The position numbers were made by a program, and so were the translations under genes. The notes beneath the pieces are model-generated. The model was given only the letters and a program-made list of their open reading frames with translations. It did no database searches and had not been told where the DNA came from. This document shows positions 1 to 64,000 of a stretch of 64,000 nucleotides of DNA, one piece after another. The stretch is from an uncultured virus (IMG/VR IMGVR_UViG_2597490189_000005) (lineage: Duplodnaviria > Heunggongvirae > Uroviricota > Caudoviricetes): IMG/VR virus record IMGVR_UViG_2597490189_000005; one strand, 5' to 3'. Numbering within the stretch: position 1 is the first letter of the stretch; each line of letters opens with the position of its first letter.

Positions 1-792
1 TTATTTAGTGCCAGAAAATCCTTCATACTTATTGCCAGCATCATCTCGAATGATGCCGCCAACTTCTTCAGCATTTGGACCGAAAAATGAGCCATAGTAG
101 CTACCTTGTATTCCTTGGGATTCCGCAACACCTGAAAAATGGTGTTCTCCAACAGCTGAAATATTTGCCTCTTTCAAGCTAATATCTGCTAGTGCCTCTT
201 TTGTGCTAAGTAGCTTTCTATCAGTCACCGAACCAGAAATAGTCTTGTCTGAGAAGTTTATGGACAGCTTCAATTTACCCTCAGAATTTGCACCAAAAGA
301 AACTCCTTCATAGTACGCTGAGCCTTTTGGTAATATTTCCGTTCTCGCACCAACTACTTCAGCCATATAATTATTCGCTCGGCTATCAATGACACGTCCA
401 TATTCATCTGTTGAGACATCTGCTGGTAATACATAGCCAACTGCAGAATAAGGTAAGTTGTAGGCTTTGAGAACCCAATTACGCCCTAATTCTTGTTCTA
501 GCTTACCAAGCTTCTCATCTGCCATATTAAATATCTGAGATGGAAAAGCCACATCGTCAGAAAGTCTAAGTGTCTCATGATCGATCCTAATTAACTTCGC
601 CTCCCTTATCTTAGCTTTCCATTCACTTTCAACCTGAGATGTTGGCGGTGTTGTGGGTAATTGCGGTTCGGTCTTTGTCGGAACTTGAGAGGGCGGATTG
701 CTAGCACTACTGCCTCCACCGCCTCCACCACTTCCGCAACCAATCAATGTTACGCCTAAAGCAATCATCGATATTGAAGACAAGATTTTCAT
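1..792 (-). CDS. Surface lipoprotein with TbpB/fHbp-like C-terminal beta-barrel (Slam-type substrate)
   Basis: Lipobox LIG-C, Gly/Ser/Pro linker, C-terminal GSFFGPNAEEVGG...FSGTK typical of TbpB-like barrels. Confidence 0.75.
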   Translation of the reverse strand: MKILSSISMIALGVTLIGCGSGGGGGGSSASNPPSQVPTKTEPQLPTTPPTSQVESEWKAKIREAKLIRIDHETLRLSDDVAFPSQIFNMADEKLGKLEQELGRNWVLKAYNLPYSAVGYVLPADVSTDEYGRVIDSRANNYMAEVVGARTEILPKGSAYYEGVSFGANSEGKLKLSINFSDKTISGSVTDRKLLSTKEALADISLKEANISAVGEHHFSGVAESQGIQGSYYGSFFGPNAEEVGGIIRDDAGNKYEGFSGTK

Positions 793-820
793 AATTTCCC
801 CCTATGTCATAAGGTATGAC

Positions 821-3800
821 CTATTGTATATAACTTGACCCAGAATAAACAACTGTTTCTACAAGAATTTGATTCATTATACGGGTGGTATTAAATGTTA
901 AAGATAACGTTACCTGTGTATTAGATGGGATAACGAGCGTGTAAAATCCTTTTAAATGCTGTGATACAGTACCTGCTGAATTTTTTATGCTTGTTACCCA
1001 ATCGCCAGTACCACCAATAGCAGCAGAATTACCTGAAAATCTAACAGTACCATAATCCCAAGTCATTTTCAGTAATCGTTGTGCTATTGAAGGCTTGATC
1101 GTAATGCTCATTTGATTTCGACCAGCCGGTGTGAAAGATTTAACCTCATAGAGGTTACCACCAATAAGGCTCCCAACTTCCAAAATCCCCCCTCGAATCA
1201 CTGGTGATTGTAGGGAGACTCTAGCTACCACTTTATCTGCTGTTACCGTCCCTGCACGAAGAATTTTTCCATCTATTGACCCAGCCACCATGTGATTTGT
1301 GATAATTTGCCCTGTACCAATTTTATCGGAAGTGATTGTGTTGCTTCGAATTTTCTCGGTAGTGACTGCCTCTGAAGCCAGTTTTTCAGTAGAAATCTCC
1401 CCTGCCGCAACATGATTTGCGCGAACTGCTCCCCCCTGAATAGCCCCAGCAGCAATTGAGTTAGCCGCCATCATTCGAGCCGATACTGTGCCATCTCCAA
1501 TCAAATCACCGTTAACAGCAACTTGGTTATTAACAACACTAAACATTGGCTTAACGTTGCCATCTCGTGCATTTTTGACAACGTTAAATTTATCGGCCAT
1601 CACAATCACAGAACTTTCAGTTCCTCCATTTGAGCCTAAAGAGATGCCCGCAAGTGCTTTTCTATTGCCTGCAATAGATACTGCTTGGATTGTGTGCATT
1701 GATTGCACCTTGCCTCCAGTACCAGTTTGCCGTGTTTAAATTTTTTAAAACTGCGATTCCATTTCTAACATCTCTTCCACCAATTACATTCCAGTGGGTA
1801 GTGTTGTTTAATAGACGAGAATTTTTAATTAAATTCCACCCCCCAATCGCAATCCCATCAATCTTAGCATTAAGGCTCTGACTTAGCTCCGAAACACTAC
1901 GATTAGCACTTGCAATGCTATTCTGCAAGGTAGAAATACCACTCTCTACACTTGCTACCTTCGTTGTTAATATCGCTCTAGCCTGTGCTTGTGCATTATC
2001 CCCAGCAATACGAGCTTGACGTTCTTCAGATAAACCTGATAACGCATTATCGGCTTTAGCGGTTGCTGTCGTAATTAACTGAGCTTGCTCACGGTCGGCT
2101 TGCTCTAATCGGCTCACCGCAGTACCACGAGCATTGGCTTCTGCTTGAATCGCTTGCGTGCGTCGATTGACTTCCTGAGCTAACGCACTTTGTACCGTGT
2201 TAGCTTTGGATAAGGCATTATTGGCTGTACTGCTTGCTGTCGTAAGCTGATTAATAAGCGCTTGGTCTAATTGACTACTTGCAAGTTTTCCTTCTAAATC
2301 AACCGCTTGTACTTTAGCCGTGTATTTGTTGCCGTCCCAAACATACAGTTTGCCGTCAGCTTCGTTATACACTTGGTTATACCCAATGTTTTCCGTTGGG
2401 TTATCAATACGAGCAACGGTTTTAGTCATCTCCAATTTGCGTGCGGGCATTGCGGTATCAAAGACTTCATCAATAATATTTCGCCCTAGCTTTTCATTCA
2501 ACAACGCAAGCTCGGCATCAATATCTGCCCCTGTTTCTGCGCTTAAGCCTTGTTGTTGATACCAATCCCCCACGTTAATGCCACGAGTGTGACGTAACCA
2601 GTAGTAACGTGTTTGACGTGGACCTACATTGTGGGTGTAGATATTCGCTATCACTTTCGCAATACGCTCTGCGTTAGCAAGGTTGTTGGTTGAACTTGCC
2701 CAGATTTCCGTTTGCGTGGCTTCGTCCACAAAATCCCAAGACAGCGTAATGTCTGATAAACCGCCCGACACCGATACATTTTTAGGTGTAGGTGGATTGT
2801 CAATCGTAAAGGATTGTACTTTTTCACTCAGCATCCGCCCTTGTGCATCTCGTGCGATAATCGTGACTTGGTATTCACCATTTGCTAAATCCGCAAGGTT
2901 CAGCTCACTACTGGATTCATCACGTTTAAACAGGTACAACTTCCCGTCTTTTAAGACTTTGATGTCATATTTAACCGTGCCATTGCCTGAGGTCACTTCC
3001 CACGACACTTTCATATCGCCGCTTAATGTCGGTTGTACGCCTAAGTGTGTTAATTGTGGCTCAACTTTATGGCGTGTTTCAGACAAAGGAGTAAAGATTG
3101 CCCCTTCATCAACAATTCGCTCTTTCTGTGGCTCGTGCTGTAATGCGGTAATGCCGTAGCTACCGTCTTCATTTTCCGCCACGCCAAGCACACGATAGCG
3201 TTGTGTGCTGACTAACGGGGTATGCAACGCCCAAGTATCCGTTACCTGTAAGCCTGTTGGCTCGCTATCTAATGTCACAAGCGATTTGTTTTGGGCATTA
3301 ATTTGCGAAATTTTACGACGAACTAACCGCTGTCCGTTGTTATCATTGACTAAATAACTTAGGTACTTTTCGCCAGCGACTTCAATCGGGGCATCAAGGG
3401 TAACGGTTCTGCCGTTAATGGCTAACACACGCCCACCAAGATTGACATTAGCGTATGATTTGTCCGCAATTTCGATAATGTCACCTGGTAATACCTGTAA
3501 CCCTTCACGCCCTACGCTAAAGCTGATCGTGCATTGCTCTAAGCGAGACGTTTCAAGCACCCACTTACCATAACGGCGAGCTTGCCCACGAGAAGTACAG
3601 GCAAACGCAACGATTTTCTTCACGTTATAGCCATAACGTTTGATCATCGCATCGTCTGCCACATACTCAATCGCTTTTTGATAGTTGTTGCGTTCGTCGG
3701 CATATTCCACTTCAACAGCAGTAAAAATGGACTTAAGCGGTACATACTGGCGGTTAAATTTACCGTCAATAACGTTCGCCTGAGTAAATGAGCAGACAGG

Positions 3801-4895
3801 ATCGGCATTTCTGTCTTGAATAGCGGTTAATTGCGTACCATTCCACACCACAATCGCACGGAAAACCGACGCCATATCTGAAATCACGGAATAAGCATCA
3901 CGTTGCTCTGTCAGCCATAAATTTGCCACCATTCTAGGCTCAACACCGCCATAGCCATCTGGTACTTGTTGATCGCAGTATTGGGCAATTTGATACAACT
4001 GGAATTTATCAATGCCATAATCGCCTAAACGTTGCCCTAAGCCAGCTAGCTTATTGGTAACTAAATCGTAAAACACCCACGCAGGATTATTGGTCCACGC
4101 CAGCTTAAAATCCCCACGCCATAAACCACTGCCATAGGTTCTCGTATCAGGATCGTAATTGCTCGGCACTTTGACCAAACGACCATATAGCAGAAAGTTA
4201 ATGTTTGGAAAGCTCGGGTTATAGCGTGAATCGGTTTTAATCCCCACTATCGCCATATTGGGATAGCTCAATTTGGCACTAATAATCTCCGTGTAACTCG
4301 ACCAAAATGTCGCATTCTGCAAACGTTGGCTTTTACTGTCAGGCGTAACACGTTGTACCGTCACCGTGAATGGACGTGGTGGTAAATTGTCGATTAAATA
4401 ACTACGGTGAAAACGTGATGAAGATTTACCGTTAATCACTACAGTTTGTCGGGACTGACCGTTAATTAAAATCTCTAGATGCACCGATGTGCCGTGCGTA
4501 TCGCCTTGATCGTTTTGACTAAATAACGCATTCACGCCTAAAGTAATTCGCAAACAGTCAATATCAGGGTCGATCACCGTGCGAGAAATAGGATGTTCTA
4601 ATTTCACTTCCGCACCCACAGAAACTTCTCTTTCTGACGCATCAAAATCTTCAAGGGGTTGCTGGTCTTGATAGCCTAAACGATAGCGAATCAAGGTATT
4701 TTGATAATTCCACTCCCCTTTCGAGTTTTTGATCGGCGTGTAATCAAAGAAGGCACTCTGATACTGATCTGCTGTCACCGCACCACGAATAGGACCTAGC
4801 GAAATTAAGCCAATCGCACTTAATCGCTGTGCTGATTTTAGGTTATCGGGTGCTTCGTAAGGTGTATGGCCACCACCGCCTTTTTTACCGCCCAT
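821..4895 (-). pseudogene. Host-specificity/central tail fibre J, split (ORFs 1662-4895 and 821-1708)
   Basis: Lambda J-like N-terminus nearly identical to the 48950-53596 copy. Frame is broken at 1702-1706, where 448 bp of the other copy are replaced by 5 bp. Confidence 0.85.
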
Positions 4896-4946
4896 AGTTT
4901 CTCCAATAAAAAAGCCGTCACAGTTTCCTGTGCGACTGTAATTTGT

Positions 4947-5537
4947 TTACGTTGTCACATCATCAAAGGTATCAATACCCTGCGAAATCAAGATAAGACT
5001 TGTCATCATTTTTCCGTAAAGCAACGGAATCGGTCTGCCTTGAGGGGTAAGATTGCGAATGTTTGAGAATGATGTACTTTGCTGTTTTTCGCTATCACTT
5101 AATTTCGTGTTCATATCTGGTGGACGAGCAAGCATTTGCATTACTCCGCCCATTGCCATTGATGCCCCCATTGCTCCAACCATCATTGCTGTACCTGCCG
5201 TCCAACCTAAAGGATTCCACCAAGCTACTGCAATAAGGGCAACACCGACGATCGCTTGTACAAATCCTACGCTTTTCCCTGCCCCCGCCACCACAGGCGT
5301 AAAATGTACAGTGCAATCATCTGCAAGTGTCATTGTAGGATTGGTTTTTATCTGCTCTTCGCTTAAATAGCGTTTTCCGATTCGGACTTTGTAATAACCT
5401 TTGCGTAGATGTTGGCTTAAGCCTTGAATCTGGCTAAGTAGTCCGCTCATCAGCTCTTTAAATGAACTGACTTCAAGCGCTATCGGTTCGTTAGGCTCAA
5501 ATCGTTTAAGATCGCCGTAAAATTTAACTCTGACCAT
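4947..5537 (-). CDS. Tail assembly protein I
   Basis: Ubiquitin-like N-terminus ending in AGAG, Gly/Ala-rich hydrophobic segment, QGRPIPLLYG motif, lies between K and J. Confidence 0.9.
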   Translation of the reverse strand: MVRVKFYGDLKRFEPNEPIALEVSSFKELMSGLLSQIQGLSQHLRKGYYKVRIGKRYLSEEQIKTNPTMTLADDCTVHFTPVVAGAGKSVGFVQAIVGVALIAVAWWNPLGWTAGTAMMVGAMGASMAMGGVMQMLARPPDMNTKLSDSEKQQSTSFSNIRNLTPQGRPIPLLYGKMMTSLILISQGIDTFDDVTT

Positions 5538-6241
5538 TTCGGGTATCTCCAAATACTGTGCGTTTGTTGTAACCAAGCGCCGTCATAAGGCACACGAGCA
5601 GATAATCGCCCCTCGCTGTGGTGTAACATCATTTGATGACCAAGGTAAATGCCTGCGTGATTAGCCACATCACTACCAATTTGCAGTAACACAATATCGC
5701 CAAGCTGGGGCTGTGCTTCAAAATCCAATCGTTCAAAACCAAAGCGGAGCAAGTTTTCTTCATACAAGTTGTCTGATTTAAACCATTCAAACTCGTACTC
5801 CACATCGTCAGGCAAATCCAATCCCGACAACATATAGGCATCAAGTAAGATATTGCGACAATCTTGCTTGTTATTCTCAAACGGACGACCAACAAGCGGT
5901 GCGATTGGGCGGAATTTTTGCAATTTTCCGTCGCAAACCAACCAAAACGGCAAATTTAACCGCACTTGGCATTCACGGTCAGCGGTTGATAAATACGGCA
6001 AGCCTTTTTCCGTGTCCAAATCAGGGTGAGAATGAACAACCGCCACAATCTCACCTACGCTTTCCGCCCGAATCCAATCATCAGGTGAAATTTCAAAATG
6101 ATTAATCGGATCGACAGCCACATTTTCACAAGGAAAATAACGTAACTTACCACCCTTAGAAACGACAAAACCGCAACTTTCGTGCGGTTCTGAGCGTTTG
6201 GCGTGAGCAATGATTTTAAATTCTAAATCAGGTGTTTCCAT
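5480..6241 (-). CDS. Tail assembly protein K (JAB + NlpC/P60)
   Basis: ESCG, HSHPD, DC and HAGIYLG...HH motifs. Confidence 0.92.
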   Translation of the reverse strand: METPDLEFKIIAHAKRSEPHESCGFVVSKGGKLRYFPCENVAVDPINHFEISPDDWIRAESVGEIVAVVHSHPDLDTEKGLPYLSTADRECQVRLNLPFWLVCDGKLQKFRPIAPLVGRPFENNKQDCRNILLDAYMLSGLDLPDDVEYEFEWFKSDNLYEENLLRFGFERLDFEAQPQLGDIVLLQIGSDVANHAGIYLGHQMMLHHSEGRLSARVPYDGAWLQQTHSIWRYPKWSELNFTAILNDLSLTNR

Positions 6242-6252
6242 TTTTACTCCCA

Positions 6253-6279
6253 ATAAAAAAGCCCGAACATATCGGGCTT
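6253..6279 (-). terminator. Intrinsic terminator closing the TPR-HEPN moron
   Basis: aagcccgatatgttcgggctttttt on the minus strand. Confidence 0.75.
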
Positions 6280-6284
6280 ATAGA

Positions 6285-6665
6285 TTATTTTTCTTGTAAT
6301 AATGTATCCAATTCCTTTAATTTAATTATCGCATTTTGGCATTCTTTTAATTGTTGTATTGCTTGAAATTGTGAAACACTTGCATCAAGTTTATAACAAC
6401 TTATTACACGTTTATCTTTTAATATTTGAACATATCTTGCTAAGGTTTTAGCTGAGCGATTTTCAATACTTTTTAATTTTTCAATCGCAAATTGATGTTC
6501 ACCATAACTCTTATCCATTAAATCAATCTTGTGTTTAGAGAGAAATTGGTTAAGCTCATGATAAAAGTAATAATAACTATGTTTGATGCTATCTCTCCAT
6601 TCAATTTCGCTAGATTGTTTTGACAAAATCTCAGCTCGTTCAATTAATTCCGTATGCTTAATCAT
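6285..6665 (-). CDS. HEPN-domain protein (putative)
   Basis: SYYYFYH, GEH and LKDKRVISCY match the YY..FH / G.H / L...R...Y pattern of small HEPN proteins. Confidence 0.6.
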   Translation of the reverse strand: MIKHTELIERAEILSKQSSEIEWRDSIKHSYYYFYHELNQFLSKHKIDLMDKSYGEHQFAIEKLKSIENRSAKTLARYVQILKDKRVISCYKLDASVSQFQAIQQLKECQNAIIKLKELDTLLQEK

Positions 6666-7411
6666 TATTTATACGCCTCACAATAAAGATACAAGCAATC
6701 TAAATCTAGGTGATTTTTTTCTGCAAATTCTGCGAATAAATCTGATAGATTAGCGTTACACTCAACTATCTTTTCAAGATCTTCTTCATCTACATATTGA
6801 ACAAGGTTAACAATATGTAACCGCTCATCAATTTCACGAAACTCAGTACCAATGATAAATCTAGAAACAATATGTTGATTAATAAGCCGATTGACTTCAA
6901 GACCGAAATCTAACATTAAACGTCCACTACCAAATACTTTATTTAATTTAGTAATAATATCAATATTATGTTTTATCTTACATTTATCTAGCTCAGTTTT
7001 GATAGGAGTTAAATCGTCATAAGCAAAAAAGTTCATTAGCCGACCTTCTAATGTTCGAAGTATTTTTATGTCGCCATTTCGAGCTATCTGAAATGCTTGT
7101 CGATAACAATCTAAAGCTAATTCAAATTGATTAAAGATTTCGTAAGTAAACCCTAAATTATAGATATTTGATGCGCTATGATTGAGTTCAATAGATTTCT
7201 GACAAGCAAAAATTGCTTTACTTTCTTGATTGGCTAAAGCATAAACACTTCCTTCCATGCTCCACGCCAAATCGGGTACTATTAACTTCAACTTCTCAAT
7301 GTCGCTAAGTAATCTATTAATAAACATAGGGGTGAACTTCTTCATATAACGAGCATCCTCAATGCGTCGAAATAGGCTGTCCGCAATAGTTTGTGGTTGA
7401 ATGGCTGCCAT
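6665..7411 (-). CDS. TPR-containing protein, coupled to the HEPN gene
   Basis: YNLGFTYEIFNQFELALDCYRQA is a TPR consensus. AT-rich, stop/start overlap at 6665. Confidence 0.65.
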   Translation of the reverse strand: MAAIQPQTIADSLFRRIEDARYMKKFTPMFINRLLSDIEKLKLIVPDLAWSMEGSVYALANQESKAIFACQKSIELNHSASNIYNLGFTYEIFNQFELALDCYRQAFQIARNGDIKILRTLEGRLMNFFAYDDLTPIKTELDKCKIKHNIDIITKLNKVFGSGRLMLDFGLEVNRLINQHIVSRFIIGTEFREIDERLHIVNLVQYVDEEDLEKIVECNANLSDLFAEFAEKNHLDLDCLYLYCEAYK

Positions 7412-7490
7412 AAAATCCTCTTCTGTTTATAATATAGTTCAACACAATGGCGAACTCATATAGTTTACAAGTAAAACACCTTGATAGCAA

Positions 7491-8228
7491 TCAAGCCCCA
7501 TACTGCGTCGTACTTGGAAAGCCTCCAAACGGTAAAATGGCGTTAGCCCCGAATCTCAGCTTGCAACCACGCAAACAGTGAGAGCAAGCATCTTTTTTCG
7601 GATCGGTTGTCGGATTATCTTTTTCATCGGCAACCGGTCCGCCTGTGTAGCCACACTCCGCAGAACGATATGGCCAAATGCAAGTATCAGACGTAATCAT
7701 CAGCAACGGAATACGTGCATTATCTGTTTCTGCGGGTAAAGCCAGCTCAAAGGTCGCCACTTCATCATTGAGGATTTTTAGCTGTTCAATAATGAATAAA
7801 CTGACACTTTCCTGTGTCGGATCGGCTTGTGAGTTTCGTCCGTTAGGAAAATTGCGAGCATCAAGGAATTGAGCATAGACTAAACGACGTGTCACTTTCG
7901 CCCCAATCCCTTGTCCGAAATCTGCGGCTAAAGCGGTGACAATGCCGTACAGGTTTGAGATTGTTAAAGTCGGTCGGTTACTCGGCCCTTGACCGCTAAT
8001 CTCAAAACCGTCCGCTTGAATTGGATAGGCTTGGTATTCGTTACCTTGCCACCAAACATTCTGCTGACCTTGATTTAAGCCATTGTGAAAGCGTAATAGC
8101 TCCCCTTTTCGTGTTTGGTCGCTATTACTGCTGATATGCCTTAAATCAATTTCCCACAGTTCAATCAAGGCATTTTGTTCCAGTTTTGGCAGTTCGTTTG
8201 CCATTTTTTGGGGTAGGGATTTTGGCAT
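7491..8228 (-). CDS. Minor tail protein L
   Basis: Four C-terminal Cys (CIW, ECGY, CSHC..GC) and PFGGFP. Confidence 0.93.
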   Translation of the reverse strand: MPKSLPQKMANELPKLEQNALIELWEIDLRHISSNSDQTRKGELLRFHNGLNQGQQNVWWQGNEYQAYPIQADGFEISGQGPSNRPTLTISNLYGIVTALAADFGQGIGAKVTRRLVYAQFLDARNFPNGRNSQADPTQESVSLFIIEQLKILNDEVATFELALPAETDNARIPLLMITSDTCIWPYRSAECGYTGGPVADEKDNPTTDPKKDACSHCLRGCKLRFGANAILPFGGFPSTTQYGA

Positions 8229-8558
8229 TTAAACCACCTCGTCAAAATTAAGTGAAAACTCAATGATTGAGCCTATTTTTGTGTAGCTCCAGCTTCTACA
8301 GCGAACAGTCACCATTTGTCCGCTTGTTTTATCCAACCACTGAAATTTTTTATATCCGCCGTGAGTATTCAGAAACTGGCGTAAACGCTCCGATTCCGCC
8401 TTGTCTGCCCTAACTGTAACCCCTTGATATTTTCTACGATTATGATTAAGTCCTTTCGGGGCTGTTTGTTCATAGCCGCCACCAAAGACTAAAGTAGTTA
8501 CATCAGGTTCGTGCTGAACGGTATAGTTTTGTTCGACTCTAAAATCAAATGTTTGCAT
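8229..8558 (-). CDS. Minor tail protein M (distal tail)
   Basis: FGGGYEQ..PKGLN and FL..HGG.K.F.W motifs. Confidence 0.9.
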   Translation of the reverse strand: MQTFDFRVEQNYTVQHEPDVTTLVFGGGYEQTAPKGLNHNRRKYQGVTVRADKAESERLRQFLNTHGGYKKFQWLDKTSGQMVTVRCRSWSYTKIGSIIEFSLNFDEVV

Positions 8559-8562
8559 ACCC

Positions 8563-11019
8563 TTACCTTGATAACATCCCGCCAGATCTCATTTGAGCCT
8601 GAAGCTCAACCCTAACCGCAGTCTTAACTTGTTCGCCAAGTAATTTAGCCAAACCAACTTGATTGCTATTTGCATCATCGCTACTAAAATGATTGGTTTG
8701 ATTGACTACAATCGTCACGCTTTTGCTATCGCCACCACTTCGGCTTTGTGATTGCTTGTTGCTAAAAACTCGACCGCTTTGACCTGGGATCATATATTGC
8801 ATCCCATTACTCGCCTTAAATATCTCTGGCTGGTTATTTTCGCCAACCCGATACATTTGATTTGCTGATACAGGACCACCTACTTTACGACCGGTCACTG
8901 CCGCCATTTGAGCAACCCCCATAGTGGATGTAATAGCTGCCTTAGCTGGTACAGCATTAGCTCCTTGCGTTGCCAAAGACACCATAGATGCTGCTGGAGC
9001 AAAAGCAGCAGCTAACGCTTTAGCCTGCACCATTTGAGCTGCCATAGATGCTTTCGCAGCAGTCTGCCCTATAATCATTTGCTTAACTTGAGCCATACCC
9101 ATTTCGACAAGGCTTTGTACTACACTATTTAAGATAGTATTTGCAATTGATGCGAAAGCATCACGCACAGACATTGTGCCATTTAGCAATCCCGTAATTG
9201 TGCTTGTTGCACTTGAACCAACAGCATCAACCGCATCACCAAACATTCTCGCCCCGTCGCTCGCTTGCTTCCACTCCTCCCATTGAGCTTCCATTCGTTG
9301 CTGGCGGTATTGTTCTTCGATTGCAGCTCTCGCAGCTTCTGCCTCCATTATTTTTTGCGGGTACAAGATTTTATATTCTTCGATCTGAGCTAGCTGCTGT
9401 TGATGTCGTTGGTCTAATGCAGCAACAGGAGATGCTTGAGCTTGCATAGCGTTAAAGTTCTGACTTGCTGCGGTTGCTCCATAAATGCTTTGTGCTAGTT
9501 TTTCAGCTTCTTCTCGTTGCTCTTTTGTTGCCGCAGCTCCTAAACGCATACCAGCTTCTAATTTTACGGCTTCGAGATGCATTCCCTTTTGCCTCAAAAC
9601 AGCAATCTCGTACTGTGTAGCCATTTGTCTCAACTGTTCAACAACTTGCTTCTTGGCTTGAGCGGATTTTTTTGCAGCCGCTTCAGCTTCTCTGGCAGCT
9701 TTTGCATCTGCGGTCTTTTTATCTTGTAAGGCTTTTTGCTCGGTTTGATAGGCTTCGATTTGATCGTATGATGCGTCAATCCTACTTAATGTGGAATCAA
9801 GATTTTTTTTAGCTTCATCGGTTGTAGCTAATAGCGTAGCTGCATATTTAGCAGTTTCACGCTCAGTCTTGCCTATCGTTGCAGCTTTTCTTTCTGCCGC
9901 ATCTGCAAGTTGATTCATTTTTGCTACATTGCCATCCAATGCACCTTGGGAGTTTTGGATAGTTCCTTGTAAATCTTTCAGGGCAGAATCTAAAATTCTT
10001 ATTGATTCTTCAGCACTAAGTGCTGAAGCAGAGTTAGCATTAATGGTTCGTGTTAATTTGCTTAACTCATCATTAGTCCATTTGTTTTTTTCACTTAAAT
10101 GAGTCAACGCCACCGCCAATAACTTAACATTCTCAGGGCTTCTGTCTCGTTCTAGTTGAGCCAACAGTTTTATCAAACCAAGGGCTTCAGATTGAGTAAT
10201 ACCAAGTGTTTTAGACATTTCGATTGTCACTGAATTTAGAGCATTAACTTCGGCAATCGCACCACTATATGATCCACCAAGCTCTTTTATTACAGCACCA
10301 ACATCTTTACCTTTTGATTCATAGCGATTTAATTGGTCAATTGCGTTCCGAATACTTTGACTTCCGTTTGTAAACGATCCAAAAAATCCATCAAATTGCT
10401 CAAATGCCTTTTGTGACGAATCCCCTGCTGCCTTAATGGCAGTTTTTGCATCAATCATAGCCACTGCAATTTTTGCCTTTGCGGCATCTTCACTAATTTT
10501 TGCTAATTTAATGATTTCCGCAGAAAGAGCAGAAACACCACTTTCCGTTTGAGTAACTACTTCATTTAAATTTTTTTGTGCAGTTGCTAATACTTCAGAT
10601 GCTTCTGTTGTCTCAACCAAACTTGGCAATAATGCTCCAGCCATTGCACCACTGATAGCTAAAACCGCACCAGCTACAGCTCCCATCGGTCCTAGTATGC
10701 TTAAGATCTGGGAGCCCTGCTGCCCAAAAACCATAAAAGCATTCTGCCCCATTTGTAACTGCACTGCAATATCTTGTATTTGATAACCCAGCTGACCTGC
10801 TACTCCACGGATATTTTTCATTTTGTTTGTGGCTTGATTTACTGCTGTCGCTGTTTTGGTTGCCTGTGTTTCTAGCTCTTCAAGCCCTTTTTTTCCTTTT
10901 AAGGTTGATTTACCAATGTCGTCCATCGCTTTATCAACCTTTTGAGTATCTCTTATCAGATTTTCAAACTCTAAATCTGCAGTAATAACAACTCCACCAA
11001 CTTCGACCGTCATAAACAA
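8563..11019 (-). CDS. Tape measure protein
   Basis: Long Ala-rich helical ORF with QIQDIAVQLQMGQ and GG.V...YRVGE..PE motifs. Confidence 0.9.
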   Translation of the reverse strand: MFMTVEVGGVVITADLEFENLIRDTQKVDKAMDDIGKSTLKGKKGLEELETQATKTATAVNQATNKMKNIRGVAGQLGYQIQDIAVQLQMGQNAFMVFGQQGSQILSILGPMGAVAGAVLAISGAMAGALLPSLVETTEASEVLATAQKNLNEVVTQTESGVSALSAEIIKLAKISEDAAKAKIAVAMIDAKTAIKAAGDSSQKAFEQFDGFFGSFTNGSQSIRNAIDQLNRYESKGKDVGAVIKELGGSYSGAIAEVNALNSVTIEMSKTLGITQSEALGLIKLLAQLERDRSPENVKLLAVALTHLSEKNKWTNDELSKLTRTINANSASALSAEESIRILDSALKDLQGTIQNSQGALDGNVAKMNQLADAAERKAATIGKTERETAKYAATLLATTDEAKKNLDSTLSRIDASYDQIEAYQTEQKALQDKKTADAKAAREAEAAAKKSAQAKKQVVEQLRQMATQYEIAVLRQKGMHLEAVKLEAGMRLGAAATKEQREEAEKLAQSIYGATAASQNFNAMQAQASPVAALDQRHQQQLAQIEEYKILYPQKIMEAEAARAAIEEQYRQQRMEAQWEEWKQASDGARMFGDAVDAVGSSATSTITGLLNGTMSVRDAFASIANTILNSVVQSLVEMGMAQVKQMIIGQTAAKASMAAQMVQAKALAAAFAPAASMVSLATQGANAVPAKAAITSTMGVAQMAAVTGRKVGGPVSANQMYRVGENNQPEIFKASNGMQYMIPGQSGRVFSNKQSQSRSGGDSKSVTIVVNQTNHFSSDDANSNQVGLAKLLGEQVKTAVRVELQAQMRSGGMLSR

Positions 11020-11043
11020 TCCCTTAAATTATTTGCATAAAAA

Positions 11044-11069
11044 ACCGCTTGTTACATAGCACAAGCGGT
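11044..11069. terminator. Hairpin of inverted ACAAGCGGT DNA uptake sequences
   Basis: accgcttgt-N8-acaagcggt. Similar pairs at 47740-47763 and about 60201-60228. Confidence 0.8.
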
Positions 11070-11238
11070 CATTTCTGTGATTTTTTTACAATTTATCTAG
11101 CAATAGATTGGTTAAATACAATTCAATCTATATTTTTGTTACATTAAATTTTTGCAATCCCTTGCATCCATAAATTGCCCTATTAAACTAAAAACACATA
11201 AATTATTTGAGTTAAATATTTAAAAACCAATGCAAGCA

Positions 11239-11697
11239 TCACTTACAATATCTATTTTGCATAGCATTAAACATAGAGTCTGAGGCCTCTTTAAGCCTTG
11301 CAAGATCAGATTGAGGATCATAATAAGCTGATTTTTTGCCATTATAATTAAAGTAAAAATCCTTAGTTGCTCTTTGGTATATATAGTCGCTCTCTATCGG
11401 ATTTCCGATAATATCTTTACCTTTAACCTTTCCACATACTGCAAGGCTATATGCTTTAGAGTCAGAAAAGACAATCTCTGTCGAAAATTCACCACACATT
11501 GAGAAAGTATCTTTTTGTACTTTTTGATTAGTAATTAAGACAGCCTGAGCAACATTTAAACATAACTCTGCTTTTTTTTCTGATTTTCTTATAAGCTCAG
11601 CTTTCACCTTATTTTGAGTCGCTTCTATTATTTCCCAATCCGATGCAATAACAAAAGATGACAAAACAGAAGCTACAAAAACAATCATTTTTTTCAT
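11239..11697 (-). CDS. Secreted hypothetical protein (moron)
   Basis: Signal peptide, four Cys, AT-rich. Confidence 0.65.
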   Translation of the reverse strand: MKKMIVFVASVLSSFVIASDWEIIEATQNKVKAELIRKSEKKAELCLNVAQAVLITNQKVQKDTFSMCGEFSTEIVFSDSKAYSLAVCGKVKGKDIIGNPIESDYIYQRATKDFYFNYNGKKSAYYDPQSDLARLKEASDSMFNAMQNRYCK

Positions 11698-11801
11698 AAA
11701 AATACCTTAAAAATAAAGAAATTTTACCATTCTACGAATTAAGATTCGTTTTTCCACCGCCAAAACCTATTTTATCAGGAAAATTCTTTTAATGTTGGCG
11801 G

Positions 11802-12473
11802 CTACTCAGCCGCTTTCTTATTTTTTTCATACTCCGCCATAATCTGATCATATTCATCTTCGGTGAACATTCCCGCTTTTGTATTTTCAGGCAGAATTTG
11901 ACTTTTAAGCAATTGTTGCAGCTCTGTCATTGTCAGATTTTCGGCATCTTCTCGGCTCATGTTGAAATGAGTTCGAGCTAAACTTATGTACTCTATTACA
12001 TCAAAACTTTCCGAAAATTCGTTATTTGCAGATTTTTCTTGCTTTGGTAATTCGCAGCAACCAATCACCCCGTGGACCATTAAATTTTTTGCAAAATTGA
12101 TAATGGTTTTAGGAGGTAATGTGCCAAACTTATATTTTACACCTGACTTTGACGGCAACCACTCACCAACAAGGCTAGAAATATCATCGTCACAACAGCA
12201 AGACATCACAAACATTGCGTTTTGCAAAATTTTTCTACCGAAAACTGGCGAATTTAGCATAGCCCAAAAGAAAGACTGATGTGGCTCTGATTTAGTCAAA
12301 ATGTACGGCATCCTCTCCCGAATTTCACTGCCGTGTAATAACGCATATATTTCGACAATTTCTTTCGGGCTACCGATTTTATAAATGTTCTTGAAGCTAG
12401 GCTTAAATAAAAAGTCTCGGTTTTCAGTCGAAACAAGCATTTCGCCAATTTCGCTTATTGGTGTCAAAGTCAT
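11802..12473 (-). CDS. Probable tail assembly chaperone
   Basis: Lies between tube and tape measure genes. C-terminal ARTHFNMSREDAENLTMTE. Confidence 0.6.
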   Translation of the reverse strand: MTLTPISEIGEMLVSTENRDFLFKPSFKNIYKIGSPKEIVEIYALLHGSEIRERMPYILTKSEPHQSFFWAMLNSPVFGRKILQNAMFVMSCCCDDDISSLVGEWLPSKSGVKYKFGTLPPKTIINFAKNLMVHGVIGCCELPKQEKSANNEFSESFDVIEYISLARTHFNMSREDAENLTMTELQQLLKSQILPENTKAGMFTEDEYDQIMAEYEKNKKAAE

Positions 12474-12489
12474 TTTTCACCTCAAAAAG

Positions 12490-12540
12490 TTAGCATTTTT
12501 GTTAATTTTTTATTGACAATATTAGCATTTTTGCTAAAAT
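12490..12540 (+). promoter_or_regulatory. hicAB promoter with two palindromic operators
   Basis: TTGACA 12513-12518 and TAAAAT 12535-12540. Palindromes TTAGCAttttTG(T/C)TAA at 12490 and 12522. Confidence 0.7.
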
Positions 12541-12570
12541 ACTACCAAGTTAAACAGATAGGAGGAGGTA

Positions 12571-12747
12571 GTGAAGCAAAGCGAATTCCTTAGGTGGCTA
12601 AAGGCTAACGGGGTAGAAGTTGAGAATGGCACAAAACATTTAAAGCTCTACTACAACGGCAAAAGAAGCCACCTCCCCAAACACCCTAGCCAAGAGTTAA
12701 AAACTGGTTTAGTGGAAGGGGTTAAAAAGCAACTAGGCTTAAAATAA
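12571..12747 (+). CDS. hicA: HicA mRNA interferase toxin (58 aa, not in ORF track)
   Basis: GTG start after GGAGGAGG. MKQSEFLRWLKANGVEVENGTKHLKLYYNGKRSHLPKHPSQELKTGLVEGVKKQLGLK. Confidence 0.92.
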   Translation: MKQSEFLRWLKANGVEVENGTKHLKLYYNGKRSHLPKHPSQELKTGLVEGVKKQLGLK

Positions 12748-12804
12748 TATAAAGCCCCTGATGTTAAGGGGCTTTCGCTACACCTCACCAATTAAGGAGA
12801 AAAT

Positions 12805-13221
12805 ATGTTTTATCCAGCGTTATTTACCCCTGCCGAAGAAGGGGGATTTGTGGTGACATTTCCAGATATTCCAGAAGCGATCACTCAAGGTGATACATTT
12901 GAAGAAGCGATGGAAATGGCTGAAGATGTTTTATTATCTAGTGTAGAAATCTATTTCGATGATGAGCGAGCGTTCCCGCTATCACGCCCTGCTGGAATTT
13001 ATGAAACATCTGTGTTTATACCAGAGAGCGTTTATGCGAAAATTTTACTGCACAACACTATGTGCGAAAAATTTATCTCAAAAGCAGAAGTTGCTCGCCT
13101 AAATAATATTAAGCCGCCAGAAATCCATCGGATTTTAGCCCCAAGACATACAACTAGGATTGACACGATTGGCAGAATCTTGGCAAGTCTTGGCAGACCA
13201 TTGCAGCTATCGCTTGCTTAA
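12805..13221 (+). CDS. hicB: HicB antitoxin
   Basis: YPA.F...EEGGFVVTFPDIPEAITQGDT plus C-terminal HTH, follows hicA. Confidence 0.93.
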   Translation: MFYPALFTPAEEGGFVVTFPDIPEAITQGDTFEEAMEMAEDVLLSSVEIYFDDERAFPLSRPAGIYETSVFIPESVYAKILLHNTMCEKFISKAEVARLNNIKPPEIHRILAPRHTTRIDTIGRILASLGRPLQLSLA

Positions 13222-13266
13222 ATTTGCAGAATAACCCCACCTTTAAATAAAGGGTGGGGTTTTTAA

Positions 13267-13746
13267 TTAAGAGATTTCCAGCGTGCTTGCATCACCTACT
13301 TTAAGCTCGATTGAGAACTTAACTAAGTCATTAGTCGGTGCTTCGCTGCTTAATGCAGTGATGATCATCTTACCGATGAAAGTCATATCTCCATAGTTTA
13401 AGCGAACCCATAGATAAGGCTGCTTGCGAGCTTTAACTGAATTAACATAAACAGTGACAATATCCTTAATCCCAAGCTCTGTGGATTTTGGACGTTTCCG
13501 CCACTCACCTTCGCCTGAAATACTAAAGTCCGAATTAGTCACAAGTGATTCTGGAAATCCGCCTGTATCGTCTGCTTCTGACGTGACAGTGTTAGGGCTA
13601 AAATCCCAGCTTTTTGTTGTCATCGCTCCCGCTGCTTTCCATTCGGAGCTTTGTGGTTTTACTTCGGTCGTTGCGTACTCCAACACGACTGCCCGACCAA
13701 CCATTAGGTTTTCTGAATTGCTTGTTGTTTGAGATGATGATCCCAT
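13267..13746 (-). CDS. Major tail tube protein
   Basis: Beta-rich, tube-like sequence in the expected position. Confidence 0.75.
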   Translation of the reverse strand: MGSSSQTTSNSENLMVGRAVVLEYATTEVKPQSSEWKAAGAMTTKSWDFSPNTVTSEADDTGGFPESLVTNSDFSISGEGEWRKRPKSTELGIKDIVTVYVNSVKARKQPYLWVRLNYGDMTFIGKMIITALSSEAPTNDLVKFSIELKVGDASTLEIS

Positions 13747-13754
13747 AATTACTC

Positions 13755-14129
13755 CTATTGATTTGTTGATACAATCTTAAATTGTAGCCTGATAATCATT
13801 CGGTTATCCTCGGTAAACATTGGGGCAGAAATGCTACCCATTGACTCGATGTACCCGAAATTTGTAAAAGGATTGGATAAAACTTTATCTAAAATAGCCC
13901 TTGCTCGTTCTTCGATCATGTAGCCTGAGCTTTTGCTCGCCACAAGGCTAATCAAAAGATAATGCTCACTGCTTAAATCTGCGACTTGTGGTGTTCCGCT
14001 ATTGGGCTGGATCACTATCACAGGCTTGATTTTTTGAGCGTCCTCCCATTGATATAGCTGTACCACATAATCGTCCACAAGCGATTGTTGCTCGAGCCAC
14101 CGCTTGAAGGCTTTGACATAAGAAATCAT
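13755..14129 (-). CDS. Tail terminator/completion protein
   Basis: Size and synteny. Confidence 0.6.
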   Translation of the reverse strand: MISYVKAFKRWLEQQSLVDDYVVQLYQWEDAQKIKPVIVIQPNSGTPQVADLSSEHYLLISLVASKSSGYMIEERARAILDKVLSNPFTNFGYIESMGSISAPMFTEDNRMIIRLQFKIVSTNQ

Positions 14130-14494
14130 AATGACAACTCCTCCTTAATGATTGCCTGAATCGCTGGTTGTGACTCTTTTAATGCCGAAGTCAAAAACTC
14201 TTTTTTTGCTGATGGCTTACGGAAATTTTGCTTAACTCTCGGATCGTGAACATAAACCGCATAATTTGCAGAATATCCTATCCGCCCAGTTAAGCGTGTA
14301 CCGTTTAGCTCCATCTCGGTGAATTGACTGTTGATTAGCGTTGATGTGTCCACTGGAGTGTAATGAGCTGCAAGCGGTGCAACTGTATTTAAAATGCGGC
14401 TCATTGCACGGGTTGCCTTGGTTGCGTGAATCTCGCCAATCAATTGTTTTAATTGCCGCTTTGTCTGCTTAATACCCTTAACCTTGACGCCCAT
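14126..14494 (-). CDS. HK97 gp10-like neck protein
   Basis: TPVDTSTLINS and YAVYVHD motifs. Confidence 0.7.
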   Translation of the reverse strand: MGVKVKGIKQTKRQLKQLIGEIHATKATRAMSRILNTVAPLAAHYTPVDTSTLINSQFTEMELNGTRLTGRIGYSANYAVYVHDPRVKQNFRKPSAKKEFLTSALKESQPAIQAIIKEELSL

Positions 14495-14841
14495 TATCCG
14501 CCACCTGTCAATAAAGCATAATCATCTTGCTTACGCTCAAATGTATCTGCAAATCGCTGGATATGGATAATCTCGTCCGCCCCTGCCACAAAAGGATCTA
14601 CAGCACTACTTTCGCCAATCAACACATAATCGCCGAGTTTTGCCGCTGAGAACTCCGTCCAAATTACATTTTTAACCGATTGCTCTCGACCAATCTCAAA
14701 GCGTGCCATTTTTGCATTTACGCCATAATCACAATCAATAATAATGGGCTCAAAAAAAGTCTGAATGCCATCATTATTTTTGCCTTGCGATTGCCAGATT
14801 GTTGCTTTGGCGGTGTAAGACCAATTAGCCACATTTGACAT
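14494..14841 (-). CDS. Head closure protein (putative)
   Basis: Size and synteny. Confidence 0.55.
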   Translation of the reverse strand: MSNVANWSYTAKATIWQSQGKNNDGIQTFFEPIIIDCDYGVNAKMARFEIGREQSVKNVIWTEFSAAKLGDYVLIGESSAVDPFVAGADEIIHIQRFADTFERKQDDYALLTGGG

Positions 14842-16564
<1,723 letters not shown>

Positions 16565-16577
16565 TTTTTATTGCTCC

Positions 16578-17012
16578 TTATTTGGTGTAAGCATTGGCAA
16601 CAACGACATCGGCATAACCTTTGCCACCGCTAATTTGACGTTGCGCTTTTTCGTCAAAGAAAAATAACACCACATCGCCCACCTCCGCCTTGGTGAGTTT
16701 ACCGCCCGCTTGTTTTACAGTTAGCTCATCGCCATAGTTATAGGTACCGTCTGCAATTTGTGCGTAATACTCTTGTTCAGGCTCAAGACGAAAAGCGGTT
16801 GCTGTGTCACCCTTGGCATAAGGTTGATCTACCGTCTGCCCCTTAAATCGGTTGTTGCCCAATAAAAAACGGCGACCTTTTAAATCAGCCGCCGCCTCTA
16901 ATTTTCCGTTGCTCAACTTAACCACCGCACCTGGTGCTGACGTATCGTTGATCACGATATTTTCCACAAGTGGTTCACGTTTGACCGAACCACGATAGAT
17001 TACGTTACTCAT
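16578..17012 (-). CDS. Head decoration protein (putative)
   Basis: Position between scaffold and capsid genes. Confidence 0.6.
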   Translation of the reverse strand: MSNVIYRGSVKREPLVENIVINDTSAPGAVVKLSNGKLEAAADLKGRRFLLGNNRFKGQTVDQPYAKGDTATAFRLEPEQEYYAQIADGTYNYGDELTVKQAGGKLTKAEVGDVVLFFFDEKAQRQISGGKGYADVVVANAYTK

Positions 17013-18375
17013 TTTCGCTCTCCTTTTGGTTAAGGGTGTAGCCATCCCACTGGTTTTTGCCATTTTGATTCGCTGAATTGTTGTTTAACCCAGCCGCTTG
17101 TTGTGTTTGAGCGTACATCTCTTTCAGAGCATCTCCATTTAACGCATTGACCGCAGTATCACTCAGGTTAAATTTAGTTTTAACTGCATCACGCATTGCA
17201 GCTTGCTCTTTATCCGCATTAGCTTGTAAAACTGCTTGCAATGGTGCAATTGCTTCATTAACTGCTTTTTTGATTTTTTCATCAATAGCCTTGTCACCAT
17301 CTTCTTTCGGCTTTTCAGGTTCTTTGCCTTTTTCTGCTTGCAATTTGTTGTAAGCAGTTAAAAGCTGTTCATCATCCAAGCCTTCGGTTTTAACATTTGC
17401 CGCATTAAGAGCCGCTAAGATTTTGTCTTTCATTTCGTTTTGATCTCCATTTGTTGTGAGTTCTTCGTAGCCGATTTTCTTAACTACTTCGACAGGCTCA
17501 CTTGTAAGCTGCACCTTGTCATTTTCGTCAATGTAATAGCTCCGCTTGTATTTCTTGCCGCTATTGTCGTCAGAATAAATAAAATATTTCGGATAAACCG
17601 CTTCGATCCATAAAGACCACTTATCGTTGCCTTCTGGGCGAATCGCTTCACGCAAAATTCGGTAGATCTCATCAAAAGACAAGTCTGAATTTTGCATAAA
17701 ATAAAATCGGACTTTATCAAGTAGGTTTTCCGTGCGGTAATCAACCGCTTGTGATAGGTTTACATTTTCCACCCCCATTTCGCTTCCATCTTGGTTTACA
17801 AAAATTCCTACACCGTCTTCTGGTGTTGCGGCACCAGGCACATCAAGCAAAATCGCAATATGGTCAAACGCCATATTCGTCGCAATCCAGCTATATTTTT
17901 TACCTTTAGACTTACCAGACTGTTTTACTTTGTTTAAGATCAGTCCCGTTGATACGTGGATTGGTTCGGCTTTTTGATTTGCCACTAAATCATCAAGACG
18001 TGCCAACAAATTTTTACCCTGATCAGAACCTTCCGCAAAACGGCGATTGATATACATATCAACCAGCACCTTATCATTTTCTTTTCGAACGTTTTTTGCC
18101 CAAGCTCCAACGTGGTGCTTGTTCACCGCTCTTACATCTTGGGCAGACACATATTTACCTTCTATTTGCGGATGCCCTAATGGCATCAAGTTACCTTCAA
18201 GGCTGTTGTAACTTTTCTGGATTTCTGCCGCTGGATATAGTCCGTCGTTCATCACGACATCATCAACGATAGGCACAACACCACGAATGATTAAATGCTG
18301 GTCGCCGTCAATCGTCTCATTACTGATGTTGTTGCTATTGACGACTGAGATGATATTTACGCTATTTTTTGACAT
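17005..18375 (-). CDS. Prohead protease/scaffold (DUF2213-like)
   Basis: PLGHP, VSTG, FDHIAILL..PGA motifs and a charged helical C-terminus. Confidence 0.75.
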   Translation of the reverse strand: MSKNSVNIISVVNSNNISNETIDGDQHLIIRGVVPIVDDVVMNDGLYPAAEIQKSYNSLEGNLMPLGHPQIEGKYVSAQDVRAVNKHHVGAWAKNVRKENDKVLVDMYINRRFAEGSDQGKNLLARLDDLVANQKAEPIHVSTGLILNKVKQSGKSKGKKYSWIATNMAFDHIAILLDVPGAATPEDGVGIFVNQDGSEMGVENVNLSQAVDYRTENLLDKVRFYFMQNSDLSFDEIYRILREAIRPEGNDKWSLWIEAVYPKYFIYSDDNSGKKYKRSYYIDENDKVQLTSEPVEVVKKIGYEELTTNGDQNEMKDKILAALNAANVKTEGLDDEQLLTAYNKLQAEKGKEPEKPKEDGDKAIDEKIKKAVNEAIAPLQAVLQANADKEQAAMRDAVKTKFNLSDTAVNALNGDALKEMYAQTQQAAGLNNNSANQNGKNQWDGYTLNQKESENE

Positions 18376-19300
18376 TTTTTAATGCTCCCACCCATTGTTT
18401 ACGTTCTTTTGCCAACTCAAGCAAGAGTGGCTCAATATCTGTTTTACCGTCAGCATTAACAACCACCACTGACTGCTTACAGTAACAGTTGAACTGATTA
18501 CCGTCTTTGCTGTACCACGCCCGCACTTCCGCCACATCAAAGTATTTACCGTGCCGTTGTGCATGTGTCAGTCTCGTTGTTGCTTTGAGTGCTGAAAAAT
18601 GCAAGAGCTTGGTGTTTAGTCCAAGCTCTTGTTTTGCTTCTTCTGCCTCTTGCCATTCTGCCCGTCTGTATGCTGCCAACTGGCTTGATTGTGCCATTCG
18701 TTTAGCTCGCTTGGCGGATACATCAAGTTTTTGTTTAATCTCTCTAGCAGTCTCTTTTACGTTACTGCCATTAAAAACTGCTTCCGTGATCACACCTGCT
18801 AAAGTCTTTCGCAACTCGTCACTTAACCCTTGCCACTCGCTATAGCTTGCTGTGTGAGCTAGTGCCAAACGGTTAAAATAAGCAGGGCTAAAGATGATTG
18901 ATGATAGATTTCGCTTAGCACGATAAATCTCAGATTGCAGACTTAAATCAGTAACTGCCGATTGCGTGCCTTTTAAGGTAGCTTCGTCGATATAGACATC
19001 AAACCAAAGATTTTCGCCTTGCGGTCCATTTGCCAACATCTCTTTGTCGATGATTTTTTGCAAAATCTCAAGCAGCTCCGCCAACTCGCCAGAAGTGAGA
19101 TAAGGTGGATAATACTCAAGATTATTAGTTTGCAGTCGATTTGATATTTTTTGCAAAATTTGCAAATTAACTGACCGCTTGATTTGCGAATAAATGCTAT
19201 CAATGTGACGAAACAACTTGGCCACCGATACGCCCATATTAAGCGGATCGGCTTTATTTGTAGGAATCCTTAGTGGTTTGATTTTCGTCTTGATTTTCAT
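18362..19300 (-). CDS. Head morphogenesis protein (SPP1 gp7/Mu F-like)
   Basis: TR.TH..RHG and NCYC motifs. Confidence 0.8.
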   Translation of the reverse strand: MKIKTKIKPLRIPTNKADPLNMGVSVAKLFRHIDSIYSQIKRSVNLQILQKISNRLQTNNLEYYPPYLTSGELAELLEILQKIIDKEMLANGPQGENLWFDVYIDEATLKGTQSAVTDLSLQSEIYRAKRNLSSIIFSPAYFNRLALAHTASYSEWQGLSDELRKTLAGVITEAVFNGSNVKETAREIKQKLDVSAKRAKRMAQSSQLAAYRRAEWQEAEEAKQELGLNTKLLHFSALKATTRLTHAQRHGKYFDVAEVRAWYSKDGNQFNCYCKQSVVVVNADGKTDIEPLLLELAKERKQWVGALKNVKK

Positions 19301-20630
19301 CGTCTTGTTCAATTGTTGGCGGCAGTGGATTATCAGGTAGCGGCTCAAACCCTAATGCTTCACGAATTTCGTTTGGTACTATCACAGATGCACCGAAAGC
19401 AGATTGTGATGTTGTTGCAACGGATGTCAAAGCCTGTGCGTTTGCGATCTTGTCCTTTTCGCTTGGAGCTAATAAGTCAGACCACGAAACCGTAATCTCA
19501 CCATTTTTAGGCATTGGCAAAACACCAATGAACCACAATCGCTCAAGCACCTGCTTGATCGTCTCACTTAAAAAACCATTACGCCGAGCATTACAACGAT
19601 TGGCCCAGTCCGCTTTATCTTCGTCACTTGCCAATCGTCCCGTCTGCTGACCGAACAAAATCGTAAATGGGATCTGAACCGATGCGGCAAACTCATTTGC
19701 AGAAATTTCCCACGTTGGTTTGGGATCGGCTGGAGCCACAGATAGCACGGAAGCATCTCCCTCTTGAGTAACTAAAGCAGAATCTGTACCAGTATTTATT
19801 TTTTTAATTTTGTCATTTAAAGCTTCAGAAAACGAAGTAAAACCTAAGGCTTTCGCACCTTCTTCAAGTTGTCTCAAATCAACGTCTTTGGTTAATTTGA
19901 TCCCCAACTGTCGGCTCGCATTTTTCAGAAATCCTTCCGCACTACCGCCAGATGTTTTTTCAAGGTCTAGCAATTTGTTGTAACCAGGTTCAAGTAGCGG
20001 CACTCCCGACTCAGGAGAATTAAAATCACCACCTTCGTTGAGCAGAATTACTCTGCTTGCGTGAACTTTAATATCTCGTCCACGCCCTTTCTTGCCGAAT
20101 GCCAACTCACTAAACTGATACATCAAAGGCTCACCATAGTTATCTGCGGCAATGTCCTCTTGATAATCAAGCACAGAAAGCTGAGATTGCCACACGGGAA
20201 TAAGACGCACCAATCCGAACTCACCCAACTTAGTAAGTGAATTTTGCAAAATTGGTTGATCCCATTGTTGGCCATCTTTAACTTGAATCAATAATGCAGA
20301 ATAGTTCCCGACAAGATTACGCTTGTCCGCTTCTTTTATTGCAGCCCAATGGGGCTTCAGAAATCTTTCGACCAAAGCCTCCCATTCGGATGTCTTTTCT
20401 ACTTCATCTTTTTTTCCGCCTTCGACGATTACAGGTACGTCTATCCAGCATTGATTGAGCAATCGCTCAATAGCAGCAAACGCCACGCTGTTTCGTTTGT
20501 AAGCCTTATGGAAGTGAGAAAATACCAAATTTTTAGGGTAGCCGAATTCATCCCATAATTTTTTCCGCTTGGTATTGCCAAGCCCTAGGGCTTCGGCTAA
20601 AAAAGCCAATCGGTCTTGCTCTAGGCTCAT
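19254..20630 (-). CDS. Portal protein (DUF1073-like)
   Basis: Follows TerL. IPFTILFGQQTG motif. Confidence 0.8.
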   Translation of the reverse strand: MSLEQDRLAFLAEALGLGNTKRKKLWDEFGYPKNLVFSHFHKAYKRNSVAFAAIERLLNQCWIDVPVIVEGGKKDEVEKTSEWEALVERFLKPHWAAIKEADKRNLVGNYSALLIQVKDGQQWDQPILQNSLTKLGEFGLVRLIPVWQSQLSVLDYQEDIAADNYGEPLMYQFSELAFGKKGRGRDIKVHASRVILLNEGGDFNSPESGVPLLEPGYNKLLDLEKTSGGSAEGFLKNASRQLGIKLTKDVDLRQLEEGAKALGFTSFSEALNDKIKKINTGTDSALVTQEGDASVLSVAPADPKPTWEISANEFAASVQIPFTILFGQQTGRLASDEDKADWANRCNARRNGFLSETIKQVLERLWFIGVLPMPKNGEITVSWSDLLAPSEKDKIANAQALTSVATTSQSAFGASVIVPNEIREALGFEPLPDNPLPPTIEQDDENQDENQTTKDSYK

Positions 20631-21850
20631 AGTAAAACTCCTTTGGCACTTTTCACTTTTATCAACGGCGTTAAGGCATACCGTAACGCATCAATAAAGT
20701 GGTTATGTGCATCAATTACAACAGGCAACACATCGCCAGACAAGCGGTCGGTTTTGTAGCTATACAAGCGAAATTCGTTCAAGGTTTGCTGACAACGTGG
20801 GTGAATGTAGATTTTCTTGTAGGATTTAATATGAGCAATCCCATCTTCAACACTCCCTTTCCATTTTGAAACGCCATCAATACGAGGCAAGCCGTGTCGC
20901 TTTAAATAGCTAATAGACTCAGGTCTTGCTGAGTCTGCTCGTATTACATACTGCTCAATGCTGGCAATACCTTTCTGCAAAAATGTCGCTGTATCATCAA
21001 GCTCTAACCCGACTTTGCCAGCCTCATATTCAATATACAATTCATCCTTAAACACCCAGCATTTAACTGCGGCAGTTGGGTCGTGAGCAAAACCGAAATC
21101 CAACCCGTGATAAGGGCCTTCAAAATCAGGTAAAGGCTTAAACTCAAGCTCTTGGTATTTTCCTCTAAAGACTTGAGCCTCGCTTTCTTCAAGATAATCC
21201 CCCTCCCAAATCCAACGATAAGTCGCATCATCTAAACGGGCTTTATCCCTTAAGCGTTCTTGCTCTAATACATCAGGAAACCACGGATTATCGCTATAAT
21301 TCATCTCAACAATCGCCATACTTTCGTCTTGATGTTGCCTAAAGCGTAAATCCGTTGCCGAACCTTTCTTTTCAGGGTTCCACGTTAACCAAATTTCCGA
21401 ACCGTTTTCACGCACCGTAGGCAGAAGTTTCCGCCATGCCATTTCACTCACACTTTCCGCTTCGTCAATCCACGCAAGTAAAATCCGTGCTTTTGATTTA
21501 ATACTGTCAAGATTGTGCCGTAAACCTGTAAAAATATAGGAAATTCGACCGCACTTTGTGCGTACATATTTCTCACCAACATCAAAAAAATTTGCTAACC
21601 ACGGTTCACTTTGAATGGCTTGCTTAATCTCTTCTAATGATGAATCTTCCAACGAGTTCATAAACTCACGACCACACAAAATGACACCGCTTTCGCCTTG
21701 CATTGCCCGTTGATATGCAACAACCGCAGTCATCTTGGCAAAAGTGCGTGTTTTTGCCGAACCACGACCACCATAAGCACCACGATAACGCACATTCTGC
21801 TGTGTAAACACCGGTATCAGTTTAGGGGGAAGATTAAGCTGTATTTTCAT
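20627..21850 (-). CDS. terL: Terminase large subunit (PBSX-like)
   Basis: GGRGSAKT Walker A, WIDEAE Walker B, GLDFG and NHFIDALRYA. Confidence 0.95.
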   Translation of the reverse strand: MKIQLNLPPKLIPVFTQQNVRYRGAYGGRGSAKTRTFAKMTAVVAYQRAMQGESGVILCGREFMNSLEDSSLEEIKQAIQSEPWLANFFDVGEKYVRTKCGRISYIFTGLRHNLDSIKSKARILLAWIDEAESVSEMAWRKLLPTVRENGSEIWLTWNPEKKGSATDLRFRQHQDESMAIVEMNYSDNPWFPDVLEQERLRDKARLDDATYRWIWEGDYLEESEAQVFRGKYQELEFKPLPDFEGPYHGLDFGFAHDPTAAVKCWVFKDELYIEYEAGKVGLELDDTATFLQKGIASIEQYVIRADSARPESISYLKRHGLPRIDGVSKWKGSVEDGIAHIKSYKKIYIHPRCQQTLNEFRLYSYKTDRLSGDVLPVVIDAHNHFIDALRYALTPLIKVKSAKGVLL

Positions 21851-22286
21851 TTGGTGCCACCAACTCAATAACCGTAGGGCGAAGTGAGCCGTCAGAGTTT
21901 GTATGATCGATAACCTGTTTGTCAAAGCCTAAAAGTTTAGCTTGTCCCATTACCGCATTTACCGCAGATGAGAATTGAGGGGTATCACGCTCCATCGCCT
22001 CGTTATAGATACGCTCTAGCTTGCCTAACAAGTTATCAACGGTAATGTTATGACGTTGTTGATGAGAACTTCTTAACTCATCCAATCGGACCGTAATCGG
22101 ACCGTTCTTCAGTAGTTCTTTAGCTTTCGTATTGATTGTTTCATTACTCATTTTTGAACAATCGTAAGCCTGCCGATAAGCCTCACTCGCATTGCCAAGC
22201 TCAATATAAAGCTGGCAGAATTTTTCTTGCTTAGGTGTTAACCCACGACCTTTAGACGTGGATTTACCCTCGTCTTTCTTGGTCAT
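21834..22286 (-). CDS. terS: Terminase small subunit
   Basis: LTPKQEKFCQLY...NASEAYRQAY. Confidence 0.92.
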   Translation of the reverse strand: MTKKDEGKSTSKGRGLTPKQEKFCQLYIELGNASEAYRQAYDCSKMSNETINTKAKELLKNGPITVRLDELRSSHQQRHNITVDNLLGKLERIYNEAMERDTPQFSSAVNAVMGQAKLLGFDKQVIDHTNSDGSLRPTVIELVAPNENTA

Positions 22287-22448
22287 AAGATAAATCCTTA
22301 AAATTTGTTATATATAAATTACATCACTTGCGTATTTTCTCGGGGATTTATCTAACAACCCCAAAACCATATGCAAATTATGTAGCATTTGTTTTACACA
22401 AAAGAAAACCGCAATGTACTCAGAAAGCAGTGACTGCGGTCATATTTC

Positions 22449-22721
22449 TTATTTGTATTTGTTATACCACTCTCTAATGCTATCAATCTGACCCGCACAC
22501 AAGTCACGTTCTCCCATCACCTTAACGAGATACTCGATAGCATCACCATAGGTTGTGCCACCAAACTCTGACCGCTCACACTGCACTAAAAAGGCTTGCG
22601 GAGGATATAAATACTCAATCTTTGTCTTTGCTGTGCAACCGCTTAAGCTCATCGACAACAGGACGAGGCAAAGCAGTAACGCTACACGGCTCTTTCTGTA
22701 AAATAGCTTTAATCTGTTCAT
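22449..22721 (-). CDS. Outer-membrane spanin (Rz1-like)
   Basis: Lipobox LSG-C, Pro/Cys, overlaps the i-spanin gene. Confidence 0.8.
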   Translation of the reverse strand: MNRLKLFYRKSRVALLLCLVLLSMSLSGCTAKTKIEYLYPPQAFLVQCERSEFGGTTYGDAIEYLVKVMGERDLCAGQIDSIREWYNKYK

Positions 22722-22959
22722 TACTCTGCTCCACCTGCTTTCGCAGTTTATTTGCAACATTTTGCTGGTATTCCACCGCTTGTCGCTCTTGTTGCAGTTG
22801 CATTGTCAGCTTATTGTTTGCTTTTTGCTGTTGCTCAATAGTTTGGGCTTGTGTTTGGTTCTCGGCTGTCAAGCTATCTATCCTCCGTGACTGACCCCAT
22901 AGCCACGCACACAAGCCCAAAATCAATGCCATTAAGATTTTATTAACCCAGCTAAACAT
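22615..22959 (-). CDS. Inner-membrane spanin (Rz-like)
   Basis: N-terminal TM followed by coiled coil, downstream of endolysin. Confidence 0.8.
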   Translation of the reverse strand: MFSWVNKILMALILGLCAWLWGQSRRIDSLTAENQTQAQTIEQQQKANNKLTMQLQQERQAVEYQQNVANKLRKQVEQSNEQIKAILQKEPCSVTALPRPVVDELKRLHSKDKD

Positions 22960-23477
22960 AACGCCTTCTCTTTCTCACGACGGATTTCTAACCCTCGTAA
23001 CTTCTTGCCACCTGAATAAACCCACTTAGGCAACTCATTACAGGCACCAACATAATCGCCTGATTTGATTTTACGAAAGAACGTCGATTTACTCACGGTG
23101 CCACACCCAGCATTAAACGTCAGCGAAGTAGCAACATCAAACACCGATTGCGGAATATTCCAACCGTTTGCGTAACGCTTCACACATTTTTCTGCGTGCT
23201 GAATATCAACCAACCAACGCTGTGCAATCTCTTTGTCTGTGTAAACTTTTCTTTCAATCTTACCGCTTGACGCTTCCGTTGAACCAATGCCAACGGTAAG
23301 CACATTTGCAGGACACAAATAAGGCTCTCGTTTACAACCTTCTGCATCGCCGATAATTTCAAGCCCTTGCTTACTTGTACGAAATTGACCGTGAAAATCT
23401 GTATTCAACACCGCAATAATGGCACTGACAAAACAAACCCCACCGCCAACTTTACCCAGTTTTCTTAGCTTTCTCAT
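22932..23477 (-). CDS. Endolysin, GH24 lysozyme with probable SAR domain
   Basis: EGC...PY.CPA.VLTVGIGST catalytic region, weakly hydrophobic N-terminus. Confidence 0.92.
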   Translation of the reverse strand: MRKLRKLGKVGGGVCFVSAIIAVLNTDFHGQFRTSKQGLEIIGDAEGCKREPYLCPANVLTVGIGSTEASSGKIERKVYTDKEIAQRWLVDIQHAEKCVKRYANGWNIPQSVFDVATSLTFNAGCGTVSKSTFFRKIKSGDYVGACNELPKWVYSGGKKLRGLEIRREKEKALCLAGLIKS

Positions 23478-23752
23478 TACTTAATCCCCTTGAGAGTTGT
23501 TGTTTACGTATCTGATGCATTTCTTCGAGGTGGCGCATCTCTGCTTTATGCTTTTCTTCAGCCCTTTCTTCTTAGGCGTTTTTTTACTTTCCCTTCTCGG
23601 CATTTTGAGTACATATTAACTAACGCTGTAACAATCCCTAGAGCCAAACTAATGAACATTAAATTTTGTTGATCGCCTAACCAGGCTAACCAACCTGTAA
23701 GCCCATTCCATGCATAGCTCTGCATTCCTGCATCTCTCATAGCATTTTTCAT
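23452..23752 (-). pseudogene. Holin (HP1-like), apparent +1 frameshift near 23573
   Basis: ORF stops at 23558. Removing one base continues it as EERAEEKHKAEMRHLEEMHQIRKQQL. TM segment intact. Confidence 0.7.
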
Positions 23753-23865
23753 ACCTTAGCCCTCGTTTCAGGCAATAAAAAAGCCCAGTCCGTAAAGACT
23801 GAGCTTGGTTAAAAAAACTGCTAGAATATTGTTCCCCAACAAATAAACTAGCAGAGGATTAAATT

Positions 23866-24429
23866 ATGTACTTTCGTGAAGGTTATACCAAATTTCCATA
23901 TCGACCATCAAATGGATCTGAAGATTGCCAAAATCCAACACCAAATGCAGGTGGAATTGATTTAGTTAATCATCCTGAAAAAATAGATGAAATCCTAGAA
24001 ATTGCTCAACTACCAGAACTTAAAACCACACTTATTGAACTTAACAAGCCTGATAGCCCCTTTATCACACTAGGTTGTTCTCACTGGATAGGAAAATATG
24101 ATAATAGCCATTTCTCTTATATTGAATTCACATTTAAAGATGCCAAAATTGCAAACAACTTTAACTTCTTAGTTCAACTCGAAAAGGATCTTCACCTTTT
24201 TTTCATAGAAAAACTCACAACAGGTTTTACTAAAGAGCAGCGAGATTCTTACGCAACTTATCTAAAAGATCAGGTTCAAGTCTACTTTCGGAAAATCCAA
24301 TACCAAGACGACTTAGAGCTTCGCAACCTGCTAGGGTTAGAGTTCCACTTTCAGGATCGACAAATGGTCGATTTTCACCATAAAGCTCTGCGGCATTTTT
24401 TAACGCAACATTTAGTTCTACCATTGTGA
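23866..24429 (+). CDS. Hypothetical moron, antisense to the late operon
   Basis: Own RBS (AGAGGA), AT-rich, 187 aa. Confidence 0.75.
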   Translation: MYFREGYTKFPYRPSNGSEDCQNPTPNAGGIDLVNHPEKIDEILEIAQLPELKTTLIELNKPDSPFITLGCSHWIGKYDNSHFSYIEFTFKDAKIANNFNFLVQLEKDLHLFFIEKLTTGFTKEQRDSYATYLKDQVQVYFRKIQYQDDLELRNLLGLEFHFQDRQMVDFHHKALRHFLTQHLVLPL

Positions 24430-24650
24430 TAACCTTTATCAAATTTACTCAGTACCACTAGATATGTTTAATCTTGTGGTACGTCATTATTGCCAGCAAA
24501 TGGATAAATTTTCCTATTTTGGAAGTGAGGACCGCAGTCTGATATACGTCGAGATGGCCAGCCAGCGGCATAGTGACATTGAGATTTTTCTTGAACTACT
24601 TCACCGTTTTTTAACAGAATATCTCGTTGTTCCATCCTAACCCCCAAACA

Positions 24651-24758
24651 AAAAGCCCCGACCGTTTCCGATCAGGGCTATAAAATCATTTTGATTTCTC
24701 TCGCTTGTACGAGTTGCAAGCGTAGCTGAAATGTACTACTTTTTGCTCAAGCTGTCAA
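24651..24758 (-). promoter_or_regulatory. Late promoter pR'-like with downstream terminator
   Basis: TTGACA(24758-53)-17-TACATT, then hairpin agccctgatcggaaacggtcggggcttttt. Lies upstream of the lysis genes. Confidence 0.65.
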
Positions 24759-24853
24759 TCACTTTTTGAGCGATTAAACACATTATTTTTTTGAAACACA
24801 AAAGCCACTTGCAACGCTAGGTCGCAAGCGGTCTGTTTGTCGTTTATTGTTGC

Positions 24854-25702
24854 TTAAAATCTTGCTGTTTGCTTCGGTTCTTCTAGCAAATGGTTCATTC
24901 CTTTAACAAACATAATGCGTTCGCTATTAGAGTGAATAAAATCTCTTGTCTTTTCTAAAAATTGTTCAAGTGGAATGCCTAAGTTATGAAGATAATGTGG
25001 GCTAAAGTGTCTATCTATATCCCAGCCTATATATGTTTTAACAATCTTTTCTCGTAACTCGTGGGCTTCGTAGCAAAAATGGTATGCTGAAACAAGTAAT
25101 CTTAATAATTGTTCATCTTCTTTCTTAGGCTCATCAATAATCAACTCCCCTTCAAGATAAATTTTGTGAACATACTCCACCGCCATTCCGACTTGTTCAG
25201 GGGTTAATTCGTCAATATGCTCAACATTAAAACGCTGATGAATAAGTGAGTAGGCATCAGAATAGATTAAACCTTTTTTACTGACTAAAGCACTGACTGC
25301 TTGTCGTAAGCCTGTGCGTTCGTCTGTGGTTGTTTTGCGTTCGGCTTTGCCAAAGTGCCAGTAATTGTAGAGAGCTTCAAAACATTCTTCTTGATACTGA
25401 ATTACACGATCTTTCAGATCGGGGCGAACTTTTTCAGGGTTGATGCTAAATAACCAGCCATTGAGTTTTTTAAGTGGCATACAGAGCATTTGGCGAATTT
25501 TGCCGTCTTTAGCAACCATAGAGATATCTCTACAGTTGAATTTATCGCTTGATTTGCTTAGTTTTTGTTGTTGTCCGCCCCAGTCTAACCCCATAGCTTC
25601 AACGATAGGTTTTACCGCTGTGTAGATAACATCTTCGACTTTTAATGTAATAAGTTCTGAACCGTAGAAAGAGATTGTTTGAGTTGAAATTTGAGTAGTC
25701 AT
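24854..25702 (-). CDS. ant: Antirepressor (P22 Ant N-terminal domain)
   Basis: VKPIVEAMGLDWGGQ...LNGWLFSINP.KV...YQEECF.ALY.YW. Confidence 0.88.
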   Translation of the reverse strand: MTTQISTQTISFYGSELITLKVEDVIYTAVKPIVEAMGLDWGGQQQKLSKSSDKFNCRDISMVAKDGKIRQMLCMPLKKLNGWLFSINPEKVRPDLKDRVIQYQEECFEALYNYWHFGKAERKTTTDERTGLRQAVSALVSKKGLIYSDAYSLIHQRFNVEHIDELTPEQVGMAVEYVHKIYLEGELIIDEPKKEDEQLLRLLVSAYHFCYEAHELREKIVKTYIGWDIDRHFSPHYLHNLGIPLEQFLEKTRDFIHSNSERIMFVKGMNHLLEEPKQTARF

Positions 25703-25741
25703 CTGTTTATTCCTTTTGAGAGAAATCCCGATAAATCGGGC

Positions 25742-25820
25742 GGTCGGCAGCTCAAAACCTGTAAACAGTCAGGCGGAATTATTTCCCTTTCGGGTATTGT
25801 ATTCTTCGCACTGCCGACCA
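25742..25820 (-). ncRNA. C4-type antisense RNA 1 (controls ant)
   Basis: Closing stem ggtcggcag/ctgccgacc. Internal ctgttta..ttttgag is complementary to sites at 25906-25928 and 25703-25720. Promoter TTGACA-17-TAGTAT at 25970-25942. Confidence 0.75.
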
Positions 25821-25993
25821 TTGAATTAAATTTGTTACTTTTGTTCTAAAGTTCTTTGGTAACAAACAATAGAAACAAAAAAAATCACGCTGACGGGGTG
25901 AATTACCGCTGTTTATAAGGCTTTTGAGACCTTTGGGATAAATACTACTCTGAAGTTTTGGGGTTGTCAAATAAAATAATGTAGTTTTTACTA

Positions 25994-26022
25994 TTGCAAT
26001 TAAATATAGTTTAAACTATAAT
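25994..26022 (+). promoter_or_regulatory. Module 1 promoter with palindromic operator
   Basis: TTGCAA-17-TATAAT, palindrome tatagtttaaactata at 26005-26020. Confidence 0.75.
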
Positions 26023-26046
26023 AACTTTGTTTTTAGCAAGGGCTAG

Positions 26047-26203
26047 AAATGAAGAAACCGCCCTTCTGGTGAGCGGTCTCAAAAAAGGAGCTAGGATATG
26101 CCTTGGAAGCTAATCATCCTAGTTATCTTGTTGGTGGTAAGCAATTACGCTTACTAGTTAATAGATAACCCTGCGGGGGATATGTGAGAGTGTCCCCCAA
26201 CGG
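26047..26203 (-). ncRNA. Sib-like antisense RNA 1
   Basis: TTGATT-17-TATATT (26237-26209), ggggga/tccccc hairpin, terminator gaccgctc...gggcggtttcttcattt. Spans the toxin ORF. Confidence 0.72.
26098..26157 (+). CDS. ibs: Ibs-like type I toxin 1 (MPWKLIILVILLVVSNYAY)
   Basis: 19-aa hydrophobic peptide ending in AY, like E. coli Ibs. RBS AAGGAG. Confidence 0.85.
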   Translation: MPWKLIILVILLVVSNYAY

Positions 26204-26252
26204 CTCCTAATATAACAACTTCAGTTTTAAAAATCAACCAAAGGTAGCGAAA

Positions 26253-26438
26253 ATGGCACTAACAAAAAAAGAAATTCAAGAGAAAAGCGATAAAAAACGT
26301 GGGGTGCGTATGGTTGGCTTTAAACTCCACGAAGAAGTGATTGCTTTACTAACCGAACTCTCTGAACAATCGGGTCTGTCTAAAACGCAAATTGTTACTC
26401 AAGGTATTAAGCTGTTTGCAGAACAAAATAAGGCGTAG
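26253..26438 (+). CDS. Ribbon-helix-helix protein 1
   Basis: S..KRGV+..GFKL strand followed by two helices. Paralog of the 40855 and 43950 genes. Confidence 0.8.
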   Translation: MALTKKEIQEKSDKKRGVRMVGFKLHEEVIALLTELSEQSGLSKTQIVTQGIKLFAEQNKA

Positions 26439-26446
26439 CAATACGC

Positions 26447-26824
26447 CTAAAACTTCAGTCTAATCAACCCCGAACCAAATACCGCCCCTTCCATAAAATC
26501 TCGTGCGGTGCGTAAACGGTTATCAAATGTAGTCGGTGAAATCTGCATTTCAAGACAAATATTCTTCTTATCCTGCCCTTGTAAAAACACTGCCATTAGC
26601 ACCTGATAGGCTTCCAAATTCAAATCGTGTAATGTCATCACAGCTTCATCTAGCTTAAGATACTGTTCCTCTGACAGTTTATCAATACTATACTTTGTAA
26701 TTTGAGCAGTTGCCTCACGCATAAAAGATTGTAATGATGGATAACCACGACACCCACGATGAGAAGCCCAACGACGAACCCAAACGAGTAGAATATCGTC
26801 AATGCTGATATGTAATCTAATCAT
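26447..26824 (-). CDS. Late antiterminator Q
   Basis: Lambda Q-like C-terminal HTH, follows ninG. Confidence 0.8.
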   Translation of the reverse strand: MIRLHISIDDILLVWVRRWASHRGCRGYPSLQSFMREATAQITKYSIDKLSEEQYLKLDEAVMTLHDLNLEAYQVLMAVFLQGQDKKNICLEMQISPTTFDNRLRTARDFMEGAVFGSGLIRLKF

Positions 26825-27390
26825 TTCAACTCCTTAATCTTCGCCTTATACGTTTGAATAATTTCCTTACAATCCTCAACCGACCACTTCACAGGAGGGT
26901 GATAGCTTTCCAATGCTTCTACTCGCTCTGCCCCGATTTTACGTACAAGGTTGATACGGTATTCTGTAATGTTTCCGCTCAAATGATTGTTACAAGCACT
27001 ACATTGTTTATGAACATTGTCCTCATTAAATCTCAGCTCTGGCATCGCTTTTACCGTGCGATAATGCCCAGCGTGATACTGCCCTTGATGAAAACGCTGG
27101 CACGAAATACAAGGCTCATCTTTATCTCGTAAACGAATGTATTCATTAAAAACAGCCTGAGCGTCTTTAAGCCATTCAGAACGAGATTTTAAGCGTTCTC
27201 TCGTTGCTTTAATCTTTGCCCTTTCTTCTCGATTTCGCTTTTCTATGGCTTTCTGACGTGCTTTCTCTTGGGCTATTTTGGCAAGTTTCACACCACATTC
27301 AGCACTACACCATTTTCTAAAGCTATCCGCAGACTTAAACTCACCACCACAGCATTTGCATTTACGCTTTTTCACTTTCGGCTTTATCAT
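26821..27390 (-). CDS. ninG: NinG/Rap endonuclease
   Basis: YIRLRD...CISC, HAGHY, NVHKQC..CN. Confidence 0.93.
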   Translation of the reverse strand: MIKPKVKKRKCKCCGGEFKSADSFRKWCSAECGVKLAKIAQEKARQKAIEKRNREERAKIKATRERLKSRSEWLKDAQAVFNEYIRLRDKDEPCISCQRFHQGQYHAGHYRTVKAMPELRFNEDNVHKQCSACNNHLSGNITEYRINLVRKIGAERVEALESYHPPVKWSVEDCKEIIQTYKAKIKELK

Positions 27391-27541
27391 TAAATGCCTC
27401 CAATTCTTCCTCACTCCACCGCTTAGTGCACTTCAAGCCAGTACATTCAAACGGTTTTACCTTATCAATCTCTGACTTTTCAGAAAACCTACGCCAGTCT
27501 TTAAGAATTGATTGGCAGTTTGGGCAGAAGTAACTACTCAT
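27362..27541 (-). CDS. Small Cys-rich protein (59 aa, not in track)
   Basis: MSSYFCPNC...ECTGLKC, overlaps flanking genes. Confidence 0.6.
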   Translation of the reverse strand: MSSYFCPNCQSILKDWRRFSEKSEIDKVKPFECTGLKCTKRWSEEELEAFNDKAESEKA

Positions 27542-27905
27542 TGTGTTTACCTGTTTTCTTGTTGTTCTTTACAGTTCTACAGCCAGCATAAGCAAGAGTT
27601 GATATAAAACCGACCGTAGCTAATACTGGATACCCAAAATAAACCAAGACCAAGCTAATAGTTAACTCACTTATAATCATTTGCTTGGCTCTGTTTTCCG
27701 TGAACAAAAACTTAGTGGGCTTAATAAACGCAGACATTAAAGTTAAAATAGAAAATGCCCAGAAAGCCCAAATATAAACATTTACTGCGCCATCCGTGAG
27801 ATACAAGTGCGAATAAACAAAGCCACCAACAATAGCTAAATCCGCAATTAATTTTCCAAAAGAAAAAGATTTAATTTCCATCATTTCACCCCCCAAAAAT
27901 TCCAT
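27534..27905 (-). CDS. Hypothetical membrane protein
   Basis: Several hydrophobic segments. Confidence 0.65.
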   Translation of the reverse strand: MEFLGGEMMEIKSFSFGKLIADLAIVGGFVYSHLYLTDGAVNVYIWAFWAFSILTLMSAFIKPTKFLFTENRAKQMIISELTISLVLVYFGYPVLATVGFISTLAYAGCRTVKNNKKTGKHNE

Positions 27906-28339
27906 CTGTCATTAAAATGCACCCCATTAGAAACACCCCACGAAGTTGCATATTCGATTAAACTTGCCATTCGTTTTACGCTCATTTGAGCCGTACTCTC
28001 ACGAATATTCACTAATTCGCCTTCCAATCCTGTGACCAAAAAAGAGCCTTCTTTCGTTGCTTCAGCGTGGGCAGAAATTAAAATGACCTTCCACGTTTCA
28101 GGCGGTAGCCATTCGCCGTTAAATTGCACCTGTCTGGCAATATCGCCACACATTGCGTGGAATTTGGCATTTTGCTCAAGGTTACGAGTAATAGGCTTCA
28201 CATCAATCACTAACGGCTTTTTCTCATCTATCGGCAACGCTTTCACAAATTCAAGGGCATTGTTTTTGATTTGCTCAGTGCGTAGAAAGTATTTTTGCTT
28301 ATGCTCCATACCTACCAACCTTTGTTCCATACCTACCAA
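27881..28339 (-). CDS. ninB: NinB/Orf recombination protein
   Basis: RNLEQNAKFHAM..DIA.Q and STAQMS. Confidence 0.9.
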   Translation of the reverse strand: MVGMEQRLVGMEHKQKYFLRTEQIKNNALEFVKALPIDEKKPLVIDVKPITRNLEQNAKFHAMCGDIARQVQFNGEWLPPETWKVILISAHAEATKEGSFLVTGLEGELVNIRESTAQMSVKRMASLIEYATSWGVSNGVHFNDRWNFWGVK

Positions 28340-28344
28340 CCTCC

Positions 28345-28548
28345 TTACTTCTTAACCTGCTCTTTCGTAAAATACCCACAAGACTTCGTTCTGTTCATCG
28401 CACAATCCTTGCTGATGTTGGGGAATCGCCCTGTGTAATGACCGTTACAGCGATAAGGCTCTTCAACGTGCCAGCCCCAATCATCGTTAATGCTTAAATC
28501 TTCTAGATCTCCGCCACATTTGGGGCATTTGTAATCACTCATACCCAC
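28345..28548 (-). CDS. Small Zn-finger-like protein
   Basis: CPKCGG plus further Cys. Confidence 0.6.
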   Translation of the reverse strand: MGMSDYKCPKCGGDLEDLSINDDWGWHVEEPYRCNGHYTGRFPNISKDCAMNRTKSCGYFTKEQVKK

Positions 28549-28564
28549 CTACATCAAAACTCAC

Positions 28565-29236
28565 CTAAAACCCCCTAACCTGTTTCAACAAACCACCCCA
28601 GAAAGCCCTCACCTTTTCACGATCGACTGCTTTCACTTCTTGAGGTAATGCCAGCTTTGGTTCTGGTAAAACCTCCCTTGTTTTTAACCGCTTGCTCATT
28701 TTGACGAGGGATTTTTTAATCTCATCTTTGAGTTGCTTATCGCTCCATTCACCAGTCCGACAACGCACATACAAATCGGTAATCAAGTAATACTCCGCCG
28801 TAGAAACAAACTTAAACTTCTGGATTTCTTCCATACCAAATGCCATAAACGCTTGTAACCGCTTGTAAAGTTTATCCTCATCAGGCAAACCTAACGCTTC
28901 ATAGTCCACCGCTTTACACCACTCCACAAACTCGCCTACGCTTGGCCAGAATGGATTTTTAGATTTTTTCGCTCGCTCAATCCCGTTTTGCAGTTGCTCA
29001 ATCGTCGTAATTTTTTCGTTCACCAACGTTTCAAGCCAAATCCGCTTTGCTTCACGGTAACTGTCTGCATCAGGAAATGAATTCTTCCACGCAGGAAAAA
29101 TCGCCCGAAGCTGAATGAATAATTGATTAACGGTTCTAATCGCACCGTCAGGAATTGCCGTTGCCTTTGCTGGCACTTGGTAATTTGGCTCTTGCCCGAC
29201 AAGGCTTTTCAAGTTCATTGATGCCACGTTTTGCAT
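28565..29236 (-). CDS. Replication protein P-like
   Basis: LF.QL.AIFPAW and PFWPS.GEFV.WC. Confidence 0.85.
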   Translation of the reverse strand: MQNVASMNLKSLVGQEPNYQVPAKATAIPDGAIRTVNQLFIQLRAIFPAWKNSFPDADSYREAKRIWLETLVNEKITTIEQLQNGIERAKKSKNPFWPSVGEFVEWCKAVDYEALGLPDEDKLYKRLQAFMAFGMEEIQKFKFVSTAEYYLITDLYVRCRTGEWSDKQLKDEIKKSLVKMSKRLKTREVLPEPKLALPQEVKAVDREKVRAFWGGLLKQVRGF

Positions 29237-30066
29237 TAACTTCCCCTTAGCGTGATAGACATACCTTCCGCCCAGTTGCCTTCGTCATCAGGGATAAACG
29301 GCTTGGAAGTATTACGAGCGGACGGATTTTGTGGATTTTTTGCAGAAACTCCGTCATTTTGCCAATCCCAACCAGCATTGAACCCACGCCAACCACGCTC
29401 AATCGAAATCGCAATAGCTTGTTGAATAGGAATTTTGGCTTTATCCGCCTCACGCTGAAAACCTTTCAACGCAGTTTCGGTGATCGGAGCTTTGAAAGAT
29501 TTCCGATGAACGATGAAATCTTTTGCCAGTTGTTCGGTAATCCCAAACTTTTCCAACAAAATCAAATCTGCGGATTTTTTCTCGCGCGCGTTTATACTTC
29601 CCGTCAGGGAAGTATTATTGTTAGTATTCTCTGAAGTATTCTCTGTATTAACGAATGGCGGTTTTGCTTCTTCCCGAATGTCGCTTTCCGCCATTGGGGA
29701 ATGTTCATTAGTGACATTGGGTAATGGCGGTTTTGCTTCTTCCCGAATGTCGTCCATTAATGCATCAAATTTAACTAAATCCAGTTTGAAATAAATGCGG
29801 TGCTCTAAGCGTTTGTGAGTTTCAACCAATATGCCTAGCTCAACTAATTTTTTGCGAGCCGTTTCTTGCTCACGGCGACTTAATCCCGTTTCCTGCTCAA
29901 GCTCAGCTTGTGTTTTATATACGCCTAATGGGTTTGAGGTCTTATCCTGCCAAAAGAATAATTGCCCAAATAAAATTGCCGCTGTCACACCGCCTAACGG
30001 TTTTGCTAATTGTGGATAGTACGCAATAGGCTGTCCCAGTTGGCGTAATTTTTGGCTAAAACTCAT
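29236..30066 (-). CDS. Replication initiator (O-like)
   Basis: N-terminal wHTH, internal iteron-like repeat, upstream of P. Confidence 0.85.
   Translation of the reverse strand: MSFSQKLRQLGQPIAYYPQLAKPLGGVTAAILFGQLFFWQDKTSNPLGVYKTQAELEQETGLSRREQETARKKLVELGILVETHKRLEHRIYFKLDLVKFDALMDDIREEAKPPLPNVTNEHSPMAESDIREEAKPPFVNTENTSENTNNNTSLTGSINAREKKSADLILLEKFGITEQLAKDFIVHRKSFKAPITETALKGFQREADKAKIPIQQAIAISIERGWRGFNAGWDWQNDGVSAKNPQNPSARNTSKPFIPDDEGNWAEGMSITLRGS
29654..29752. repeat. Two 30-bp direct repeats inside the initiator gene (probable origin iterons)
   Basis: aatggcggttttgcttcttcccgaatgtcg at about 29654 and 29723. Confidence 0.75.
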
Positions 30067-30794
30067 AATCCCACCACCTTATCTTGTGTAAATACGCCAT
30101 TCCAATTTGCTTTCATCGGTAATTCTCGCTTTGTGTACCACTCATAGAGCTTTGCAGCTCCTTTCTTGAGTAAAACAGGTTTATATGCCACAAACGGATC
30201 TTTTCCGTGTTGCGAAATCTCCGTCGTTTCTTCCGTCAAATACTGATCACGAGCGTACGACTTCACACGTTTATGATTACCATCTTGATAGAGCCAGTTT
30301 TTATCCACTAAAAACGCCCCAATTTTCAAAGCGTTCACTCCATTCAAGCCTTTGACAAACTCAAACGGTGAAATCCCATTACGGAAATAACTTTCCATTG
30401 AGGCAATTTGAAGGGATTTTTGCTCACTCTCTTCGATTTTATCGGCGAGTTGGCGTAATGCTTCTGAATAGCTAGGGAGTTGTTGCACTTGCTTTTGCTC
30501 TAACTCTTGCCAACGATCAACTAAACGAGCAGTAAATTCAGGAGAGAATTGAGCCACAATCACATAAGTATCACGTTTATTAATATGATACTCGTAATAG
30601 ACTTGCCCATTTTGCTCATGGGTGTACGGACTTTCCGCATACCCCCCAATTACCCCTTTATTCATCAGGTTTCTAATAGATAAGCACACATCACGGTGTC
30701 TGCTTTCTGTGATTCGTGCAATCTCCCGACTACTCATCGTTAGGGTTGCATTTTCTCTCTGATTAGTAGATAATAACTCTGTTTTCATAAACAT
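30063..30794 (-). CDS. Rha-family regulator with antirepressor-type C-terminus
   Basis: MSSREIA...H..V and FTARLVDRWQELE. Confidence 0.85.
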   Translation of the reverse strand: MFMKTELLSTNQRENATLTMSSREIARITESRHRDVCLSIRNLMNKGVIGGYAESPYTHEQNGQVYYEYHINKRDTYVIVAQFSPEFTARLVDRWQELEQKQVQQLPSYSEALRQLADKIEESEQKSLQIASMESYFRNGISPFEFVKGLNGVNALKIGAFLVDKNWLYQDGNHKRVKSYARDQYLTEETTEISQHGKDPFVAYKPVLLKKGAAKLYEWYTKRELPMKANWNGVFTQDKVVGL

Positions 30795-30832
30795 TATCTC
30801 CCTTTGATATACCCACGTTCCAGCGTGGGTTT

Positions 30833-31108
30833 TTATTTTCCAATAGCATGAACGCCCTTCTCTGCAAATAGCTTGAGGGCATCCAGTTCACTGTCTGTCA
30901 AACGATTTAAACCTTTCTCTGATACTTCCAATTCTAAAAAATCAAGGTAAGCACAGAATTTGTCTAAATGTTCTGCCTTAAAACGACAAATCGTTGATGC
31001 ATCTACACCAACATATTCTGCCGCTTGAGCATCTTTCGTCTATGATGCCTTCTGTCTGATTAAGTCCGCATTCTTCATTGCAGACTTGCTTAATTCATTG
31101 CGTGCCAT
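30833..31108 (-). pseudogene. cII: CII-like activator with internal TAG (31040-31042)
   Basis: MARNELSKSAMKNADLIRQKAS*TKDAQAAEYVGVDASTICRFK... The HTH resembles CII and the gene lies directly after cro. Confidence 0.75.
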
Positions 31109-31128
31109 TGCACACTCCTTTGGGTAAA

Positions 31129-31335
31129 TTAACTGCCAACAGGAAAAACGTCGTCTAAAGATGTTGTAGCACCAAATTTATTAAGAGCAGATACAATTCT
31201 TCTAGCATCAGCTAACGATGGAGTTCGATTACCAGTTTCATAGTTAGCTATTCTTGGTTGTCCAAATCCGAGTTGATCGGCTAATTGCTTTTGAGTAATA
31301 CCTACGCTTTCCCTTACTTTTGCAAGATTATTCAT
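31129..31335 (-). CDS. cro: Cro-like XRE repressor
   Basis: HTH, divergent from cI. Confidence 0.88.
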   Translation of the reverse strand: MNNLAKVRESVGITQKQLADQLGFGQPRIANYETGNRTPSLADARRIVSALNKFGATTSLDDVFPVGS

Positions 31336-31344
31336 AGTTATCCT

Positions 31345-31440
31345 TTTTTGTGATTAAGATAACGCACATTTAATCACATCAAGTGATTTATGTAAAACAC
31401 TTTTTGTGATTTTGATGATATTTCATTGCGTGATATTATT
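31345..31440. promoter_or_regulatory. OR operator region
   Basis: ATCAC-N5-GTGAT palindrome at about 31373 plus degenerate copies between cro and cI. Confidence 0.7.
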
Positions 31441-31467
31441 GTTTGGTTATAGGTTAAGGAGCGGTAT

Positions 31468-32124
31468 ATGAAAATAGGTGAGCGGATAAAAGCTTTTAGA
31501 GCCAAAACAGGAATGAACCAAAAGGATTTTGCAGAAGCTGTATCAAAAATTGATACAAGAGAGCGTTCTAAATGGGGGCAATCTAGAATTGCTAACTACG
31601 AAACAAATGTAAGAATGCCTGATCTTGATGATATTGAAGTGATAGCAAAAGTTATTGGTATAGATCCAGCAAAGCTTGCTTTTGGCGACCCGAATGTAGA
31701 GCCTGTAATAGTTAAGAATTCATACTCATACCCTTTAATTAGCTCAATTCAAGCTGGAGTATGGCCTGAAGTCTTTGACTATCGAGATACAGAAGGGTAC
31801 GACTATATCGACACGGAAATTGACGCAGGTCCAGATGCATTCTTCTTACGAGTGTCAGGAATGTCTATGGAGCCTAAATTCAGCGAAGGGGATTTAGTGT
31901 TGATTGATGTCAGAAAACGCCCACATCCTGGCGATTTTGTTGCAGCAGTAAATGGCAATGGCGAAGCGACCTTAAAACGTTATCGTGAACTTGGAGAGTT
32001 ATCACCATCAGGCAATCCACATTTTGAGCTAGTGCCATTAAATCAAGATTTCCCAACGCTTAGCTCAATGAAACAAGATATTCGTATTATAGGCGTAGCG
32101 GTTGAGCATAGGAGTTATTTGTAG
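31468..32124 (+). CDS. cI: CI repressor (HTH + S24 peptidase)
   Basis: QAG cleavage site, GMSM serine, TLKR lysine. Confidence 0.93.
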   Translation: MKIGERIKAFRAKTGMNQKDFAEAVSKIDTRERSKWGQSRIANYETNVRMPDLDDIEVIAKVIGIDPAKLAFGDPNVEPVIVKNSYSYPLISSIQAGVWPEVFDYRDTEGYDYIDTEIDAGPDAFFLRVSGMSMEPKFSEGDLVLIDVRKRPHPGDFVAAVNGNGEATLKRYRELGELSPSGNPHFELVPLNQDFPTLSSMKQDIRIIGVAVEHRSYL

Positions 32125-32187
32125 AGCCACGTTGAATCTTGTTGGGAAATAGTAGTAAATTTATTGTAAAAATACAAAGGAAATAAC

Positions 32188-32601
32188 ATGAGAAAAATCA
32201 AACTACCAAATTCAGATCTTGCAGACACATTTAGGAAAGAAGAAACTTCTGCATTAAAAGCAGCAAAAAATATGCTCTTACAAGAGCAAAAAGGAGACTT
32301 TGATAAAGATAAATTGATTGATGAAATTATTATGGGAAGGAATCCACTTTTAACTGCGGATAATATAGCCTCTCGTCTAGGTATTCCTATAGAAGTTTTT
32401 CATCAATGGGTAAAAAATGCAGACCCCAAATATCAAATCCCTACAAACTCACTATTTGGAGAGCTCGGCAGGGCAATGTTTAACTCATCGTTAGAACGAA
32501 CTGAACATTACAAATTTGCTAAACCTGATGTCTATATAGGTAGTTACCCTCGATGGACAACTGAAACATTGAGATCATGGTTACGAGCTAATTTAAAATG
32601 A
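32188..32601 (+). CDS. Hypothetical protein downstream of cI
   Basis: RBS, HTH-like segment. Confidence 0.65.
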   Translation: MRKIKLPNSDLADTFRKEETSALKAAKNMLLQEQKGDFDKDKLIDEIIMGRNPLLTADNIASRLGIPIEVFHQWVKNADPKYQIPTNSLFGELGRAMFNSSLERTEHYKFAKPDVYIGSYPRWTTETLRSWLRANLK

Positions 32602-32685
32602 AAAAGGCAGGATAGAAATCCTGCCTTATAGGTTATCGAAGGTACGTAAGCTTTACCCTACGCCCACCGGGCAACTTGCCAGATG
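32600..32685 (-). ncRNA. Candidate small RNA
   Basis: TTGACA(32719-14)-17-TAATCT, then about 85 nt ending in hairpin aaggcagga/tcctgcctt plus T run. Confidence 0.5.
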
Positions 32686-32735
32686 TAGCTAGATTAATAA
32701 AGTATTCCGCTATTGTCAATAATTTTTTAGAAGAT

Positions 32736-33191
32736 ATGTCAGTATTACAACATTTTAATGCAATATCGAAAAGCCGATTAGCGCCCTACAGTGCTCTATG
32801 TAAAAATGCGTACCCAGGTGAATTACAATTCTCTCTGTCTAAACGCACTATTTGCATATATACAGCCTTGCAACATCGTGCATCTATTTTTTCTTCACTT
32901 ATCCAAGAAATTGAAATTAGTGTAAGAAATGAAATGACACAAATAATAAAACAAAATCTTACGCAGAATAATGACTTATTAAGTCATTTCTGTTTTCTTG
33001 CCATTGATAAGACAACAAAGTTATCTCCATATAGTCAAAATGAATTAAAAAGTTGCCTAATCAAACTACTAAATAACACTCTTCCACCCAATTATTCGGT
33101 ACAGCATCTCAATAACACAAACTACGCTTACCAAAGGCTTATACAACAAAAAATTCCCGACAAGAAGCATTATTCTTCCGCATATTCCTGA
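32736..33191 (+). pseudogene. Abi_2/AbiF-like N-terminal fragment
   Basis: IS.SRL.PY and LIQEIEISVRN motifs. 3' end runs into kinase-like DNA. Confidence 0.5.
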
Positions 33192-33477
33192 GCCATTGAT
33201 GAAAATTGTTTGCCAATGTTTAGAAGTCGATGTTGAAAAAAGATACAATAATGTGAGAGATATTCTTAACGATTTAAGTAAAATTGATTACAATGGCTTA
33301 GATTGGCAGTGTACAGAAAGTGACACTTCGCACGAATGGAACTTTACTGACGAAAAAGGTCTAACTTATCAAGTTACTCGCCAAAAAGGCGAAAAGGCAT
33401 ATACTGTGGTTAAGAATAATCGCAAAACCACACCAAAATCTGACACTCTACGAGATTATTTACTGACACTCAAATGA
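33130..33477 (+). pseudogene. Ser/Thr kinase C-terminal fragment
   Basis: LPHIPEPLMKIVCQCLEVDVEKRYNNVRDILNDL resembles subdomain XI. Confidence 0.55.
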
Positions 33478-33641
33478 AAATTGCAATAAAAGCAGAGCGG
33501 CACACATTCAAAACAAGAACCTCACTTGTTGCACCTAAAAAAAATGAGCCTACCGCAGAATCACAGCAAAAAGCTCAAAAAATCATAGGTTATCAACAAG
33601 AAGGACACTATTTTGTTGCAATAGTGAAAGAGAAAAAATAG
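33474..33641 (+). CDS. Small hypothetical protein (55 aa)
   Basis: ATGA overlap with the preceding ORF, followed by a terminator. Confidence 0.45.
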   Translation: MKIAIKAERHTFKTRTSLVAPKKNEPTAESQQKAQKIIGYQQEGHYFVAIVKEKK

Positions 33642-33854
33642 CAAATTCGCCCGCACCCTGCGGGCTTTTTCTCGCCAAAAATCTACTACTAACTACTCCA
33701 TACTACTACTAACTAACCCCACCTAACACTCACAACAAGCGGTCAAATCTCATCAAATTTCTGCAAAAACATCTTCCTGACGCCAAGAAAATGATTAAAA
33801 AACAAGCAATCAAACACACATTACAAAATTTATTTCCCTTTAAAATCAATACAT

Positions 33855-33972
33855 TAATCACAAAAAGTGATTTTTATATTAATTAAATCACATTTTGTTA
33901 TTTACTTTTAAATCACATTAAGTGATAATACACCCATCAAAACGAGCTACGGCTCAATGCTCTTTAAAAATT
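33855..33972 (+). promoter_or_regulatory. OL/pL region with boxA-like site
   Basis: Three ATCAC-N5-GT(G/T)AT sites, GATAAT -10, GCTCTTTAAAAA at about 33959. Confidence 0.72.
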
Positions 33973-34360
33973 CAGACAAAAACACCTCAAGCGGTCAATA
34001 AGTGCAGTTGCTTAAACTAGCGGATTAAAAGCCCCGCTGGCTGATTGAACGTTTAGTCTTATGTGAAAAACTGCCGTGACGGCAGATTGGCAACAGAACC
34101 ATTGAGGTGACGACTAACCCACTATCGCCAAGTTTGCCAGTGAGTGGAACGGATAGTGGGGACAGAACCACATTTTTTGGTCTGTTTTTTAGTTGGTGAA
34201 CAATGAAAAAGCAACAGACAGCAAACGTTAGCTAAAAACGTGACAGCTCGGAGAGACGGCTGACCATCTCGTTGAACTCAACGAAATGGCTATCGAGGCT
34301 TAGCGTTGAGCCAGCGTAGCAAATCAACGCACCATTCATTAATTTTTTAAGGAGTATAAA

Positions 34361-34624
34361 ATGACATCAATGTACGCCCAAATTAGCATAACAGTGAACG
34401 GAATAACAATGAACAGAGGTATTACCTTTACTCCTCCACAAAACGACCACATCAATATGCAAAAGACCGCTATTCAACATCAAATTGAAAAGCTACTTGA
34501 ACCTATTGATGCTATTGAGAGAATGCAAATTAATGCTGAAAAGCACTTTGAATTAAAAAAATGGCTCACTCAGGCTTTCCAAAACGAGCTTGATGTTGCT
34601 CAACAAGACCGCTCGCCAACATAA
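34361..34624 (+). CDS. Hypothetical early protein
   Basis: Strong RBS AAGGAG. Confidence 0.65.
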   Translation: MTSMYAQISITVNGITMNRGITFTPPQNDHINMQKTAIQHQIEKLLEPIDAIERMQINAEKHFELKKWLTQAFQNELDVAQQDRSPT

Positions 34625-34766
34625 AAAGGCGACAAGCTAAATCTGACTGAGCCTCCACATTTTCTGAAATATGAGTGCCGTCTTTATCATAAATTTCAAT
34701 ATCATTGCGTAAAAGAATGGCTGCGACTTGTACAGCGTTTGCAAAAGTGAACTCAGAATTACTCAT
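34566..34766 (-). CDS. Small hypothetical protein, convergent
   Basis: RBS AGGGA before MSNSEF. Confidence 0.5.
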   Translation of the reverse strand: MSNSEFTFANAVQVAAILLRNDIEIYDKDGTHISENVEAQSDLACRLFMLASGLVEQHQARFGKPE

Positions 34767-35077
34767 AATTAAATCCCTATTTATGTTGTGAGAAATTGAA
34801 TTATATTCCTTGATGTTGTGAGAAACAATAAGGAACTTGCTGACTGTGGCAAGGGTAAAAATCACAGTCGCCATTCAAAACCGCATTTAGAGATCCGCTA
34901 AAGGTCTGGGTAATAGCGCTGTTACCAAATCAAGGATAACTAAGCCAGAACTAAGTGCGGTTCTGAATGGCAACAAACAAAAGTGTATACGGTAAGCACT
35001 TAAAACACCCGTAATCATAATGATGATCCGCTACGTTAGCCCACTGTAACAGGTGGGTGTTTTTTTGAGGTGAAAAA

Positions 35078-35719
35078 ATGAATACATATGCAAAGTTCTG
35101 CCCAAACGTATTTTTAGCAAAATGCCAAGAGCAGCACGAAAAGAACGAAATTATTACCGTGACAAGTAAATACGGCAATGAAACGGAGGTTGAAATACAC
35201 AACCTCGTTAAACAACAAGGTGGATTTTATTTTTACTCTTTTGTCCGTTGTGATGGGTTGGATAGTCAAGCTCGAGCCACAGCGAAAGCGGAACGTTATC
35301 AAGAATATGCTGATAACGCCGCAAAACGCAGTAATCAATATTGTGAGGCGGCTAATGAGGGGCGTGACTTTTTAAGTCTTGCTGAACCAATAAAAATCGG
35401 ACATCACAGCGAAAAACAACACAGAGCCTTGATTGAACGTAATGCTAAAAGAATGGATAAGGCTGTTGAAGAAATGAAAAAAGCCGAAAGTTATGCCGAT
35501 AAAATTGCATACTGGGAATCAATGGCTGAAAAAATTGATTTATCTATGCCTGAAAGCCTTGAGTATTTCAAACATAAGCTAAAAGAGGCAGAAGACAAGC
35601 ATTCGGACCTAAAAAAATTCCCTGAAAAACGAGAACATTCTTATTCATTGACGTACGCTAAAAAAGCCGTCAATGAATTTAAAGAAAAAGTGCGATTGGC
35701 TGAATTGCTTTGGGCTTAA
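35078..35719 (+). CDS. DUF3560-like protein
   Basis: EPIKIGHHSE..HR motif. Confidence 0.75.
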   Translation: MNTYAKFCPNVFLAKCQEQHEKNEIITVTSKYGNETEVEIHNLVKQQGGFYFYSFVRCDGLDSQARATAKAERYQEYADNAAKRSNQYCEAANEGRDFLSLAEPIKIGHHSEKQHRALIERNAKRMDKAVEEMKKAESYADKIAYWESMAEKIDLSMPESLEYFKHKLKEAEDKHSDLKKFPEKREHSYSLTYAKKAVNEFKEKVRLAELLWA

Positions 35720-35985
35720 CGAAAAATCTAAATAGTGCATCTACTGCTCTTACGCAAATTGGACAAAAAATGGGGACATCACAGTATATGTCGCCAGAAA
35801 TTTTAAGTGGCGGTGATTATTCAATACAATCTGATATTTTTGCTATCGGTGTTGTAATGGAAGAATTACAGCTAGACTCTAAATATGATAAAATCATGCA
35901 AAAATGTACAGCTAGAAAACCTAAAGATAGGTATATGTCAGTGCAAGAAATTATTAATGATATAAATCATTTGATGGGGGAATAA
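35710..35985 (+). pseudogene. Ser/Thr kinase C-lobe fragment
   Basis: Begins at the GL of the DFGL position, then GTSQYMSPE, SDIFAIG, KC....P.DRY. N-lobe and catalytic loop are absent. Confidence 0.85.
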
Positions 35986-35989
35986 TTCA

Positions 35990-36703
35990 ATGATTAACTT
36001 AATTGCTAGTGCATCATTCTCTTTTCCAAAAGAACAAATACGGCAAAATCAAGATCATATTCTATCTTGCACTAAACACAATAACGGTTACTTATTTGCA
36101 GTGGCTGATGGTGTTGGAGGATACAAAGGCGGAGAAATTGCCTCCAGAATCGCGATCAAAAACCTAGAACTAGCTTACAATAATGTATTTTCCGCTAGTT
36201 TGGCTGAAATTAAAAAACTTGACCCAGAATATAACCAAGCATCTACAACCTTAACATTTGGTTATTTAACACAAGAAGGATTGTGCATAGGGCATATTGG
36301 TGACTGTCGTCTATATATAAAGCAAGGTAATAAACTTCGCCAAAAAACGAAAGATCACACAACTCATCAAAAGTTATTTGATGAAAAAATCTATACAAAG
36401 AAAGAATTAAAAGAGCTATCAGGAAAAAATGTCATCACCACGGCAATTTCTACACAAGTCGAAATGAAACCAGATGAATTCTTTATTCCGATGTCAGAAA
36501 TTAAGGATGAGAATAATGAGGTCTCCATCTACATTATGTCAGACGGTGCTCATCATTTTTGGGAACATCGCCCACGCTTCTCTGAAAAAACGATGAATAG
36601 CATTGTGAAATTTTCAGCAACCTTACAAAAAAGAATAGAGAAATCACCTATTGATGATTACTCTCTCGTTGCTGTTCAATTTAAAATCTCGGAAACAGAG
36701 TAA
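35990..36703 (+). CDS. PP2C-family protein phosphatase
   Basis: NQD, VADGVGG..GGE.AS, HIGDCR.Y, MSDG and DDYS motifs all present. Confidence 0.92.
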   Translation: MINLIASASFSFPKEQIRQNQDHILSCTKHNNGYLFAVADGVGGYKGGEIASRIAIKNLELAYNNVFSASLAEIKKLDPEYNQASTTLTFGYLTQEGLCIGHIGDCRLYIKQGNKLRQKTKDHTTHQKLFDEKIYTKKELKELSGKNVITTAISTQVEMKPDEFFIPMSEIKDENNEVSIYIMSDGAHHFWEHRPRFSEKTMNSIVKFSATLQKRIEKSPIDDYSLVAVQFKISETE

Positions 36704-36835
36704 ATCCCATTGACAAAAACCGCTACTTCGGATTAAGATAACCACACTACTAAATCAAGTCGGTTATCTAACGCTCCGATTAAAAAGCGGTTTTTTTATG
36801 CCTAAAATTTAAATGTGAGATTTCTCACATTTCAG

Positions 36836-36914
36836 TGGTCGGGTCGAGAGAGCCTAATAAAACACCTTCGGGAAATAAGCTCCGCCAGCTTGATTTGGTA
36901 GTTGAAGCCCGATC
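36836..36914 (+). ncRNA. C4-type antisense RNA 2
   Basis: Stem tggtcggg/cccgatca. cttgatttggtagt is complementary to 36746-36759 and partly to 36942-36955. Promoter TTGACA-18-TAAGAT at 36710. Confidence 0.72.
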
Positions 36915-36964
36915 AACCCTACTAAGGTTGATCGAAAGACTAACTGAAAATCAAGGGGCATAAA

Positions 36965-37564
36965 ATGTCAAACTTATCAATTCTTAAAACTTCTATTCGT
37001 ACATACGAAAACCTTTATTCATTAAATGATCTACATTTAGCAAGTGGTAATGATCCTAAACATCGCCCAACTTTCTTTGTTAAAAATCAGCAAACGCAAG
37101 ATCTTATTTCTGAAATTCAAAAAGAAAACATCGCCGTTCTCCCAATTAAAACCCTACGAGGCACACAAGGCGGAACATACGCCTGCGAAGAACTCGCCCT
37201 CGCTTACGCAATGTGGATCAGCCCAAAATTCCACTTGGTCGTATTAAGAGCGTTTCTCGCAATGCATAAAGGCGAATTGCAAAATTCTACGCAAATCGTA
37301 CCGCTTGAACCTAAACCTGATGTCGTTCTTCCACACGAAAAAGCAGAACAGATTGCCAAATACTTGGTAAGAGCAAGAGCCTTTGCAAAAGAAGTGGAAG
37401 TATTTCATCGTAAACTGTACGAAGATTTAGGCATTTCTCGCTATGTTAAAAACGATATTGCAGGAAAAGCCTACGACATCGCACACGAATTTAACGTATG
37501 GCTTGACCCTTTTATTGAACAAGTCTTACCTCAGCTTAATCAACAACGATTAGCAAGATTTTAA
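36965..37564 (+). CDS. KilA-N domain antirepressor-like protein
   Basis: YSLNDLH.ASG and GGTYAC.ELA..YAMWISPKF. Confidence 0.9.
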   Translation: MSNLSILKTSIRTYENLYSLNDLHLASGNDPKHRPTFFVKNQQTQDLISEIQKENIAVLPIKTLRGTQGGTYACEELALAYAMWISPKFHLVVLRAFLAMHKGELQNSTQIVPLEPKPDVVLPHEKAEQIAKYLVRARAFAKEVEVFHRKLYEDLGISRYVKNDIAGKAYDIAHEFNVWLDPFIEQVLPQLNQQRLARF

Positions 37565-37644
37565 CCACAACCCAACCCCACCGCACTTTCCCCGAAAGCC
37601 TGCGGTGGCTTCCTACACCCAAAATTCAACAAAAGGAATAAAAA

Positions 37645-37965
37645 ATGAAGACACTTATCAAAAAACTCAACCTGAAATACCTACTCGGTGCCTTGCTTAT
37701 CGCCTTTGTGACAGGCGGAAGTTTAACTGGCTGTGAAGAGCCTGAGCTTGTCTCTACTCTCCCCGTAGAAAGCAATTTCCAAGCAGAGAAGATTTGGACG
37801 GAAGATGACTTCAAACAAGCTGAAATCACCCCTGAAGAGGTAAATTACAACGCATTAGCCCTACATCTTCCACCGCCTGATAACGTTACAGGTGAAGATG
37901 TGAAGCTGATTAAACAACATAACCAAAACCAACTTAACAAACTGATTGTAGGAGCAAAAAGATGA
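37645..37965 (+). CDS. Putative lipoprotein
   Basis: Hydrophobic N-terminus and LTG-C. Confidence 0.55.
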   Translation: MKTLIKKLNLKYLLGALLIAFVTGGSLTGCEEPELVSTLPVESNFQAEKIWTEDDFKQAEITPEEVNYNALALHLPPPDNVTGEDVKLIKQHNQNQLNKLIVGAKR

Positions 37966-38501
37966 TCAAACTTCAAATTTTACAAAACCCAAATAAAAAA
38001 TACTTCGGTGAAATGTGGGTGGATAAACATCTAGTGTTTCAAGGCATACCAATGACATCGGAAATTATTGCTATCCGAAATTTAAACAAAGCCATTGATA
38101 GATATAACAGTCAAAAAGGCTTAGTCGGTAAAAGAGCTATCCCTCACTACCCTGAAATCGAAGGGCATAATCCGATTGTAATTGAGCAAGCTAAAAAAGT
38201 TGGGCTAAAAGTAACAGTTATCCAAGCAGAGCAGGTTGAGCAAATAGCACCGACGGAACAAGTTGAGATTGAAACAGCACCAACAGAACAAGTTGAGCCG
38301 AAGCCGAAGCCATCACAGCCCAAACGCAAACCATTTACCCCTTACGGCTTAAAAGGCTATCTGGTAGATAAAAACGGCAATGTCCGCCTAATGCTAGACA
38401 GAAGAGCCAACGCCAACACGATTGTACTTGAACCGCAGATGTTCGGAGCATTAGCGGAAATGGTGAAGAAAACTCAGGAGCAACAAAATGCGAGTACCTG
38501 A
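37962..38501 (+). CDS. Hypothetical protein
   Basis: Coupled ORF in the early operon. Confidence 0.65.
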   Translation: MIKLQILQNPNKKYFGEMWVDKHLVFQGIPMTSEIIAIRNLNKAIDRYNSQKGLVGKRAIPHYPEIEGHNPIVIEQAKKVGLKVTVIQAEQVEQIAPTEQVEIETAPTEQVEPKPKPSQPKRKPFTPYGLKGYLVDKNGNVRLMLDRRANANTIVLEPQMFGALAEMVKKTQEQQNAST

Positions 38502-38694
38502 CCCAATGCGATACGAAACCAAAGATGATTACTACGACGCACTAGAAAAGTTTGAAGCACATCAACAAGCGAAATATAACGATGAAGTCGTCCCTGATGA
38601 ATGGGACGAGTTTTGCGAAGAAGTTCTCATCTGCAATCCAAGAGAGCGAGATTACCAAGACCAAACTTGGCTATTTGGGAGAAAAGACGTATGA
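38488..38694 (+). CDS. Small acidic hypothetical protein
   Basis: RBS, precedes recT. Confidence 0.6.
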   Translation: MRVPDPMRYETKDDYYDALEKFEAHQQAKYNDEVVPDEWDEFCEEVLICNPRERDYQDQTWLFGRKDV

Positions 38695-39608
38695 CCACAC
38701 AAACCACACCAGCAACTCAAAACAAAGAAAACAAATTCCCGATTAAGACTTTATTTGAAAGCCCAAACGTACAGCAAAAATTACAAGCATTGCTTAACAA
38801 AAACGCTGCGACATTTACCACCAGCGTTCTGCAAATCGTCAATAGCAACGCAATGCTTCGCAATGCCGATCCAATGAGTGTATTTAATGCGGCGTGTATG
38901 GCAGCAACGCTCAATCTACCGCTACAAAATGGCTTAGGTTTTGCATACATTGTGCCGTATCAAAATCGAAAAGAGAAAAAGACGGAAGCCCAGTTCCAAC
39001 TCGGCTATAAAGGCTTAATTCAACTGGCACAACGGTCAGGGCAATTTAAACGCCTTGTTGCAGTGCCAGTTTACGAGAAACAACTGATTGCTGAAGACCC
39101 AATAAACGGTTTTGAATTTGACTGGAAACAAAAGCCAGCCAAAGATGAAAAACCAATCGGCTACTATGCTTATTTCAAGTTGATCAACGAATTTACTGCC
39201 GAACTCTATATGAGTACCCAAGACGTGTACGACCACGCCGCACGCTACTCACAAACCTATAAAAAAGGTTATGGCGTATGGCACGACAACTTTGAGGCGA
39301 TGGCAATCAAAACGGTTCTTAAGTTGCTACTCTCTAAACAAGCCCCACTTTCCGTAGAAATGCAACAAGCGGTACTGGCAGATCAAGCGGTTGTCAAAGA
39401 TGTAGAAAACGCAGAATTTTCTTACCCTGATAATGAAGTTCAAGAAGCTGAATTTACCGAATTAAAAGTCAATGATGACGTGTTTGAAAAATGTAAGCAA
39501 AACATCATCAGCGGTGATGCCACTTTGCAAGACTTATGCGATAACGGCTATGAATTCAGCAAAGAGCAGTATGCGATTTTAGAAGAGCTCGAAAATAAAA
39601 GGGAATGA
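38691..39608 (+). CDS. recT: RecT/Redbeta-family recombinase
   Basis: LG.AYIVPY, AQFQLGYKGLIQLAQRSGQ, MA.KTV. Confidence 0.92.
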   Translation: MTTQTTPATQNKENKFPIKTLFESPNVQQKLQALLNKNAATFTTSVLQIVNSNAMLRNADPMSVFNAACMAATLNLPLQNGLGFAYIVPYQNRKEKKTEAQFQLGYKGLIQLAQRSGQFKRLVAVPVYEKQLIAEDPINGFEFDWKQKPAKDEKPIGYYAYFKLINEFTAELYMSTQDVYDHAARYSQTYKKGYGVWHDNFEAMAIKTVLKLLLSKQAPLSVEMQQAVLADQAVVKDVENAEFSYPDNEVQEAEFTELKVNDDVFEKCKQNIISGDATLQDLCDNGYEFSKEQYAILEELENKRE

Positions 39609-39661
39609 TTGACACCCATCAAATTAAGTTTAATCCACCATCATCACCCAAAGGAAACACA

Positions 39662-40330
39662 ATGGAAAAAATGTATAACCTAAAAGTCCGTTGCTCTCAA
39701 CTTCACCAACTAATGAGCGAGCCACGCTCAAAAGCAGATAAAGATGCGGGCAAAATTTCCGATACTGCCAAAAATGCGGTGCGAGAGATTGCAAAGTTTG
39801 ACTTGTTCGGCTACCAATCCTTTGACGGCAACAAGTACACCGAAAAAGGTAATCAGCTTGAAGAGCAAGCCATCAAATTAAGTGGCTTTACTCGTGGATT
39901 GGTTCTTAAAAAGAACACAGAACGCAGAGAAAACGCCTTCATCACGGGCGAATGTGATATTTACGTTCCATCACGCAAGCTCATTATTGATACAAAATGC
40001 TCGTGGGACATTGGCTCTCACCCCTTTTTCCAAGACGAAGCCGAAGAAAAAGCCAAAAAAGCAGGTTATGACTACCAAATGCAAGGCTATATGTGGCTTT
40101 GGGATTGCGAAGAAGCACAAATCGACTTTGTACTCTTCCCCACTCCGCTTGATTTAATCTCAAGCTACGACAACGGCGAAAAGCTAATCGACCTAGTAGA
40201 GCAAATTCCACAATCCAAGCGAATTACCACCGTCACCATCAAGCGAGATGAAGAAGTGATTGCCAAAATCCAAGAAAGGCTCACCTCAGCACAAAATTAT
40301 TATCAACAAATCATTCAGGAGTATATGTAA
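39662..40330 (+). CDS. Phage exonuclease (YqaJ/lambda-exo-like PD-(D/E)XK)
   Basis: G..LE, GECD, IIDTKC, Y.YQ.QGYM. Confidence 0.8.
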
Positions 40331-40809
40331 TGGCAGGCGTGAATAAAGTAATCATAGTCGGCAATCTCGGCAATAACCCTGATATGCGTACAATGCCAAA
40401 CGGTGACCCCGTCGTTAAAATTAGTGTCGCCACATCGGAAGAATGGACCGACAAACAAACGGGCGAGAAAAAGCAAAATACCGAATGGCACAGCATTATC
40501 GCTTTTAGGAAATTAGCCGAAATTATGGGGCAATACCTAAAGAAAGGCTCTAAGGTTTACATTGAAGGGAAACTTCGTACCCGCAAATGGCAAGCGCAAG
40601 ACGGTACAGACCGCTACACCACCGAGATTATCGCCGACAAACTCGAAATGCTCAGTAGTTCGCAAGGTGGTAACAGTAACAACAACTGGGCACAAGAACC
40701 ACAGGGTAAGCCAAAACAGCAACAACAAACAAAACAGAAAGAATGGGACGGTTATGCTGATGATGAACGTCTGCCAGCAAATAACTTTGATGATGAAATA
40801 CTGTTTTGA
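40330..40809 (+). CDS. ssb: Single-stranded DNA-binding protein
   Basis: [14 protein letters not shown]..., acidic tail FDDEILF. Confidence 0.95.
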
Positions 40810-40854
40810 GTTTAATTAACGCCCTTAGTTTTGAGGGCGTTTTGATAAAGGGCA

Positions 40855-41043
40855 TTACGCCCCTTTCTGCGATTGCTTAAACAGCTCAACGGCTTGAATA
40901 ATCAACTGATTTTGTGGAATATTTAACTCTGTACTTAACTGCTCAATTTCAGCAATCACAACTAAAGGAAGTTTGAAGGCTTTGAGTTTAATACCGTGTT
41001 TTTCCTCACTGCGTTTAACAATTTCGGTTCTTGACATCGCCAT
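40855..41043 (-). CDS. Ribbon-helix-helix protein 2
   Basis: SEEKHGIKLKAFKL...IIQAVELF, paralog of 26253 and 43950. Confidence 0.8.
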   Translation of the reverse strand: MAMSRTEIVKRSEEKHGIKLKAFKLPLVVIAEIEQLSTELNIPQNQLIIQAVELFKQSQKGA

Positions 41044-41064
41044 AATAAATCCTTAACATTAGTT

Positions 41065-41225
41065 TTGAAGAACGAGAGAGATTTCTCCCTCTCGTTAAAT
41101 TATCATCAAATTAGTAAGCTGGCGAGCTAAGTACTAACAAGATGATAACTAGGATAATGTATTTAAACATTTGATTATCCTCTTCAAAGTTGGGTAGATT
41201 AAAGGTCAGACCCAGCTCGTTTTCA
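41065..41225 (+). ncRNA. Sib-like antisense RNA 2
   Basis: TTGACA(41031)-17-TAACAT, aacgagagag/ctccctctcgtt hairpin, terminator-like gttgggt/acccagc plus tcgtttt. Confidence 0.7.
41111..41170 (-). CDS. ibs: Ibs-like type I toxin 2 (MFKYIILVIILLVLSSPAY)
   Basis: 19 aa ending in S.PAY like Ibs, RBS GAGGA. Confidence 0.88.
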   Translation of the reverse strand: MFKYIILVIILLVLSSPAY

Positions 41226-41248
41226 GCATTATTACTGAAAACAAAGTT

Positions 41249-41277
41249 ATTATAAGTTAGTTATCTAACTAAATCAA
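41249..41277 (-). promoter_or_regulatory. Module 2 promoter with palindromic operator
   Basis: TTGATT-17-TATAAT, spacer holds agttag-N4-ctaact. Confidence 0.75.
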
Positions 41278-41389
41278 GCATTATTTCACTAAGCCATCGT
41301 TTTTACGGTGGCTTTTTTATTGCAACATTTTCACGAAAACCAACCGCTTGTAGCAATACAGGCGGTTTTTTATTGCAAGGAAATTAAAA

Positions 41390-42109
41390 ATGACAGAACA
41401 AACTACACAAAAGAAATACGAACTACTCAAAGATGACACAGTAGAACATTTAGGCAGAACGCTCTATCGAATTAAAGCACTTATTACATTTGGTTTAGTT
41501 GGAGCAGGCCAATTAGGCGGTTATATCGAAACCGAAAAGAATTTAGATCATAGCGGTAATGCTTGGGTGTACGATAATGCTCGGGTGTGCGGTGACGCTT
41601 GCGTGTACGGTAACGCTGGGGTGTACGATAATGCTTGGGTGTACGGTAATGCTCGGGTGTACGGTAATGCTCGGGTGTACGGTAAGGCTTGGGTGTTCGG
41701 TAACGCTTGCGTGTACGGTAACGCTGGGGTGTACGGTAAGGCTTGGGTGTTCGGTAACGCTTGGGTGTTCGGTGATGCTCGGGTGTACGGTGACGCTTGC
41801 GTGTACGGTAACGCTGGGGTGTGCGGTGATGCTCGGGTGTACGATATCGCTCGGGTGTTCGGTGATGCTCGGGTGAGATCTTTTGCAGTTATCTCTGAAC
41901 GCAAAATGATTTTTTGGGCAAGTAATGTAGGCTCAGAAAATGGAACGCTTACGGTCTTTAATGGAAAATTTGGGTTAATTGTTACTCGTGGTTGCTTTAC
42001 AGGCACGGTGGACGAGTTTTTATCAAAATCAAAAGAAGTCCACGATGACAAGACCCATCACGAATACAAACTACTGATTGAAGTTGCTCAAAGTAGAATT
42101 CTTAACTAA
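41390..42109 (+). CDS. Hexapeptide-repeat (left-handed beta-helix-like) protein
   Basis: About 18 GNA.VY-type units encoded by 18-bp repeats at 41555-41876. Confidence 0.85.
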   Translation: MTEQTTQKKYELLKDDTVEHLGRTLYRIKALITFGLVGAGQLGGYIETEKNLDHSGNAWVYDNARVCGDACVYGNAGVYDNAWVYGNARVYGNARVYGKAWVFGNACVYGNAGVYGKAWVFGNAWVFGDARVYGDACVYGNAGVCGDARVYDIARVFGDARVRSFAVISERKMIFWASNVGSENGTLTVFNGKFGLIVTRGCFTGTVDEFLSKSKEVHDDKTHHEYKLLIEVAQSRILN

Positions 42110-42145
42110 CTCGCTATCTAGGTGAGTTTTTTTATGGAGTTAATA

Positions 42146-42928
42146 ATGACAGAAAATATTGAGCCTTATTTGCAACCACAAAAAAGACAAATTATCGCAG
42201 ATAAAGACAAAGAACAGCAGTTGCTTAAAATGGCAAAAGAACATTATACGTCCTATGCGGATGTAGCGAAATTTGCTGACGCCTTAAATCTGCGGGCAGG
42301 TATCGTTTACCTTACATTAAAGTATCACGGTTTTGTTAAACAAACGGAAACAACACAATATCGCGTCTTGGATAGTTATTATCGACACAATGGCGACCTT
42401 AAAGAAATCACAAAAGATGTTGGTTTGACCGTGTGGATTGTGGCAAAAACCCTTGAACAGTTAAATTTATCCCCAAACTGGGCGAGTTATAAAGAGCGAG
42501 CAGAAACTGGTTTAAAAGGAGATTGGGCGGAGAATGAATTTAAACGTTTAGTCCCTTCTGCTATTGATATGAATATGCAGTATCAAATGAATAATCCTCG
42601 TTTTGATTTTGTTGTAAACAACAAAGAGATTGACGTGAAGTATTCTTCGGTTAGGAAAGTTAGAGGCTCGAATCAATATGCTTTAAGGTACGATCCTGAT
42701 AACTTACCGGATTTCTTTTGCCTTTTTGCTTCAGATGATGAAGTTGAAAAAAGTGATGGCCCACCGAGTGGCTATCGTATTCTCCTACTCCCTAGAGAGA
42801 TATTGCCTAAAAATAAAACCCAAGTAAACATCAATTCAGATCCCGACAACAAAAGAGCCTCAAGCACAATGTATTGGGATTTTGCAGTAGAGCCTGCGGC
42901 ACTATCTGCGCTTTTGGAGAATATCTAA
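42146..42928 (+). CDS. HTH + putative PD-(D/E)XK nuclease
   Basis: E..F, FDF, IDVKYS. Confidence 0.5.
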   Translation: MTENIEPYLQPQKRQIIADKDKEQQLLKMAKEHYTSYADVAKFADALNLRAGIVYLTLKYHGFVKQTETTQYRVLDSYYRHNGDLKEITKDVGLTVWIVAKTLEQLNLSPNWASYKERAETGLKGDWAENEFKRLVPSAIDMNMQYQMNNPRFDFVVNNKEIDVKYSSVRKVRGSNQYALRYDPDNLPDFFCLFASDDEVEKSDGPPSGYRILLLPREILPKNKTQVNINSDPDNKRASSTMYWDFAVEPAALSALLENI

Positions 42929-42929
42929 T

Positions 42930-43574
42930 GTGAATGAGTTGCTTTCTCTTATCCAAACAATGGGGCGTAAACATGACAATTTAAGAGTGTTTCAAGACTT
43001 TGTTGAAATCTGTGCTTGTGCCATTAGCAAACCCTTTCAAGATCGTGATGAAAGATACTTCTCCATTAAATCACGCTACACCGATGATGAGATGTATCAA
43101 TTTCATCAGCTGGGACAAATTCTTCTTAATCTTTTAGAAGAAGAACCTCAAGATGTGTTAGGCCAATGCTATATGAAGCTACAAATTGCCAACAAACAAC
43201 GTGGACAATGTTTCACACCTCTTTCTACGGGTCAAGTGATGGCAAATATGCTTATTGCCCCAAGCGAAATAGACGAGAAAGGCTATTTCACGCTGAACGA
43301 GCCCACTTGCGGAAGCGGTGCATTAATTATCAGCTTTTGCGAAACATTAAAATCACAAGGCTATAATCCGCAGCAACAATTACTCGTTATTGCGCAAGAT
43401 ATCGACTTAAAAAGTGTTCAGATGTGCTATGTGCAACTTTCACTCTTGGGTATATCCGCCATCATTCAACACGCAAATCCTATTGCAAATAACGTAATAG
43501 ATACCTACTACACCCCACTCTATTTATTACAAAGGAACCGTTATGAAAACCCTCAATCCTTTCAAACTGCGTAA
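42930..43574 (+). CDS. N6-adenine methyltransferase-like protein
   Basis: GQCFTP, EPTCGSG, QDID. No NPP(Y/F) motif seen. Confidence 0.7.
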   Translation: MNELLSLIQTMGRKHDNLRVFQDFVEICACAISKPFQDRDERYFSIKSRYTDDEMYQFHQLGQILLNLLEEEPQDVLGQCYMKLQIANKQRGQCFTPLSTGQVMANMLIAPSEIDEKGYFTLNEPTCGSGALIISFCETLKSQGYNPQQQLLVIAQDIDLKSVQMCYVQLSLLGISAIIQHANPIANNVIDTYYTPLYLLQRNRYENPQSFQTA

Positions 43575-43806
43575 GCAGTTAAACTATTATATGACACTCT
43601 GCTCACGGCAAGCCCTTGCCGTTATTCGAGCAAACGAACACATTTCAGAACTTGTCGCACAGAATTTCAAACAACAGCAAGAACTCGAACAACTCAAGGC
43701 TAAAGCAGAAAGCCTAGTCAAAGTATTAGAGTTTGAGAAATTTAACGTCCGCCGCTACGAAGAAATCGAAAAAGTCGTAACACACGGGCAGGGGTTTAAT
43801 TTTTAA
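43543..43806 (+). CDS. Coiled-coil hypothetical protein
   Basis: RBS AAGGA. Confidence 0.6.
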   Translation: MKTLNPFKLRKQLNYYMTLCSRQALAVIRANEHISELVAQNFKQQQELEQLKAKAESLVKVLEFEKFNVRRYEEIEKVVTHGQGFNF

Positions 43807-43949
43807 TGGGGACTAGGCAGATGAGCTGGTTGATTTCATTAACGTGTTTATGCTTAATTCTCAGCATCATCAACCTGAAATTAAGTGTAGTCAAACAAAA
43901 ACTAGGGAAAACTCTATTTTGGATGGCGCTAATGAAAGAATAAAGGGCA

Positions 43950-44168
43950 TTACGCCCCTTTCTGATTAAATAACTCAACCGCTTGCACAATCACCTGTGT
44001 TTGTGAAATACCGTGTTGCTCGGCAAGGCGTTCAATAAGCTCTATCGTTTCTTGATGAAGTTTAAAGCCTTTGAGCTTAACCCCACGCTTAGCTTCGCTT
44101 CTTGCTTGCAGTTCCTGAAGAGTTAAACCAGATTTTGGGCGACCACGAGAGCGTTTTTCAGTTTGCAT
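43950..44168 (-). CDS. Ribbon-helix-helix protein 3 (RGRP N-terminal extension)
   Basis: SEAKRGVKLKGFKL...VIVQAVELFNQKGA. Confidence 0.8.
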   Translation of the reverse strand: MQTEKRSRGRPKSGLTLQELQARSEAKRGVKLKGFKLHQETIELIERLAEQHGISQTQVIVQAVELFNQKGA

Positions 44169-44214
44169 AGAAATTCCTTGTTGATCTTTTAAGCCAAAAG
44201 GCTTATAGTTGGAG

Positions 44215-44375
44215 CCGTCAGGGGGACATCCGACCTTCCCCCTTCAGGAGTTACCTTAAACTACCGTACCTGAACAACAGGTGAGTAATACTACGGTAAC
44301 TAGGATTAGAACTCTGAAAATCTTCATATCCTAGCTCCATTTAGTGGCCCAGTGAAAGCTGGGCTTCTTATTTTC
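44215..44375 (+). ncRNA. Sib-like antisense RNA 3
   Basis: TTGATC(44181)-17-TATAGT, ggggga/tccccc hairpin, terminator gcccag-tgaaag-ctgggc-ttcttatttt. Confidence 0.72.
44256..44327 (-). CDS. Divergent Ibs-like peptide 3 (MKIFRVLILVTVVLLTCCSGTVV)
   Basis: Same ggagctaggatatg start context as module 1, shared atcctagtta core. Confidence 0.7.
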   Translation of the reverse strand: MKIFRVLILVTVVLLTCCSGTVV

Positions 44376-44398
44376 AGAACCATTCCGAAAACAAGCAT

Positions 44399-44427
44399 AT
44401 TTTAGGTTAAACCAAATAAATAATCAA
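44399..44427 (-). promoter_or_regulatory. Module 3 promoter with operator-like repeats
   Basis: TTGATT-17-TAAAAT, aggttaaac at about 44404 and 44438. Confidence 0.7.
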
Positions 44428-44557
44428 GATATTTTTAAGGTTAAACTAAAATAATTAATGTTTTTGTATTTGACACCCACCGCCCTTTCAGTTTAACATT
44501 ATCTCAATCTAAGCCGTCTAACACGGCTTTTTTTGTATCCAAAATTTGAGGTGCGGT

Positions 44558-45356
44558 ATGGTAGCTGAAACACATTACACAATAGACAAAAATATGAAAC
44601 TACTCATCGAAATTGATAACAGTGAACCGCTACAACTCTCTACCTTTTGCCAAAGTATGGAAGGGATAGCTGCAGAATACCGCCAATTTATCCAAGACAA
44701 CAAAATTGAAATTGAGCCTTGCGAACAGCATATTTATGTGGAAAAAAATCACACAAGGCTGTTTCCTTGTTGAGCTTGCCGCACTGGTTTCAAGCACCTA
44801 CCCGATAATTGAACAGGGTAATGCCATTCTCGAATTTGGAGGACATCTCAAAATGATTTTAGACTGGGCAATGAATAAAGGCGAAAAGCCCGAACGACTT
44901 ACACTGGCAATGTTAAAAAATGCTAACAATATTTTAGAACCTATCGCTATCGACCCCAAAGCACAATTCAATCTACAAGTATCGAATAATCAAGGCGATG
45001 TGCATATTCATCTACACGCCGACAATGCAATGGCAGGGCTAGCTCAAAATAACATTAACCGAGAATTGAAACTCCTCAAAGAGCGTGAAGAAAATACCTT
45101 ACGAAACACCACGCTTTATTGGTCGTCCACCGCAGACGCTCAAAGCAAAGCTCACGACAGAGCCATTATCCCTGCGATTTCATCAAAGCCAGTAAGAGTG
45201 CGATTTGAAGATAAATCACTTAAAGACACCATGATCATCAACGAAGAATACCCTTATCACAAAATCTTCTTGGTGGATGTATTGGTTGAATATATCGAAG
45301 AAGAGCCTGTTATTTATAAAATTCTGAAACTCAATGGTTCGATGAATAAAATCTAA
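44558..45356 (+). pseudogene. Hypothetical moron, frameshifted in the A-run at 44742-44748
   Basis: Two ORFs join if one A is removed (VEKITQG). Confidence 0.65.
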
Positions 45357-45462
45357 TTGACACCCACCGCCCTTTAATTTAAGATACCCCCACTTTCAAC
45401 AGAAAGTGCTTTTTTAAAATACGGAACGTGACAGGGCTTGCATTTGCAGGCTTTTTTTGTGT
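45357..45462 (+). repeat. Promoter + double-terminator leader, near-identical to 46905-47007
   Basis: About 100-bp repeat. Related promoters at 44470, 46142 and 36710. Confidence 0.9.
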
Positions 45463-45490
45463 ATTTTAGTTTTAAATTAGGAGTAATGAA

Positions 45491-45553
45491 ATGTCTAAAT
45501 CAATTAACGAAGGTTGGGACGGTTTTTCACTAAATGAAGGATGGGAAGTTTAA
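45491..45553 (+). CDS. 20-aa peptide MSKSINEGWDGFSLNEGWEV
   Basis: RBS AGGAG, TAATG coupling to the next gene. Confidence 0.65.
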   Translation: MSKSINEGWDGFSLNEGWEV

Positions 45554-46107
45554 TGCCTCAACCTACCACCAATGAAATGCTGGTATATTTTAGTAACTTT
45601 AACTTTGATATTAATCTGCTTGTAGGGCTAGGAACTTGTTTATTCACAGGTTACCTAGCCTATTTTGCGTGGTCACAACTGAAAGAATTACGAAAACAGC
45701 ACAAACAAAAAGCAACTATCGAATTACTTATCAGCAATAGCAATAATGCCTATTACCGCAAACGCCGAAAATCTTATATGAAAATGCGTGATGGGGGGCT
45801 AAACTTCACGAGCTTAGCTTGCTCCCTCGAAAAACATGCAGAAGCAACAGATGAAACAAATCGACAAAATTTCATCGTACTTGATATTCTCAACTCGATT
45901 GAATTTATTTGTGTTGGCATCAAAGAGAATTTATTTGATGAAGCCGTTTATAAACGAATGAGTAAAAGTAGCGTAATCACTGACTGGAATACGTTGAAAC
46001 CCTATATTATGGAATTGCGTCGTATTAAAAATAACAACAATAAACTGTTTTGTGAGTTTGAATGGCTTGCAGAAAAATGGATTGACGAAGATAAACCCAA
46101 ACAATAA
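45553..46107 (+). CDS. DUF4760-like membrane-anchored protein
   Basis: N-terminal TM, LN..E.I..GI....DE..YK and W..L.PYI...R...EFEWLA..W. Confidence 0.65.
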   Translation: MPQPTTNEMLVYFSNFNFDINLLVGLGTCLFTGYLAYFAWSQLKELRKQHKQKATIELLISNSNNAYYRKRRKSYMKMRDGGLNFTSLACSLEKHAEATDETNRQNFIVLDILNSIEFICVGIKENLFDEAVYKRMSKSSVITDWNTLKPYIMELRRIKNNNNKLFCEFEWLAEKWIDEDKPKQ

Positions 46108-46273
46108 CCACAAAGCTTGCTATTTCCGCAGGCTTTTGTATTTGACAACCACCGCCCCTTCGGATTAAGATAGCCGTGCTTTCAACAGAAAGTTTACAAC
46201 CACTTCAATGTGTTTTTTTATATAAAATCCTTATTTCACAAGGGATTTTCATCACTCAAACAAGGTATTTCAT

Positions 46274-46468
46274 ATGACTAAAACGCCACTGCTTGTACCT
46301 AAAAAGGTTCGCAACGTTTCAGCGAAACAGTACTTAAACGAAGCGAGAAAATCCACAGTAAGTAACAACATCCAGAATGTTACTTTTGTTCCACCTAAAA
46401 TTGGCTCTGGTGGTTATGGTTCATTCCAAATCACTTATAAAACGCCACAGCTTTGTCCAGTACGTTAA
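46274..46468 (+). CDS. Small basic hypothetical protein
   Basis: RBS, TAATG coupling to the next gene. Confidence 0.65.
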   Translation: MTKTPLLVPKKVRNVSAKQYLNEARKSTVSNNIQNVTFVPPKIGSGGYGSFQITYKTPQLCPVR

Positions 46469-46875
46469 TGAATAATAAAAACCCACAACCAACGGACGCA
46501 CAACTTCTTGCTACAATGCGAGATCTTGTGAAGGTTCAACAAGCGAATCAGGCTGTAAAAGAAAAGGAATTAGAGCTTGAACGGAAACGCATTGAATCTA
46601 ATGAGAAAATTGCACTCGCAAGTATTGAAGCTCAAAAAGGCGATCGCACTCAACAAATTACTGCAGTTTCTAAACTTCATTCACAACGCCATATCTTAAT
46701 TGGTGTAGGTGTTGTTGTTATCACAATTATTGTGGTTATTGCAATGTACACAGATAAAACAGATTTTGCATTAGAAATGCTAAAAATCGGTGGTGCATTA
46801 CTTGCTGGTTACTGGGCAGGATTTGGACGAGGCAAAGCAAGTGTTTTAGAAAAGCAACAACAAGAGAATGAATAA
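46468..46875 (+). CDS. Coiled-coil + 2TM membrane protein (DUF2335-like)
   Basis: Charged helix then two TM segments, followed by a terminator. Confidence 0.6.
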   Translation: MNNKNPQPTDAQLLATMRDLVKVQQANQAVKEKELELERKRIESNEKIALASIEAQKGDRTQQITAVSKLHSQRHILIGVGVVVITIIVVIAMYTDKTDFALEMLKIGGALLAGYWAGFGRGKASVLEKQQQENE

Positions 46876-47038
46876 GCCTACCTCGTAGGCTTTTTTATTC
46901 CATATTGACACCGCCATTTAATTTAAGATACCCCCACCTTCAACAGAAAGTGCTTTTTTAAAATACGGAACGTGACAGGGCTTGCATTTGCAGGCTTTTT
47001 TTGTGTGTGGCTTAATAACTTTAATTTAGGAAATCAAT

Positions 47039-47236
47039 ATGAAAATGACAAAACATCAATGCATTGCCAATTTCTTTATTGGTTTTGGTTCTATGTTCAA
47101 TATCGCCCCATTATTTGCTTCAATTGATATCGGTTCTCCACAAGATGACTTAAAAAATATGCAGAATGATTTTAGGCAGCTTGGTGATGATTTACGAAAA
47201 GGGATAGGAGAAGTTGTTAATGCACAGCGAAAATAA
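47039..47236 (+). CDS. Small hypothetical protein
   Basis: RBS, lies behind a repeated leader. Confidence 0.6.
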   Translation: MKMTKHQCIANFFIGFGSMFNIAPLFASIDIGSPQDDLKNMQNDFRQLGDDLRKGIGEVVNAQRK

Positions 47237-47348
47237 ACTAGCTGGAATAGATTTAAAAGAGTAACATGTTGATTTTAATACCATTTGTTAAATGGTTGAT
47301 TATGAAGTAATATCAATCATAATACCCAAAAATTAATCTAAGAAATTA

Positions 47349-47370
47349 TTTTGCGATCTAACTCGCAAGT
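47349..47370. promoter_or_regulatory. CRP-S (competence)-like site
   Basis: tttTGCGAtctaacTCGCAag matches the TGCGA-N6-TCGCA core. Confidence 0.55.
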
Positions 47371-47412
47371 CTGGAAACAAGCCTCCACAATGGAGGCTAT
47401 CCACTCTGATTT

Positions 47413-47709
47413 TTACACCTGAATCATCCCCTGCTCTTTCATATAGTCGTAAATACGCCTAATCATCAAATCTTGGAACGACTTACCAATATCTTCTTTT
47501 TTAAGTGGTTGCATCATCACTTCCATTGCTTGTTGAGCATCAAGATATTTATACTCAGTCACAATCGGATTGAATTCTGTCACTTGGTTTTCTTCGTTTT
47601 CAACTGCTGTACCTATTTGATAGGTAACATTCATTGAACCACTCTGATCCATATTGAAACCAGAGATGGTTGAATAAAGTGGATTTAAGATTTTGTTAAA
47701 TGTTGCCAT
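47413..47709 (-). CDS. Hypothetical protein at the end of the tail operon
   Basis: RBS AAGGAG, terminator at 47380-47399. Confidence 0.65.
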   Translation of the reverse strand: MATFNKILNPLYSTISGFNMDQSGSMNVTYQIGTAVENEENQVTEFNPIVTEYKYLDAQQAMEVMMQPLKKEDIGKSFQDLMIRRIYDYMKEQGMIQV

Positions 47710-47780
47710 ATAAGACTCCTTTGGTTTGTTTTAGAAAAAACCGCTTGTAACAATACAAGCGGTGAGTTCGGTAAAAAATT

Positions 47781-48443
47781 TTACGGAATGTTTGAAATAT
47801 CAATAAGGCAAATTGCATTTGGTGCACTGTTACCTAATGCACCGATATTATCTATGTAGTCGAAATAGTGGTCGCCACCATAAGAAGAACCGCTATATAC
47901 TACTGCGTGCTCTACTCTAAAGTAGCTACCTACCCGTTTAACCACATCTCTCCAATAAGTGATTGTCTTAGATGCTGGTCTATAAGCCACCGACATTCGG
48001 TTATTCAGCAGATTATAGGCAACCTTATCCGTATTCGAGACTTGCCATTGAACATAGCCATTTGGCCCAATCGCTGGCAGATAGAACATGCCAATAGGTT
48101 TTACAGGGTAATCTCCTGTGCTGAAAAATTTATTGCCTGCTTCATTAACAATCTCAATGCCGTAGGCCGCTTTGCGATTTAAGTCTTGGCTGAAAACAAA
48201 AACTTCAACCTTGGCCAAAAAGTAGGCTTTGTAGCGATTTCCATTTTTTACTAAATAGTGTGATGCTGTGTTGACATTATCAGCAACCGGACGTGCAAAG
48301 ACGGTAGGTTGTGAGTTTGAAGTAAACTCAAATACCTCAATGTAATTACCATAAGGTCTAGTCACACCACGCACCAGAAAATTTAAGGCTCGATAATTTT
48401 GCTTGATTTGCAGACGATCCAGTTGAATCCCTTGTGCTGTCAT
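47781..48443 (-). CDS. Tail-associated hypothetical protein
   Basis: YGIEI.N..G motif, downstream of J. Confidence 0.65.
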   Translation of the reverse strand: MTAQGIQLDRLQIKQNYRALNFLVRGVTRPYGNYIEVFEFTSNSQPTVFARPVADNVNTASHYLVKNGNRYKAYFLAKVEVFVFSQDLNRKAAYGIEIVNEAGNKFFSTGDYPVKPIGMFYLPAIGPNGYVQWQVSNTDKVAYNLLNNRMSVAYRPASKTITYWRDVVKRVGSYFRVEHAVVYSGSSYGGDHYFDYIDNIGALGNSAPNAICLIDISNIP

Positions 48444-48883
48444 TACTTGCTTCCCACAGTGATTAGTAATCCCGAAATATACGCATTATTGGCACGACAA
48501 ATAAACTTATTGCTGTCTTTGTCGTAAATACAAGCTGATCCTGGCATCGTCCAAGGTCGGATAAAAGGATTTGACGATTCTTCGGCTACCGCAGACATCG
48601 TGTACCACTCTTCGCCCATTATCACGGGTTGTTGTGGATTTACTTCATAGCCGTTCGATCCGCTGTCCCACGTCCAAGTGCCAGCCCCTTCAATATTCAC
48701 CCCTCCTGATGCCAAATAGCCAGGATATTGCCTAACAAGTTGAGCAAGATATTTCATATCTCGTTGCTTACCTGTGCCTTTACGGTAATAAAGGTGATAA
48801 TGTACTACATTCATTTCTTGTTCTGTTAAAGTGGCTTGTAATCTACCATTCTCGTCAAACACCTGTACTCCATATTCCGCCAT
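48443..48883 (-). CDS. Tail-associated hypothetical protein
   Basis: YGVQVFDENG motif, downstream of J. Confidence 0.65.
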   Translation of the reverse strand: MAEYGVQVFDENGRLQATLTEQEMNVVHYHLYYRKGTGKQRDMKYLAQLVRQYPGYLASGGVNIEGAGTWTWDSGSNGYEVNPQQPVIMGEEWYTMSAVAEESSNPFIRPWTMPGSACIYDKDSNKFICRANNAYISGLLITVGSK

Positions 48884-48949
48884 ATCTCCTCCATATTTTG
48901 TACTGTGATTAGATTTCTTACGTTTTTAGTCAATAATATAAATCGACAT

Positions 48950-51900
48950 TTATAACCTGCCGATTTTTACTCTAACTCGACCTTGTTCGTCATAGACGAC
49001 AATTTGGTCGTTGTTAATCACCATACCGACATTTGCTGTCGCTGACCTCATTTCAACTTGACCACTCGTATTGACTTTAAAGCGATTATTAATGTTAATA
49101 CTCCCAGCCGTTACTGCCCCCAAATTCGCACTAATCGCAGATAAGCTATTAATATTGAGTTTATCTGCCGTCAGCGTTTTACTTGCAATTTCATCCGCTG
49201 TAATGGTCTTAGTCGCTATTTGTTCTGCAGTAATGCTACGTGTAACAATACTACCACCATGAATGGCTGTCACACCTGAATTCTGCCAAGGGCTAGGATC
49301 TCGGGTATGTGCGGTGCATTCTTCAAGCATTGGGCGGGCGACAAGCATTAGAGCATTTGTATTTCTTGCTGTAATGCCTGTTTGGCGTAAACAAAATCTC
49401 ACTTTTTCACAATTTGCCGGTGCTTGAAATTTGATAAAAACACGCTCTGCGGTTTCTAATCCGGTAAAACCATTACCACCTGTTTTATGCGTTGCCGAGA
49501 TTGCGGTTCCGTTTGCGTTAAGATATTCAATAATCAACTCTGTTTTAACGCATCTGTGATTGCCCATATAAACAGACGCCATATACCACATCCTTCTGTT
49601 TACAGGTACAACTTGTGTCAATTCAGCATAATTGGTTGTGCCAATATCAGTTCTTCTGATAAATATACAGTTTTCATTCGGTAAACCCATTGAACGTAAA
49701 CCATAGTTTTTATTGGTATGCCTCCCAAAGGTAACTGTGCCGTTTACAGTACCTTTCGCCCAACCGTGCGGAACGCCATCATCGACATTGACATTGGCAA
49801 AGATTGGGTTTAATAAGAGATTCCCCCCTAATCCAACCGCAAATTTATCAGCGGTCAATTCCCCTACCGCAACATGATTTGCTCGAATTGCTCCCCCCTG
49901 AATACTCCCAGCGGCGATTGAGTCGGTCGCCATCATTCGAGCCGATACTATGCCATCTGCAATCAAATCGCCATTAACAGCAACTTTGTTATTAACAACA
50001 CTAAACATTGGCTTAACGTTGCCATCCTGGGCATTTTTGACCACGTTAAATTTATCCGCCATCACAATAACAGAACTTTCAGTTCCTCCATTTGAGCCTA
50101 AAGAGATGCCCGCAAGTGCTTTTCTATTGCCAGCAATAGATACTGCTTGGATTGTGTGCATTGTGCTGACAGTGCCATTAAGCGTTGTAATAGCCTGACT
50201 TGTTGTAGATAGGCTAGATTCCGCATTCCCTAGGCGAGTGGTTAATCCTGAGATTTGAGTCGCTTGCGCTTGCTCTTTGGTTGCTTGCGTTGACTTATAA
50301 CTCGTCAACTCTGCTGACACTGCACTGATAGACTGCTCTATATCTTCGGGCGCTGGAGCCCAAGTCATAGCTCTATTGCCTTCGACAAGCATAGGATTTT
50401 GTAATTCTACAAGTCCTTCACCTGGATTAATGAATGAAATGTTTCTTATCGCACTAACGAAGGTAATCGATATTTTTTGCCATATGCCTGGAGTCAAATT
50501 TCTTGCATGAAAATTAACCCATTTCTGCCCATCGTGCATATGGAGATAAAACGCAGTTCTTTCGGGTTTGACCTCAGCACTAAATGTATATTGCTTCTTG
50601 GGCAGATTAAAACCTTGCCTCCAGTACCAGTTTGCCGTGTTTAAATTTTTTAAAACTGCGATTCCGTTTCTAACATCCCTTCCACCAATTACATTCCAGT
50701 GGGTAGTGTTGTTTAATAGACGAGAATTTTTAATTAAATTCCACCCCCCAATCGCAATCCCATCAATCTTAGCATTAAGGCTCTGACTTAGCTCCGAAAC
50801 ACTACGGTTAGCACTTGCAACGCTATTCTGCAAGGTAGAAATATCACTCATCGCTTGTGTGCGTCGATTTACCTCTTGAGCTAACGCACTTTGTACGGTG
50901 TTAGCTTTGGATAAGGCATTATTGGCTGTACTGCTTGCTGTCGTAAGTTGATTAATAAGCGCTTGGTCTAATTGACTACTTGCAAGTTTTCCTTCTAAAT
51001 CAACCACTTGTACTTTAGCAGTGTATTTTCTGCCATCCCAAACATATAACTTGCCGTCAGCTTCGTTATACACTTGGTTATACCCAATGTTTTCCGTTGG
51101 GTTATCAATACGAGCAACGGTTTTAGTCATCTCCAATTTGCGTGCGGGCATTGCGGTATCAAAGACTTCATCAATAATATTTCGCCCTAGCTTTTCATTC
51201 AACAACGCAAGCTCGGCATCAATATCTGCCCCTGTTTCTGCGCTTAAGCCTTGCTGTTGATACCAATCCCCCACGTTAATGCCACGAGTATGACGTAACC
51301 AGTAGTAACGTGTTTGACGTGGACCTACATTGTGGGTGTAGATATTCGCTATCACTTTCGCAATCCGCTCTGCGTTGGCTAGGTTGTTGGTTGAACTTGC
51401 CCAGATTTCCGTTTGCGTGGCTTCGTCCACAAAATCCCAAGACAGCGTAATACCTGATAAACCGCCCGATACCGATATATTTTTAGGTGTAGGTGGATTG
51501 TCAATCGTAAAGGATTGTACTTTTTCGCTCAGCATCCGCCCTTGTGCATCTCTTGCAATAATTGTGACTTGGTATTCACCATTTGCTAAATCTGCAAGAT
51601 TCAGCTCACTACTGGATTCATCACGTTTAAACAGATACAACTTTCCGTCTTTTAAGACTTTGATGTCATATTTAACCGTGCCATTACCTGATGTCACTTC
51701 CCACGACACTTTCATATCACCGCTCAACGTCGGTTGTACGCCTAAGTGTGTTAATTGTGGCTCAACTTTATGGCGTGTTTCAGACAAAGGAGTAAAGATT
51801 GCCCCTTCATCAACAATTCGCTCTTTCTGTGGCTCGTGCTGTAATGCGGTAATGCCGTAGCTACCGTCTTCATTTTCCGCCACGCCAAGCACACGATAGC

Positions 51901-53596
51901 GTTGTGTGCTGACTAACGGGGTATGCAACGCCCAAGTATCCATTATTTGTAAGCCTGTTGGCTCGCTATCTAATGTCACAAGCGATTTGTTTTGGGCATT
52001 AATTTGCGAAATTTTACGACGAACTAACCGCTGTCCGTTGTTATCATTGACTAAATAACTTAGGTACTTTTCGCCAGCGACTTCAATCGGGGCATCAAGG
52101 GTAACGGTTCTGCCGTTAATGGCTAACACACGCCCACCAAGATTGACATTAGCGTATGATTTGTCCGCAATTTCGATAATGTCACCTGGTAATACCTGTA
52201 ACCCTTCACGCCCTACGCTAAAGCTGATCGTGCATTGCTCTAAGCGAGACGTTTCAAGCACCCACTTACCATAACGGCGAGCTTGCCCACGAGAAGTACA
52301 GGCAAACGCAACGATTTTCTTCACGTTATAGCCATAACGTTTGATCATCGCATCGTCTGCCACATACTCAATCGCTTTTTGATAGTTGTTGCGTTCGTCG
52401 GCATATTCCACTTCAACAGCAGTAAAAATGGACTTAAGCGGTACATACTGGCGGTTAAATTTACCGTCAATAACGTTCGCCTGAGTAAATGAGCAGACAG
52501 GATCGGCATTTCTGTCTTGAATAGCGGTTAATTGCGTACCATTCCACACCACAATCGCACGGAAAACCGACGCCATATCTGAAATCACGGAATAAGCATC
52601 ACGTTGCTCTGTCAGCCATAAATTTGCCACCATTCTAGGCTCAACACCGCCATAGCCATCTGGTACTTGTTGATCGCAGTATTGGGCAATTTGATACAAC
52701 TGGAATTTATCAATGCCATAATCGCCTAAACGTTGCCCTAAGCCAGCTAGCTTATTGGTAACTAAATCGTAAAACACCCACGCAGGATTATTGGTCCACG
52801 CCAGCTTAAAATCCCCACGCCATAAACCACTGCCATAGGTTCTCGTATCAGGATCGTAATTGCTCGGCACTTTGACCAAACGACCATATAGCAGAAAGTT
52901 AATGTTTGGAAAGCTCGGGTTATAGCGTGAATCGGTTTTAATCCCCACTATCGCCATATTGGGATAGCTCAATTTGGCACTAATAATCTCCGTGTAACTC
53001 GACCAAAATGTCGCATTCTGCAAACGTTGGCTTTTACTGTCAGGCGTAACACGTTGTACCGTCACCGTGAATGGACGTGGTGGTAAATTGTCGATTAAAT
53101 AACTACGGTGAAAACGTGATGAAGATTTACCGTTAATCACTACAGTTTGTCGGGACTGACCGTTAATTAAAATCTCTAGATGCACCGATGTGCCGTGCGT
53201 ATCGCCTTGATCGTTTTGACTAAATAACGCATTCACGCCTAAAGTAATTCGCAAACAGTCAATATCAGGGTCGATCACCGTGCGAGAAATAGGATGTTCT
53301 AATTTCACTTCCGCACCCACAGAAACTTCTCTTTCTGACGCATCAAAATCTTCAAGGGGTTGCTGGTCTTGATAGCCTAAACGATAGCGAATCAAGGTAT
53401 TTTGATAATTCCACTCCCCTTTCGAGTTTTTGATCGGCGTGTAATCAAAGAAGGCACTCTGATACTGATCTGCTGTCACCGCACCACGAATAGGACCTAG
53501 CGAAATTAAGCCAATCGCACTTAATCGCTGTGCTGATTTTAGGTTATCGGGTGCTTCGTAAGGTGTATGGCCACCACCGCCTTTTTTACCGCCCAT
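48950..53596 (-). CDS. Host-specificity/central tail fibre J, intact (1548 aa)
   Basis: J core, FN3-like region, two NL+.N carbohydrate-binding-like inserts, C-terminal VRVKIGRL. Confidence 0.92.
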   Translation of the reverse strand: MGGKKGGGGHTPYEAPDNLKSAQRLSAIGLISLGPIRGAVTADQYQSAFFDYTPIKNSKGEWNYQNTLIRYRLGYQDQQPLEDFDASEREVSVGAEVKLEHPISRTVIDPDIDCLRITLGVNALFSQNDQGDTHGTSVHLEILINGQSRQTVVINGKSSSRFHRSYLIDNLPPRPFTVTVQRVTPDSKSQRLQNATFWSSYTEIISAKLSYPNMAIVGIKTDSRYNPSFPNINFLLYGRLVKVPSNYDPDTRTYGSGLWRGDFKLAWTNNPAWVFYDLVTNKLAGLGQRLGDYGIDKFQLYQIAQYCDQQVPDGYGGVEPRMVANLWLTEQRDAYSVISDMASVFRAIVVWNGTQLTAIQDRNADPVCSFTQANVIDGKFNRQYVPLKSIFTAVEVEYADERNNYQKAIEYVADDAMIKRYGYNVKKIVAFACTSRGQARRYGKWVLETSRLEQCTISFSVGREGLQVLPGDIIEIADKSYANVNLGGRVLAINGRTVTLDAPIEVAGEKYLSYLVNDNNGQRLVRRKISQINAQNKSLVTLDSEPTGLQIMDTWALHTPLVSTQRYRVLGVAENEDGSYGITALQHEPQKERIVDEGAIFTPLSETRHKVEPQLTHLGVQPTLSGDMKVSWEVTSGNGTVKYDIKVLKDGKLYLFKRDESSSELNLADLANGEYQVTIIARDAQGRMLSEKVQSFTIDNPPTPKNISVSGGLSGITLSWDFVDEATQTEIWASSTNNLANAERIAKVIANIYTHNVGPRQTRYYWLRHTRGINVGDWYQQQGLSAETGADIDAELALLNEKLGRNIIDEVFDTAMPARKLEMTKTVARIDNPTENIGYNQVYNEADGKLYVWDGRKYTAKVQVVDLEGKLASSQLDQALINQLTTASSTANNALSKANTVQSALAQEVNRRTQAMSDISTLQNSVASANRSVSELSQSLNAKIDGIAIGGWNLIKNSRLLNNTTHWNVIGGRDVRNGIAVLKNLNTANWYWRQGFNLPKKQYTFSAEVKPERTAFYLHMHDGQKWVNFHARNLTPGIWQKISITFVSAIRNISFINPGEGLVELQNPMLVEGNRAMTWAPAPEDIEQSISAVSAELTSYKSTQATKEQAQATQISGLTTRLGNAESSLSTTSQAITTLNGTVSTMHTIQAVSIAGNRKALAGISLGSNGGTESSVIVMADKFNVVKNAQDGNVKPMFSVVNNKVAVNGDLIADGIVSARMMATDSIAAGSIQGGAIRANHVAVGELTADKFAVGLGGNLLLNPIFANVNVDDGVPHGWAKGTVNGTVTFGRHTNKNYGLRSMGLPNENCIFIRRTDIGTTNYAELTQVVPVNRRMWYMASVYMGNHRCVKTELIIEYLNANGTAISATHKTGGNGFTGLETAERVFIKFQAPANCEKVRFCLRQTGITARNTNALMLVARPMLEECTAHTRDPSPWQNSGVTAIHGGSIVTRSITAEQIATKTITADEIASKTLTADKLNINSLSAISANLGAVTAGSININNRFKVNTSGQVEMRSATANVGMVINNDQIVVYDEQGRVRVKIGRL

Positions 53597-53647
53597 AGTT
53601 TCTCCAATAAAAAAGCCGTCACAGTTTCCTGTGCGACTGTAATTTGT

Positions 53648-54238
53648 TTACGTTGTCACATCATCAAAGGTATCAATACCCTGCGAAATCAAGATAAGAC
53701 TTGTCATCATTTTTCCGTAAAGCAACGGAATCGGTCTGCCTTGAGGGGTAAGATTGCGAATGTTTGAGAATGATGTACTTTGCTGTTTTTCGCTATCACT
53801 TAATTTCGTGTTCATATCTGGTGGACGAGCAAGCATTTGCATTACTCCGCCCATTGCCATTGATGCCCCCATTGCTCCAACCATCATTGCTGTACCTGCC
53901 GTCCAACCTAAAGGATTCCACCAAGCTACTGCAATAAGGGCAACACCGACGATCGCTTGTACAAATCCTACGCTTTTCCCTGCCCCCGCCACCACAGGCG
54001 TAAAATGTACAGTGCAATCATCTGCAAGTGTCATTGTAGGATTGGTTTTTATCTGCTCTTCGCTTAAATAGCGTTTTCCGATTCGGACTTTGTAATAACC
54101 TTTGCGTAGATGTTGGCTTAAGCCTTGAATCTGGCTAAGTAGTCCGCTCATCAGCTCTTTAAATGAACTGACTTCAAGCGCTATCGGTTCGTTAGGCTCA
54201 AATCGTTTAAGATCGCCGTAAAATTTAACTCTGACCAT
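53648..54238 (-). CDS. Tail assembly protein I
   Basis: Protein identical to copy 1. Confidence 0.9.
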   Translation of the reverse strand: MVRVKFYGDLKRFEPNEPIALEVSSFKELMSGLLSQIQGLSQHLRKGYYKVRIGKRYLSEEQIKTNPTMTLADDCTVHFTPVVAGAGKSVGFVQAIVGVALIAVAWWNPLGWTAGTAMMVGAMGASMAMGGVMQMLARPPDMNTKLSDSEKQQSTSFSNIRNLTPQGRPIPLLYGKMMTSLILISQGIDTFDDVTT

Positions 54239-54942
54239 TTCGGGTATCTCCAAATACTGTGCGTTTGTTGTAACCAAGCGCCGTCATAAGGCACACGAGC
54301 AGATAATCGCCCCTCGCTGTGGTGTAACATCATTTGATGACCAAGGTAAATGCCTGCGTGATTAGCCACATCACTACCAATTTGCAGTAACACAATATCG
54401 CCAAGCTGGGGCTGTGCTTCAAAATCCAATCGTTCAAAACCAAAGCGGAGCAAGTTTTCTTCATACAAGTTGTCTGATTTAAACCATTCAAACTCGTACT
54501 CCACATCGTCAGGCAAATCCAATCCCGACAACATATAGGCATCAAGTAAGATATTGCGGCAATCTTGTTTGTTATTCTCAAACGAACGACCAACAAGCGG
54601 TGCGATTGGGCGGAATTTTTGCAATTTTCCGTCGCAAACCAACCAAAACGGCAAATTTAACCGCACTTGGCATTCACGGTCAGCGGTTGATAAATACGGC
54701 AAGCCTTTTTCCGTGTCCAAATCAGGGTGAGAATGAACAACCGCCACAATCTCACCCACGCTTTCCGCCCGAATCCAATCATCAGGTGAAATTTCAAAAT
54801 GATTAATCGGATCGACAGCCACATTTTCACAAGGAAAATAACGTAACTCACCGCCCTTAGAAACAACAAAACCGCAACTTTCGTGCGGTTCTGAGCGTTT
54901 GGCGTGAGCAATGATTTTAAATTCTAAATCAGGTGTTTCCAT
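54181..54942 (-). CDS. Tail assembly protein K
   Basis: Near-identical to copy 1. Confidence 0.92.
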   Translation of the reverse strand: METPDLEFKIIAHAKRSEPHESCGFVVSKGGELRYFPCENVAVDPINHFEISPDDWIRAESVGEIVAVVHSHPDLDTEKGLPYLSTADRECQVRLNLPFWLVCDGKLQKFRPIAPLVGRSFENNKQDCRNILLDAYMLSGLDLPDDVEYEFEWFKSDNLYEENLLRFGFERLDFEAQPQLGDIVLLQIGSDVANHAGIYLGHQMMLHHSEGRLSARVPYDGAWLQQTHSIWRYPKWSELNFTAILNDLSLTNR

Positions 54943-54985
54943 TTTTACTCCCAATAAAAAAGCCCGAACATATCGGGCTTATAGA

Positions 54986-55366
54986 TTATTTTTCTTGTAA
55001 TAATGTATCCAGTTCCTTTAATTTAATTATCGCATTTTGGCATTCTTTTAATTGTTGTCTTGCTTGAAATTGTGAAACATTTGCATCAAGTTTATAACAA
55101 CTTATTACACGTTTATCTTTTAATATTTGAACATATCTTGCTAAGGTTTTAGCTGAGCGATTTTCAATACTTTTTAATTTTTCAATCGCAAATTGATGTT
55201 CACCATAACTCTTATCCATTAAATCAATCTTGTGTTTAGAGAGAAATTGGTTAAGCTCATGATAAAAGTAATAATAACTATGTTTGATGCTATCTCTCCA
55301 TTCAATTTCGCTAGATTGTTTTGACAAAATCTCAGCTCGTTCAATTAATTCCGTATGCTTAATCAT
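54986..55366 (-). CDS. HEPN-domain protein (putative), copy 2
   Basis: Two substitutions relative to 6285-6665. Confidence 0.6.
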   Translation of the reverse strand: MIKHTELIERAEILSKQSSEIEWRDSIKHSYYYFYHELNQFLSKHKIDLMDKSYGEHQFAIEKLKSIENRSAKTLARYVQILKDKRVISCYKLDANVSQFQARQQLKECQNAIIKLKELDTLLQEK

Positions 55367-56112
55367 TATTTATACGCCTCACAATAAAGATACAAGCAAT
55401 CTAAATCTAGGTGATTTTTTTCTGCAAATTCTGCGAATAAATCTGATAGATTAGCGTTACACTCAACTATCTTTTCAAGATCTTCTTCATCTACATATTG
55501 AACAAGGTTAACAATATGTAACCGCTCATCAATTTCACGAAACTCAGTACCAATGATAAATCTAGAAACAATATGTTGATTAATAAGCCGATTGACTTCA
55601 AGACCGAAATCTAACATTAAACGTCCACTACCAAATACTTTATTTAATTTAGTAATAATATCAATATTATGTTTTATCTTACATTTATCTAGCTCAGTTT
55701 TGATAGGAGTTAAATCGTCATAAGCAAAAAAGTTCATTAGCCGACCTTCTAATGTTCGAAGTATTTTTATGTCGCCATTTCGAGCTATCTGAAATGCTTG
55801 TCGATAACAATCTAAAGCTAATTCAAATTGATTAAAGATTTCGTAAGTAAACCCTAAATTATAGATATTTGATGCGCTATGATTGAGTTCAATAGATTTC
55901 TGACAAGCAAAAATTGCTTTACTTTCTTGATTGGCTAAAGCATAAACACTTCCTTCCATGCTCCACGCCAAATCGGGTACTATTAACTTCAACTTCTCAA
56001 TGTCGCTAAGTAATCTATTAATAAACATAGGGGTGAACTTCTTCATATAACGAGCATCCTCAATGCGTCGAAATAGGCTGTCCGCAATAGTTTGTGGTTG
56101 AATGGCTGCCAT
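55366..56112 (-). CDS. TPR-containing protein, copy 2
   Basis: Same protein as 6665-7411. Confidence 0.65.
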   Translation of the reverse strand: MAAIQPQTIADSLFRRIEDARYMKKFTPMFINRLLSDIEKLKLIVPDLAWSMEGSVYALANQESKAIFACQKSIELNHSASNIYNLGFTYEIFNQFELALDCYRQAFQIARNGDIKILRTLEGRLMNFFAYDDLTPIKTELDKCKIKHNIDIITKLNKVFGSGRLMLDFGLEVNRLINQHIVSRFIIGTEFREIDERLHIVNLVQYVDEEDLEKIVECNANLSDLFAEFAEKNHLDLDCLYLYCEAYK

Positions 56113-56191
56113 AAAATCCTCTTCTGTTTATAATATAGTTCAACACAATGGCGAACTCATATAGTTTACAAGTAAAACACCTTGATAGCAA

Positions 56192-56929
56192 TCAAGCCCC
56201 ATACTGCGTCGTACTTGGAAAGCCTCCAAACGGTAAAATGGCGTTAGCCCCGAATCTCAGCTTGCAACCACGCAAACAGTGAGAGCAAGCATCTTTTTTC
56301 GGATCGGTTGTCGGATTATCTTTTTCATCGGCAACCGGTCCGCCTGTGTAGCCACACTCCGCAGAACGATATGGCCAAATGCAAGTATCAGACGTAATCA
56401 TCAGCAACGGAATACGTGCATTATCTGTTTCTGCGGGTAAAGCCAGCTCAAAGGTCGCCACTTCATCATTGAGGATTTTTAGCTGTTCAATAATGAATAA
56501 ACTGACACTTTCCTGTGTCGGATCGGCTTGTGAGTTTCGTCCGTTAGGAAAATTGCGAGCATCAAGGAATTGAGCATAGACTAAACGACGTGTCACTTTC
56601 GCCCCAATCCCTTGTCCGAAATCTGCGGCTAAAGCGGTGACAATGCCGTACAGGTTTGAGATTGTTAAAGTCGGTCGGTTACTCGGCCCTTGACCGCTAA
56701 TCTCAAAACCGTCCGCATTAATTGGATAGGCTTGGTACTCGTTACCTTGCCACCAAACATTCTGCTGACCTTGATTTAAGCCATTGTGAAAGCGTAACAA
56801 CTCCCCTTTTCGTGTTTGGTCGCTATTACTGCTGATATGCCTTAAATCAATTTCCCACAGTTCAATCAAGGCATTTTGTTCAAGTTTTGGCAGTTCGTTT
56901 GCCATTTTTTGGGGTAGGGATTTTGGCAT
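56192..56929 (-). CDS. Minor tail protein L
   Basis: Near-identical to copy 1. Confidence 0.93.
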   Translation of the reverse strand: MPKSLPQKMANELPKLEQNALIELWEIDLRHISSNSDQTRKGELLRFHNGLNQGQQNVWWQGNEYQAYPINADGFEISGQGPSNRPTLTISNLYGIVTALAADFGQGIGAKVTRRLVYAQFLDARNFPNGRNSQADPTQESVSLFIIEQLKILNDEVATFELALPAETDNARIPLLMITSDTCIWPYRSAECGYTGGPVADEKDNPTTDPKKDACSHCLRGCKLRFGANAILPFGGFPSTTQYGA

Positions 56930-56938
56930 TACATACTC

Positions 56939-59900
56939 CTATCGTCTAAATTGACCACCCGCACGAGCGAAATTATTGGTGATCGCATTCTGACTTTCTT
57001 CTCTTGCGATTCCTCTCATTGTTTTTAACAATTCCACTGTGATGTGAGTTCCATCTGGCGTTTCTTCTTGAGAAACTTTGGCATCTACCGCATTACCATT
57101 GTTGATGATTTGAACATTTACAGATGATTTACCCGATGCTTGATTTCGGTTTCCTTGATTTGCTAAAAAGGCTTTTAAATCTTGGTTAGTACGACTATCA
57201 ACAACTCGCTCACCACGATCAAGCAACCACGTTCCTTCTTTTGGTATGCTATCAATACCAGAGTGAGCCATTACCGCTTAATGAAACAGATTGAATAGTG
57301 GAAATAATGCTTGCAGTTTCAGATGCTACTGTTGCCATCGCTGCAATATTTGCAGGGAATGGCTGAGCAGCTGCATTGGCAATACCTTGCTGTATTTTCA
57401 TAATACTGTCCGCAATTGCAAATGCTTTTGACATCGCAAACATTGTTTTGTAAATATCTGATTGTTCTTGCCCTGCGTTACGCATTACCCCAAGCATTGT
57501 ATCAATTGCTCCGCCAAAACCAGAGATACTACTCATAAACAGATTTTGCGTATCTTGTGTAGCTTTGTTGTCGATTTGTGCTTTTGCATTTACAAAATCT
57601 TGGTATTGAATTAATTCCTGATCGTACAATGATTGTAATTCAGCTAACTTTGAGGTTTGCTGATTTTGGATGGCTTGCGTTGGATCGAATTCAGCTTTCC
57701 AGCGGTCATATTCACTCACTGCATTTTGCCCAGCTAATTGTGCCTGTTTATTTCCCGCATCCCAAGTGGCGTTTTCTGTGGCTTTTTTCGCTTGGTCATG
57801 AGTTAAACGCCCTGCCGCATTAAGTCGTTGAATATCTTGTAAATGCTCTTTTAGCTCGCGTGCATATTGCAACTCAGGGGCGAACTGTTCTGCTAATTTT
57901 GCACGTTCATTGGCAAAACGTTGTGAAATCGCCAATTTTGCTGACTCATATTCTTCGTGTGAAACTACCCCTTTTTTCATATGTTCTTCCAAGCGTTGGA
58001 GCATTCGTTGTTGCTCTGCATCAATTTCTTCAAGGCTCGAACGGCTGTGTTTGCGGATCTCATCGTAAAAGGAAAGCCAGCTATCACGGGCATTTTCACC
58101 GCCACCTCGACTGCCACGTAAACTCTGATTAATGCTTTCTGTTTGAGCTTGATCTTTGAACATCCCTTGTAATACTTGCTTGCCTTCAATCAGCTTATTC
58201 AAGGTTTCGATAGATAAATCAATGCTTTTATCCGCTGCATTAGCTGCGGTAATCGTACCGTTGGCAATATCAATTAGCACTTGGTTATATTCAGCCCCCT
58301 TTTCCCCAAGTAATTCATATAAGCCTGCTAAAACAAAAGCGGATTCTGCTTGTCCTTGCTGTTTCAATTTTGCCACTTCAAGATTTTGAGCCACCGTCAA
58401 AGAGCGCTCTTTTAGTTTCTTAAACGCCTCATCTAGCTCTAAATTGGCTTTTACGCCACCTTGAGCCGCCTCTTTCTGCTGTTTTATTGTGTTACTTAAA
58501 CTGGCAATAACACCATCTGCTGTATTGGCATCGATACCTAGATTTTTCATTTTGGTACGAAAATCATCAATGCTTTTTCCATTTGACAAAAACACACCAC
58601 CAAGAGCGGTTAATTGGTTGCTTAAAACTGAAAGATCGATATTTTTATTTTCCCGAATTCTTTCTAATTCCGCGTTTAATTTTTCAAGATCTTGCTTGGA
58701 ACTTTCAGACAGTTCCAAACCAAATTGCCACGCACTTGTTTGAATTTGAGAGATTTCCGCCCGCACTTTGGAAATTTGCTCGCTATAATTTTCCATTGCT
58801 TGAGTTTGCTCAATAATCTTCAAAGTCAGTGCGCTTTCGCTTAAGCCGTCATAACTTTCTTTTAAACGGTTATTCGCACTCTCGGTATCTAACGCTGCCT
58901 CTTTTGCCTCTTGCGCTTTTTGGGTGAAATAAAACAACGCACCCGCAGCAATAGTTGCCGCCCCAGCTGGGCCACCAATAAGACCTAATGCGCCACTTAA
59001 TAAATTTTTTGCCCCTGCGGCGGCGTTACTTGCAATAGACGCGCGTTGAGACGCTGTCGCAAGGTTATTCATTGCAACCGCCTCCGCATTAATAAGCCCC
59101 GTAATAACTTGTGCTTGTTGAGCCATTTTAGCCTCAATCGCTGCTCTAGCTTTCTTGGTTCGTGCTAATTGCATTTCTGAATTCAACAAATTCATTTTGG
59201 CTTGTGCAGCTGCTAATTCTGCCGCTGCTTGGGTTTGTGTGGCTTTCGCAGCGATTAAACTCGCTTGCGCTTGTCTGTGTGTTTCCACTCGAGCAAGAAC
59301 CAACGTTGAAATAAACTTAGCCCCATTGCCAGCTGCAATTGCCAAAAGCACACCGGCTAAATACTCAAAATTCTGTGCAAGAAAAGAAATACCTGCCGCT
59401 AAGTTTTCTGTAATACCTAAAGTGCGGTTTTGTTCATCCGCAAATTTCATAAAGGCATTTTCCATTTGTTGCATTGCGCCACCAAAGGACAACGGCATTT
59501 GCTCAAATTTTTGGTTAATTTTTTCCGTTGAACCGTTAAACGCTTCAAAAATTAATTTAGATGTTAATTGTCCTTCCCCTGCTAATTTTTTCACTTCCGC
59601 ACGGCTTTTCCCCATATATTCTGCAAGCACATCAAGAATAATCGGAGCAGATTCCGCAATGGTTTTAAATTCATCGCCTTGTAATTGCCCTGAACCTAAG
59701 GCTTGCGACAACTGAAATAATGCACTTGCTTGAGCCTCAGCACTCACACCACCAACAGCCATTGCTTTATTCATTGTTTCAGTAAATTGCAGAATATCTT
59801 TTTGCGCATAACCATAATCTTTTAACGCACGAGCTGAGCGGGTATAAAGCGTTGTTGTTGCCTCTAAACTTCCCCTTGTACGTTGGGCAATCTCAAATAA

Positions 59901-60179
59901 TTCCTTTTGCACTTGGTTCATTTCAGTCATAGAACTTGTCACAAACTGCACTTGATTGCGTAAAGACTGCATTTTGTCCGCCAGCGCTAAGAGGTGAGAA
60001 ATCCCACCGCCTATTCCAGATAAAGCCAATAACGCCTGTAAACGCCCAAAGCATTTATTTAATTGTTCAGTGGCGGTTTCTGTTCTTTTTGCGGCGCGTT
60101 CTACATTGTTTAAATCACGAGCAGACTTATCCGCACCGCTTGTGGTGACTTTAATGGCTAATGTTGCTAAATCTGTCAT
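56939..60179 (-). pseudogene. Tape measure protein B, +1 frameshift near 57272
   Basis: Tape-measure N-domain (QLSQALGSG.LQGDEF). Removing one A joins ...SLSG to MAHSGIDSIPKEGTWLL. Confidence 0.8.
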
Positions 60180-60253
60180 TTTTCCTACCTCAAAAATAAA
60201 ACCGCTTGCATCTCATGACACAAGCGGTTTGATATTGATATTTTTTGCAAAAT

Positions 60254-60514
60254 CTATTTAATGATTACATGCTTTACCTGATTTTTCTCAGCGTCTTTTT
60301 GCTGTTGAATTTCCAGCTCTTTCTTTAATCGATCTAAATAGACTTTATTTTTATAAAGCCCAAATGCAACAGAGCCAATCAGGGTGACGGATAGACCAAA
60401 AATCGTGGCATAAAAGAGCGTAATATCTTGAGCAAAAGCCCCTAATACGAAAAATATAACCCAACTCATCAGCCAACCGATGAAAACGGCTTTTACACAG
60501 GAAAATAAGAACAT
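60254..60514 (-). CDS. Small 2TM membrane protein (moron)
   Basis: RBS AAGGAG, USS hairpin terminator downstream. Confidence 0.6.
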   Translation of the reverse strand: MFLFSCVKAVFIGWLMSWVIFFVLGAFAQDITLFYATIFGLSVTLIGSVAFGLYKNKVYLDRLKKELEIQQQKDAEKNQVKHVIIK

Positions 60515-60567
60515 ATGCGACTCCTTTTTTTGAAATCTAACACTACACCGATTAAATTTCAACAAAT

Positions 60568-60918
60568 TTACGCTACCACTTCCCTAAATTGAGCTGAAAG
60601 CGTCCAAAAGCCTTGTTGTTGGTTTGTTTTCCATTCGTCACAACGAAATTTTCCTTGTGTTGAACTGTTCGGAGTCCATAAAAACGATTTATACCCACCG
60701 TGTCTATCTAAAAATGCGTCTATTTGCTTAATACGCTCTTCTGTGCCACTAAAAGAAATATCATAAATGCGGAGATTGTGATTTAATCCTTTGGGTGCTA
60801 CTTGCTCGTAACCATTACCAAACTTAAGTTTCATCACCTCAGGTTTTTTCGTGAGTTGCATTCCCCAATCGGGATTAAAGTTAAAGGTTTCCACACTAAA
60901 TCTCCGTATTTTGTACAT
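60568..60918 (-). CDS. Minor tail protein M
   Basis: FGNGYEQ.APKGLN and FLDRHGG.KSF.W. Confidence 0.88.
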   Translation of the reverse strand: MYKIRRFSVETFNFNPDWGMQLTKKPEVMKLKFGNGYEQVAPKGLNHNLRIYDISFSGTEERIKQIDAFLDRHGGYKSFLWTPNSSTQGKFRCDEWKTNQQQGFWTLSAQFREVVA

Positions 60919-61231
60919 TCAGGAAAATCACATCAAGCTGTTTAATTACCTTGATTTCCCATACTGCTAACTCTATCTGAAGCAGTCTATTCCACGCCTC
61001 AATCTCAGCATAAGTAATAGGACAAAGCCCCATACCTGACTGTCGAGAAAGAGATAGCTCATAGAAAAAACCCAGCAGATAACTTATCGCTGGGCTAATT
61101 TCGATATTCTCAAGCTCTTCAGGAACACTACCAGTCTGCTCTTGAATAGCCAAAAGATGTTCTCGCAAGGTGCAATCAGAATCCTTTGGCTTTTTGTCTA
61201 ATTCAAATTCTTTTTTAGCGTATGCCAACAA
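60896..61231 (-). CDS. Tail assembly chaperone, gpT-like frameshift extension
   Basis: In the -1 frame from GGGAAAG at 61255-61261. Confidence 0.8.
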   Translation of the reverse strand: MLAYAKKEFELDKKPKDSDCTLREHLLAIQEQTGSVPEELENIEISPAISYLLGFFYELSLSRQSGMGLCPITYAEIEAWNRLLQIELAVWEIKVIKQLDVIFLNVQNTEI

Positions 61232-61239
61232 ATCATCAA

Positions 61240-61644
61240 TTAGCTCTTCAAGAACTTTCCCAAATCGTTAGAATGTTCAAGGACTTGTTCAATAATCCAA
61301 TCACATTCCGTTAATAACATTCGGGCGTTTTCTTCCGTGAATGGCAGTTCTTTTTTGTCGCCAAATTCCACATTTTCCCAACCAACCATACGATTTAATG
61401 CTAACTCGATACTTTCTTGTTTGATTTCATCAAATTCCTTAAATTTAGGGTGGCGAGAACGAGCATTTTCCAATTCGCGTTTTTGCTCTTTGCGTAATTG
61501 TTTTGCAAAGAACTTTTGAGCTTGATCTGATTTTGCGCTCACTACACTAATAAATGCTCCCAATCCTTCACCCGTTACAGGATGAACAAGTTCAAAGCGA
61601 TGTGAGTCTGAAATATTCTCTTTGGCAAGGTTTTTTAAGTTCAT
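61240..61644 (-). CDS. Tail assembly chaperone (gpG-like)
   Basis: Follows the tube gene, ends with a slippery heptamer. Confidence 0.8.
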   Translation of the reverse strand: MNLKNLAKENISDSHRFELVHPVTGEGLGAFISVVSAKSDQAQKFFAKQLRKEQKRELENARSRHPKFKEFDEIKQESIELALNRMVGWENVEFGDKKELPFTEENARMLLTECDWIIEQVLEHSNDLGKFLKS

Positions 61645-61738
61645 TTTTTGTTCCTTATAAACGAAAAAACCGCCAATAAAGGCGGTTTAGGTAAAATTTA
61701 GGTATAAAAAAAGCTCCGTTTAAGGAGCTTGGTTAAGG

Positions 61739-62743
61739 TTAGGCGAGTGTGTCTTGTACAATCATTGTGGTTGCTTTTTTCAAGCTATCATCAATGGTGC
61801 TTTGTGCATCAAAAACAGCGGGAAACGCATCATAATTCAGGGTTTGAATTAAGTTATCGCCACTGTTGACTTCGGATGAAGTGAGTTTCACGCCAGGTAA
61901 AATTAACGTAACATAATCTGAGTTGGTTTCACTTTCAGCATCCATTCGTAAGGCAAGTGAAAGGGATGTGCCATTTCTAACCGCTTGCCACATCTTTTTA
62001 TCTTTCAAGTAAGTAGAAAACGAACCACTGACTTTGACTGTGCCAATAAACACATCAGGGGCGTAAGTTGCACCTAAAACAGGCTCACTGCTTGCACCGA
62101 GATCGATGTCAATCTTAAAACCTGTCACAAAACCGACTTCCGCTTTATTGAGTAACAGTTTTCCTTTTACCCCTGCCAATTTTCCTGATTGAGCAATCGG
62201 GGTAGGATTGGTAAAGTAAGTGGCTTGTAGCTCTTCACTTTTTTGCCCTAAGAATGAAACGGTGACAGAGGAAATGCCGTTAGGCTGAACATCAATGCTC
62301 ATCTTAGAAACACGACAACCGGTATAAACACGGTTTACGTTAATATCTTGGAAAATCTCTTCAATGGTGAATGAGTCCGTGGTGTGATTGGTTTCAGGCA
62401 CAATGAGAATTTTTCCGTTTTTCTCGCTGGTACCATTTGACGTTTTCTTAATAATCGGGGCTTTAGCCTCTGCGGTAAATGCACCACGCAGAACCGCAGC
62501 AAAGAACTGCGACCACTGCCCAGCCGATAGTTCACCTTTAATGTCGCCTTCGACCTTTTCAAAACCGACAATAGAGGCGGAACGTTGTAAATCAGAACGA
62601 ATTTCTTCTGATTGGAACGATTCAAAATTGGCATTTAAGGATGTTTCAATGCGTGGAATGATCTTGGCTCCCGTTTTCTCAGCTTTTGTGCCAAAAACGG
62701 ATTCCTTGCTGATAACCAGTGTTCTTTTGACTTCTTGAGCCAT
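61739..62743 (-). CDS. Tail tube protein
   Basis: E..FG, S.EIR.D, YTGC.V..M motifs. Confidence 0.8.
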   Translation of the reverse strand: MAQEVKRTLVISKESVFGTKAEKTGAKIIPRIETSLNANFESFQSEEIRSDLQRSASIVGFEKVEGDIKGELSAGQWSQFFAAVLRGAFTAEAKAPIIKKTSNGTSEKNGKILIVPETNHTTDSFTIEEIFQDINVNRVYTGCRVSKMSIDVQPNGISSVTVSFLGQKSEELQATYFTNPTPIAQSGKLAGVKGKLLLNKAEVGFVTGFKIDIDLGASSEPVLGATYAPDVFIGTVKVSGSFSTYLKDKKMWQAVRNGTSLSLALRMDAESETNSDYVTLILPGVKLTSSEVNSGDNLIQTLNYDAFPAVFDAQSTIDDSLKKATTMIVQDTLA

Positions 62744-62745
62744 AG

Positions 62746-63153
62746 TTACTCCTTATTCAGCTCGTAGGCTGTGTAATGGATTGTGATAGGTAAAGCCAAC
62801 TTATCATCATTTAAAAAAATACCGCCAATAGTGGGCGGTTGAGAGATAACAACTTGAACATTCTCTTCAATGATAGATTGACCGTAAAAATGATTGCGGA
62901 TGAGCTCCGCTCTTTCTTCGATAGCGTGCGTGCCATTGCCATTTGGATAGAACAAGGTCACCTGTAAAAACCCTGTTTCAACAGAAAGCGGTTTATCAGA
63001 AATGCTTGCTGTATCACTGGTTGTTACAGAAAGAAAAACCGCTTGATAAGGCAAACTCACTTTATTGTTTACCCCCTCCCAAGCGGTACTAAACTTGCCT
63101 AATTCCGTTAGTTGCGTTTGTAGAATGGATCGAATGATTTTTTTCATTACCAA
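62746..63153 (-). CDS. Tail terminator protein
   Basis: GFLQV.L.YP.G.G motif, synteny. Confidence 0.7.
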   Translation of the reverse strand: MVMKKIIRSILQTQLTELGKFSTAWEGVNNKVSLPYQAVFLSVTTSDTASISDKPLSVETGFLQVTLFYPNGNGTHAIEERAELIRNHFYGQSIIEENVQVVISQPPTIGGIFLNDDKLALPITIHYTAYELNKE

Positions 63154-63560
63154 AGCCCTAATGTTGGATTTCTAGCTAAATATGCTTTTAGCTCTTTAAC
63201 GGTTATCCGAACCATACCTTGAGGAGCTTGGATAGAATAACCATTCTTCGTTTTCCCTGATGGATTTTTCGGAGGATTAGGATAAAGCCCATATTCCAAC
63301 GCAGGGGCATAAGGCAAGTTAGTTGCAATATAAATCACATCGCCAAATTTCGCCTTGGCAATATGTTCATTTGAGCCATTAAAATTCGGGGGTAAAGCTG
63401 AGACAGACACAGTCCAACTTCGTCTTAACGCCCCTGTATCAACAGGCGATTTCGCTTGCACTTTCGCAAAAGCCTCTAACGCTACTTTACGAATGACTAA
63501 GTTTTTCCGTTGCTCAATCTGCTCAATTTGTTGCTGAATTTGTGCAATAAAACTACTCAT
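63147..63560 (-). CDS. HK97 gp10-like neck protein
   Basis: SPVDTGALRRSW, NLPYA..LEYG, S.QAP.GMVR. Confidence 0.8.
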   Translation of the reverse strand: MSSFIAQIQQQIEQIEQRKNLVIRKVALEAFAKVQAKSPVDTGALRRSWTVSVSALPPNFNGSNEHIAKAKFGDVIYIATNLPYAPALEYGLYPNPPKNPSGKTKNGYSIQAPQGMVRITVKELKAYLARNPTLGLW

Positions 63561-63907
63561 TGTTTTCTCCCTTGGCATTGATAAAGCATTGCTACACTAG
63601 CAGGTTTTATCGGCTGAACGGCAATAATGCTCCACACCTCGCCATTCACTTCAACCGCTGAGCCGACTTCTGCTTTTTCTGTCAGATAAATCACCACGTC
63701 GCCTTGCTGTACCGTTGCAAATTCTCGGTTTACTGAAAAATCATAAGCCAGATTATCAAAAAGACAGTAAGCATTCTGTTTCCTGATCTCAGTTTGCATT
63801 TTTCCCGTGGCTGGATCGTATTGCCCAGATATTTGTGTTTTAATCAAACAAGGCGAACCAAACTTCTGAATTAACTGCTTGGAGATTTGCTTTAATTTGC
63901 CGTACAA
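63557..63907 (-). CDS. Head closure protein (putative)
   Basis: YDPATG motif, synteny. Confidence 0.6.
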   Translation of the reverse strand: MYGKLKQISKQLIQKFGSPCLIKTQISGQYDPATGKMQTEIRKQNAYCLFDNLAYDFSVNREFATVQQGDVVIYLTEKAEVGSAVEVNGEVWSIIAVQPIKPASVAMLYQCQGRKQ

Positions 63908-64000
63908 GTTACCCCCTTAACAAGGACACATTGTTAGTAGATGATGAATTTAAAAAGCGAGAAAGCAAGGTTTTGACATACTCAAACCGATTGCTACTAC

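Follow-up and report, generated by a model that had tools for sequence, protein, structure and literature searches.

The window analysed here (that is, the whole stretch of 64,000 nucleotides) is a lambdoid prophage of a Pasteurellaceae-like host, and within it we find three paralogous cassettes that combine a hydrophobic mini-ORF, a predicted antisense RNA and a gene for a ribbon-helix-helix (RHH) protein, a three-part layout that sequence comparison supports as a conserved unit rather than a coincidence. Taking the explanation as a whole, we consider it fairly probable that each copy is a self-contained cargo cassette of the prophage with three working parts. In each copy, an ORF of 19–23 amino acids follows a sigma70-like promoter whose spacer contains a dyad or repeat, a predicted convergent promoter would yield an antisense RNA of about 155–190 nt, and a gene of 61–72 codons, assigned to PHROG family 3887 (phrog_3887), encodes a protein of RHH fold. 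The preliminary description had reported the same layout three times, with a palindrome on the sense promoter, and both points hold: the five elements are found in copies 1, 2 and 3, and a dyad or repeat occupies the spacer in all three. The features are listed below; mini-ORF coordinates include the stop codon, coordinates of antisense RNAs include the promoter, and antisense promoters come from a promoter scan.

25980-26448 (+), cassette copy 1
25980-25994 (+), second repeat similar to the spacer dyad, TGTAGTTTTTACTAT
25994-26022 (+), sense promoter, TTGCAA-17-TATAAT
26005-26020 (+), operator-like dyad in the promoter spacer, TATAGTTTAAACTATA
26028-26080 (+), 5' UTR, with a 5' hairpin at about 26030-26049 and a GC hairpin at 26054-26080
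26080-26054 (-), predicted antisense terminator (the GC hairpin), passing the terminator scan
26098-26157 (+), Ibs-like ORF, 19 aa, MPWKLIILVILLVVSNYAY
26237-26209 (-), antisense promoter, TTGATT-17-TATATT
26045-26237 (-), predicted Sib-like antisense RNA, running from about 26202 to 26045
26253-26438 (+), RHH gene, 61 aa, phrog_3887, E 4.1e-28
26431-26448 (no strand assigned), hairpin 3' of the RHH gene, with a terminator score for the minus strand only (convergent Q gene)
41277-40819 (-), cassette copy 2
41277-41249 (-), sense promoter, TTGATT-17-TATAAT
41270-41255 (-), dyad in the promoter spacer, AGTTAG-ATAA-CTAACT
41242-41219 (GTTTTCAG..CTGAAAAC) and 41216-41190 (-), 5' UTR hairpins
41170-41111 (-), Ibs-like ORF, 19 aa, MFKYIILVIILLVLSSPAY
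41031-41059 (+), antisense promoter, TTGACA-17-TAACAT
41031-41256 (+), predicted Sib-like antisense RNA, start about 41066, end about 41225 or 41256
41043-40855 (-), RHH gene, 62 aa, phrog_3887, E 8.5e-31
40866-40847 and 40840-40819 (-), two hairpins 3' of the RHH gene, neither flagged by the terminator scan
44447-43942 (-), cassette copy 3
44447-44435 and 44413-44401 (-), two GTTTAACCT repeats
44427-44399 (-), sense promoter, TTGATT-17-TAAAAT
within 44413-44401 (-), spacer dyad, GGTTTAACC
44327-44256 (-), hydrophobic ORF, 23 aa, MKIFRVLILVTVVLLTCCSGTVV
44181-44209 (+), antisense promoter, TTGATC-17-TATAGT
44181-44375 (+), predicted antisense RNA, with a terminator at 44346-44365 plus T-run, passing the scan
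44168-43950 (-), RHH gene, 72 aa, phrog_3887, E 3.6e-30
43960-43942 (-), RHH terminator, passing the scan

The linkage of mini-ORF and RHH gene extends beyond the window. A mini-ORF lies upstream of 37/37 testable phrog_3887 genes from phage records, Pasteurellaceae genomes and the window (36 assessed by script and one, L013, by eye; one more gene is cut by the locus end), at a distance of 59–111 nt from the RHH gene, which bears out the proposed co-occurrence, and the layout is maintained while RHH identity drops to 34%. Under a strict mini-ORF criterion, a same-strand upstream ORF is present at 34 of 37 distinct RHH loci, as against 1/37, 1/37 and 0/37 control stretches; because the layout recurs in this way, chance is ruled out. 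Many of the compared loci are close relatives, and the counts overstate their independence. All five phage loci examined (from 17 matching records), which derive from Mannheimia P2-like and lambdoid phages and from Moraxella phages, have the mini-ORF 61–106 nt upstream of the RHH gene. Among 91 Sib-like matches in 151 Pasteurellaceae genomes, 46 adjoin phrog_3887, 14 adjoin phrog_27481 (a second, unrelated RHH family in the same slot behind ibs, one member of which passes Pfam RHH_1 with 24.9 bits, the cut-off being 20.5) and 31 adjoin neither. These RHH-less loci include the best scorers (up to 55.6 bits), and, given that they make up 31/91, the RHH protein is dispensable for Ibs/Sib as such. 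Ibs homologues in Pasteurellales were already listed in a passage of Fozo 2010 (PMC2887945) and are known; what is new, as far as our literature search goes, is the RHH linkage, no description of the three-part layout having been found there, in line with the preliminary description.

The Ibs/Sib identity proposed for all three cassettes is supported for copies 1 and 2 but not for copy 3. In copies 1 and 2, the whole peptide aligns with the Pfam Ibs_toxin model (21.4 bits, E 2.4e-4, and 18.1 bits, E 0.0027, respectively, both full-length and below the cut-off of 27), and their opposite strands match Rfam SIB_RNA over model positions 1–147 (copy 1, 26082-26237 (-), 28.3 bits, E 0.0034; copy 2, 41031-41187 (+), 37.2 bits, E 7.5e-5; gathering score 56). 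All Ibs and Sib model matches of the cassettes lie below curated thresholds; their full length supports kinship with Ibs/Sib for the peptides and predicted antisense RNAs of the first two copies. The copy 3 peptide has no Pfam match and is not recognisably Ibs, and its antisense RNA has no Rfam SIB match; the RNA region nevertheless aligns with those of the other two copies. An antisense promoter of sigma70 type is predicted in 35 of 40 distinct phrog_3887 modules, often as TTGACA-17-TATxAT. In an alignment of 23 related RNAs, compensatory changes are seen at 11 of 20 predicted pairs, and this helix covariation supports the 5' UTR hairpins of copy 2. The scan recovers the claimed convergent promoter in 3/3 copies but places it at the RHH ribosome-binding site, or slightly ahead of that site, rather than at the RHH start; the antisense -35 overlaps the start in copy 2 alone (codons 3–4 of the RHH gene). 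The terminator said to end the antisense RNA upstream of the toxin ribosome-binding site is predicted in copies 1 and 3, whereas copy 2 has a hairpin (41190-41216) followed by TCGTTTTC that the scan does not flag.

That the downstream gene encodes an RHH protein, as first suggested, agrees with its phrog_3887 membership and with the structural comparisons. The AF2 model of the copy 2 protein (pLDDT 88) consists of an extended segment and then two helices; the top Foldseek rows for the RHH model are CopG (TM 0.87, rmsd 0.7 over 41 residues; none at E<=0.001), RHH proteins make up nearly all of the top 50 in VIA-align (Z up to 6.3), and the RHH profile matches CopG with E 9.3e-4. Within the window, the RHH genes are 34–51% identical to that of copy 1. 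Each gene was also thought to end in a terminator, which the scan supports on the sense strand for copy 3 only.

The dyad of copy 1 is a perfect 8+8 (reached by 25/1000 shuffles) and that of copy 2 has arms of 7 bp (38/1000). At the same spacer position, other modules bring the count to more than 15 distinct dyads, for example TTGGnTAnCCAA, TTAGTTAACTAA and TCGGTATACCGA, with TAGGTTAACCTA, TTCGGTTAACCGAA and TGTAAGAccTCTTACA among the further ones. Counting as strict a dyad whose arms are perfect over 6 bp or more and lie no more than 4 bp apart, we find one in 16/36 phrog_3887-adjoining promoters, 4/12 phrog_27481-adjoining promoters and 0/10 promoters without an RHH gene; strict dyads are absent from more than half of the RHH-linked promoters, and the RHH-less promoter L053 has a 12-bp palindrome too. 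Both arms vary in concert and dyad type tracks RHH type: the RHH proteins with KHG for KRG (4/4) go with TTAG..CTAA, and their nearest relatives with TTGG..CCAA. Likewise, L024 and L064, whose ibs/sib cores are 93–100% identical, differ in operator and in RHH alike. This co-variation is confounded by descent, because operator and RHH are inherited together, and the beta-strand residues of the RHH proteins are near-identical across dyad groups (IKLKAFKL with TTGG and with TTAG), so that the specificity determinant is not pinned to beta-strand differences.

We suggest that the sigma70 promoter would drive an mRNA for a toxic Ibs-like membrane peptide of 19–23 aa and, by read-through, for the RHH protein. 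Starting from the convergent promoter, which sits where RHH translation begins (ribosome-binding site or start codon), a Sib-like RNA of about 155–190 nt would span the 5' UTR and the entire mini-ORF together with the ribosome-binding site of the latter, and its pairing may block translation of the toxin mRNA or destabilise it, as in E. coli Ibs/Sib. An RHH dimer or tetramer would bind the dyad between -35 and -10 and repress its own operon, thereby placing toxin-mRNA synthesis under negative feedback. Taken together, toxin, antisense RNA and RHH autorepression form the mechanism that we judge moderately likely. Co-transcription is consistent with the promoter scan, which finds no usable sense promoter between mini-ORF and RHH gene in copies 1–3. 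In copy 2 and its relatives, a hairpin and then a T-rich stretch lie between the two, and as that of copy 2 (41093-41076) is flagged terminator-like on the sense strand, a large share of this toxin mRNA may end before the RHH gene.

An alternative that we consider unlikely is that the RHH protein is a small autoregulated phage repressor (Mnt/Arc/CopG type) in its own right, perhaps also controlling a neighbour such as a divergent antirepressor, with the ibs/sib core a selfish leader insertion and toxin control a matter of the shared promoter only. Of five RHH loci in a second bacterial family (f204), two have no mini-ORF and one carries a stop at codon 3; L074, one of the two, keeps a TTAGTTAACTA palindrome upstream of its RHH gene. 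The ibs/sib core also travels as one block between operator/RHH pairs that are not related, as in L024 and L064. The toxin promoter of copy 1 is arranged back to back with another promoter, TTGACA-17-TAGTAT, which reads into an ant gene, divergent Ant or KilA-N-like genes make up 6 of the 25 distinct upstream neighbours scanned for phrog_3887 modules (L018, L020, L024, L027, L031 and L059) and recur at phage locus L004, and phage P22 immI likewise unites RHH repressors (Arc and Mnt), an antisense RNA (sar) and ant. However, most modules adjoin integrase, portal, endolysin or unknown genes instead of ant, many are bracketed by hairpin terminators, the mini-ORF is kept at every testable Pasteurellaceae and phage RHH gene, and two unrelated RHH families fill the same slot behind ibs, which makes chance insertion alone hard to accept.

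We regard it as improbable that the mini-ORF, instead of encoding a toxin, acts as an upstream ORF or yields a leader peptide and, with the antisense RNA, only tunes RHH expression. Its constant place 59–111 nt before the RHH gene, the subthreshold Ibs scores and the variants without Ibs features (copy 3, L032, L033 and L035) would fit this; against it, the peptides of copies 1 and 2 match the Ibs model end to end, near-identical peptides occur at stand-alone ibs/sib loci without an RHH gene (L045, L048 and L051), and the gap with its intervening hairpin speaks against translational coupling. Still less probable, in our estimation, is that the RHH gene is silent or read from elsewhere and adjoins the toxin only through shared descent of a prophage segment: the copy 2 hairpin and the close relatedness of many loci favour this, but the linkage occurs in two bacterial families and in unrelated phage types (P2-like, lambdoid and Moraxella phages), persists down to 34% RHH identity, and comes with no promoter of the RHH gene's own in the scan of copies 1–3.

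The proposed toxin, antisense RNA and autorepressor cassette resembles several known systems in part. Like E. coli Ibs/Sib, it has a short hydrophobic peptide (about 19 aa, with ..AY as its last residues in copies 1 and 2), several diverged copies in one genome, full-length if subthreshold matches to PF13956 and RF00113 (copies 1 and 2), and a strong convergent promoter for a predicted cis-antisense RNA of some 150 nt with complete overlap; in E. coli, according to a passage of the T1TAdb paper (PMC8594479), the ibs mRNA overlaps Sib in full. Unlike Ibs/Sib, the cassettes are prophage cargo, the toxin promoter has an operator-like dyad, the toxin mRNA would run on into a conserved RHH gene, the copy 3 peptide differs and scores fall below family thresholds. 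In the three-component omega-epsilon-zeta system, the RHH protein Omega is a dedicated repressor, alongside a protein antitoxin (type II) and a kinase toxin. The cassettes share with it a separate small RHH protein that is not the antitoxin, proposed here to repress the toxin-operon promoter, and 1irq and 2bnw, which we take to be Omega structures, are among the VIA-align fold matches; past the fold there is no sequence relationship, and the antitoxin would be an antisense RNA and the toxin a membrane peptide. P22 immI offers small RHH repressors on dyads within back-to-back promoters near an antirepressor gene, as proposed here, and a convergent promoter for a short antisense RNA, and both copy 1 and L004 adjoin ant; yet sar targets ant rather than a toxin, P22 has no Ibs-like ORF, and most cassettes are not beside ant. 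The type I system hok/mok/sok likewise places three or more coding or RNA elements on transcripts that overlap, as predicted for this type I-like cassette, but mok is an overlapping leader ORF required for hok translation, with no DNA-binding protein and no transcriptional feedback, whereas the third part here would be a DNA-binding RHH protein with proposed transcriptional feedback. As operator, RHH protein and RNA sequence all differ between them, the three copies probably operate side by side with little cross-talk, and their biological role may be prophage maintenance or exclusion.

Judged by gene content, approximately 22-47 kb of the window is a lambdoid prophage (with an endolysin, a P22-type antirepressor, a Q-like antiterminator, NinG, RecT, an exonuclease, SSB and a methylase), and the public phage records closest in their ribbon-helix-helix (RHH) gene are those of Mannheimia and Moraxella phages; the host is therefore Pasteurellaceae-like. 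Reading and aligning the three cassettes bore out the threefold recurrence of one part order in the preliminary description: the order is identical throughout, at a mean column identity of 69%, and a scan recovered the expected 17-bp-spaced sigma70-like sense promoter in each copy. The ends proposed for an antisense RNA were found in part, that is, a convergent promoter in all three copies and a terminator in copies 1 and 3; in copy 2 the scan flagged no antisense terminator, merely a hairpin followed by TCGTTTTC. This cassette anatomy is real and conserved.

Features of the three cassettes (mini-ORF, short hydrophobic ORF)
25994-26022, + strand: copy 1 sense promoter, TTGCAA-17-TATAAT (promoter scan)
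26098-26157, + strand: copy 1 mini-ORF, 19 aa, encodes MPWKLIILVILLVVSNYAY
26237-26209, - strand: copy 1 antisense promoter (promoter scan)
26080-26054, - strand: copy 1 antisense terminator (terminator scan)
26253-26438, + strand: copy 1 RHH gene, 61 aa (phrog_3887)
41277-41249, - strand: copy 2 sense promoter, TTGATT-17-TATAAT (promoter scan)
41170-41111, - strand: copy 2 mini-ORF, 19 aa, encodes MFKYIILVIILLVLSSPAY
41031-41059, + strand: copy 2 antisense promoter (promoter scan)
41043-40855, - strand: copy 2 RHH gene, 62 aa (phrog_3887)
44427-44399, - strand: copy 3 sense promoter, TTGATT-17-TAAAAT (promoter scan)
44327-44256, - strand: copy 3 mini-ORF, 23 aa, encodes MKIFRVLILVTVVLLTCCSGTVV
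44181-44209, + strand: copy 3 antisense promoter (promoter scan)
44346-44365, + strand: copy 3 antisense terminator (terminator scan)
44168-43950, - strand: copy 3 RHH gene, 72 aa (phrog_3887)

Linkage between mini-ORF and RHH gene extends well beyond the window. RHH relatives occur in 17 phage records (in Mcat5 the gene is frameshifted), and an Ibs-like ORF lies 61-106 nt upstream in all five distinct phage loci opened (one Mannheimia P2-like phage, two Mannheimia siphoviruses and two Moraxella phages). A PHROG family search found phrog_3887 at E<=0.001 in 108 of 236 Pasteurellaceae genomes, with approximately 90 strong matches; the nearest genome searched has four of these and one match to phrog_27481, a second, unrelated RHH family. 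An E. coli control genome also gave a phrog_3887 match at E<=0.001. Thirty fetched loci, the phage loci and the window together supplied 38 RHH genes, one of them cut by the locus end, and a script placed a hydrophobic mini-ORF 59-111 nt upstream of 36 of the 37 that were testable; the remaining gene also has one, missed because an in-frame upstream ATG takes it over the script's length limit. The expectation that members of the RHH family would have a small hydrophobic ORF upstream thus holds for 37/37 testable phage, Pasteurellaceae and window genes. Under a stricter criterion, a same-strand upstream ORF is present in 34/37 loci, compared with 1/37, 1/37 and 0/37 control stretches; many of the 37 loci are close relatives and not independent events, yet RHH identity still falls to 34% and the phage types differ.

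The preliminary description took the downstream gene to encode an RHH protein, and structure upholds this where curated sequence families are silent. PHROG assigns all three genes to its family 3887, ‘transcriptional regulator’ (E 1e-28 to 1e-31), and none of the window's three proteins passes Pfam RHH_1 or its relatives: Pfam has no family for copies 1 and 2, and for copy 3 only PSK_trans_fac at 17.4 bits (cut-off 28.3). An AlphaFold (AF2) model built from 31 relatives (pLDDT 88) consists of an N-terminal helix, an extended segment (17-26) and helices at 27-40 and 44-60, and it contains the N-terminal strand and two following helices of solved RHH structures. The best Foldseek match is CopG 2cpg (TM 0.87, rmsd 0.7 over 41 residues, but E 0.5); the other best rows are also RHH proteins, none reaching E<=0.001. 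In a VIA-align all-against-all structural search RHH proteins make up almost the whole of the top 50 (Z 6.3-4.0), and a sequence profile of the family finds CopG at E 9.3e-4. On the basis of this modelling, we accept an RHH fold for the phrog_3887 protein. NCBIfam also returns a weak hit for the copy 1 protein (26253-26435, +), PRK11675, ‘LexA regulated protein’, at 28.1 bits against a cut-off of 62.

For the mini-ORF peptides, queries were extended by one upstream codon to reach the 20-residue minimum and compared with Pfam Ibs_toxin PF13956 (gathering cut-off 27 bits). Copy 1 matches end to end (21.4 bits, E 2.4e-4) and copy 2 over profile positions 1-19 (18.1 bits, E 2.7e-3), both under the cut-off; a stand-alone Pasteurellaceae ibs (L036) likewise reaches just 16.9 bits. 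Copy 3 has no match to PF13956. The copy 1 and 2 peptides (19 aa) have 10/10 core residues from ILVFM and that of copy 3 (23 aa) has 9/10. The usual description of Ibs, a hydrophobic peptide of ~18-19 aa opposite a Sib RNA, fits these ORFs, and each has a predicted antisense promoter opposite it. Copy 3's own peptide, MKIFRVLILVTVVLLTCCSGTVV (44256-44327, -), is not Ibs-like and has the look of a lipoprotein's signal peptide, LLTC box included, its sole match being a chance-level NCBIfam lipoprotein.

The antisense strand of copies 1 and 2 matches Rfam SIB_RNA RF00113 over model positions 1-147 at 28.3 and 37.2 bits, under the gathering score of 56 bits; copy 3 gives no SIB_RNA match. Besides the entire mini-ORF and its ribosome-binding site, the predicted antisense RNAs (~155-190 nt) take in most of the 5' UTR. 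Of the distinct phrog_3887 modules, 35 of 40 have a sigma70-like promoter for the antisense RNA, often TTGACA-17-TATxAT, as do 7/12 phrog_27481 modules and 14/17 RHH-less modules. In modules of the copy 2 type, the -35 of this promoter falls on RHH codons 3-4 (..TCA AGA, Ser-Arg) and the -10 borders the RHH Shine-Dalgarno, and thus the RHH start is built into the predicted antisense promoter. Aligning 23 antisense RNAs gave a 20-pair consensus with compensatory changes in 11/20 pairs, including the 3' terminal hairpin and a long-range helix; RNAalifold returned no structure for all 40 antisense sequences, because that alignment mixes subtypes. Over the antisense region the window copies are 51-53% identical (longest shared runs, 10-17 nt), which fits, without proving, separate specificities for their predicted RNAs.

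The printed promoters of nearly all RHH-linked modules contain an inverted repeat between -35 and -10 that varies from module to module yet stays symmetric. Its forms include TTGG-nTAn-CCAA, TTAGTTAACTAA, (A)TCGGTATACCGA(T), TAGGTTAACCTA, TTCGGTTAACCGAA, ATGTAGG-ATAC-CCTACAT, TGTAAGA-CC-TCTTACA and TATAGTTTAAACTATA, with more than 15 types in all. Such concerted change of both arms at a fixed site 5' of the transcription start is what a dimeric DNA-binding protein would select, and we infer binding from it. A loose palindrome score failed to tell RHH-linked from RHH-less promoters, because AT-rich -10 regions score by themselves, and was replaced by a strict definition (both arms perfect over 6 bp or more, separated by no more than 4 bp). 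Strict dyads are found at 16 of the 36 distinct promoters linked to phrog_3887, 4/12 phrog_27481-linked promoters and 0/10 RHH-less ones; several RHH-linked promoters fall one mismatch short. Dyad type appears to follow protein type: four KHGIKLKAFKL proteins go with TTAG..CTAA, their KRG relatives with TTGG..CCAA, and RHH proteins with S/AYKL with CGGT..ACCG, a pairing that is suggestive only, because operator and gene are inherited together. A comparison of two related loci separates the parts further. L024 (1162-1722) and L064 are 93-100% identical over ~200 nt of ibs/sib core and unrelated in both flanks, towards the operator and towards the RHH gene (phrog_3887 in one, phrog_27481 in the other), so the operator goes with the RHH gene and not with the toxin core, which behaves as an exchangeable cassette. 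In copies 1 and 3 of the window another operator-like repeat lies over the -35 or upstream of it; a second RHH operator at the antisense promoter, sought by eye in copies 1 and 2, was not seen.

Starting instead from the antisense RNA, SIB_RNA gave 91 matches in 151 Pasteurellaceae genomes (25-55.6 bits; 0/91 reach 56), of which 46 adjoin a strong phrog_3887 gene on the opposite strand. Among 20 fetched unlinked loci, five have a different gene of ~70 aa in the RHH slot, phrog_27481; one of its five members passes Pfam RHH_1 (24.9 bits, cut-off 20.5), and the family has 29 strong matches in 23/236 genomes and adjoins 14 further Sib-like matches. An RHH gene therefore follows ibs in 60/91 Sib-like loci (about two thirds, in the 151 Pasteurellaceae genomes) and is absent from 31/91. 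Among the RHH-less loci are those with the highest Sib scores (stand-alone loci in one genus, next to a tRNA) and a locus, G180:C5:2571-4994, with three Ibs-like ORFs in tandem, every one with its Sib-like match, which resembles the tandem Ibs/Sib arrangement of E. coli. In two others (L047 and L050), a frame 3' of ibs starts LSINEI.. like the RHH N terminus and then diverges, and the dyad in the promoter has degenerated (TTCGGTGTGTCGAA); both loci look like three-part cassettes in decay. As 31 of the 91 loci are RHH-less, Ibs/Sib works without RHH, and RHH is an added layer on prophage-borne ibs/sib copies. Outside the Pasteurellaceae, a class-wide sample of 400 genomes yielded one further genome with a strong match, whose family has matches in 4/23 genomes at five loci. 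Two of these five have an Ibs-like ORF and a TAGG-ATAA-CCTA dyad; in another (L056:1385-1441) codon 3 of the Ibs-like ORF is TGA (MI*YIIIILLLLLSAPAF), and the RHH gene is intact and longer at the C terminus; and two have no mini-ORF, one of them with a TTAGTTAACTA palindrome still upstream of RHH.

The upstream neighbours of related modules that have a PHROG match are nearly all prophage genes, among them integrase or portal genes where P2-like prophages end, divergent Ant/KilA-N-like genes, endolysin, phrog_9226 and DUF4760; many modules are flanked on both sides by hairpin terminators. In the window, copies 2 and 3 are oriented against the early-left operon, and the ant promoter and leader adjoin copy 1 back to back. 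Two strong plus-strand terminators just past copy 2 (41291-41367, +) would stop early-left transcripts from reading antisense through it, unless antiterminated. Beside copy 1, an Rfam sRNA-Xcc1 match (25734-25819, -; 77.3 bits, gathering score 53) sits between a TTGACA-17-TAGTAT promoter (25970-25942, -) and ant (25702-24854), and has the appearance of a leader to the antirepressor mRNA; many related cassettes have this same divergent ‘ggcggttgtcaaataaaa’ promoter upstream.

All 24 public RNA runs consist of assembled contigs, which lack strand, ends and a reliable level and may reflect DNA carry-over; contigs from four of them were mapped to the window. In one run (X9), a 439-nt contig coincides exactly with 40829-41267, that is, the whole of copy 2 including mini-ORF and RHH gene, as a strandless contig that could derive from DNA; in another (X1), summed contig depth, unreliable as a measure of level, is 6284 over 40916-41549 and 72 and 28 in the flanking bins. 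A scan flagged the copy 2 hairpin between mini-ORF and RHH gene as terminator-like on the sense strand, and therefore RHH may come only from a read-through fraction.

Given these observations, we consider it most likely, with moderate confidence, that each cassette is an Ibs/Sib-type pair of predicted toxin and antisense RNA whose promoter is autorepressed by a putatively co-transcribed RHH protein. The pair itself has precedent: in the passages concerned, Fozo et al. 2010 (PMC2887945) place Ibs homologues, with duplications, in Haemophilus influenzae and H. somnus and mention no linked gene there, and the relevant part of the T1TAdb paper (PMC8594479) has the Ibs/Sib mRNA fully overlapping the antisense RNA. 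Full-text literature searches found no description of Ibs/Sib or another type I system with a co-encoded RHH protein or dedicated repressor, and a term search of a paper on A. pleuropneumoniae sRNAs (PMC4986893) gave no match. Ibs homologues are already known from the Pasteurellales, and the linked RHH was not found described in these searches. The omega-epsilon-zeta operon also has a separate RHH repressor, together with a protein antitoxin; the window cassettes, in contrast, have no protein antitoxin gene, and with an RNA as the predicted antitoxin the analogy is one of logic only.

More tentatively, and at well below even odds in our view, the cassettes may constitute a distinct modular class among type I toxin-antitoxin loci, one whose RNA-controlled toxin is also subject to a transcriptional feedback loop closed by a dedicated RHH repressor, with orthogonal operator/RHH pairs. 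Translation of RHH would be confined to toxin mRNA that has evaded the antisense RNA and extends past the internal hairpin; its level would thereby report the mRNA escaping control, and in response it would shut the toxin promoter. With more than 15 dyad types and two RHH families, operator/RHH pairs would have diversified into many orthogonal specificities, among which the ibs/sib core would be exchangeable. If so, one prophage could carry three non-interfering copies, and a resident cassette might silence or exclude an incoming phage with the same operator type.

Where type I toxin promoters are regulated at all, the regulators known are host factors such as LexA. A dedicated repressor encoded on the same transcript would add a new regulatory layer, combining type I RNA control with type II-style autorepression. 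The natural operator/RHH variants at a fixed promoter position are a ready-made set for studying RHH-DNA recognition, and the core swap seen across unrelated operator/RHH pairs illustrates the way these cassettes are put together. The RHH-bearing layout is common among the Sib-like loci of 151 Pasteurellaceae genomes and the neighbours examined are nearly all prophage genes, and so it bears on how prophages in respiratory-tract bacteria carry toxic cargo and keep it in check.
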